From contig JAUVVS010000001.1 in NCBI GenBank assembly GCA_030604545.1, positions 1-29,813 of the forward strand: DNA of 29,813 nucleotides. The letters run 5' to 3'. Both the position numbers and the translations under genes were made by a program. The notes under the pieces were generated by a model. The model was not told the DNA's origin. It searched no databases and worked only from the letters and a program-made list of their open reading frames with translations. Each line of letters starts with the position of its first letter. The stretch's first letter is position 1. Source of the stretch: Deltaproteobacteria bacterium. Lineage in GTDB: Bacteria > Desulfobacterota > Desulfobacteria > Desulfobacterales > JAUVVS01. This document shows positions 1 through 29,813 of this stretch, piece by piece.

Positions 1-250
1 AAATGCGGATGAAATGATGGCTGAACTCAGACAAAGGGGCATTGGTACTCGTCCTTTCTTTTTGGGTTTGCACGAGCAACCGGCTTTACACAAACTTGGT
101 TTATTTAAAAACGAATCTTATCCTGTAACAGAAAGAATTTCGATGCAGGGATTGTATTTACCATCCGGCCTTACCCTTAATGAAAGACAGATTGATGAAG
201 TAGTTTCGGCGGTGCGTTCAGTTTTGTCGGAGAAAAGGACACATGGGTAA
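1..250 (+). CDS. DegT/DnrJ/EryC1/StrS family PLP-dependent sugar aminotransferase (perosamine synthetase-like), C-terminal fragment; 5' end outside window
   Basis: Frame is open from position 2 (NADEMMAELRQRGIGTRPFFLGLHEQP...GLYLPSGLTL...IDEV); RPFF..LH.QP and GLYLPS are typical C-terminal motifs of this family. TAA at 248-250. Confidence 0.85.
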   Translation, partial: NADEMMAELRQRGIGTRPFFLGLHEQPALHKLGLFKNESYPVTERISMQGLYLPSGLTLNERQIDEVVSAVRSVLSEKRTHG

Positions 251-1067
251 TAGTCAAAAATGGTGGGATGAATTTTGGACACAACAAACTTCAAATGTAA
301 TATCTGCCAAGGATAATGATGAAACCTGGCATGATCTGGTCTGGAAAGCAGGTCTTGAATACTGGTATGATCTGTTTGAAGAGCTTGCTCCCGGCAAAAA
401 GATGCTTGAATGTGGATGCGGTAGTGCCAGGGTTTCACAATATATGGCACACCATGGCTATCAATGCACCCTGCTCGATTATTCAGAGAAAGCCCTGATG
501 CTTGGCAAAAGCAATTTTGACTCACTATCCCTTGATGGACAGTTTGTTATTGGAGACATAAACCACCTTTGCTTTCCAGATGAGCAATTTGATGTAGTCT
601 TCAGCGGTGGAGTTCTGGAGTTTTTTGCCGACGCTCAAAAACCTGTCAATGAGATGGTACGTGTTTTGAAGCCGGGCGGGGTCTTTGCCTCAAACATGGT
701 GCCGAGAAAGTTCAGTATCCAGACAATAGCCGATCTTGAGCGGACATTGGCATATTCTTCCAGGAATTTAGTCAAGGGGCGATTCAGAGATGTTTTTAAA
801 AGAGTTCAATATATACCGCCGAATTATAACGTGAATTCTATGTCTCTTCAGGATTATATTGGTTTCTGTGAAAAAGCAGGGTTAACATCAGTGGTTGGCA
901 TGGTAACATCGCCTTTTCCTGATGTGGCACTACCCCAATTGGGTAAAAAACTTTATGCAAGTATTATGAAAAAGCTTCTTCCGCAATGGCGAAAGTTTAA
1001 TCTGTCAAAGAGTCGCTGGACAGAAGTCTGGGGAACATCATATACAATTTATGGGATAAAAAAGTAA
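243..1067 (+). CDS. Class I SAM-dependent methyltransferase (Methyltransf_11-type), probable sugar O- or N-methyltransferase
   Basis: Motif I MLECGCGSA, post-II FDVVFSGGVLE, EMVRVLKPGG; overlaps the upstream stop by 8 nt. Confidence 0.85.
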   Translation: MGNSQKWWDEFWTQQTSNVISAKDNDETWHDLVWKAGLEYWYDLFEELAPGKKMLECGCGSARVSQYMAHHGYQCTLLDYSEKALMLGKSNFDSLSLDGQFVIGDINHLCFPDEQFDVVFSGGVLEFFADAQKPVNEMVRVLKPGGVFASNMVPRKFSIQTIADLERTLAYSSRNLVKGRFRDVFKRVQYIPPNYNVNSMSLQDYIGFCEKAGLTSVVGMVTSPFPDVALPQLGKKLYASIMKKLLPQWRKFNLSKSRWTEVWGTSYTIYGIKK

Positions 1068-1082
1068 CGGGGAGCTAAGGGT

Positions 1083-2204
1083 ATGAGAATTGGTGTAGAT
1101 GCACGATGCCTTGAGTGGCCGGAAGGCGGACCGGCAAGATATTTAGTTAATATGTTAAAACTCTGGCCACAGCTGAACAGACAGCATCGGTTTGTGCTGT
1201 TTTTTCAGAATCATATTCCTGAGGATGATTTTCTTAAAAATGAACTATTCGAACATGTTTTGATAAAAGGGCCCGATATTTTAAAAACCCGCAGGATAAC
1301 GGGTGAACAGCTATTAATGCCTTTTTCTATCAAACAGAGTAAACTGGATTTGTTTTTTACTCCCTGGTATTCGGCCCCTCTATTATCATGTTGTCCGAAA
1401 AGTGTTGTCTGCTGCTGGGACGTTTCTGCTAAAACTCATCCATCTCACTATACTATGCTGGAAAAAATTTCTTTTGGTATATTCCCACCTCTTTCATGCA
1501 AACGGGCGGATGGCGTTATTACATGTTCTGAGTATGACGCACGCCAAATGGAGAAACATTACAGGATTCCTTCTGCGCGAATCCGCGTTGTTCATTTTGC
1601 GGCCGATGAAAAATTCAAGCCGTCAAATGATCCCGATCAGCTTGAGTCTTTTCGCCGTAAATATGGTTTTCCACAAAAATACATTCTCGTTATGGGAATT
1701 ATTATCAAAAGAAGAAATGTGGATGTAATAATTGATGCTTTCAATGATATCTATCGGGATTATCCCGATATCGGCCTGGTCGTGGTTGGTCGCAATGCAA
1801 CAACGCCATTTGTTGATATTGAGGCAAAAATGAAGCCATTAATCGAAGAAGGCCGTGGTTTCTATCTTCAGCGAGCACCGGAAGAGGATATGGTCGATTT
1901 CTATCGAGGCGCATGGTACTATATGTGCACATCTACAACGGATGGAGAGTCACTCATGTTAAAGGAAGCGATGAAATGTGGTACGCCCGTGATTACCTCG
2001 CCTTTGCTTAAAGAAACGGTGGGAGGTAATGCCGTGATTCTGGAGGATCCAACCGATCAAAAGCAGACGGCTGAGATATTTCGTAGAATTATTTCTGACG
2101 ATGATCTACGCAAGCATTATTCGGATGAAGGACAAAAATGGATGCAGTCATTATCCTGGGAAAAAGTTGCACAGGAAAGTCTGGAATTCCTTGAAACCCG
2201 TTAA
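1083..2204 (+). CDS. Glycosyltransferase family 4 (MtfB/WbpY-like GT-B)
   Basis: N-terminal RIGVDAR...GGPARYLVNML, ADGVITCSEY, C-terminal D-x7-E variant DGESLMLKEAMKCGTPVI; RBS-like AAGGG upstream. Confidence 0.88.
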   Translation: MRIGVDARCLEWPEGGPARYLVNMLKLWPQLNRQHRFVLFFQNHIPEDDFLKNELFEHVLIKGPDILKTRRITGEQLLMPFSIKQSKLDLFFTPWYSAPLLSCCPKSVVCCWDVSAKTHPSHYTMLEKISFGIFPPLSCKRADGVITCSEYDARQMEKHYRIPSARIRVVHFAADEKFKPSNDPDQLESFRRKYGFPQKYILVMGIIIKRRNVDVIIDAFNDIYRDYPDIGLVVVGRNATTPFVDIEAKMKPLIEEGRGFYLQRAPEEDMVDFYRGAWYYMCTSTTDGESLMLKEAMKCGTPVITSPLLKETVGGNAVILEDPTDQKQTAEIFRRIISDDDLRKHYSDEGQKWMQSLSWEKVAQESLEFLETR

Positions 2205-2225
2205 TAAATAATTAAGGAGGCAAAA

Positions 2226-3434
2226 ATGGAGACTATCACTCGAACTACCTGCCGCTTGTGTGGGGCGAGTGGTTTCCGCGATGTGTTTTCACTTGGAGAT
2301 CAGTACATCAATGATTTTGTTCCCCCGGAAAGAATTGGCAAGGGGCTCAAGGCACCGCTCGATCTGGTGGTATGCGACAAATGTTCTGTGTTGCAGCTGC
2401 GTCATACTGCTCCGCAGGAGCTTCTGTACAGCCGTTACTACTGGTATCGGTCAGGAGTAACAGACACAATGCGTCGCGCGTTGCGGGATATCACCGAGGA
2501 AATTGAAGCAATAGTGCCGCTCCGCCCAGGAGATGTGGTTCTGGATATCGGCGCTAATGACGGCACTTTATTAGCAAGTTACACTGCGAAAGGAATTCGT
2601 CGGACAGGTTGTGAACCGGCGAATAATCTTGTAGACATGCTGAGAGAAAATGCCGACTATGTGATGCATGACTTCTGGAATTACGAGCGCTATATGGAAC
2701 TCGCTGAACAATGGGGATTTGGAAAAGCCAAAGTCATCACCGCTATCGGCATGTTCTATGACTTGGAAGATCCCAATAAGTTTATCAAGGATGCCCGGCG
2801 AGCGTTGGCTGACGACGGTGTTTTTGTCGCCCAGTTGATGTGCCTTACACCGATGCTTGAAAAGAACGATACGGGAAATATCTGCCATGAACACCTTGAA
2901 TACTATTCTCTGGATTCCCTTAAGTATCTTTTTGAAACAAACGGTCTCGAAATGTTCAAAATTGAAGAGAATGAAGTGAATGGTGGCAGTTACCGGATTT
3001 TTGCCCGGCATTATAAAGGCACAGGAATATCATATGATGAGAAAATTACGCTTGACGATATATCGGCATTTTCCAGACGTGTCCAGGATAACCGCGATAA
3101 ATGTGTGGCATTTATCAAAGAAGAAGTCGCAAAGGGCAAAACCGTGTATGTCTATGGTGCGTCCACCAAGGGAAACGTGATTCTTCAATATTATGGCCTC
3201 GATCATACTGTAATTACCGCCGCCTCCGAACGTAGTCCTGAAAAATGGGGCAAATATACTATCGGCACGTGGATTCCAATTGTATCTGAAGAGGAAGCCA
3301 GAAGGGCCCAGCCGGATTATTTCCTTGTCCTGCCGTGGGCATTTTTTGAGGAATTCTATGAACGGGAGAAGGAATGGCGTGCACGGGGTGGAAAGTTTAT
3401 TGTCCCTCTGCCAGAATTTCGGGTCGTGCCATGA
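2226..3434 (+). CDS. NDP-hexose 3-C-methyltransferase family (NovU/TylCIII/TcaB9-like, Zn-binding class I SAM methyltransferase)
   Basis: Zn motif CRLCG...CDKC, VLDIGANDGTLL, ICHEHLEYYS, YGASTKGNVILQY, PDYFLVLPW, GGKFIVPLP; strong RBS AAGGAGG. Confidence 0.92.
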   Translation: METITRTTCRLCGASGFRDVFSLGDQYINDFVPPERIGKGLKAPLDLVVCDKCSVLQLRHTAPQELLYSRYYWYRSGVTDTMRRALRDITEEIEAIVPLRPGDVVLDIGANDGTLLASYTAKGIRRTGCEPANNLVDMLRENADYVMHDFWNYERYMELAEQWGFGKAKVITAIGMFYDLEDPNKFIKDARRALADDGVFVAQLMCLTPMLEKNDTGNICHEHLEYYSLDSLKYLFETNGLEMFKIEENEVNGGSYRIFARHYKGTGISYDEKITLDDISAFSRRVQDNRDKCVAFIKEEVAKGKTVYVYGASTKGNVILQYYGLDHTVITAASERSPEKWGKYTIGTWIPIVSEEEARRAQPDYFLVLPWAFFEEFYEREKEWRARGGKFIVPLPEFRVVP

Positions 3435-3877
3435 GCTTCATCCCTGAAGAAGAATACGCACGGATTATGGAAGTTCTGCCTGTCCTTTGCGTGGATGTGG
3501 TAGTTCAGAATTCGAGGAATGAATACTTGTTGATAAGGCGGGCCAACGAACCCCTGAAGGATCAGTGGTGGGTCATCGGCGGGAGAGTCCTGAAGGGAGA
3601 AACTCTCGAGCAGGCGGCAATCCGAAAAGTCAGGGAAGAAGTCGGCCTTAAAGTCGACTTTGTGGAACCCATTGGTTACTATGAGGATACGTTCGAAACG
3701 AATCCCTTCGGGTTACCGACACCGCTGCATTCGGTCAGCGCTGTTTTTTCCGCCAGCGGCGATGACCATCAGCAGGTCAGGCTGGACGACCAGAGCACCG
3801 ACTGGAAATATTCAGATGAACTGCCAGCCAATTTTTACATAAAGGGATTTATCCGTCACAACTGCATTGAAAGATAA
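3431..3877 (+). CDS. NUDIX hydrolase, GDP-mannose mannosyl hydrolase (Gmm/WcaH/NudD)-like
   Basis: P..CVD.VV, R..EP, W..GGRVLKGETLEQAAIRKVREEVGL Nudix box. Start placed at ATG 3431 (ATGA overlap with upstream stop), not 3374. Confidence 0.85.
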   Translation: MSFIPEEEYARIMEVLPVLCVDVVVQNSRNEYLLIRRANEPLKDQWWVIGGRVLKGETLEQAAIRKVREEVGLKVDFVEPIGYYEDTFETNPFGLPTPLHSVSAVFSASGDDHQQVRLDDQSTDWKYSDELPANFYIKGFIRHNCIER

Positions 3878-3900
3878 TGAAACACGGAGGCATGACGAAT

Positions 3901-4887
3901 ATGAGAAAAGCGCTGATTTTTGGTGTTACCGGGCAAGACGGGAGCTATCTGGCAGAGATTCTGCTTGAAAAAGGCTATGAAGTACATGGAATGGTTAGAC
4001 GTTCAGCAACCGGCAATACTAGAAATATTGATCATCTGATCAATGATCCGGAATTATTCGATCATCGTTTCTTTTTGCATCGGGGCGACCTGGCTGATCC
4101 GACATCTCTTTATCGCATAATCAATACTGTAAGACCGCATGAAATCTACAATGAAGCCGATCAGGATCACGTGAGCTGGAGCTTTGATATGGTTGGGTAC
4201 TCGGTGGATATAACGGGAGCGGCAGTTGGCCGCATATTGGAAATTATAAAACAGATCGATCCCTCCATACGTTTTTTTCAGCCTTGCACTTCTAATATGT
4301 TTGGCAAAACCGATATTATTCCCCAAACAGAATCTGTCTCTTTCAACCCGCAAAGCCCATATGCCTGTGCTAAAGTTTTTGCCTATTATTTAACGCGTTA
4401 TTATCGTGAAGCCTTTGGCATATTTACATCAACCGGGATTTTCTATAATCATGAATCGCCGAGGAGAACAGAGGAATATGTAACGCGCAAAATTACAAAA
4501 TCTGTGGCAAGGATCACCTGTGGTAAACAGGACAAATTGATTCTTGGAGATTTAAGCGCGCGTATCGACTGGGGATACTCAAAAGAGTATATGGAAACGG
4601 CATGGGAAATCCTTCAGCTTGATAATCCTGACGATTTTATTATTGCTACAGGCGAGGCACATTCAGTTAAAGAATTTGTCGATGAGGCTTTCGCGGTTGT
4701 CAATCTGAGGTCAGAAGACTATGTCGTCTCCGATCAAAGCTTGTTTCGACCCACACAAACAAGCATACTCATCGGTGACACGACAAAAGCAAGGAAAGCG
4801 TTCGGGTTTGAACCAAAAGTGAGATTCAAAAAATTGGTCAAGATAATGATGGAAGCTGATCTTGAAGCAGAAAGGAAAGGGATATAA
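3901..4887 (+). CDS. gmd: GDP-mannose 4,6-dehydratase-like extended SDR (divergent; catalytic Glu replaced by Asn)
   Basis: KALIFGVTGQDGSYLAE.LL.KGYEVHG.VRR, PQSPYACAK, NHESPRR...VTRKI, LG.L...DWG, DDFIIATG. GGAGG at 3886-3890 favours ATG 3901 (3877 also possible). Family call is firm; dehydratase activity is doubtful (see findings). Confidence 0.8.
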   Translation: MRKALIFGVTGQDGSYLAEILLEKGYEVHGMVRRSATGNTRNIDHLINDPELFDHRFFLHRGDLADPTSLYRIINTVRPHEIYNEADQDHVSWSFDMVGYSVDITGAAVGRILEIIKQIDPSIRFFQPCTSNMFGKTDIIPQTESVSFNPQSPYACAKVFAYYLTRYYREAFGIFTSTGIFYNHESPRRTEEYVTRKITKSVARITCGKQDKLILGDLSARIDWGYSKEYMETAWEILQLDNPDDFIIATGEAHSVKEFVDEAFAVVNLRSEDYVVSDQSLFRPTQTSILIGDTTKARKAFGFEPKVRFKKLVKIMMEADLEAERKGI

Positions 4888-4911
4888 CCGGCACATAAGT
4901 CGAATCAAACG

Positions 4912-6486
4912 ATGGATGAAGATCAGTTCAAACAAGCTGTCCGGCTTTTCAAGTTTCTGGGAGAGACGAAACTGAGGTCCGGGAAGAATCTCCGGACTGA
5001 ACTATGCCTTGGACAAGACATATCTCTCTGGGAGGTCGTGGCATCGTATATGGCCCTGTACCGTTTCCCGCTTTTGTTTTTGCATAATGGCGGCAGTCGC
5101 CCCTGGCGCGAGCGGTTGAAATACTATGTGCGGCCATATCGGGGGCTGGCCGCCCGATTCAGGGATTCTGTCATTTCCTCTCCTCGTAGAACCGCCACGG
5201 CCTGCCCGAAATGGCCGGAAGGTGGCCAAACAGTGCTATTTCTGGGCTTTGTGCCCACATTTTATCGCGATGTTTTGCGTCCTGTGGCTGAATCCTTGGC
5301 AACAAAAGAAAGAATACAGGTAGTTGTCATTGGGGAGAGTCAAAATCCTCCGATAGATGTACCTGCTAACGAAAAGGTGAGATTCCAATCACTGTGGGAA
5401 CATTGGGATAATGATACAGCAAATTTGTCAAAAATTATGTTGAGACACTTGCAGACACTTCAAAATATTTTCCTTAACAGAACTCAGTTTGAAGCAGTGA
5501 TACAAAATATGGGAGAGGGTTTTGACAGTTTTGCCCTGACAAGAGAATTTTATTGGCTTTTCTGGCGCGAGTTCAAACGGTTAATCCCTCAAATTGCTGT
5601 CGCCATGCAGATTCTGGATAAGCACCGTCCGGCATTAATCGTTTCTGCGGATGATGCTGATCAGCGTTGCAGGGTCTATTCTTTGTTAGCCAGGGAAAAG
5701 GGTATCCCATCCTTGCTTGTACAGCAGGGTCTTACTGAAGGAGGATATCCGGAGTGGCATTTTTTTTCTCAAACCGCAGTGGCCGCTATGGGGCAGAGCT
5801 CGCGTGCTGATATGATTGCCCAGGGTGTTCCGTCGGAAAAGATTATGCTCACAGGACACCCTGGATTTGATCATCTTGCTTTGCCGGAACCGGAACTATG
5901 CGCTCGTGTGCGTACGGATCTTGGATTGTCAAAAGGGCAAAAGATGATCCTGTTTGTCTCGCAACCGTATTATGTGGGCGTATTCAATATCCCCGGCATA
6001 CGACAGGTAATGATAAAGGCAATCGTTCAGGCTTGCGGTTCCCTTAAGAATATCAAGTTGATTGTCAAACCACACCCTGGCGATAATATGCGAGAGCTTA
6101 AAGTGTTAATTGGTAAAGCGCCACGAGTAGTGATGGTTGATCGAACGATGGATATTTCACCCTTGATTAAGGCGTGTGATGTTTTGATTACCTTCTTCTC
6201 GACTGCGGCATTACAAGCGCTTTATGCCGGCAAACCTGTTATTAATGTGGATTTTCCCGGTAGCGGCGGGCAAAGTCTGTATTCAGAAAGTGGTGCAACC
6301 TGGATAGCTCGTTCGAATGATGAGATTGCGACACACATCCGGAAATTAATCGGTGAAACCGGAAACAAAGAAATTGCAAGCCGGGAAGCTGCCCGGCAGC
6401 GTTTTTTGTATGACATGGCCTATCTTCCCGACGGACAGGCTACCGAACGTGTCGTGAAAGTTGCTTTGAATATGCTCCAATTATAA
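4912..6486 (+). CDS. GT-B-fold surface carbohydrate biosynthesis protein with HP motif (CDP-glycerol glycerophosphotransferase / Kdo- or sialyl-transferase-like superfamily)
   Basis: LLVQQG, TGHPGFD, ILFVSQP, IVKPHPGD, ACDVLITFFSTAALQALYAGKPVI. No clear RBS, so the start is uncertain. Confidence 0.65.
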   Translation: MDEDQFKQAVRLFKFLGETKLRSGKNLRTELCLGQDISLWEVVASYMALYRFPLLFLHNGGSRPWRERLKYYVRPYRGLAARFRDSVISSPRRTATACPKWPEGGQTVLFLGFVPTFYRDVLRPVAESLATKERIQVVVIGESQNPPIDVPANEKVRFQSLWEHWDNDTANLSKIMLRHLQTLQNIFLNRTQFEAVIQNMGEGFDSFALTREFYWLFWREFKRLIPQIAVAMQILDKHRPALIVSADDADQRCRVYSLLAREKGIPSLLVQQGLTEGGYPEWHFFSQTAVAAMGQSSRADMIAQGVPSEKIMLTGHPGFDHLALPEPELCARVRTDLGLSKGQKMILFVSQPYYVGVFNIPGIRQVMIKAIVQACGSLKNIKLIVKPHPGDNMRELKVLIGKAPRVVMVDRTMDISPLIKACDVLITFFSTAALQALYAGKPVINVDFPGSGGQSLYSESGATWIARSNDEIATHIRKLIGETGNKEIASREAARQRFLYDMAYLPDGQATERVVKVALNMLQL

Positions 6487-6535
6487 AGTCTGATTACATT
6501 CATCTTTCCTCCGATAAATACGAGGGGCTTCTTAA

Positions 6536-8062
6536 ATGGTATTTAGCCTAAAAAATAGACCAATGTTCTTATTGCGACGTAATGTGTTGCAAGGTTTTAT
6601 ACTCATAGTTGCAGTATTGGTATTGTTGTACGCGGTTATTTTTTTAGAGCCTGCAGATACCAGAAAAATTTTATTGACAATAATATTGATAACGGCTCTT
6701 TTTTTAGCGCTTGTCGCACCTTCTTCAAGAAAGACCTGGATTCCGATATTAATTTGTTTAATACTTATAAGAGATCTCCGTCTATGTCCTTTAATAGGTG
6801 ACGGCAGCCTGAAATTGGGTGACATTTTCATTGCATATTTGTTTGCATTATGGATGCTGGGTGATCTTTTCATAAAGAACTCTACCGGATTTGTGAAATC
6901 CAAACTGGATTTATTTATTGTATTATTTATTCTTTTTCATGTTTGCTCCTTACTCTGGTCAACTGACTTGGAGTATGGACTTGTGAGATGCCTAAAATTA
7001 ATCCGCAATTTCCTGTTTTATATAATAATACGAGATCTGTTTATAAGAGATTTTTGGGGCAGTTATAAAAGAATGACAGCTTCTTATATAGGGACAGGTG
7101 TTGTCTTGCTGATAGTATATGCATCTGTGGTGCTCTCGGCGGGCGGGTTTTTAGACTTTTTATCGTTGTATCAAAAAGAAACGCTTACTTCACTTGATCT
7201 TGGGGCATTGAGAGTTAGAGGCACAGGAGCCGGGTTCTTAATCTCCGGCCCTTCAATGTGGTTCATGATTACAGGAGCGTTTATTTTTGGATCGCTTGTG
7301 CTGACTGATTCACAAATTGCAAGAAGAATAAAAATACCTTTAGCAATATTAATGTTTACGGCAGCAACTGTATTGACATTGGCTCGATCAGTATTTGCAA
7401 TGTTAATTATACTATTAATGTTGTTGTTTTTGGGGAGTTTGTATCTAAAACTAAAAAGAAATATCATAGCAATATCTGTTGTATTGATTGTCTTCCTTAT
7501 AGGTGGAGCGGCTTCAGGTGTGGGAGGAATTTATTCTAAACGCTTTACGAATGCATTTCAAGATGGTTCCTGGACACAAAGAGAAGAATTTTACAATGCA
7601 GCTATCGATGCCTTTGTTGAAAATCCTGTGGCGGGTATCGGCGTTGGAAGTAATTACTCCTGGCAGTTAAACTACCCGGAGATAGGGGGGAATAGATCAC
7701 GGATAGTACATAGCGCTTACCTGCTTGTGCTGTCTGAGGTGGGGTTGTTGGGATCGATGCTATTCGTTGTCATTCTTTATTTCTGGTTGCGATATCTGTG
7801 GGACTGTGTTCGAAACCGCAATTGTGAGCCTCGTCTTCGGAGTATTTGTATGACAATGTTTGCCTTTAGCATCAGCTACCTCATGTATATATCGATAGTT
7901 GGGGAATTTGAGGCATTTGAACCCTGGTTAGTGATGGCCATTGCTTCCGCTGTCAAGAACCTGCCTTCGTCGTCTGTTCAAATGGTTAATTCTGTTTCGA
8001 ATACAGTATCTTCCGGGATGGGATCCATTAATTTAGCACTGAGCGATGAGAGGAATTGTTAA
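6536..8062 (+). CDS. O-antigen ligase / Wzy polymerase family membrane protein (Wzy_C)
   Basis: About 12 hydrophobic segments, TLARS, periplasmic loop S...R...Y..AI..F.ENP..GIGVG, HSAYL.VLSEVGLLG motif; RBS GAGGGG. Confidence 0.88.
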   Translation: MVFSLKNRPMFLLRRNVLQGFILIVAVLVLLYAVIFLEPADTRKILLTIILITALFLALVAPSSRKTWIPILICLILIRDLRLCPLIGDGSLKLGDIFIAYLFALWMLGDLFIKNSTGFVKSKLDLFIVLFILFHVCSLLWSTDLEYGLVRCLKLIRNFLFYIIIRDLFIRDFWGSYKRMTASYIGTGVVLLIVYASVVLSAGGFLDFLSLYQKETLTSLDLGALRVRGTGAGFLISGPSMWFMITGAFIFGSLVLTDSQIARRIKIPLAILMFTAATVLTLARSVFAMLIILLMLLFLGSLYLKLKRNIIAISVVLIVFLIGGAASGVGGIYSKRFTNAFQDGSWTQREEFYNAAIDAFVENPVAGIGVGSNYSWQLNYPEIGGNRSRIVHSAYLLVLSEVGLLGSMLFVVILYFWLRYLWDCVRNRNCEPRLRSICMTMFAFSISYLMYISIVGEFEAFEPWLVMAIASAVKNLPSSSVQMVNSVSNTVSSGMGSINLALSDERNC

Positions 8063-8067
8063 AGTTA

Positions 8068-9564
8068 ATGTCTATGGATACGAGTTGGAACACCAAGCGA
8101 ATTTATTTGGTCCTTTTTTCGATCCTGCTAATAGGGGGTTGTCTCAGGTTTTATCAATTGGGAGAGAAAAGTCTCTGGACAGATGAGCTGGTGGTAATAT
8201 CAAACGCTGTCAACCTTGTTGATATTAAATCTTTTCTTGCGCATACTCGTGGTGATGATTTGCCAAGGTTTTATTCCTTACTTTTTAAGTTCTGGATGTT
8301 TCTTGGTGATTCAGAGTTTACAATGCGTACACTTTCCGTCATATTTGGTTGTTTGTCCATTTTGGTAACATATGCCGTGTGCCGGCTTTTTTTTGATATT
8401 AAAACTTCTTTATCTGCGGCATTTTTAACAGCTATTTCCCCTTTCCTGTTGATCTACGATCGGGAAATCCGCATGTATTCTCTGTTCGCGCTTTTCTCCC
8501 TATTATCAACATATTTTTTCATCCGCTCTTTGAGAGAAGACAGAAAAGGTCTCTGGATTTTTTATACAGTTATAAATGTGCTGAACATTTATACACACTA
8601 TTATGCTTTTCTGGTTTTAGGAGTCCAGGGTTTGTTTGTCGTTCTTCGTTTTCGAGACTACAAAAAGATTCTTAAGCCCTGGATTGTGGCAAACGGGATC
8701 ATAGCTCTTGCCTTTACGATCCGACTTTCGGCCTTTATTCAGGACGTAGCATACCATGCCCCATGGGCGCTGCCGCGAGAGCGCTTCCCTTTTGTTTTCG
8801 GAAAGCATGTCGTCGAATTCTTTTATATCTTTTTTTCTCTTTCAGCAGGACAAACCATACTGCCCTGGAATCCTCTTGCCGTCCTGATTTGTCTTGCCGT
8901 GTTTGCGTGTTTTGCCGTCGCCGTCAAGAAGGGAATATCCTTTTCTCAGGACACACTGTATCTGGTTATGCTGGTTTTTATTCCCGTGGTAATCGGAATC
9001 GTATTCAGAATTTCCATGCCGCGGTACTTTATCTTTGCGGCGCCCGTTTTTTTTATGCTCATTGCCAGGGGGTTCTGGCTGCTTCCGAAGAAAGTGATGG
9101 TGATTACGGCTTTAATTATAGTAACAGGTTGGAGCTACGGGATTGCTAATTATTACCAGAATAAACAATTCCATATCATGGCTCATGTTGATCCCTGGAG
9201 AGAGGCGGCTCAATTCCTTAAAGAAAATGTGAAAAACAATGAGGAGATTGTGGGGATAGGGATTGGTGTTGTTCCCCTGCGCCATTATTATGGGAGTTCT
9301 GTCCCCGGATTTTCCGGCGAGGCACTGATAAAAAAAGTGCGGGAACTGGACGAAGCTGGAACTGGGAAGGTATGGCTGGTCTATACTTATCGTGAGGAAT
9401 ATGAGAATTGGCTGAAATCCCGTGATATTCTTAGTAAAAATTATAGCGTATTAAGCGAAAAAAGATGGGCACACGATCCTGATTTTGCATTGAAAAAGAA
9501 ATTTTTTAAGAGAACTTTCGCGCCCTATCGCATTGCAGCCGAACTCTATGAACGGAAAAAATAA
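8068..9564 (+). CDS. GT-C fold glycosyltransferase (GT39/GT83, PMT_2/ArnT-like), lipid-phosphate-sugar dependent
   Basis: LRFYQLGEKSLWTDE first-loop acidic motif, P.FY.LL..W, RTLSVIFG, SP..LIY.REIRMY, many TM helices and a soluble C-terminal domain. Alternative start TTG 8056. Confidence 0.85.
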   Translation: MSMDTSWNTKRIYLVLFSILLIGGCLRFYQLGEKSLWTDELVVISNAVNLVDIKSFLAHTRGDDLPRFYSLLFKFWMFLGDSEFTMRTLSVIFGCLSILVTYAVCRLFFDIKTSLSAAFLTAISPFLLIYDREIRMYSLFALFSLLSTYFFIRSLREDRKGLWIFYTVINVLNIYTHYYAFLVLGVQGLFVVLRFRDYKKILKPWIVANGIIALAFTIRLSAFIQDVAYHAPWALPRERFPFVFGKHVVEFFYIFFSLSAGQTILPWNPLAVLICLAVFACFAVAVKKGISFSQDTLYLVMLVFIPVVIGIVFRISMPRYFIFAAPVFFMLIARGFWLLPKKVMVITALIIVTGWSYGIANYYQNKQFHIMAHVDPWREAAQFLKENVKNNEEIVGIGIGVVPLRHYYGSSVPGFSGEALIKKVRELDEAGTGKVWLVYTYREEYENWLKSRDILSKNYSVLSEKRWAHDPDFALKKKFFKRTFAPYRIAAELYERKK

Positions 9565-9583
9565 ATTTAATAAGGAATGATTA

Positions 9584-10534
9584 ATGATGGGTAACATTTC
9601 CATAGTAGTGCCTTGCTATAATGAAAGGAACAACATACTGACAACGTATAAAGCGTTGAATGATGTGATGAAGTCTATTGGACTCAAGTTTGAGATCTTG
9701 TTTGTTGATAATGGTGGAACCGATGGGCAATTGGAAATAATGAAACAACTATATGAAAAATATCCTGGTACTTTAAAAGTTGTCTCACTATCTCGAAATT
9801 TTGGATATCAGATGTCAATTTCGGCAGGGCTTGAATTTGCTACGGGAGATGCAGTTGTAATCATTGATGCGGATCTCCAGGATCCTCCAGAATTAATCAA
9901 GGAATTTGTTGAAAAATGGAAAGAGGGATTTGACGTAGTTTATGGTGTCAGAGTTAAAAGGCAAGGCTCTTTTATTTTAAGATTTTTCTATAGAATGTTT
10001 TATTGGGTTTTTAATAAAACTGCGGACATTCCAATACCTTTAAACTCCGGCGAATTTGCATTAATGAACAGAAGAGTGGTTGATGAAATTAAAGCCATGC
10101 CGGAAAAAGTTCGTTTTATAAGGGGTCTGAGAGCATGGGCTGGATTCAGGCAGATTGGGATACCCTATAAAAGACTGCGCAGAGCTGAAGGAAAATCCCA
10201 ATTTAGTATTTTTGATAATTTTGTTTTAGCTCTCGATGGAATATTATCATTTTCAACGAGGATTCTCACATTTATGTCTGTTATTGGGTTTTTAATTACC
10301 CTGTTTTCTATAATTTTGCTTGTGTATATAGTATTGGGGAAGTTTTTTTCTGACATATTTGTGCCAGGTTATGCAGCTACTATGGTTACAATTTCTTTTT
10401 TCAGTGGCGTTATTATCGCAATGTTAGGTCTCATAGGGGCAAGTGTCGAACGTATATTTTTAGAGGTTAAGAATAGACCCAAATTTATAGTAAGGGAAAC
10501 CTGGGGGACGGATATACACAAGGAGCATGAATAA
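9584..10534 (+). CDS. GT2 polyprenyl-phosphate glycosyltransferase (GtrB/YfdH/ArnC-like) with two C-terminal TM helices
   Basis: SIVVPCYNE, FVDNG.TD, LSRNFGYQ, IDADLQDPPE, DVVYGVR, R..RF.RGL..W.GF, GKSQF, RP.FIV. Confidence 0.92.
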   Translation: MMGNISIVVPCYNERNNILTTYKALNDVMKSIGLKFEILFVDNGGTDGQLEIMKQLYEKYPGTLKVVSLSRNFGYQMSISAGLEFATGDAVVIIDADLQDPPELIKEFVEKWKEGFDVVYGVRVKRQGSFILRFFYRMFYWVFNKTADIPIPLNSGEFALMNRRVVDEIKAMPEKVRFIRGLRAWAGFRQIGIPYKRLRRAEGKSQFSIFDNFVLALDGILSFSTRILTFMSVIGFLITLFSIILLVYIVLGKFFSDIFVPGYAATMVTISFFSGVIIAMLGLIGASVERIFLEVKNRPKFIVRETWGTDIHKEHE

Positions 10535-10561
10535 AAAAGTTAAACATGGGCGGAGCTTTTA

Positions 10562-11119
10562 ATGGAATTTAAAAAAACAAAGTTAGAGGGTGTTTATATA
10601 ATAGAACCGAGTATCTTTGAAGATGACAGAGGTATTTTTATAAAAGCATATAATGACTCCATATTCGAAAATGCTGGCATAGAATTGGAGTTCAAGGAAA
10701 GCTTCTATTCCATCTCTAAAAGAAACGTGATTCGAGGGATGCACTTTCAGTTGCCGCCACATGATTATGCAAAGCTTGTTTATGTTACTGAGGGGGTTAT
10801 TGTTGATGTTGTTTTGGATATAAGAAAAAATTCTCCAACTTATGCAGAGTATATTTCTGTCCAGCTATCAAGCAGGAATGCGAGACAGATTTATATGCCA
10901 CAGGGATTTGCCCATGGGTTTGCTGTAATAAGCAATAGCGCGACTGTTACATATCTCCAGACAGCCATCCATTCACCTGAATATGATACCGGAATAAGAT
11001 GGGATTCGTTTGGGATGGACTGGAATCTAAAGAACCCCATTATATCCGAAAGAGACAGGAATTTCCCAAAGTTAGAAGAATTCGATTCCCCTTTTTTATA
11101 TAATAAAGGTCAAAAATGA
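10562..11119 (+). CDS. rfbC: dTDP-4-dehydrorhamnose 3,5-epimerase family (RmlC/RfbC); in this context possibly an AscE-like CDP-4-keto-sugar epimerase
   Basis: P.IFEDDRG.F, S.S.RNVIRGMHFQ, K.V.V..G...DV.LDIRKNSPTY, P.GFAHGF, GIRWD, ISERD. Confidence 0.9.
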   Translation: MEFKKTKLEGVYIIEPSIFEDDRGIFIKAYNDSIFENAGIELEFKESFYSISKRNVIRGMHFQLPPHDYAKLVYVTEGVIVDVVLDIRKNSPTYAEYISVQLSSRNARQIYMPQGFAHGFAVISNSATVTYLQTAIHSPEYDTGIRWDSFGMDWNLKNPIISERDRNFPKLEEFDSPFLYNKGQK

Positions 11120-12018
11120 AGATCCTTGTTACAGGCATTACAGGGTTTATTGGAAATCGTTTGGCCAGAGAGCTCCTGAAATACGAACATGAGATTTATG
11201 CTATCTTAAGAAACCCTGCTCTCAAAAATAAATATGAAAAAAAGAACATTAAATGTTTTGTGGATAACAATTCAATGGCAGATTTCATGAAATTTTTTGA
11301 AAGAGAAAAATTTGACGGTGTAGTTCATTGTGCCTCTTGTTTTTTAGTTGAACATAAGCCGGAAGAAATTAACGATTTAATTACCTCCAACGTTTTGTTT
11401 TCCACAAAACTGCTGGAATCATCTGTAAAAACCAATGTGGACTGGTTTATTAATACAGGAACATTCTGGCAACATTATGAAAACAAAGTTTATTCACCCG
11501 TCGATCTTTATGCGGCTACCAAGCAGGCATTTGAATCTATTGCAATGTATTACATGGAGATTTCCGAGATAACATTTGTCACTTTAAAGCTTAATGATAC
11601 GTATGGCCCAAACGACACAAGGCCTAAAATATTTAACTTGTTGAAAAAAATTGCTGAAACGGGTGCAACTTTAGGAATGTCTCAGGGGGAACAATATATA
11701 GATACAGTTTATATAGACGATGTTGTTGGTGCTTACGTTAGAATGATAGAATTATTACAAGGGGATAACAAAAAAAGGTTTAAAGGCAAATCATTCGCGG
11801 TGTCATCAGGCAATCTTGTGAAACTCAAAGAGTTAGCCGATATTTTTGAAAAAGTAGCTAAAAGGAAGTTAAATATAATATGGGGTGAAAAGCCATATCG
11901 AAAAAGAGAAGTAATGACACCGTGGAACAAGGGAACAAGAATTCCAGGATGGAAACCAAAAGTATCAATTGAAGAAGGAATTTCTGAACTGTTACGCGAC
12001 ACGGAAAATGATATGTAA
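11116..12018 (+). CDS. NAD-dependent epimerase/dehydratase family SDR, CDP-3,6-dideoxyhexose 4-reductase-like (RfbJ/RfbS/AscF-type)
   Basis: ILVTGITGFIG, FINTGTFWQ, LYAATK (YxxxK), DTYGP.D.R.K, Q..D..YIDDVV.AY; ATGA overlap with the epimerase gene. Confidence 0.75.
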   Translation: MKILVTGITGFIGNRLARELLKYEHEIYAILRNPALKNKYEKKNIKCFVDNNSMADFMKFFEREKFDGVVHCASCFLVEHKPEEINDLITSNVLFSTKLLESSVKTNVDWFINTGTFWQHYENKVYSPVDLYAATKQAFESIAMYYMEISEITFVTLKLNDTYGPNDTRPKIFNLLKKIAETGATLGMSQGEQYIDTVYIDDVVGAYVRMIELLQGDNKKRFKGKSFAVSSGNLVKLKELADIFEKVAKRKLNIIWGEKPYRKREVMTPWNKGTRIPGWKPKVSIEEGISELLRDTENDM

Positions 12019-12051
12019 AATCCTCAATGGTTATTAGGTTAGGGAAGTAAT

Positions 12052-13383
12052 TTGTATACTAAAGAATTCAGAACAGAAATGGTTAAAGGTTGGAATAACT
12101 ACCCCGCGGTACAGGGGAAAGTTTTTCGCCCTGAGCGCATAGGCGATCTGGTTGCCCTGATTGGCAGTAACGAAAAGTCGATTTTGGCAAGAGGGGGTGG
12201 AACAAGTTACGGCGATTCATCGATTAACAATGGCGGGATTAATGTTGATACCAGACGATTGAATAAAATGCTTCATTTTGATTCAGAACAAGGAGTATTG
12301 TATTGTCAATGCGGGGTTACATTGCAGGATATAAGCAGAGTCTTCATTCCTCAGGGGTGGTTTTTACAGGTAACACCGGGCACTCAATTTGCGACAGTCG
12401 GAGGCTGCGTAGCCACCGATGCGCATGGAAAGAATTGGAAAGCAGGATCATTTTGCAGTTTTGTTAAAGGGCTAAGTCTGATGCTTCAGGATGGAAGTAT
12501 TGTTTGTTGTGATGATAAGAATAATCCGGACATATTTTACAGCACCTTTGGCGGCATGGGCATGACGGGAATTATTTTAGATGTTCGTATCCAATTAAGA
12601 AAGATCAGCTCTTCACTCATAGATGTGGAAACAATCCAGTGCAGAGACCTGAAGGAATGTTTTGCGGTCCAATCTGAATCGATGGAATCGCACGAATATA
12701 TGTTCTGCTGGCTCGACTCCCATAAGGAAGGTGTCAATATGGGTAGAGGTGTTCTGCAGCGTGCCAATCATTGTTCGAATGGCCCTCCGATCTATAAAGA
12801 AAAGAGAAAGATTCATGTGCCTTTTTATCTGCCCAATTTTACGGTCAACACGTATTCGGTGGAAGCGTTTAATGCGGCTTATCATGCAAGTGTAGGGAAG
12901 AAAAATAGAAAAAAGGCATACATGATGGATTTCTTCTATCCGCTGGATTGTATCGCCAACTGGTATAGAGTGTACGGTAAGAGAGGTTTTCTTGAGTATC
13001 AGATGGTTGTGCCATCTGACGGAGCCTATGAAACTGTTTTTGAGATTCTTAAAGTCGTTACAAAATCAAAACTTGGGTCGACCGTAGCGGCCGTTAAACC
13101 TTTGTTGAATGCGAGGGGCGTGATGTCCTTTCCCATGGATGGATTTACTTTTGCGGTTGATTTTATGCCCGATCAAAGACTATGGCACCTCTTAGACACA
13201 TTGGACGAAATAGTTATTGCAAACGGAGGGAAAGTCTACCTTGCAAAAGATGCTCGTGTCAGCTCAAAGAATTTCAGAAAGATGTACTCAGAAACGTTAG
13301 ACAGGTGGGAACCCGTAAGACAAAAATATAATCCTGAGAATAGATTTTCATCAATGATGTTTAACAGACTCTACAAAGGCTAA
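12052..13383 (+). CDS. FAD-binding oxidoreductase, decaprenylphosphoryl-beta-D-ribose 2'-oxidase (DprE1)-like
   Basis: ARGGGTSYGD, VTPGTQFATVGGCVATDAHGKN, GGMGMTGII, FFYPLD, YGKRGFLEYQ, SFPMDGFTFAVDF, GGKVYLAKDAR, F.S...RL. TTG start with AGGGA upstream; ATG 12079 is an alternative. Confidence 0.85.
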   Translation: MYTKEFRTEMVKGWNNYPAVQGKVFRPERIGDLVALIGSNEKSILARGGGTSYGDSSINNGGINVDTRRLNKMLHFDSEQGVLYCQCGVTLQDISRVFIPQGWFLQVTPGTQFATVGGCVATDAHGKNWKAGSFCSFVKGLSLMLQDGSIVCCDDKNNPDIFYSTFGGMGMTGIILDVRIQLRKISSSLIDVETIQCRDLKECFAVQSESMESHEYMFCWLDSHKEGVNMGRGVLQRANHCSNGPPIYKEKRKIHVPFYLPNFTVNTYSVEAFNAAYHASVGKKNRKKAYMMDFFYPLDCIANWYRVYGKRGFLEYQMVVPSDGAYETVFEILKVVTKSKLGSTVAAVKPLLNARGVMSFPMDGFTFAVDFMPDQRLWHLLDTLDEIVIANGGKVYLAKDARVSSKNFRKMYSETLDRWEPVRQKYNPENRFSSMMFNRLYKG

Positions 13384-13393
13384 CGGACCGAAG

Positions 13394-14134
13394 ATGAATG
13401 TTGTAATAATTGGCGCAAGCTCCGGGATTGGACGAGAGGTCGCGCATGTTTTTTCTCAAGAAGGCCATAATGTTATATGTAGCTCCCGCGATGAAAAGGA
13501 ACTGGAATGGTTAGTTAGTGACTTAAAAATAAGATATGATTGTAGTGCCTGTGGAGTTCCGGTAGACGTAACGAACAATTCATCAATAAAAACTTTTATT
13601 GAAAAGATTTATGAGAATTTTACAATTATCGATTGCGTTATTGTCACTACCGGCACCATGCCGGGAAATGAAATGCCTTATTATGACGAACATGGACTAA
13701 TTAACACCACAATGACTAATTATGTTGGTATAGCTTTGATTCTTAATGAAATGTCTCGCCGAATGGCTAATAATAATTCCGGAATCATAATATGCCTGAG
13801 TTCGGTTGCCGGCGACCGTGGTCGCCAGAGCAATTTCATATATGGAGCTTCCAAGTCTGCCTTAAACACATATCTGCAGGGACTGAGAATGAAATTATAC
13901 AAACATAATGTTCGTGTCATTACCGTACTGCCGGGATATGTAGACACTCCCATGTCATATGGCACAGTTAAACAACGATATGCTGTTTCGCCACGCTATG
14001 TTGCCAGAAAAATTTACAAATTGACCAAAAGCAACAGAAATATTGTCTATATACCTCCGATTTGGTGGTTAATCATGAGAATAATCAGGTTTATCCCGGA
14101 AGCAATATTTAAAAGACTCAGTTCGGTTTTCTAA
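13394..14134 (+). CDS. SDR oxidoreductase, decaprenylphosphoryl-2-keto-pentose reductase (DprE2)-like
   Basis: IIGASSGIG, SSVAGDRGRQSNFIYGASK, PGYVDTPM, W..IM..IR.IPE.IFKRL; directly downstream of the DprE1-like gene. Confidence 0.82.
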   Translation: MNVVIIGASSGIGREVAHVFSQEGHNVICSSRDEKELEWLVSDLKIRYDCSACGVPVDVTNNSSIKTFIEKIYENFTIIDCVIVTTGTMPGNEMPYYDEHGLINTTMTNYVGIALILNEMSRRMANNNSGIIICLSSVAGDRGRQSNFIYGASKSALNTYLQGLRMKLYKHNVRVITVLPGYVDTPMSYGTVKQRYAVSPRYVARKIYKLTKSNRNIVYIPPIWWLIMRIIRFIPEAIFKRLSSVF

Positions 14135-14142
14135 ACCCAGGC

Positions 14143-14169
14143 AAGCGCATCATAAAGATTGTGCTTTTT
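14143..14169 (+). terminator. Possible weak intrinsic terminator or hairpin after the DprE2-like gene
   Basis: AAGCGCATC-ATAAA-GATTGTGCTT imperfect stem (one G-U pair, one bulge) ending in a short T run. Confidence 0.25.
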
Positions 14170-14217
14170 GCAATTTTCGCTGCGTAGCCATTATGCAAGA
14201 AACAAACTGATTTAAGG

Positions 14218-15864
14218 TTGAAGCAATTATTTATGAAGAATGATGGGTTGAAAAAGATATTCTATTTGAGCCTTTTGATAGTGTTTTTGGTGGGGATCTT
14301 TCTCAGAATTCAATTTTCTCCTGATATCAACTATGAAACTGATTCATTTCCTGTTCTTCTTGCCGCGAAGAGTATTTCTGAGACGGGTCAATATACTATC
14401 CCACCGATCAGACTGACAGACTATAATGGCAATTATCAATCACATCCCGGATGGGCTGTTGGATACTCCCTATTATTATCGTGTCTCTTCTCAATCTTCG
14501 GCTATGGAGAGACTGCTGCCCGTTGGGCAACCATTTTGATTTGTTCGTCTGTAATCCTGGTCATAGGAATTTTAGGAAATCGACTCCAAGGGAAGGGTGT
14601 GGGCATCGTAGCGGCTCTTCTCGTGGCAGTTAACCCGTTACTTCTTTGTATCAACGGAAGAATTTTGACTGCAAATATGGGTTACTGCTTTTTAGTTATG
14701 AGCATATCTTTCCTTTTATTAGGGACAATACGCAAGCAGGAAGATGTAAAATTTGTAAGTTCGGAAGAGTTAATAAACTCAAGGAAACTTCTCTTCTTTT
14801 TCTCGCTCTCATTCCTGTTTTTTGGATTCATGGTAATGGCAAGGGATGACTTTGCCATGTTTGTTTTTGTCTTTTTTATTGTTTTCTGGGGAATATTAAG
14901 AAAACCTGCTGAGAAGATTTCAAAAAACCGATTACTTAACTACGTAAAGCTTTCGGGAATAGCTGCCTCCTTCTTTCTTGTTGGTTATCTTCCTAATATT
15001 TACTTCAATTATAAGACTTACGGGAAAATTCTGACTTCGTCTCATTATGAATATGGTGGACGCCTGAGCCTCGAATATTTCCTAAAAGGAAGCAGCGGAG
15101 CTCTTGGTCTGCCAGGTTGGGCTGTTATTATACTTACTATTGTCATTTTTGCTTTTCCTGTTGTGAGTATTTTTTTTGTTTGGAAAAAGTCAAAAGCCGG
15201 GGCCCTGACAGGATCATTAATTGCCGTTATGGCATTGCCAATAATATTTATAAATGGATCATACCCTGTTACTTCGAGTGGGGCTTCTCCACGGTATATC
15301 ATTCCATTAATTCCCTTCGCATCAATTTTAGCAGGCATACTGATAGTCAAAAAAGATATAGTTGCCAAATTTCTTAAATATAGTTTCATAGCCTGCTTGA
15401 TTCTATGGCACAGCGCCCTTATATATCCACCAACGGCGCTTTTTAAACACTTTCCGAAACTTGCTTATTTTACACAATATTCGCCCTGGTATAATAGACA
15501 CAACTTTATTAATTATCCTCACCCTATTCGCGCAACCTTGCAGTGGGTGAAAAACAACACTCCACCAGATGCCATTATTCTAAGCGACTATGATTCCTAT
15601 CACTACTTTTTTTATGCCAAGCGTGATGTTATGAATCGCGAATGTGTTGAGGACGTAAAAAAGCAGCTTAAGGATAGGCCGGTGTTTTTTGTTGAAGACC
15701 ATCAAATTGTACGCCATCCTGATTCATTAAAAAATTGGAAAAAAAAGCTGATGGAAAACTCGATAATTCTGACGGAAAAAGACAGCATACCATTATTTAG
15801 CCCTGTAAAAGGTGAGGTGCAACTGAAAATCTATGAGTTAATCAGGACTGTCGGACAAGTGTAA
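14218..15864 (+). CDS. GT-C fold glycosyltransferase (PMT_2/ArnT-like) membrane protein
   Basis: GIFLRI...NYETDS acidic first loop, HPGWAVGY.LLL, ALLVAVNP, PRY.IPLIP, L.W.KNNTP.DAIILSD C-terminal domain. Start TTG 14218 or ATG 14233. Confidence 0.78.
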   Translation: MKQLFMKNDGLKKIFYLSLLIVFLVGIFLRIQFSPDINYETDSFPVLLAAKSISETGQYTIPPIRLTDYNGNYQSHPGWAVGYSLLLSCLFSIFGYGETAARWATILICSSVILVIGILGNRLQGKGVGIVAALLVAVNPLLLCINGRILTANMGYCFLVMSISFLLLGTIRKQEDVKFVSSEELINSRKLLFFFSLSFLFFGFMVMARDDFAMFVFVFFIVFWGILRKPAEKISKNRLLNYVKLSGIAASFFLVGYLPNIYFNYKTYGKILTSSHYEYGGRLSLEYFLKGSSGALGLPGWAVIILTIVIFAFPVVSIFFVWKKSKAGALTGSLIAVMALPIIFINGSYPVTSSGASPRYIIPLIPFASILAGILIVKKDIVAKFLKYSFIACLILWHSALIYPPTALFKHFPKLAYFTQYSPWYNRHNFINYPHPIRATLQWVKNNTPPDAIILSDYDSYHYFFYAKRDVMNRECVEDVKKQLKDRPVFFVEDHQIVRHPDSLKNWKKKLMENSIILTEKDSIPLFSPVKGEVQLKIYELIRTVGQV

Positions 15865-15888
15865 AATAAGATATTTATGAGAAGTATA

Positions 15889-15913
15889 GGTTCCCGTTTT
15901 CACGGGAATGACA
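15889..15913. repeat. Solitary REP/dRS3-like palindrome (GTCA-flanked hairpin)
   Basis: TTCCCGT-TTTC-ACGGGAA perfect 7-bp inverted repeat (15891-15908) followed by TGACA; fits TTCCC-N8-GGGAAT; the minus strand reads TGTCATTCCCGTGAAAACGGGAACC. Confidence 0.6.
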
Positions 15914-15942
15914 TAAAATGGAAATAATTCAAAGGTCATACT

Positions 15943-17025
15943 ATGGAATTAGAAAAGAATTTTAAAGGAAAAAGAGTTCTGATTACAGGACATACGGGTT
16001 TTAAAGGCTCCTGGTTGGCTATCTGGCTGAAAGAGTTAGGTGCAACGGTTTTAGGCTATTCATTAGAACCTCCAGGCAATCCAAATAATTTTGAAGCAAC
16101 AAACTTATCAAACAGGGTAACTCATGTTCACGGTGATATTAGAGACTTCCCTTATTTTGAGGAGGTATTTTCTGAATTTCAACCCGAATTTGTTTTTCAC
16201 CTGGCAGCCCAACCGATAGTCCGCCGTTCTTATGAAGACCCGCAATTAACTTTTGAAACAAATGTTATGGGCACAGTTAATATGCTTGAACTGGTGCGAA
16301 AGGTACCGTCTGTTCGTGCACTTGTAAGCATAACAACTGATAAATGTTATGAGAATAAAGAGTGGATATGGGGGTATCGTGAAAATGACCGTTTGGGGGG
16401 ACATGACCCCTATAGCAGCAGCAAAGCTTGTGCCGAATTGGTTTCTCAGGCTTATATCAGGTCATTCTTTTCACAGAGAGAAGGTATCGGCGTCGCTACT
16501 GCCCGTGCCGGCAATGTGATCGGTGGTGGTGATTGGGGAGTCGATCGCCTTTTGCCGGATTGCTCCCGCGCTCTCTCTGCGGGAGACTCTATTTTAATAA
16601 GGAATCCGGAAGCTGTACGGCCATGGCAGTTTGTACTGGAACCGTTGTACGGCTATCTTTTGCTGGCAAGTAAATTATCTGAAAAACCCGATGATTATAT
16701 GGGAGCATGGAACTTTGGTCCAGGCAATGAATGCTGTGTCCCAGTCAGTGAAGTGGTAGAGAAGACTATCAATTACTGGGGTTCCGGCAATTGGGAAAAC
16801 CCCTCCGCCGAATTGAACCATAATAAGCATGAAATGAATTTATTAAAACTTAATAGTGATAAGGCCTATTCCTGTTTAGGATGGCATGGAGTTTTGAATA
16901 TAGACTCTGCGATAGAAATGACTGTGAAATGGTATAAAACCTTTTATAAATCTGAATTTGCAGATATGTATGATTTCTGTGTAGAACAGATTGTGGAATA
17001 TACAAAAAAATATCCGGGACGTTAG
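15943..17025 (+). CDS. rfbG: CDP-glucose 4,6-dehydratase
   Basis: [88 protein letters not shown]. Confidence 0.96.
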
Positions 17026-17029
17026 AAAA

Positions 17030-18352
17030 ATGATTTCTGATAAAGAAAAACAAATAAGGGCAAAGATTTTTCAAGATGTTAAGTCGCTATATCTTTTGAG
17101 AAAAGCAGAGAAGGAATTTGTTCCAGGGGAATCCAACGTATCTTATGCCGGAAGGGTTTATGACGAGAACGAGATGATAACCCTGGTTGATTCTGCCCTT
17201 GACTTTTGGCTTACATCCGGAAGATTTGCTAAAGAGTTTGAGAAAAATTTTGCAGAGTTCCTCGGTGTTAAACATTGTCTTTTAACCAATTCAGGGTCGT
17301 CCGCTAACCTCTTAGCTGTATCGGCTCTTACTTCTCCCAAGCTTGGCAAGAGGAGTTTGAACCCGGGAGACGAGGTAATAACAGTAGCTTGTGCATTTCC
17401 GACAACTGTAAACCCGATTATCCAGAACAACCTGGTTCCTGTCTTCCTTGATGTGGATATTGGGACTTATAATATTCAGGCAGATGAGATTGAAAAGGCT
17501 TTATCGGAGAAAACCAGGGCAATTTTTGTCGCCCATACCCTGGGTAATCCATTTAACCTGGACAAGGTAATGGAAATAGCACGAAAATATAATTTATGGG
17601 TTATTGAAGATAACTGCGATGCTCTGGGTTCCCGATACAAAGGCCGACATACCGGTACTTTCGGTCACATCTCTACGTTCAGCTTCTATCCGGCACATCA
17701 TATAACAATGGGAGAAGGGGGGGCGCTTGCCACTAATGATACCCAACTAAAAAGATTAATTGAATCTTTCAGGGATTGGGGAAGGGATTGCTGGTGTGAA
17801 CCTGGGTGTGATGGTACATGTGGTAAAAGATTCGATTGGCAATTAGGGACACTGCCTTATGGATATGATCATAAATATATCTATTCTCATATTGGATATA
17901 ATCTGAAGGTTACTGATATGCAGGCCGCTGTTGGGGTTGAGCAGTTAAAAAAACTCCCGGACTTTATTAATGGCAGAAAGAGGAATTGGGAAATTCTTTA
18001 TGAAGGAATAAAGAAATATGAAGGCTACTTCAACCTTCCACGACCAGCAGAGGGGGCAGATCCAAGTTGGTTCGGATTCATACTGACAGTTAGAGAAGAC
18101 GCTCCATTCTCAAAAAATGATGTGGTAACTTATTTAGAAAACAGTAAAATCGCTACACGTTCCCTCTTTGCCGGAAATATCTTAAGACATCCTGCATATC
18201 AGGAAATTGAATACAGAGTATGCGGAACACTCACAAATACTGATTATATAATGAACAACACATTCTGGATTGGTGTTTATCCTGGCCTTGATAAAGGCAG
18301 GATTACTTACATCCTTGACGCTTTTACGTCATTCATGAAGCAATATTCGTAA
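17030..18352 (+). CDS. rfbH: CDP-4-keto-6-deoxy-D-glucose 3-dehydratase (E1, RfbH/DdhC/AscC)
   Basis: [45 protein letters not shown] (His in place of the aminotransferase Lys), [17 protein letters not shown] Fe-S cysteines, [14 protein letters not shown]. Start at ATG 17030 rather than 16991. Confidence 0.96.
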
Positions 18353-18365
18353 GAAGGCTTGGCTT

Positions 18366-19319
18366 ATGAGACAGATTAAACTACTTTCCGTTGTTGTCCC
18401 GTGTCATAATGAACAGGAAGTGTTACCGACATCTCACGGGAGATTAACGAAAGTATTACAATATTTAATAGCAAATAACAAAATATCAAATTATGAAGTT
18501 ATTTACGTTGATAACGGCTCGACGGATGATACCTTGCGAGTTTTGAAAGAGATTTTTGAGAATGACCTCCATATAAGAATTGTCGCCTTGAGGCGTGATT
18601 TTGGTTACCAGGGTTCAATTTCCGCTGGTTTGTATCATGCTCAGGGTGATGCGGTTGTCACGATAGATGCAGATCTGCAAGATCCCCCGGAGAAAATTGA
18701 AGAGATGATAAATTATTTTCAGGAGGGATACGATCTGGTTCTCGGTGTACGCGAGGATCGTTCCTCCGATTCTTTCTTAAAGCGAATCTTTTCTGAGGGG
18801 TATTATAAGTTAATAAAACTGATGGGAACTGAAGTTGTCCATAACCATGGAGACTTTCGACTAATGGCAAAATCATTAGTTGAAGAGTTCAATTCCCTTT
18901 CTGAAAGGAATCGTTTTATCAGAGCGATGATCTTGCAACTGGAATCCCATTACGCTCTGGTTTCTTATAAACGTGAAGTGAGAACTGCCGGCAAGTCAAA
19001 GTTTAATTTACGTTCATTGTTCTCACTCAGCCTTGATGGGATAGTATCGTTTAGCTATATGCCGCTTAGATTGGCATCCATGGCTGGTATATTTATGTGT
19101 TTATTTGCGATGGTGGGTGCAATCTGGGTTTTATATGTCAAGATTTCGGCCAACGTCGTTCCGGGTTGGGCTTCTACTTTGTTACCAATTTTTGGTTTGG
19201 GAGGATTTCAACTTCTTATTATGGGTTTAATAGGGGAGTATATTGGTAGATTATACATTGAGGTGAAAAAACGTCCTTTATTTGTTGTGAGGGAGGAATA
19301 TACACATGACGACACATAG
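18366..19319 (+). CDS. GT2 polyprenyl-phosphate glycosyltransferase (GtrB/YfdH-like), second copy
   Basis: SVVVPCHNE, YVDNGSTD, RRDFGYQ, IDADLQDPPE, GDFRLM, ERNRFIR, AGKSKF, two C-terminal TM helices, EYIGR.Y.EVKKRP. Confidence 0.92.
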   Translation: MRQIKLLSVVVPCHNEQEVLPTSHGRLTKVLQYLIANNKISNYEVIYVDNGSTDDTLRVLKEIFENDLHIRIVALRRDFGYQGSISAGLYHAQGDAVVTIDADLQDPPEKIEEMINYFQEGYDLVLGVREDRSSDSFLKRIFSEGYYKLIKLMGTEVVHNHGDFRLMAKSLVEEFNSLSERNRFIRAMILQLESHYALVSYKREVRTAGKSKFNLRSLFSLSLDGIVSFSYMPLRLASMAGIFMCLFAMVGAIWVLYVKISANVVPGWASTLLPIFGLGGFQLLIMGLIGEYIGRLYIEVKKRPLFVVREEYTHDDT

Positions 19320-20106
19320 AAAAGACATTCCTGTTGTTATTTTAGCGGGTGGCTTGGGAACACGGCTCAGGGAACAAACCGAATTCATGCCTAAGCCAAT
19401 GGTGCCGGTTGGAACAAAACCTATCTTATGGCACATTATGAAAATATACTCATATTACGGCTTTAGACGCTTTGTCATTTGTCTCGGATATAAGGGAGAT
19501 ACAATAAAAGACTATTTTTTGAACTATAGATTCAGAAACAGTGACTTTACAATTAATCTGAGTAAACATAACGATATTATTTTCAATAAATCTCACGAGA
19601 TGGATGATTGGCAGGTTACACTCGCAGATACGGGCATGAAAGCTATGACCGGATCGAGGATTAAGCAAATTGAAAAGCTCATTGATACAGACTGTTTTTT
19701 GCTTACATATGGAGATGGGGTAGCTGATGTTGAACTTGACAAGCTCATGAAATTCCACCAGTCCCATGGGAAGATAGCTACAGTGACCGGTGTGAGACCG
19801 CCATCGAGATTTGGTGAACTTCGTATAGAAGAGAATCAAGTCGTTGAATTTGGCGAGAAACCGCAAGTAGAAAGTGACATGATCAATGGCGGTTTTTTTG
19901 TCCTCAATCGAGAAGTATTTGGTTATTTGCGGAAAGACAATGAATGCACATTTGAAAGAGAACCCCTGGAGAAGTTAGCCGAAGATGGTCAGCTCATGGT
20001 TTACCATCATCCCGGGTTCTGGCAGTGCATGGACACACTTCGTGATATGGATCTACTTAATAAATACTGGGAAAACGGCGTTGCTCCCTGGAAAATCTGG
20101 GAATAG
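19306..20106 (+). CDS. rfbF: Glucose-1-phosphate cytidylyltransferase
   Basis: VVILAGGLGTRLREQT...PKPMV..G.KPILWHIMK.Y, DTG..AMTG.R, TYGDG, F.EKP, INGGFFV, GFWQCMDTLRD; RBS GGAGG. Confidence 0.95.
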   Translation: MTTHRKDIPVVILAGGLGTRLREQTEFMPKPMVPVGTKPILWHIMKIYSYYGFRRFVICLGYKGDTIKDYFLNYRFRNSDFTINLSKHNDIIFNKSHEMDDWQVTLADTGMKAMTGSRIKQIEKLIDTDCFLLTYGDGVADVELDKLMKFHQSHGKIATVTGVRPPSRFGELRIEENQVVEFGEKPQVESDMINGGFFVLNREVFGYLRKDNECTFEREPLEKLAEDGQLMVYHHPGFWQCMDTLRDMDLLNKYWENGVAPWKIWE

Positions 20107-20109
20107 GAA

Positions 20110-21072
20110 ATGATGCAATTCCTGAGTGGTAAAAGGGTTTTAGTGACCGGCGCTACTGGATTTATTGGGTCTCACCTTACGAGACGTCTCCACAAAGAGG
20201 GCGCAGAAGTCCATATTCTGATTAGGAAGAATAGCAATAAATTCAGGATTAAGGATATCATTGAAGATATTGTTACCTGGTATGGTGACGTAACCGATTA
20301 TCAATCATTATGTTCTTGTATTAACAATTCTAAACCGCAGATAATCTTCCACCTTGCAACCTTCAGAAATGTTGAAAGGGATGTAAAATTAATTGATTCA
20401 ATGATTGATACAAACGTTAAAGGTACGGTTAATCTTTTAAGATCTGTAATAGATGAAAAGATCGCGCTGGAATGTTTCATTAATACGGGGACCTGTGAGG
20501 AGTATGGTGACGTTTCCGCCCCGTTCCATGAGGATAGAAAAGAGATGCCGGTTTCTCCCTATTCGGCCAGTAAGGTTGCAGCAACATATTTCTGCCAGAT
20601 GATACATAAGACAATGGAATTGCCGATCGTTACACTCAGGCCGTTTCTTTCCTATGGGTCATACCAGGACACGGATATGATGTTTATTCCGTCTCTTATT
20701 AAACACTGCCTTGAAGGGAAGGATTTCCCGATGACCGAGGGCAACCAGACAAGAGAATTCAACTATGTCGATGATATTGTTGATGCATATATACTTACTG
20801 CCGAATGCCAGAATGCAGTTGGAGAAATCATCAATATTGGCAATGGTATTGAATACAAAATTAAAGATGTGGCAGAGCAAATTGTGAAGATGATGGGCAA
20901 TCCCATTCAACTTCTTTTTGGTGCCATACCCAAACGAGCCGGAGAAACGGAGCATTTTTTCTGCAGTAATGACAAGGCAAAAAATTTACTCGGCTGGACA
21001 CCTAAAACAACCCTGGATGTCGGTTTGAGGAAAACAATAGACTGGTATAAAAATAATTCAGGAATTTTTTAA
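20110..21072 (+). CDS. NAD-dependent epimerase/dehydratase family SDR, probable CDP-4-keto-(di)deoxyhexose reductase (paratose-synthase-like)
   Basis: GKRVLVTGATGFIGSHL, FINTGTCEEYG, SPYSASK, LRPF..YG, QTREF.YV.D..DA; directly follows rfbF. Confidence 0.75.
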   Translation: MMQFLSGKRVLVTGATGFIGSHLTRRLHKEGAEVHILIRKNSNKFRIKDIIEDIVTWYGDVTDYQSLCSCINNSKPQIIFHLATFRNVERDVKLIDSMIDTNVKGTVNLLRSVIDEKIALECFINTGTCEEYGDVSAPFHEDRKEMPVSPYSASKVAATYFCQMIHKTMELPIVTLRPFLSYGSYQDTDMMFIPSLIKHCLEGKDFPMTEGNQTREFNYVDDIVDAYILTAECQNAVGEIINIGNGIEYKIKDVAEQIVKMMGNPIQLLFGAIPKRAGETEHFFCSNDKAKNLLGWTPKTTLDVGLRKTIDWYKNNSGIF

Positions 21073-21095
21073 TTCCTGTTCGAGTGGCTAAAACA

Positions 21096-22133
21096 ATGAG
21101 CACTAACAGGTCAAATACGTTGATAATGTTGGTTGATTATAGGAATTTTTTTTATATGTCGGTTCGTCATAAAGATGCCAGCATGGATATCGAAGCATTA
21201 CGTGACTATTTCAACGATGAGGGATGGGAGTTAAATATAAAAAAGTATCCCGAAATTGATTTTAGAAATGAAAATTATCAGGGTAAAATTATTTTGTATC
21301 AATCATCGGAAGATCGAGATCTGTTTTATAAAAGTTATATTGAGGATGTATTGTTAGGTCTTGAACTCCAGGGAGCTATTCTCGTTCCAAAGTTTCATTA
21401 CTTTAGAGCTCATCATAATAAGGTCTTTATGGAGATTTTGCGAGATTTAAATAATCTCGAAGAAATTCACAATGTTAGATCAAAAAGCTATGGAACGTAT
21501 GAAGAATTTGCTCAAGAATTGTCTTTATTTCCATCAGAGTTAGTTTTAAAGCCCTCTGAAGGATGTGGCAGCAGTGGAGTCAGATTGCTAAAGGATGAAT
21601 CTTCAAAAAGAAGATATGCAAGAAGGGTGAGCAGGTCACTTCATCCAATCGATGCACTTAAAAACATTATCAAATATTATGTATGGCATCCTTATTTTAA
21701 AAAGTCGAATAATCGTAGAAAATTTACGATTCAAAATCATATTCCCGATCTACAAAATGATTATAAAATACTTATCTATGGAGATAAATACTATGTATTG
21801 CTCCGCCATAACCGTAAAAACGATTTCAGGGCCAGTGGCAGTGGACTCTTCGAATATAACGAAAATTTACCCGAGGGGTTACTGGATTTTGCCGAGTTAG
21901 TTTTCAATAGTTTTGAAACCCCGTACCTTTCCATAGATGTTGGGTTTAATGGGCACGAATTTTTCCTTATTGAGTTCCAGTGTTTACAGTTTGGAAACTA
22001 TACTTTGGAAAAATCCCCATTCTATTTTGCCAGAGAAGGAGAAAAATGGATAAAAATACAGGAGGAGTCAATTCTGGAAAAGGAATTTGCGAGAAGTGTA
22101 GTTCGATACGTTAATAAATTTATTGTTGCATGA
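21096..22133 (+). CDS. ATP-grasp fold ligase (RimK-like, polysaccharide-locus type)
   Basis: NKVFME, LVLKPSEGCGSSGV.L, IQNHIP.LQNDYKIL, R.NRKNDFRASGSG, YLSIDVG, FLIEFQ. GTG 21084 is an alternative start. Confidence 0.72.
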   Translation: MSTNRSNTLIMLVDYRNFFYMSVRHKDASMDIEALRDYFNDEGWELNIKKYPEIDFRNENYQGKIILYQSSEDRDLFYKSYIEDVLLGLELQGAILVPKFHYFRAHHNKVFMEILRDLNNLEEIHNVRSKSYGTYEEFAQELSLFPSELVLKPSEGCGSSGVRLLKDESSKRRYARRVSRSLHPIDALKNIIKYYVWHPYFKKSNNRRKFTIQNHIPDLQNDYKILIYGDKYYVLLRHNRKNDFRASGSGLFEYNENLPEGLLDFAELVFNSFETPYLSIDVGFNGHEFFLIEFQCLQFGNYTLEKSPFYFAREGEKWIKIQEESILEKEFARSVVRYVNKFIVA

Positions 22134-22176
22134 TAGCATTTTTCGCTAATTATAAGACCACGCGATCGGAAACCAG

Positions 22177-23658
22177 ATGAAAGTAAGTGTCGTAAAAACT
22201 AAAGTGCATTATCCGCCAGCACCATTTCACCCATCAGAACAATATCCTGAATATCCCTATTCCAAAGAGTCAATATCCACTCGAGAAAATCCGGTCTATG
22301 CTGCCGTTCGGAATGCGTTATATTTAATGGATTTGGACAGTGAACATTATGGTACGCCTGATTGGAATCCCTTTGGCGAATTTGTCAAAGAAGGGAGCCG
22401 TATTGTTATTAAACCTAATTTCGTCAATCATTACAATTTATCAATTGATGACCATTCGCATTTTGAGGCTTTGGTGACACAGGCATCGGTAATTCGTCCA
22501 CTTATCGACTATGTGATTATTGCCACTAAAGGAGAGTGTACATTAACAATTGCAGATTTGCCGATCCAGACTGCCGATTTTGATATGATAGTCAAGAGGA
22601 CCGGGCTTGACCAGGTGATTGAATTTGTTCTGGATAAAACTGGTGGGCGAGGAACGATCGGATTGGCTGACTTACGGAACTACCAGCTGATGATAGATCG
22701 ATCAGGAGCTATATTAGGTAGAAAGAAGCAGCCCGGAGATCCCCTGGATTATGCCTTGGTAGATTTAGGGAGTCACAGCAACTTAGTGCCAATAGAGAAA
22801 GATGTCCACTTGTTCCGTGCACCGGATTATAAAAATACTATCACAGTCAAAATGCATTCCAGTGGTGTACATTGGTATAGCTTATCCAGAACAATTCTAA
22901 AATCTGATTTTTTTATCAACGTCCCTAAATTAAAGGTTCATCGTAAGACGGGAGCAACATTAAGTTTAAAAAATGTTGTTGGTACAATTGGAGATAAATC
23001 GTGCTTACCGCATTATCGGGAAGGAGGACCGAACGCTGGTGGCGATGAACAGGCTGTTTCAACACTGATTAACTCATTGCGTGGACGACACTCTTTCACT
23101 TTGCGACGTCTTGGAAGAATTCCCTGGAGACTTATTATCCGTCCAGTGGGACGTGTATTGATGCGACTGAATCAAATGGCTCATAAGGATCAAAATTTAA
23201 TAAATGTTACAGGCGGTGACTGGTATGGCAATGATACAGTGTGGCGTATGGTACATGATATCAACTGCATTCTTTTTCATTCTGATGCTCAGGGGGTTCT
23301 ACACGATAAACCCCAAAGGCAATATCTAACAGTGGTCGATGGTATCATAGGAGGAGAGGGTGAGGGGCCACTCAGCCCAAGTCCGGTGGCTTCCGGGGTA
23401 ATTGTTGCTGGAATCGATCCGCTGGCAGTGGATATTTGCTGTACGCGATTAATGGGATTGGATTGGCGTAAAATTCCGCTGTTTGCCAAATATGATTCAT
23501 TCCAACGTTATACCTTTTCTAATTTCAATGATAATCCAGAACAAATTGAAGTGATTTTATCAGAAAATAATAAAATCATGAAACAACAAATAGATAACAT
23601 ACGTCCAGTACATAGTTTTGAGCCATCTCCGGGTTGGAAGAAGCATATTGAGCTGTAA
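22177..23658 (+). CDS. DUF362 domain-containing protein
   Basis: G.RIVIKPNFV.H, D.FINVPKLKVH.KTG.TLSLKN.VG, W.GNDT.WR, VVDGIIGGEGEGP, G.DPLAVD....LMG. Confidence 0.82.
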   Translation: MKVSVVKTKVHYPPAPFHPSEQYPEYPYSKESISTRENPVYAAVRNALYLMDLDSEHYGTPDWNPFGEFVKEGSRIVIKPNFVNHYNLSIDDHSHFEALVTQASVIRPLIDYVIIATKGECTLTIADLPIQTADFDMIVKRTGLDQVIEFVLDKTGGRGTIGLADLRNYQLMIDRSGAILGRKKQPGDPLDYALVDLGSHSNLVPIEKDVHLFRAPDYKNTITVKMHSSGVHWYSLSRTILKSDFFINVPKLKVHRKTGATLSLKNVVGTIGDKSCLPHYREGGPNAGGDEQAVSTLINSLRGRHSFTLRRLGRIPWRLIIRPVGRVLMRLNQMAHKDQNLINVTGGDWYGNDTVWRMVHDINCILFHSDAQGVLHDKPQRQYLTVVDGIIGGEGEGPLSPSPVASGVIVAGIDPLAVDICCTRLMGLDWRKIPLFAKYDSFQRYTFSNFNDNPEQIEVILSENNKIMKQQIDNIRPVHSFEPSPGWKKHIEL

Positions 23659-23661
23659 AAT

Positions 23662-24846
23662 ATGGTGAATTCCAACGAAAAGATAAGAATAATGCATTTA
23701 AACTCATACATTGGCTATGATGGTCCAAGCAGGGGGATCCTTGGCCAGATAAAGTATATGAACAGGAATAGATTCCAGCCCGTTATCTGCGAAATAAAAT
23801 CAACGAGACATCGGGAACTTATAAAAGTAATTGAAGATATGGGTTGTGAACATGTAAGCTTGTGTAGAAATAAATTCTATGATCTATACATAATCCTGAA
23901 ATTAGTATTGCTTCTCAAGAAGCAGAAAATTGATGTTTTAAACACCCATAATGCCATTGCCTGCTGGTACGGAAACATAGCTGCAAAAATCGCAAATATA
24001 CCCGTTGTGTTTACTCTCAGAAATAATCAGAGAGAGAATTACAAGTTGCTGTTAAAAAAAAGGTATCAGTCTCAAATTGCAATTATGCTTGACAGGTTCA
24101 CAATGAGGGTGGCTGACAAAATTGTTGCGGTATCCCAAAGATTAGAAAAGTTTTATATTGAGAATGAGGGCATACCTAAAGGGAAAATCATTACAATTAA
24201 CAATGCCATAGACTTAGAAACAATAGAACAATTTAAGAAGAATTATGACAGGGAAACCTTTAGAGCTGGAATGGGAATCGGGGGAGATATAACCGTCATA
24301 GGCATAGTCGGTGATCTTGTGGAGCGAAAGGGGCACGCTTGTCTGATCGAAGCCGCGAGAATTATATTAAAAACAAACGATAAGGTTGTCTTTCTAATCG
24401 TAGGAGATGGTCCCTTAAAGGCCGATTTGATTAAAAAAATTAATGATTATTCCATTTCTGATAACTTTGTTTTTACAGGGCATGTAAAGAATGTTTTTCA
24501 TCATGCGGCAGCGATGGACATATTCGTTTTGCCCTCTTTTGCAGAAGGAATTTCACGGGCACTGATGGAATCAATGGCAATGGGATTACCTTCAGTTTGT
24601 AGTCGTATCGATGGAAATTTGGAAGCCGTCAATGATGGTGAAACGGGGTTTATCTTTCCGGTAAACGACCATGAGTCCCTTGCCGATAAATTACTCTCTT
24701 TAATAAGAAATGAAAGGTTGAGAAAAGAAACAGGAGAAAAGGCGCGCGTGAAGGCAAAGGAAAAGTTCGATATGAGAAAGCTGGCGCGCGCGTACGAAGA
24801 GTTGTATATGGAACTGATTAATGAGTATTCCAACAGCAATAATTGA
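23662..24846 (+). CDS. Glycosyltransferase family 4
   Basis: D.LNTH, KIVAVS, I.NAID, G.VG.L..RKGH..LI.A, VGDGPL, D.FVLPS.AEGISRALMESMAMG.P.V (E-x7-E). Confidence 0.92.
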   Translation: MVNSNEKIRIMHLNSYIGYDGPSRGILGQIKYMNRNRFQPVICEIKSTRHRELIKVIEDMGCEHVSLCRNKFYDLYIILKLVLLLKKQKIDVLNTHNAIACWYGNIAAKIANIPVVFTLRNNQRENYKLLLKKRYQSQIAIMLDRFTMRVADKIVAVSQRLEKFYIENEGIPKGKIITINNAIDLETIEQFKKNYDRETFRAGMGIGGDITVIGIVGDLVERKGHACLIEAARIILKTNDKVVFLIVGDGPLKADLIKKINDYSISDNFVFTGHVKNVFHHAAAMDIFVLPSFAEGISRALMESMAMGLPSVCSRIDGNLEAVNDGETGFIFPVNDHESLADKLLSLIRNERLRKETGEKARVKAKEKFDMRKLARAYEELYMELINEYSNSNN

Positions 24847-24891
24847 TGTGACGATTGTTTTTCAAAAAAATATCGGGGGGAATATCGTAAT

Positions 24892-26280
24892 ATGCAGGTG
24901 GCAATAATTGGAGCGGGAATCGCGGGTTTGACATTAGCGAAAAGGCTTTCTGAATATGGCATCAAGACAGTGTTGATAGAACGGGAAAATGCGGTGGGTG
25001 GTTTGGCCCGTAGTTTTAAATATGATAATGGTGCTACCTTTGATATTGGTCCACATCGATTCCACACTGATGATCCCGAGGTTAATCAATTTATAATGGA
25101 AACGCTCGATGAAGACCATATTATCATTGACAGAAACAGCCAGCTATTCCTTTTTGACAAGTATCTCCCATGGCCTTTGACGCCCAAAGGTTTGCTGTCG
25201 TTACCTTTGCACCTGTTCATTCGTTCGGGGATCGACTTGTTCATGAGGCGAAAGGCCCGGACTGAATCTTTTGAGGACTATATCATTGAAAAATATGGTG
25301 GGACCCTGTACCAAGTTTTTTTCAAACCGTATACAGAGAAATTCATGGACTACGAATGTTCCAATCTGCATAAAGATTGGGCTACGACAGGCATCAACCG
25401 GGCCACCATTGACAAAAAAGTTGATACCGGTTCTTTAACTTCCCTGATCAAGTCAGTCCTGTTTGCTGGTGAAGCTGGTACAAAGTTCATTTATCCCAGA
25501 TCTGGGGGCATTGGCACATTTTCAGAGATATTGGCATCTAAAATTGAGAATTGTAATGGTCGCATTCTTTTGTCGACGCAAATAGCAAAATTTGTCTCAA
25601 ATGACCACAAAATTAGTACAATCGTAACCGATGTGGGTGAAGAGATCCCAGTAGAGCATGTATTCTGGTCGGGTTCTCTAATGTCACTCCGTTCGCTGGG
25701 CAACGCCCCGGAATTAGTTCCACGACTTCACTATATGTCCTCTATTTTCTTCAATTATTTAACGACTGCACAAATTGAACAAGGTTTCCAATGGTGTTAC
25801 TTCGGAGGTAAGGGGGCAGAAATAGACCGTGTCAGCGTGCCCCGAAATTTTAATCCGCAGTTGGTGCCTCAAGGGAAAGAGGGATTATGTGTCGAAGTCT
25901 CTTGCAACGAAGATTCGATTACTTGGAAGGATCCCGCGCGTTTGGATTGTATGTTGGAAACGTTTTTACTTCGGACCAACCTGCTCAATTCATTGGATCA
26001 AGTCGAAGACTACCATGTTGAGCATGTGCATGAGACCTATCCGCTGTATGTTTTGAATTATCCTCGCAAATTGAAGGCTATCTTTAATTGGGTCAACACA
26101 ACGTGGTCAAATATAACCCTGATTGGCCGCACAGGGCGGTTCTGGTACAACAATATGGACAACTCAATAGCCGCGTCGCTTCGCACGGCTGGAAGGTTTA
26201 TTAACGATTATAAAGAAGGTGCGTTGCGCCATGGAGACACATATTCAGCAGAAGATAGGTATCTGACAGGTAAAGATTAA
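24892..26280 (+). CDS. FAD-dependent oxidoreductase, NDP-pyranose mutase (UGM/Glf, WbyH)-like; often auto-annotated as protoporphyrinogen oxidase-like
   Basis: IIGAGIAGL FAD motif, ERE..VGGLARS, FDIGPHRFHT, FF.PYTEK, F.YP..GG.G, DRVS.P.NF, YP.Y, GRTGRFWYNNMD.SI. Confidence 0.75.
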   Translation: MQVAIIGAGIAGLTLAKRLSEYGIKTVLIERENAVGGLARSFKYDNGATFDIGPHRFHTDDPEVNQFIMETLDEDHIIIDRNSQLFLFDKYLPWPLTPKGLLSLPLHLFIRSGIDLFMRRKARTESFEDYIIEKYGGTLYQVFFKPYTEKFMDYECSNLHKDWATTGINRATIDKKVDTGSLTSLIKSVLFAGEAGTKFIYPRSGGIGTFSEILASKIENCNGRILLSTQIAKFVSNDHKISTIVTDVGEEIPVEHVFWSGSLMSLRSLGNAPELVPRLHYMSSIFFNYLTTAQIEQGFQWCYFGGKGAEIDRVSVPRNFNPQLVPQGKEGLCVEVSCNEDSITWKDPARLDCMLETFLLRTNLLNSLDQVEDYHVEHVHETYPLYVLNYPRKLKAIFNWVNTTWSNITLIGRTGRFWYNNMDNSIAASLRTAGRFINDYKEGALRHGDTYSAEDRYLTGKD

Positions 26281-26285
26281 CCAAT

Positions 26286-27041
26286 ATGAACGACAATCAT
26301 TATCAGAAATTGGTTCAAGAAAAAGGGAATACTAAGCTTGCCAGTTGCGGTTACACAGACCGCTTCGATCCCTTCGTATTAAACAAGAATTCCCGTCTCC
26401 GGGAGTTGTATGGTGGTTTGTTCAGTTCATTTCTGAACGATATTCCCTGCAATAAGTTGTTGGATATAGGTTGTGGTACCGGGATCTACTTTGACGTCCT
26501 TGCCACCTATTCAGATCACATCGAGGCAATAGACCTTTCCAAAGAAATGATACAAGTGGCGCGGGAATATTGCCTACAGAATGGTTTGACAAATATCCAT
26601 CCTCGGATGGGCTCAGCGGAATTTCTTGAGTACGAGGATGAAAGGTTTGATGTTGTTATTGAACTCGATGTGCTTCATCATATTAGCGATTTAAAAAAAA
26701 CTCTGTCTGAGATCTACCGGGTGCTAAAGCCCGGCGGCCATTTTCTTGTCTTTGAACCAAACATTTGCAATCCTTTGATGTTTCTTGCCCATGCTCTGCC
26801 TGTAGAGGAGCGCCTGGCTCTTGGGCGTAACCGACCAGGGAAATTGATCACATTGCTTGAGGAACGATTTGACACTGTTCACTGGGAGGGTGTCTGTGCC
26901 TTGATCACACACACCAAAGGGGTTAAGCGATTCATTTTAGATAGATATTTAAAGCTTTGGAAACTCTCTGGCGTGAAACGATGTTACCCACGGCAGGCTT
27001 GGTTGGGAATTAAATCAATAGATTCAAAAAATGGACTTTAA
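26286..27041 (+). CDS. Class I SAM-dependent methyltransferase (Methyltransf_11-type)
   Basis: LLDIGCGTG, IDLSKEMI, FDVV...DVLHHI, EIYRVLKPGG.F...EPN. Confidence 0.88.
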   Translation: MNDNHYQKLVQEKGNTKLASCGYTDRFDPFVLNKNSRLRELYGGLFSSFLNDIPCNKLLDIGCGTGIYFDVLATYSDHIEAIDLSKEMIQVAREYCLQNGLTNIHPRMGSAEFLEYEDERFDVVIELDVLHHISDLKKTLSEIYRVLKPGGHFLVFEPNICNPLMFLAHALPVEERLALGRNRPGKLITLLEERFDTVHWEGVCALITHTKGVKRFILDRYLKLWKLSGVKRCYPRQAWLGIKSIDSKNGL

Positions 27042-28491
27042 AGTTACACTCATAAACCCACCACTGGTGTATAACGCTGGTGATGCCTATGGCAGTATTC
27101 CTTTTATGCCAACCGGTTTATTGTATCTGGCAGGATATTTGGAATCAAACGGTGTAGATGTTTCCATCATTGACGGGTTTGGCTTATCTCCACGCCAGTT
27201 TTACCAAATTGACAGCAAACTTATTGGCAATGGGTTAAGAGAGGAAGAGATAGCCGAACGCCTTGACGGTGAAAAACTCGTGGGTATCTCTGTTCATTCC
27301 GGCATGTCTCATTCGATTGCGCTGCGATTGGCCCAAACTATCAAGAAACGACTTCCTTCGGTTACTCTGGTCGCCGGTGGAAGCCAAGCGAGCGTGGTTT
27401 ACAAAGATTTCCTTGAAGGAGGGTTTGACTACGTTTGCATTGGAGAGGGGGAAAATTCTCTTTTTGCCTTGGTGAAATATCTTCGAGATGGGCAAGGAAG
27501 TCTCTCAAGCATACCGGGTTTGGCCTATCACGGGATGGCACCGAGTCCATGCGTTTTCGAAGAGGACCTTGACCATTTTGCATTTGGCGCATTGCAGATG
27601 CTTCCATTGCATATCTACTGGAGCTTTGGAATGCAGCATGCACCAACCCAGGGGAAATTCATGGTAATAACTACCTCGCGAGGATGTATTTACAACTGCC
27701 GTTTTTGTACTACACCGAAACTTCACGGACGTAAATGGCGAACACGGTCGGCCAAAAACATCGTAGATGAAATACAATCAGCCGTTGAAAGTTACGGAAT
27801 TGAAGATGTTATCATTCAAGATGAACTTTTTGGCTTTCGAAAAGAAAGCGCGCGTGATTTTGCTTATGAGATTATAAACCGCAATCTGAAGATACGAATT
27901 TCTCTACCATCTGGAATGAAGGTAGAGACAACCGACGAAGAGACGCTTGCCTTATTAAGACAGGCCGGATTACATTATTTAGTTTTTGCTCCTGAAAGCG
28001 GCTCGAAACGCGTACTTAAAAAAATGAATAAGCCGATGAATTTCGAAAAGCTGTTCCGTTTGGTCTCGTTTGCTGGTGACATAGGAATTAAAGTGGGGTG
28101 CTTTTTCGTCATTGGCTTTGAAGATGAAAACGATGAAGACCGGAGAATGACCAAAGATTTGGTGGTGAAGCTGACAAAGTTGGGGGTGGATGAGGTAAGC
28201 CTGTTTATCTGGTCGCCTCTGCCGGGCGCAGCTGCGTTTGAAAGCGAAACCGGCTGGTCTCGATACGAGGATCTGAACTGGAGCCCTACGTGGCGCAAGG
28301 ATTACAATAAACTAAATAAATTCCGCAACAAATTGTATAAACGGTGGCTTCTTACAAAAGTTTTCTATCACCCTGTCAACTCTATGCGGCTGGCTTTCAA
28401 CGTCTTTACCGGTCGTTTCCAACTCAAAAGCGAGATGGCTTTCCATCGAGTGCTACGCTCTTATTTAAACAAAAACAGTACCCCACCTTGA
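27031..28491 (+). CDS. B12-binding domain radical SAM protein (class B methyltransferase-like)
   Basis: N-terminal PTGLLYLAGYL, VGISV, VAGGSQ, DYVCIGEGE cobalamin-binding signatures; TSRGCIYNCRFC (CxxxCxxC at 27685-27708), R.RS..NIVDE, ESGS.RVL..MNK, F.IGF..E. Confidence 0.92.
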   Translation: MDFKVTLINPPLVYNAGDAYGSIPFMPTGLLYLAGYLESNGVDVSIIDGFGLSPRQFYQIDSKLIGNGLREEEIAERLDGEKLVGISVHSGMSHSIALRLAQTIKKRLPSVTLVAGGSQASVVYKDFLEGGFDYVCIGEGENSLFALVKYLRDGQGSLSSIPGLAYHGMAPSPCVFEEDLDHFAFGALQMLPLHIYWSFGMQHAPTQGKFMVITTSRGCIYNCRFCTTPKLHGRKWRTRSAKNIVDEIQSAVESYGIEDVIIQDELFGFRKESARDFAYEIINRNLKIRISLPSGMKVETTDEETLALLRQAGLHYLVFAPESGSKRVLKKMNKPMNFEKLFRLVSFAGDIGIKVGCFFVIGFEDENDEDRRMTKDLVVKLTKLGVDEVSLFIWSPLPGAAAFESETGWSRYEDLNWSPTWRKDYNKLNKFRNKLYKRWLLTKVFYHPVNSMRLAFNVFTGRFQLKSEMAFHRVLRSYLNKNSTPP

Positions 28492-28587
28492 ATTCGTACA
28501 TGCAGGTCTGATTACCCAAGGCGAAAACGATAAGAACTCTTCTTGCCAGTCTCCGTTGGGCTGGCCAACCCTCCGTGTTACATTCAC

Positions 28588-29813
28588 ATGAATTTTGTAA
28601 ATTATATGTCTGATGTCCTTTACATAGGAATTGCGGGATTAGGATGTATTGCCCTGCTAAGTTGCCAAGCCAAAAAATGGTACATGCTGTGGGTTGTCCT
28701 TGCTGTGTTTGCCGCGGTGATTATTTGGAAACAATTGTTGCCAGCTGGGCCAGTAGCGCAACTGTTGCCCGCCATTGTGGTCATGTTTCTCTTGCCGGGA
28801 TTTTTAGTTCTGGAGTTGGCATTTCCAGCTTTGGCACGAAAAATTGGTCCTCTGGAGCGTGGTCCGTTGCTGTTCGGCCTTTCCATGGGGATCTGGACGT
28901 TAATTGCGGCAGTAGCCTATCGGGCACAGCTGTCCAGTGACCTGGTAATCGGTGGTGTTCTGGTCGGCGATATACTTGGCCTGGTAGCGATTTTTATTAC
29001 TATGTTCCGATATAAAGATTCAAAACCTCTTCCCGAGGAAAATGATCAGCTTGACTATGTTAAGTTATCCTATTTTATATGCTTGATTGTCATTCTGCTG
29101 ATTGTTGCAGGAGTGGTTGGCTTCAGTGCTGAATTTCAACGGTATGATTTTGATTCCAGCTTTCATTTGGCAGGTTACCATAAGATTGCCGATAACGTCA
29201 AAATCATAGGTGGCAATGCATTTTTAGGACCTGAATATTCTTATTTAACACACTATATTGCTCATCCATGGTACCTGGTATTCGGTTTGTCTGCTCGTCT
29301 GGCTCACACAAATGTTGCTTGGCTCTACGTATGTCTTGCGACCATACTAACACCCCTGTTTTTTCTTAGTTTTTATTCCCTGTTAAAAGTGCTGACGAAA
29401 GACAATTGGATAGCGATAATTGGAACCTTGCTGGTCATAGGTCCCTGGGTTTCCAAAATGGCATTAAGTTGGGGACCACCTATGGGTACTTTCTATCTTC
29501 AGTTTTTGCCTTACCCGGGCACATATACCCAATTAATATTGTTTCCTTTGTGGCTTGCTTATTGTTTCCGGTACATACGCTCTCGAACATCAGAGGAGTG
29601 GGCTGTAGTAGTCTTATTGGCTATAGCTGCAATGGGAGGCCATCCTGAATGTCTTTTAGTGGTACCCTACAGTATCGGTATTTTATTTATTGTTTCGATG
29701 TTTTTCCTTACCACGCGCCGTGACAGGATTAAAACCCTTGCTCTTGTTGCTGTGATCGTCATTTTTGCGGCTATAATCGCTTATCTGACACTTAACCCGG
29801 TTGGCAAGGAATT
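28588..29813 (+). CDS. Multi-pass membrane protein, probable GT-C-like glycosyltransferase; 3' end outside window (absent from ORF track)
   Basis: Manual translation shows no stop from ATG 28588 (alternative 28606) to the window end: MNFVNYMSDVLYIGIAG...VMFLLPGFLVLE...FQRYDFDSSFHLAGYHKI...HPWYLVFG...GGHPECLL...; many TM segments and a D..FH loop motif. Confidence 0.75.
   Translation, partial: MNFVNYMSDVLYIGIAGLGCIALLSCQAKKWYMLWVVLAVFAAVIIWKQLLPAGPVAQLLPAIVVMFLLPGFLVLELAFPALARKIGPLERGPLLFGLSMGIWTLIAAVAYRAQLSSDLVIGGVLVGDILGLVAIFITMFRYKDSKPLPEENDQLDYVKLSYFICLIVILLIVAGVVGFSAEFQRYDFDSSFHLAGYHKIADNVKIIGGNAFLGPEYSYLTHYIAHPWYLVFGLSARLAHTNVAWLYVCLATILTPLFFLSFYSLLKVLTKDNWIAIIGTLLVIGPWVSKMALSWGPPMGTFYLQFLPYPGTYTQLILFPLWLAYCFRYIRSRTSEEWAVVVLLAIAAMGGHPECLLVVPYSIGILFIVSMFFLTTRRDRIKTLALVAVIVIFAAIIAYLTLNPVGKE

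Follow-up and report, generated by a model that had tools for sequence, protein, structure and literature searches.

What reaction is carried out by a protein that has the fold of Gmd, the 4,6-dehydratase of GDP-mannose, and lacks the glutamate that defines this activity? The question is raised by a gene at 3877..4887 on the forward strand of the window, by which we mean the entire 29,813 nt stretch of DNA analyzed here. GMDs have the signature [ST]SE...Yx3K, in which a single Glu is the only extra catalytic residue (PMC8987622, a JBC review), and this Glu is the base that acts at C5 (PMC3584063). The product of the gene in the window, a Glu-less Gmd paralog, is predicted to be a nondehydrating GDP-hexose C4 oxidoreductase and most likely performs the C4 redox step on the way to a GDP-sugar with a methyl branch, destined for a surface glycan.

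The Glu-less Gmd paralog and its clade

Translation of the gene gave a 336-residue protein; homologs suggest that ATG 3901 (Met9) is the true start, and the database gene call comprises 328 residues. The Rossmann motif (GVTGQDGSY, residues 16-24, nt 3922-3948), Thr138, YACAK (Y162-K166, nt 4360-4374), and NHESPRR are all present. Within QPCTSNMFG (residues 135-143, nt 4279-4305), the position of the catalytic Glu is occupied by Asn140, whose codon AAT (4294..4296, forward strand) is two base changes away from GAA or GAG, and NEADQDHV (residues 92-99, 4150..4173, forward strand) stands in for NLAAQSHV through L93E, A95D, and S97D. The first-pass annotation had described both departures, including at least two base changes from a Glu codon, together with intact Thr, YACAK, and NADP-binding motifs; translation bore out each of these observations, as did alignment to GMD structures for NEADQDHV.

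The alignment to the Arabidopsis and human GMD structures, 1n7g among them, was full-length and unambiguous (E 3.5e-97, ~50% identity), a level of identity that fixes the fold, and it placed Asn140 under the catalytic Glu and E/D/D under the L/A/S of NLAAQSHV. The extended-SDR domain of Gmd was recovered (PF16363, E 1.7e-105). The score against TIGR01472 (GDP-mannose 4,6-dehydratase, EC 4.2.1.47) was 398.7 bits (397.3 in the genome scan), below the equivalog cut-off of 415; the [ST]-S-E element of this enzyme reads TSN, and the protein fell outside the canonical Gmd clade in our tree. At E <= 1e-20, its PDB matches comprised 11 GMDs and one heptose dehydratase, and among these there was no RMD chain and no similarity to Fcl or GMER past the shared SDR fold. 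The gene product thus appears, from its sequence, to descend from GDP-mannose 4,6-dehydratase, retaining the Thr/Tyr/Lys triad as well as the binding sites for NADP(H) and the nucleotide-sugar. The C4 redox triad is present and the dehydratase acid/base absent, as is functionally the case in Rmd/GTS-type enzymes; by sequence, the protein is a Gmd offshoot outside the Rmd/GTS lineage.

The same substitutions were found in relatives of the protein. Specifically, [TS]S[N/H] was common to all 120 of its best homologs, and NEADQDHV was present in 120 of 121 sequences, so that chance or sequencing error is excluded by the closest homologs sharing both changes. Glu-less sequences formed one clade (support 1.0, stem length 0.28) apart from canonical Gmd, and this widespread sister group spanned many bacterial and archaeal phyla. 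The catalytic position was Glu in 100% of 34 canonical copies and Asn in 97% of the 67 clade members compared, while across the wider clade it was N, T, M, H, or L, variation which indicates that the site is no longer catalytic. The NEADQDHV changes were 100% conserved in the Glu-less clade, and canonical copies were 100% L/A/S. Further clade-specific changes relative to canonical Gmd were R50N, Y134F, A136P, S137C, N225D, and R230I. By analogy with GalE/WbpP-type SDR structures, residues 93-97, 225, and 230 probably lie at the hexose/diphosphate pocket, and the hexose pocket, judged by NEADQDHV, FQPC, N225D, R230I, and R50N, appears to be remodelled.

The Rossmann motif, Thr/Ser, Tyr, Lys, NHESPRR, and VTRKIT were each conserved at >=90% in the clade, whose identity across phyla was 62-92%, a pattern indicative of strong purifying selection. 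Both features argue against the paralog being a catalytically dead scaffold or a regulatory subunit of the methyltransferase encoded beside it, an extremely improbable reading to which the lost catalytic residue and the obligate pairing or fusion with the methyltransferase would lend themselves. Plasmid and phage collections contained no clade member at >=60% identity, the clade was not traced to any cultured host whose glycan is known, and our literature search found no biochemical study of the clade.

An Fcl-like epimerase/reductase, which would epimerize C5 after C-methylation and reduce C4 to yield an L-6-deoxy-3-C-methylhexose, has a low probability. Such an enzyme could use the invariant new Asp/Glu residues as acid/base groups, and in the virenose route proposed for Coxiella, the steps of Gmd and a C-methyltransferase are followed by that of an Fcl-type epimerase/reductase (PMC3539893). 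However, the residue that was lost is exactly the one with which Gmd handles the C5 proton, and the PDB matches named above were without Fcl or GMER.

Gene neighborhood in the window and across genomes

The window opens with the C-terminal 79 residues of a perosamine-synthase-like DegT aminotransferase (2..250, forward strand as for all genes described here; PF01041 positions 289-360), cut by the contig end. This fragment shared 61-75% identity with aminotransferases that, in other loci, immediately precede the methyltransferase, and its full-length homolog had GDP-perosamine synthase as best PDB match (E 1.5e-95). It is followed by a class I SAM methyltransferase (Methyltransf_11; 243..1067; PF08241, E 2.8e-23), a cassette member in collinear loci that was 59% and 69% identical to the same-position gene in L010 and L018 and may O- or N-methylate the sugar. 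Next comes a GT4 glycosyltransferase (1083..2204; PF00534 and PF13439), whose position is conserved in collinear loci; the counterparts from L010 and L018 had 72-78% identity to it. The upstream aminotransferase invoked by the first-pass annotation therefore exists, but as a partial gene, with the methyltransferase and the GT4 gene lying between it and the C-methyltransferase.

The latter (2226..3434), with a strong RBS (AAGGAGG) ahead of ATG 2226, is predicted to be a TylC3/MtmC/TcaB9-type NDP-4-ketohexose C-methyltransferase. It has the architecture of this family, namely a Zn-ribbon, a methyltransferase core, and a C-terminal domain (PF08421, PF13489, PF08484), contains CRLC...CDKC with four Cys as well as HEH, and shared 80-88% identity with the partner methyltransferases from other phyla. 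Its best PDB matches were MtmC (4rv9, 8e-49, residues 7-402), TcaB9 (1e-39), and KijD1 (2e-36). NovU had also been cited as a C3-methylating enzyme of this type; this needs correction, since NovU is a C5- and not a C3-methyltransferase.

Between the C-methyltransferase and the Gmd-like gene we located a Gmm-like Nudix hydrolase (3431..3877; PF00293), absent from the first-pass annotation. It overlaps the methyltransferase stop in ATGA and the Gmd-like ORF in TAATG and is translationally coupled on both sides. In the PDB, it matched best 1rya, the GDP-mannose mannosyl hydrolase of E. coli (E 8e-17), in an alignment that spans the whole length and starts from Met20 of the long ORF. The score of the curated Gmm family was not reached (NF011963, 61.6 bits, cut-off 146), and the HMMER alignment put Ser in the column of His124, the catalytic residue of E. 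coli Gmm; the Nudix box keeps its EE pair (RKVREEVG). Downstream of the Gmd-like gene lies a gene for a 'surface carbohydrate biosynthesis protein' (4912..6486; TIGR04396, PF04464), a probable transferase whose fold is glycerophosphotransferase-like, which is the conserved downstream neighbor in collinear loci and was 58-68% identical to the same-position gene in L009, L010, and L018.

Contig C36 of the same assembly joins the 5′ end of the window. At its end, it encodes the N-terminal portion that the truncated aminotransferase lacks (residues 6-291, 76% identity) along with a cupin, and upstream of these has nonulosonic-acid-type genes (NeuC-like, nucleotidyltransferase, deacetylase). Another contig considered as the neighbor, C176, was rejected, holding a different aminotransferase (30% identity). 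A canonical gmd just past the 5′ end of the window, as predicted from the collinear Omnitrophota locus L010, was likewise rejected, with none on C36. Moreover, neither a canonical gmd nor manC was found in this assembly, a MAG that is 65% complete. The search for a second canonical gmd upstream, which the first-pass annotation had proposed as a check, was thus negative here; its statement that a true Gmd must lie elsewhere held for other genomes, as second Gmd copies (44-54% identity) were found in 40 of 42 genomes with a Glu-less paralog.

In these genomes, all 34 second copies inspected had the catalytic Glu. The background frequency of canonical Gmd was 61% in a 300-genome sample of the phylum of the window (binomial p = 4e-7, uncorrected for relatedness). 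In 11 cases, the locus of the paralog also contained canonical Gmd; in L027 and L031, the genes formed contiguous operons of the order Gmd-MT-Nudix-paralog. A TylC3/MtmC-type C-methyltransferase was within 1.5 kb of the paralog in 54 of 63 well-flanked loci and within ~3.5 kb in 58, and a natural fusion of the two proteins was identified (P0125); the co-occurrence of a monophyletic Glu-less group with C-methyltransferases, proposed earlier as another check, was thereby supported. Other partners were the perosamine-synthase-like aminotransferase (34 of 41 well-flanked loci), the Gmm-like Nudix (28/41), and a small cupin (28/41). Genomes having the cassette without the aminotransferase encoded more distant perosamine-synthase-like genes elsewhere (46-49% identity), and cassette loci lacking the aminotransferase or cupin had paralogs with unchanged invariant motifs. 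Most cassettes had no other SDR to reduce the keto group. Two Gemmatimonadota loci (L063 and L067) differed in composition: Nudix, paralog, and aminotransferase were beside the GDP-heptose genes HddA and HddC-GmhB, neither locus had a methyltransferase or dehydratase, their only SDR was GalE-type (FASTGAIFG), and in one of the two genomes no second Gmd copy was seen. The cassette that the clade marks is conserved and horizontally mobile, and its product is probably a methyl-branched GDP-sugar.

This arrangement bears on whether the paralog could still be a 4,6-dehydratase acting on GDP-mannose or another GDP-sugar, with a relocated base (e.g., Asp97 or Glu93) replacing Glu140. We assign this a very low probability. 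Other NDP-sugar dehydratases do use different acid/base pairs, Asp/Glu or Asp/Lys (PMC8987622), the clade has new invariant acidic residues, and the assembly considered here (65% complete) has no other gmd. Yet the canonical Gmd of the other genomes, often in the same operon, makes a second one redundant, the old Glu site drifts freely, and the methyltransferase needs its keto sugar before, not after, the gene-order position of the paralog.

Proposed assignment of the C4 redox step

The reading we favor, and to which we attach an even chance on the basis of sequence and gene context, is that the paralog is an NADPH-dependent 4-ketoreductase finishing a GDP-6-deoxy-3-C-methylhexose after Gmd and the methyltransferase. 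Canonical Gmd, encoded elsewhere, would make GDP-4-keto-6-deoxy-D-mannose, the C-methyltransferase would create the branch by methylating a carbon adjacent to the keto group (probably C3), and the paralog would then reduce the C4 keto with NADPH to give GDP-6-deoxy-3-C-methylhexose, which neighboring glycosyltransferases would put into the surface glycan. The loss of Glu, the coupling to the methyltransferase, and the presence of Gmd elsewhere in nearly all genomes make this the most economical reading, and GDP-4-keto-6-deoxymannose chemistry is further supported by the resemblance of the cassette aminotransferase to GDP-perosamine synthase. In GMD, the RR loop contacts the cofactor of the neighboring subunit (PMC3584063); R50N, specific to the clade, removes the last Arg of this loop, which fits an enzyme whose cofactor must exchange. 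We infer the redox direction, the methylation position (C3 vs. C5), the product stereochemistry (evalose/virenose type), and GDP as carrier, the last only from the Gmd and perosamine-synthase-like partners.

The first-pass annotation had likewise arrived at a GDP-4-keto-3-C-methyl-6-deoxyhexose 4-reductase. The loss of Glu, the adjacency to (and fusion with) the C-methyltransferase, and the Gmd encoded elsewhere speak for its proposal, but the two Gemmatimonadota loci, with a paralog and neither methyltransferase nor dehydratase, fit a C4 oxidase better than a reductase. Moreover, the aminotransferase would compete with a reductase for the same keto group, Gmd co-occurrence could arise partly from the need of the aminotransferase and not that of the paralog, and the invariant acidic E93, D95, and D97 and the loss of Asn225 and Arg230 are left unexplained by 4-ketoreduction.

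These points bring in a rival reading, in our view somewhat unlikely: the paralog would be a nondehydrating C4 oxidase or would assist the methyltransferase in a redox-neutral, 'hydride-borrowing' manner. Here, the C4-OH of a GDP-sugar would be oxidized, be it GDP-mannose, GDP-heptose, or the GDP-3-amino-3,6-dideoxyhexose that Gmd, a cupin isomerase, and the aminotransferase would together yield; the new keto group would let the methyltransferase or aminotransferase act, after which the hydride would be returned or NADPH released. In addition to the HddA-linked loci, the near-equal conservation of aminotransferase, cupin, and methyltransferase makes a single linear pathway attractive, the four invariant acidic gains near the hexose pocket (E93, D95, D97, D225) and the loss of R230 suit an ammonium-bearing sugar, and the tight gene pair and methyltransferase fusion fit the shuttling of an unstable keto intermediate. 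Nondehydrating C4 oxidation of a GDP-manno sugar also has a precedent in Campylobacter Cj1427. A pure oxidase route, however, needs no canonical Gmd, and yet this gene is present well above background, frequently in a shared operon immediately ahead of the methyltransferase. Loci without the aminotransferase or cupin keep identical motifs, and Y134F, A136P, S137C, and E140N would lower polarity around C5/C6, suiting a 6-deoxy substrate.

A specific version of such chemistry, in our estimate unlikely, is that the Glu-less clade serves as a helper for sugar C-methylation, forming a transient 4-keto group on a finished GDP-sugar for use by the neighboring or fused C-methyltransferase and then returning the hydride, for a GDP-linked 3-amino- or 4-amino-3-C-methyl product. 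GDP-3-amino-3,6-dideoxyhexose, from Gmd, cupin, and perosamine-synthase-like aminotransferase, is the candidate substrate, and the E93/D95/D97/D225 cluster would hold its ammonium group. More generally, the cassette enzymes may act in one pathway to a C-methyl amino sugar, with the paralog in a role other than that of terminal reductase.

The assignment matters beyond this locus. Thousands of database entries from the Glu-less clade are named GDP-mannose 4,6-dehydratase despite being without the activity-defining residue, so that pathway reconstructions for many lineages without cultured members, CPR bacteria and DPANN archaea among them, are probably wrong at that step. Knowing the reaction would give branched-chain sugars their first GDP-linked route, show clearly how a dehydratase became a plain C4 redox enzyme, and supply glycoengineering with a new enzyme pair. 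Were the helper role true, there would be an undescribed GDP-linked amino-3-C-methyl sugar across bacterial and archaeal phyla.

Comparison with known systems

With canonical GMD, the paralog shares the full-length fold at ~50% identity, GxxGxxG, the RR-loop region, Thr/Tyr/Lys, NHESPRR, and VTRKIT. It differs in having Asn for Glu, NEADQDHV for NLAAQSHV, R50N, Y134F, A136P, N225D, and R230I, as well as in its TIGR01472 score below cut-off, its separate clade, and its coexistence with a true Gmd in 40/42 genomes. Some bacterial GMDs also weakly reduce their 4-keto product, as PMC3584063 notes with reference to King et al. (2009); this offers an evolutionary route from Gmd to reductase. The GDP-D-rhamnose pathway of P. 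aeruginosa and Aneurinibacillus thermoaerophilus is similar in that GMD is followed by an SDR, RMD, reducing only the C4 keto. However, RMD is a distant SDR, whereas the paralog is a recent Gmd offshoot tied to a C-methyltransferase, and its substrate is for this reason probably a branched keto sugar.

Cj1427 of Campylobacter jejuni is a GDP-D-glycero-alpha-D-manno-heptose C4 dehydrogenase, an SDR that performs no dehydration. It serves as the model for the oxidase interpretation and for L063 and L067, the two loci linked to heptose, but is not a close relative (absent from the PDB matches at E <= 1e-20) and is without a methyltransferase partner.

The proposed virenose (6-deoxy-3-C-methylgulose) route of Coxiella burnetii, comprising Gmd CBU_0689, the TylCIII-like CBU_0691, and the Fcl-like CBU_0688, resembles the cassette in deriving a 6-deoxy-3-C-methyl sugar from GDP-mannose via Gmd, a TylC3-type methyltransferase, and SDR reduction (PMC3539893; PMC3204966). 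Unlike in the cassette, the Gmd has normal Thr/Glu/Tyr/Lys, the proposed last enzyme is Fcl-type, and there is no Glu-less Gmd, Nudix, or perosamine-synthase-like partner; the route is itself an in-silico proposal only. Our literature search for a characterized GDP-sugar C-methyl pathway returned only these Coxiella virenose proposals.

The closest solved relative of the C-methyltransferase in the window is MtmC, from mithramycin biosynthesis. MtmC is a bifunctional C3-methyltransferase/4-ketoreductase and hence a precedent for coupling C3-methylation and 4-ketoreduction. In contrast to the present system, MtmC, TcaB9, and KijD1 belong to antibiotic pathways of actinomycetes, where their substrates are dTDP-2,6-dideoxy or 3-amino sugars. 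In the cassette, 4-ketoreduction would instead fall to a Gmd-derived SDR, either separate from the methyltransferase or fused to it, with GDP as the probable carrier.

A Gmd-like clade without the catalytic glutamate

The Gmd-like ORF (3877-4887, plus strand) translates to 336 aa, although homologs and the database gene call point to the ATG at 3901 as the real start, which would give a protein of 328 aa. Its translation contains the motifs GVTGQDGSY, NEADQDHV, QPCTSNMFG, YACAK, NHESPRR and VTRKIT, and the whole of it aligns with the solved GMDs of Arabidopsis, human, E. coli and P. aeruginosa (E 1e-81 to 3.5e-97, ~50% identity). In this alignment the column of the catalytic Glu is occupied by Asn140 (AAT, 4294-4296), and the L/A/S of NLAAQSHV align with E93/D95/D97 of the paralog. 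The TIGR01472 score is 398.7 bits, below the curated cut-off of 415. Because translation, alignment and the sub-cut-off score agree, the first-pass annotation, which had read an Asn and NEADQDHV in place of the Gmd motifs, was exact in what it observed.

These features extend well beyond the window. Among 5.8 billion proteins, the best 120 matches (77-92% identity) all carried [TS]S[N/H] and, with one exception, NEADQDHV; wherever a source supplies a name, it is 'GDP-mannose 4,6-dehydratase'. Species-representative genomes contained 180 stretches encoding relatives, the best 80 of which (62-84% identity) came from Omnitrophota, Chloroflexota, Planctomycetota, Desulfobacterota-type lineages, Nitrospinota, Acidobacteriota, Gemmatimonadota, Spirochaetota and CPR groups, as well as from archaea of methanogen orders and DPANN. 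A tree of 172 Gmd-family sequences placed those bearing NEADQD in a single clade (support 1.0, stem 0.28), whose 39 readable tips all lacked Glu at the former catalytic site (N 28, T 7, M 2, H 1, L 1; 5 of 44 tips were unreadable), so that this position drifts, while NEADQDHV is invariant.

Comparison of 67 clade sequences with 34 canonical copies exposed the fixed differences R50N, L93E, A95D, S97D, Y134F, A136P, E140N, F201Y, N225D, R230I, V295T and W311F. Judged by GalE/WbpP-type structures, the hexose pocket is probably lined by positions 93-97, 136-140 and 225, with a likely diphosphate-binding Arg at position 230. Position 50 is the last Arg of the RR loop, which in GMD contacts the cofactor of the neighbouring subunit (PMC3584063). 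Separately, an Anaerolineales chromosome (L041:7386-8888) had a 500-aa ORF in which an FAD/NAD(P)-binding N-terminal fragment (NAD_binding_8/DAO) is joined to a paralog without its first ~28 Rossmann residues, with no methyltransferase nearby; decay or rearrangement of the copy may account for this.

Cassette partners and apparent mobility

The window is a single 29.8-kb contig (C225), with every gene on the plus strand in one large glycan-biosynthesis cluster. The paralog is preceded by a C-methyltransferase (2226-3434), with a Zn-ribbon, methyltransferase core, C-terminal domain and strong RBS, and by a 148-aa Nudix gene (3431-3877), whose start overlaps the methyltransferase stop (ATGA) and whose stop overlaps the first ATG of the Gmd-like ORF (TAATG). 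Further upstream are a GT4 (1083-2204) and a Methyltransf_11 enzyme (243-1067). At 2-250 the contig end truncates a DegT aminotransferase, leaving its last 79 residues. Another contig of the same assembly, C36 (L109 3-7985, minus strand), ends with the N-terminal 286 residues of this aminotransferase, preceded by a WbuC-like cupin. Since C36 carries the missing N-terminus, it is the neighbour of the window's 5′ end and continues the locus upstream, with ~19 codons missing between the two. Further upstream on C36 are a NeuC-like hydrolysing UDP-GlcNAc 2-epimerase, an LmbE-type deacetylase, a CBS-nucleotidyltransferase and a PseF-like fragment, a nonulosonic-acid-type set.

The association with the methyltransferase, on which the first-pass annotation had partly built its interpretation, recurred at most loci of the clade. 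At 63 loci with at least 1.7 kb of flank on each side, a C-methyltransferase was within 1.5 kb of the paralog in 54 and within ~3.5 kb in four more, most commonly in the order methyltransferase-(Nudix)-paralog, and one 732-aa protein (P0125) is a natural fusion of methyltransferase and then paralog. At 41 loci with at least 6 kb of flank on each side, the other partners were an aminotransferase (34/41), a cupin (28/41) and the Nudix protein (28/41). The closest solved relatives of the aminotransferase are GDP-perosamine synthases (1.5e-95). The cupin (134-140 aa; L109:808-1227 on the minus strand, L010:2843-3247 and 27 other loci) is usually located just before the aminotransferase, matches the WbuC family weakly (34.7 bits against a cut-off of 42) and had no Pfam match or PDB sequence match; a ketoisomerase or epimerase function is conceivable. 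The Nudix protein best resembles E. coli GDP-mannose mannosyl hydrolase (Gmm; 1rya, 8e-17), scoring below the family cut-off. It retains the Nudix-box EE pair (RKVREEVG), which E. coli Gmm does not, and it has Ser at the aligned column of the Gmm catalytic His124, so that its cleavage site may be the diphosphate and not the glycosidic bond.

Window positions 1-9564 are collinear, gene for gene, with L010:3198-13516 (Omnitrophota MAG) and L018:3349-13526 (Syntrophaceae MAG), with protein identities of 42-88%. In all three, the genes run from the aminotransferase through Methyltransf_11, GT4, C-methyltransferase, Nudix and paralog to a 'surface carbohydrate' transferase-like protein, a Wzy-like protein and a GT-C protein. 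Given this cross-phylum collinearity, the absence of the paralog from all 300 genomes sampled in the window's own phylum, and the GC content of the three core genes (46%, versus 40% in the window's distal two-thirds), the cassette looks horizontally mobile. B12-binding radical SAM genes were also present in the window, at 26286-28491. Such genes were no more than 8 kb from the cassette at 15 of 80 loci (for example L019:14628-15788 and L057:13506-14792), and they may perform further C-methylation of the same glycan.

Predicted redox role of the paralog

A single Glu is the only residue beyond the SDR triad needed for dehydration by GMD (PMC8987622; PMC3584063), and some GMDs can themselves reduce the 4-keto product (PMC3584063, citing King et al. 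2009). Because the paralog has lost this Glu and retained Thr/Tyr/Lys and the cofactor and nucleotide sites, it should, on these residues, perform C4 redox without dehydration. We therefore consider it a strong candidate for a C4 oxidoreductase that does not dehydrate and that acts together with the methyltransferase.

TylC3-type methyltransferases require a 4-keto sugar, and the keto group remains on their product; most cassettes lack any other SDR. In the simplest scheme consistent with both points, canonical Gmd would act first, the C-methyltransferase would modify its product, and the Glu-less paralog would then use NADPH to reduce the methylated keto sugar, yielding GDP-6-deoxy-3-C-methylhexose. 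This complete series of steps we hold with middling confidence.

The first-pass annotation had expected a true Gmd elsewhere, which other genomes bear out. A Glu-bearing Gmd was within a few kb of the paralog at 11 loci, including L027 and L031, where Gmd, methyltransferase, Nudix and paralog are consecutive, and L010, where Gmd, cupin and aminotransferase lie upstream. A second Gmd-family gene (44-54% identity) was present in 40 of 42 genomes with the paralog, and all 34 second copies read had Glu. Against a background of 61% in a 300-genome sample of the window's phylum (genomes at least 85% complete), this frequency is unlikely by chance (p = 4e-7, a value that ignores kinship and compares sets of differing taxa). 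In the source genome itself, neither canonical gmd nor manC was found in the assembly, which is only 65% complete, C36 included.

The reductase interpretation thus largely stood, through the clade, the methyltransferase partnership and the co-occurrence with Gmd, but three observations fit it poorly and keep alive a doubtful alternative, that the paralog is an oxidase or redox-neutral 'activator'. First, the perosamine-synthase-like aminotransferase, conserved almost like the methyltransferase, competes for the same keto group; either the cassette makes two sugars, or its enzymes jointly make one amino-C-methyl sugar, with another role for the paralog. Second, in two Gemmatimonadota loci (L063:3419-11197 and L067:3410-11232) the paralog sits between the Nudix gene and the aminotransferase, with both C-methyltransferase and 4,6-dehydratase absent. 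The surrounding genes are those of GDP-D-glycero-D-manno-heptose synthesis (HddA kinase and an HddC-GmhB fusion), no SDR other than a GalE-type one accompanies the paralog, and one genome of the pair showed no second Gmd. At both loci the paralog appears to supply the keto sugar, perhaps as C4 oxidase in a route to a 4-amino-4-deoxy-heptose. Third, a plain reductase leaves the invariant acidic cluster unexplained.

Relation to described enzymes and pathways

A literature search, which was not exhaustive, found no characterisation of the Glu-less clade or of any GDP-sugar C-methyltransferase. The paralog represents a known kind of enzyme in an uncharacterised form that carries a wrong annotation. 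Its missing Glu, its score below the curated cut-off and its clade placement put it outside the Gmd equivalog family; nor is it a member of the Rmd lineage, although it probably acts in an Rmd-like manner on a branched substrate. Of the pathways described so far, the GDP route to virenose proposed in silico for Coxiella comes nearest; it employs a normal Gmd and an Fcl-type enzyme.

Follow-up and report, generated by a model that had tools for sequence, protein, structure and literature searches.

The mycobacterial decaprenyl-phospho-arabinose pathway comprises the UbiA-type DPPR synthase Rv3806c, the phosphatase Rv3807c, DprE1, DprE2, Rv3789 and the Emb/Aft GT-C transferases. Gtr-type systems, including GtrA/GtrB/Gtr* of Shigella and Salmonella, ArnC/ArnT and CsbB/GtcA/YfhO, have UDP-Glc, UDP-GlcNAc or UDP-L-Ara4FN as their known donors. 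The proteins behind CDP-3,6-dideoxyhexoses in Salmonella and Yersinia pseudotuberculosis include DdhA-D/RfbFGHI, Prt, Tyv, Abe, AscE/AscF and WbyH; in these enterobacterial systems, a Leloir glycosyltransferase adds the sugar in the cytoplasm from the CDP-sugar, and Tyv C2-epimerises the nucleotide sugar. The pentofuranose three-component systems that modify O antigens of Gram-negative bacteria, as in Citrobacter youngae O1/O2, consist of PPPRS, a MATE flippase and a GT136 GT-C, to which ORF13 or DprE1/E2 add an auxiliary epimerase function; all start from PRPP via a UbiA-type synthase and lead to Ribf, Xylf or Araf, and the authors knew of no further epimerases acting in side-chain glycosylation (Kelly et al. 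2024, PMC11127046).

We analysed a 29,813-nucleotide stretch (the window) of a Desulfobacterales metagenome-assembled genome, which is 65% complete and belongs to an uncultured relative of sulfate reducers. The window is probably a surface-glycan locus of O-antigen or capsule type. The 14-gene run at 8056-23658 is a conserved cassette whose order is kept on four other metagenome contigs (L013, L109, L110 and L111, counted as independent), with identical gene order from PMT_2 to DUF362 and protein identities of 57-83% to the window; this repetition on four independent contigs indicates more than chance. We put slightly better than an even chance on our full explanation of this core, in which two CDP-sugar-fed branches would run via a lipid carrier. 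The ORF map of the window contains every gene named in an initial annotation, at or near the positions assigned there, all on the + strand and separated by 0-85 bp or overlapping:

8056-9564, + strand: first GT-C transferase, PMT_2/ArnT-like, 502 aa, polytopic (Pfam PF13231, E 1e-11)
9584-10534, + strand: first GT2, GtrB/ArnC/PgfS-type polyprenyl-phosphate glycosyltransferase (NCBIfam PgfS 250 bits, ArnC 144 bits)
10562-11119, + strand: RmlC-type NDP-4-keto-6-deoxyhexose 3,5- (or 5-) epimerase (TIGR01221, 194 bits, cut-off 156)
11116-12018, + strand: extended SDR, 300 aa (Pfam Epimerase, E 9e-33; YAATK motif)
12052-13383, + strand: DprE1-like FAD oxidase of a GT2-coupled clade (NF053785, 345 bits, below the cut-off of 500)
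13394-14134, + strand: DprE2-like classical SDR (NF053786, 146 bits, below the cut-off of 250; adh_short E 2e-39)
14218-15864, + strand: second GT-C transferase, 548 aa (fold match of the predicted structure; no Pfam match above threshold)
15943-17025, + strand: CDP-glucose 4,6-dehydratase, RfbG/DdhB (TIGR02622, 489 bits, cut-off 278)
16991-18352, + strand: CDP-4-keto-6-deoxyglucose 3-dehydrase, RfbH/DdhC/E1 (NF011936, 738 bits, cut-off 423)
18366-19319, + strand: second GT2, polyprenyl-phosphate glycosyltransferase (NCBIfam PgfS 246 bits, ArnC 162 bits)
19306-20106, + strand: glucose-1-phosphate cytidylyltransferase, RfbF/DdhA (TIGR02623, 357 bits, cut-off 300)
20110-21072, + strand: extended SDR, 320 aa, GalE/RmlB/Rmd type (Pfam, NCBIfam; PDB 6zl6, 6bi4, 2pk3)
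21084-22133, + strand: 349-aa ATP-grasp-like protein (Pfam ATP-grasp_3, E 0.019; Atlas features similar to RimK-type ATP-grasp, 0.98)
22177-23658, + strand: DUF362 protein, 493 aa (PF04015, E 2e-27)
24892-26280, + strand: UGM-family flavoprotein, PRK07208 type (best PDB relatives are UDP-galactopyranose mutases)

The gene content claimed in the initial annotation was thus borne out, with RfbF, RfbG, RfbH and RmlC above curated cut-offs, and with the GT2s, the DprE1/DprE2-like pair, the GT-Cs and the UGM motifs also present. As in the Salmonella and Yersinia pathways, RfbF, RfbG and RfbH equivalogs are present, and at the level of sequence RfbF and RfbG are shown to lead to CDP-4-keto-6-deoxy-D-glucose, with RfbH as the 3-dehydrase. 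Unlike in those pathways, the cassette contains no E3 reductase gene (RfbI/DdhD), which counts against our explanation. Both GT2s match PgfS and ArnC over their entire length, and each has the motif DADLQDPPE and ends in two TM helices at the C-terminus. They therefore resemble the GtrB/ArnC-type enzymes (DxD motif, two C-terminal TM helices) that are paired with a GT-C in Gtr-type systems, here with two GT2/GT-C pairs in one locus. In contrast to Gtr-type systems, the GT2 genes sit among genes for CDP-deoxyhexose synthesis, an oxidase/reductase pair lies between loader and transferase, and the window lacks a GtrA-type flippase. No flippase gene was found in the cassette and no GtrA in the 65% complete genome, which argues against our explanation. 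The second GT2 sits between rfbH and rfbF, overlapping rfbF by 14 bp, and occupies an identical position in L013, L109, L110 and L111. We propose that the first GT2 is the loader of the DprE1/E2 branch and that the second loads a CDP-3,6-dideoxyhexose.

Like the mycobacterial pathway, the window encodes an FAD oxidase and an SDR reductase homologous to DprE1 and DprE2 (E 1e-59 for the DprE1-like protein against PDB structures of M. tuberculosis DprE1), and the pair adjoins GT-C transferases using polyprenyl-phosphate sugars. His132, Lys134, Gln336 and Lys418 of M. tuberculosis DprE1 are conserved, and the DprE2-like SDR is probably a 2-keto reductase. Both proteins score under the NCBI equivalog cut-offs, an observation that speaks against our explanation. 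In contrast to mycobacteria, the window lacks both a UbiA phosphoribosyltransferase and a 5-phosphatase, the predicted loader is a GT2 acting with a nucleotide sugar, and the sugar is likely a deoxyhexose and not a pentofuranose. Furthermore, the window DprE1 belongs to a separate clade (SH-aLRT 100) with the signature R58T, H136W, S228F and Q334E at M. tuberculosis DprE1 positions, all four of which are pocket positions according to docking tables for 4P8C; residue 334 is Gln in 84/84 generic DprE1 sequences and Glu in the clade.

A polyprenyl-phosphate GT2 lies within 5 kb of DprE1 in all 17 clade contexts, and no more than 130 bp upstream in 11 of them. These contexts support the general proposal of the initial annotation that a (di)deoxy-sugar is loaded on a lipid and epimerised there. 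None of the fetched flanks of the 17 contexts contains a UbiA phosphoribosyltransferase, whereas a DPPR-synthase-type UbiA adjoins DprE1 in 37 of the 46 generic loci with enough flank. This difference bears on the classical activity, in which an unlinked UbiA-type phosphoribosyltransferase would supply polyprenyl-P-ribofuranose for conversion to polyprenyl-P-arabinofuranose, to be used by a GT-C, with the CDP-sugar genes as mere neighbours. Although this conversion is the sole demonstrated activity of the DprE1/E2 family (PMC11127046), the catalytic residues are retained and an unlinked UbiA may exist given the genome's 65% completeness, we regard it as very improbable here, since the only UbiA of the genome is MenA-like and the four pocket positions are altered.

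In 13 of the 17 contexts (the window and 12 others), the gene immediately after DprE1 encodes a DprE2-like SDR, with 54-78% identity across cassettes. In L017 and L028, however, DprE2 is not adjacent, and the next gene after DprE1 is RmlD-like or encodes a GT4, so oxidation need not always end in epimerisation; class III aminotransferases are present in both loci. These two loci favour an alternative in which the DprE1-like protein makes a lipid- or nucleotide-linked 2-keto sugar, as an end product or for further processing (e.g. amination or branching), with the adjoining SDR serving another role and no simple epimerisation. Given the conserved DprE1-DprE2 succession elsewhere, we accord this the least probability of the alternatives.

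The gene neighbourhood of the DprE1/DprE2-like pair also suggests which sugar is involved. A CDP-glucose-based deoxy-sugar pathway adjoins GT2-DprE1 in 11/17 clade contexts, as does RmlC in 11/17. In the window, the 300-aa SDR ORF overlaps that of RmlC by 4 bp and its product, judged from this position, is probably an NDP-4-ketohexose reductase with an AscF/RmlD-like role, so that epimerase and reductase recall the AscE/AscF ascarylose branch. Conserved adjacency links DprE1/E2 with the first GT2, RmlC and the 300-aa SDR, and not with the second GT2 and the 320-aa SDR. The substrate of DprE1/E2 would accordingly be a 6-deoxy or 3,6-dideoxy sugar of the L-series. In the first branch, the RmlC-type epimerase and the 300-aa SDR would convert the CDP-4-keto intermediate to an L-configured 6-deoxy or 3,6-dideoxy hexose of the rhamnose/6-deoxytalose or ascarylose type, and the first GT2 would move it onto undecaprenyl phosphate. 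The DprE1-like oxidase would then oxidise the C2-OH of the lipid-linked sugar and the DprE2-like SDR would reduce the ketone from the opposite face, a net C2 epimerisation. Export by a flippase would follow, and in the periplasm a GT-C would join the sugar to the glycan. Sugars built from CDP-D-glucose would retain the gluco C2 configuration, and on-lipid inversion would yield L-gluco, L-galacto or L-ribo deoxy-sugars. In the second, presumed D-dideoxyhexose branch, RfbH and the 320-aa SDR would give a CDP-3,6-dideoxy-D-hexose, loaded by the second GT2 for the second GT-C.

The initial annotation had instead proposed that CDP-paratose, possibly made furanose by the UGM-like enzyme, is lipid-loaded and converted by DprE1/E2 to tyvelose. 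RfbF, RfbG and RfbH are present as this requires, and turning paratose into tyvelose means inverting C2. Nevertheless, this proposal is not supported and we consider it quite improbable, because DprE1/E2 are not conserved next to the presumed D-dideoxyhexose branch. The 320-aa SDR carries GTCEEYG...YSASK motifs, with a TxE...YxxxK pattern as in the reductase Rmd, and is probably a 4-ketoreductase, but may be an epimerase. Two extended SDRs were correctly recognised, but the best solved relatives of the 320-aa protein are a UDP-GlcA 4-epimerase and RmlB, so that "4-reductase" is an inferred function. Likewise, the statement that no CDP-tyvelose 2-epimerase is recognisable was too strong: PDB matches at E<1e-20 include no close relative of that enzyme, yet the SDR shares its GalE/RmlB type, and a nucleotide-level epimerase may exist. 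The UGM-like flavoprotein aligns with UGMs in the motifs GPHRFHT, FFKPYTEK and GRTGRFWYNNMD (E 8e-14 to 4dsg over residues 3-370) but scores 51, far below the Glf equivalog cut-off of 304. WbyH is the predicted mutase for paratofuranose (PMC5399914), which the UGM-like gene recalls, and the flavoprotein is a possible NDP-sugar pyranose/furanose mutase and candidate cassette partner. The furanose proposal is not supported, given the position of this gene 11 kb from DprE1/E2 and the lack of a homologue in the related loci fetched, where the syntenic contigs stop short of its position.

Compact (type II) cassettes follow the order RfbF-like, dehydratase, RmlC, C-methyltransferase, SDR, GT2, DprE1, (DprE2), (PMT_2) in six contexts (L112, a JGI contig, L017, L028, L113 and L038). 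RmlC is always present in them and RfbH never, which also argues against paratose. The GT2s immediately upstream of DprE1 in L017, L028, L112 and L113 share 34-38% identity with the first GT2; those of L017 and L028 share 29-30% with the second and are thus closer to the first. In L112, whose RfbF and RfbG homologues show 51% and 49% identity, the module leads from the cytidylyltransferase via GT2, DprE1 and DprE2 to PMT_2 and includes no Leloir glycosyltransferase, an example of the compact type. This bears on a further alternative, in which UDP-Glc, UDP-GlcNAc, UDP-Gal or GDP-Man donate the common sugars that the GT2s place on undecaprenyl phosphate, DprE1/E2 act as epimerases on that lipid-linked hexose (turning Glc into Man or Gal into Tal, for example), and cytoplasmic GT4s use the CDP-deoxy-sugars as in enterobacteria. 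To our knowledge, every GtrB, ArnC or DPMS enzyme characterised so far takes its sugar from a UDP or GDP donor. The window's two GT4 Leloir transferases (1083-2204 and 23662-24846) could use CDP-sugars directly, and a short-GT2 subclade (L002, L015, L016, L018, L027 and a Logan contig) has GT2-DprE1-DprE2 with adjacent CDP-sugar genes absent, so the clade need not share one sugar type. Nonetheless, we judge this alternative unlikely, given the type II modules, the embedding of the second GT2 between rfbH and an overlapping rfbF in five cassettes, and the three unrelated GT2 lineages that accompany the DprE1 clade, each with its own sugar genes adjoining.

The claim that GT-C genes flank the DprE1/DprE2 pair was confirmed upstream through PMT_2, and downstream by modelled fold. 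The first GT-C has at least 7 hydrophobic segments; its gene also comes first in the cassettes of L013 and L109, and L110 has a fragment of it. For the second, all top 44 Foldseek matches of the AlphaFold (AF2) model (pLDDT 91.4, pTM 0.92) in the PDB are GT-C enzymes, led by ArnT 5f15 (E 3e-8) and followed by OST, ALG12, AglB, PglB, Aft and Emb. Its Asp42 is nearly invariant, PMT_2 was found in 29 of the 35 aligned sequences (the protein and its relatives), and a search of 1.84 billion representatives gave only 11 relatives at E<1e-30; by its model, it is a rare GT-C family without a Pfam model. Additionally, the 349-aa protein, for which ATP-grasp similarity is a lead only, has orthologues in L013 and L110, as does the DUF362 protein (two ORFs in L013), in which no Fe-S cysteine motif was found.

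The proposed route resembles the Citrobacter youngae O1/O2 systems in periplasmic side-chain glycosylation from an Und-P-sugar and in diversifying sugar identity by on-lipid epimerisation before export; unlike them, entry would be through a GT2 and an NDP-sugar, and neither a MATE nor a PPPRS gene is present. Our literature search found no paper on GT2-fed DprE1/E2 modules, with or without rfbFGH, in line with the initial annotation, whose author knew of no published pathway built this way. Taken together, comparative genomics supports a general route from NDP-sugar through GT2 loading and on-lipid C2 epimerisation to GT-C transfer. In this Desulfobacterales bacterium, the cassette most likely makes rare CDP-deoxy-sugars, loads them on a lipid carrier in the membrane, uses the DprE1/DprE2 relatives to invert a single hydroxyl on the carrier-bound sugar, and attaches the sugars to a surface glycan outside the cytoplasm.

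The window contains a 14-gene cassette that appears to link the synthesis of CDP-deoxyhexoses to a GT2 that loads from nucleotide sugars, to DprE1/E2 of a distinct clade and to GT-C transferases. To our knowledge, DprE1/DprE2, a major tuberculosis drug target, is known solely as a ribose-to-arabinose epimerase acting on lipid-linked pentofuranose derived from PRPP, and periplasmic three-component glycosylation is known for only a few common sugars. Homology establishes predicted enzymes for CDP-glucose synthesis, 4,6-dehydration and 3-deoxygenation, together with the polyprenyl-phosphate GT2 build, the DprE1 catalytic residues and GT-C folds.

The window comprises the entire contig C225 (29,813 bp), the longest in a 1.97-Mb MAG that is 65% complete. 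Mis-binning or a recent foreign origin of the contig was rejected, as its GC content (41.4% vs 40.6% for the MAG) and tetranucleotide profile fit the MAG; the tetranucleotide correlation of 0.973 falls at the median for the 35 contigs that are 10 kb or longer. As rpoB was not found in this 65%-complete MAG, RecA was taken for taxonomy; it shares 95% identity with a Desulfobacterales MAG protein, and the host is therefore placed among the diderm Thermodesulfobacteriota. All 26 genes share the + strand and are separated by short gaps or overlap slightly, and Pfam and NCBIfam searches recovered every gene named in the initial annotation. RfbF, RfbG, RfbH and RmlC score above the curated equivalog cut-offs, so that the cytidylyltransferase, CDP-glucose 4,6-dehydratase and E1 3-dehydrase of CDP-3,6-dideoxyhexose synthesis are all present, and two extended SDRs accompany them. 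No gene for the E3 reductase (DdhD/RfbI/AscD, a 2Fe-2S protein of the ferredoxin-NADP-reductase type) was seen in the window or the syntenic cassettes; two FNR-type (NAD_binding_1) proteins are encoded elsewhere in the MAG (contigs C87 and C134). The DUF362 protein of the window was rejected as a stand-in for the missing E3 electron donor, as it has only five cysteines and lacks an Fe-S cysteine motif.

The cassette runs in the order PMT_2, GT2, RmlC, SDR, DprE1, DprE2, GT-C, RfbG, RfbH, GT2, RfbF, SDR, ATP-grasp-like and DUF362. The same order is kept on four contigs from different samples (the related loci L013/L014, L109, L110 and L111), with gene-by-gene identities of 57-83%, and the arrangement is therefore selected rather than a chance neighbourhood. 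Neither the cassette nor its type of DprE1 was found in two genomes of the same genus, and this DprE1 type was likewise not found among 400 sampled genomes of the phylum; the cassette is rare and its distribution patchy.

Several neighbouring genes are also shared. Among cassettes reaching that far, a 349-aa ATP-grasp-like and a 493-aa DUF362 protein (21084-23658 in the window) always follow the 320-aa SDR (window, L013 and L110), with DUF362 split into two ORFs in L013. Upstream, a sugar C-methyltransferase (Methyltransf_13/14), a NUDIX protein and a Gmd-like SDR (2226-4887) are kept in L013 at 57-84% identity; this C-methyltransferase family also occurs inside compact GT2-DprE1 modules of other loci (type II, below), and a homologue of the Gmd-like protein (44% identity) adjoins DprE1/E2 in the related locus L015. 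Directly before the cassette (4912-8062), and also kept in L013, lie genes for a 524-aa protein resembling CDP-glycerol glycerophosphotransferases and for a membrane protein of the Wzy_C type (O-antigen ligase/polymerase-like), the latter gene overlapping the start of the first GT-C gene with its 3' end. At the far end (26286-29813), a SAM methyltransferase gene overlaps that of a B12-binding radical SAM enzyme and is followed by a polytopic membrane protein running off the contig, which language-model features place, as a lead only, near the RgtA-D-like, DUF6541 and AftA_N GT-C-like families. L015 and the Logan contig of P0018 likewise have B12-radical-SAM genes near DprE1/E2.

The DprE1-like protein carries PF01565 and PF04030 (a PCMH-type FAD-binding domain and an ALO-like C-terminal domain) and is homologous over its full length to the solved DprE1 structures in the PDB (E 1e-59 over residues 13-440). 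Four residues of the catalytic and FAD sites are retained (His132, Lys134, Gln336 and Lys418, numbered as in M. tuberculosis); among 44 clade sequences, both lysines are invariant, and His132 and Gln336 are kept in 42 and 43, respectively. Its score of 345 bits lies below the cut-off of 500 of the NCBIfam equivalog NF053785. The DprE2-like protein, a classical SDR encoded directly after DprE1 (11-bp gap), reaches 146 bits with NF053786, below the cut-off of 250; its best model is the generic SDR PRK07102 (235 vs 267). Relative to generic DprE1 homologues, the clade carries the substitutions R58T, H136W, S228(V)F and Q334E, position 334 being Gln in all 84 generic sequences. Docking tables for 4P8C list Arg58, Ser228 and Gln334 among the pocket contacts (PMC9525719). 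Thr/Ala at the positions of M. tuberculosis Asn385/Cys387 was rejected as a mark of the clade, being common to generic non-actinobacterial homologues.

Identity to the window protein separates DprE1 homologues into a group at 47% or more and a large generic set at 42% or less. A 93-sequence tree places the window protein in a 9-row clade with an SH-aLRT of 100, to which the related locus L038 is sister at 95. A search of genome contigs with the single DprE1 returned one locus only; matches of a metagenome scan with DprE1 were mostly generic and were taken as the control set. Neighbourhoods were classed by data-derived profiles, with NCBIfam as a check. Among generic loci with sufficient flanking sequence, 37 of 46 have a UbiA gene within 6 kb, usually adjoining; the UbiA proteins checked there match decaprenyl-phosphate phosphoribosyltransferase models, and the run UbiA-DprE1-DprE2 is found in five of six genomic loci from the same taxonomic order. 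In the clade contexts, including L038, a polyprenyl-phosphate-type GT2 is encoded within 5 kb in all 17, and no more than 130 bp upstream of DprE1 in 11. The initial annotation had named a UbiA-type phosphoribosyltransferase near DprE1/E2 as one observation that would speak against its reading; UbiA was absent from the window and from the fetched flanks of 17/17 clade contexts, and the sole UbiA in the 65%-complete genome itself is MenA-like.

DprE1/E2 homologues in Gram-negative glycan loci have been described by Kelly et al. 2024 (PMC11127046), always acting after a UbiA-type polyprenyl-phosphoribose synthase, with pentofuranose products, and the authors knew of no further epimerases in side-chain glycosylation systems. 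Whereas those systems have UbiA-type entry and make pentofuranoses, the window clade has a GT2 nearby and no UbiA in the fetched flanks. A full-text literature search found nothing on GT2-coupled DprE1/E2, nor on the transfer of CDP-deoxyhexoses via a lipid carrier and their epimerization on it, which agrees with the initial view that this architecture is undescribed. Separately, in a generic, otherwise UbiA-coupled DprE1 subclade, one genome of the same taxonomic order (L020:255-3942; G035:C18) has a fusion gene in place of UbiA directly upstream of DprE1-DprE2. Its 495-aa product joins a sugar-1-phosphate nucleotidyltransferase to an AglJ/dolichyl-P-hexose-transferase-like GT2, and looks like an independent loader swap.

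Clade contexts are of three types, of which type I is the cassette of the window. Type II (L112, a JGI contig, L017, L028, L113 and L038) is compact, with an RfbF-like cytidylyltransferase, a 4,6-dehydratase, RmlC, a sugar C-methyltransferase, an SDR, a GT2, DprE1, usually DprE2 and sometimes PMT_2; the L017 cytidylyltransferase exceeds its equivalog cut-off, and L112 encodes homologues of RfbF and RfbG (51% and 49% identical). Type III has a short GT2 (236-244 aa), DprE1 and DprE2, with sugar-nucleotide genes not adjoining. In L017 (10001-12303) and L028 (9980-12399), the clade DprE1 has no adjoining DprE2-like SDR and is followed by an RmlD-like and a GT4-like gene, respectively; the 2-keto product may meet another fate there.

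Beside DprE1, types I and II have in common RmlC, a reductase-type SDR and a long GT2, and it is the first GT2 of the window that is closer to the type II enzymes (34-38% identity, vs 29-30% with those of L017 and L028 for the second). The parsimonious reading of these neighbourhoods is that DprE1/E2 would serve the branch of the first GT2, RmlC and the 300-aa SDR, with an L-configured product. This sugar could be 6-deoxy-L-manno or 6-deoxy-L-talo if RmlC precedes RfbH, and ascarylose-type if it acts after it. The second GT2 gene is set between rfbH and rfbF, overlapping rfbF by 14 bp, and its product probably loads a D-dideoxyhexose completed by the 320-aa SDR. Conversion of paratose to tyvelose by DprE1/E2, as initially proposed, would require action on the product of this second GT2; the neighbourhoods give no support for it and tie DprE1/E2 to the first. 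The general interpretation of the initial annotation is supported at the level of comparative genomics; its specific sugar and ring-form assignments are not.

A furanose form had also been considered, with WbyH as precedent, and WbyH is indeed a predicted mutase for paratofuranose (PMC5399914). The nearest solved relatives of the UGM-like flavoprotein are UGMs; it has the FAD Rossmann fold, the UGM histidine loop and, towards the C-terminus, the GRxxxYxYxxMD motif, and its motifs GPHRFHT, FFKPYTEK and GRTGRFWYNNMD align with bacterial and T. cruzi UGMs. It scores 50.7 bits with the Glf equivalog TIGR00031, below the cut-off of 304, and its best model is PRK07208 ('hypothetical protein'; 213 vs 389). 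No homologue was found in any fetched related locus, the syntenic contigs stopping before its position.

Both GT2s of the window have the polyprenyl-phosphate build, a GT-A domain with a DxD motif followed by two TM helices at the C-terminus; each carries the motif DADLQDPPE and matches PgfS and ArnC over its full length. The DprE1/E2 pair lies between two further transferase genes:

8056-9564, + strand, PMT_2 GT-C gene, upstream of the DprE1/E2 pair
14218-15864, + strand, GT-C fold by predicted structure, 548 aa, after DprE2

Pfam gives nothing above threshold for the 548-aa protein. Its AlphaFold model reached a pLDDT of 91 with an alignment of rare relatives (44 from the single sequence), the best 44 PDB matches of the model are all GT-C enzymes, with ArnT ranked first, and 29 of the 35 sequences in its alignment carry PMT_2. 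The description of the pair as flanked by GT-C genes is therefore borne out, upstream by PMT_2 and downstream by predicted fold and relatives. This GT-C family is very small, with only 11 relatives at E<1e-30 in a set of 1.84 billion representative proteins, and lacks a Pfam model; the modelled protein ends in a beta-rich soluble domain (residues ~450-548). A dedicated small flippase (GtrA, SMR or MATE) was not found in the cassette, which leaves no intergenic room for one, and the genome, at 65% completeness, yielded no match to GtrA (PF04138). In the type II variant L113, a 110-aa ORF between DprE1 and the SDR (6838-7170) might encode a small membrane protein or flippase.

We propose that a CDP-derived deoxyhexose would be transferred to Und-P, its C2 hydroxyl oxidized in an FAD-dependent step and the product reduced by the DprE2-like SDR to the C2 epimer; the lipid-linked epimer would then be exported and transferred by a GT-C enzyme in the periplasm. 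Sugars derived from CDP-D-glucose would be expected to remain gluco-configured at C2. RmlC would then leave only L-manno and L-talo within reach, and C2 inversion on the lipid would thus open L-gluco and L-galacto. Tentatively, and at somewhat below an even chance, the clade DprE1/E2 may epimerize lipid-linked hexoses generally at C2, its substrates being Und-P-bound L-hexoses (6-deoxy, 3,6-dideoxy or 3-C-methyl) derived from CDP-D-glucose. If so, it would give access to L-gluco, L-galacto or L-ribo deoxy-sugars beyond nucleotide-level pathways from glucose; epimerization of a hexose on the lipid, and a periplasmic GT-C route taken by CDP-derived sugars, would each be a first.

In summary, the cassette would extend two concepts, on-lipid epimerization by DprE1/E2 and three-component periplasmic glycosylation, and would offer glycoengineering a compact enzyme set. 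It predicts C2-inverted L-deoxyhexoses in the glycan, and would mean that the stereochemistry of deoxyhexoses is edited on the lipid carrier and that rare CDP-sugars are added outside the cytoplasm.
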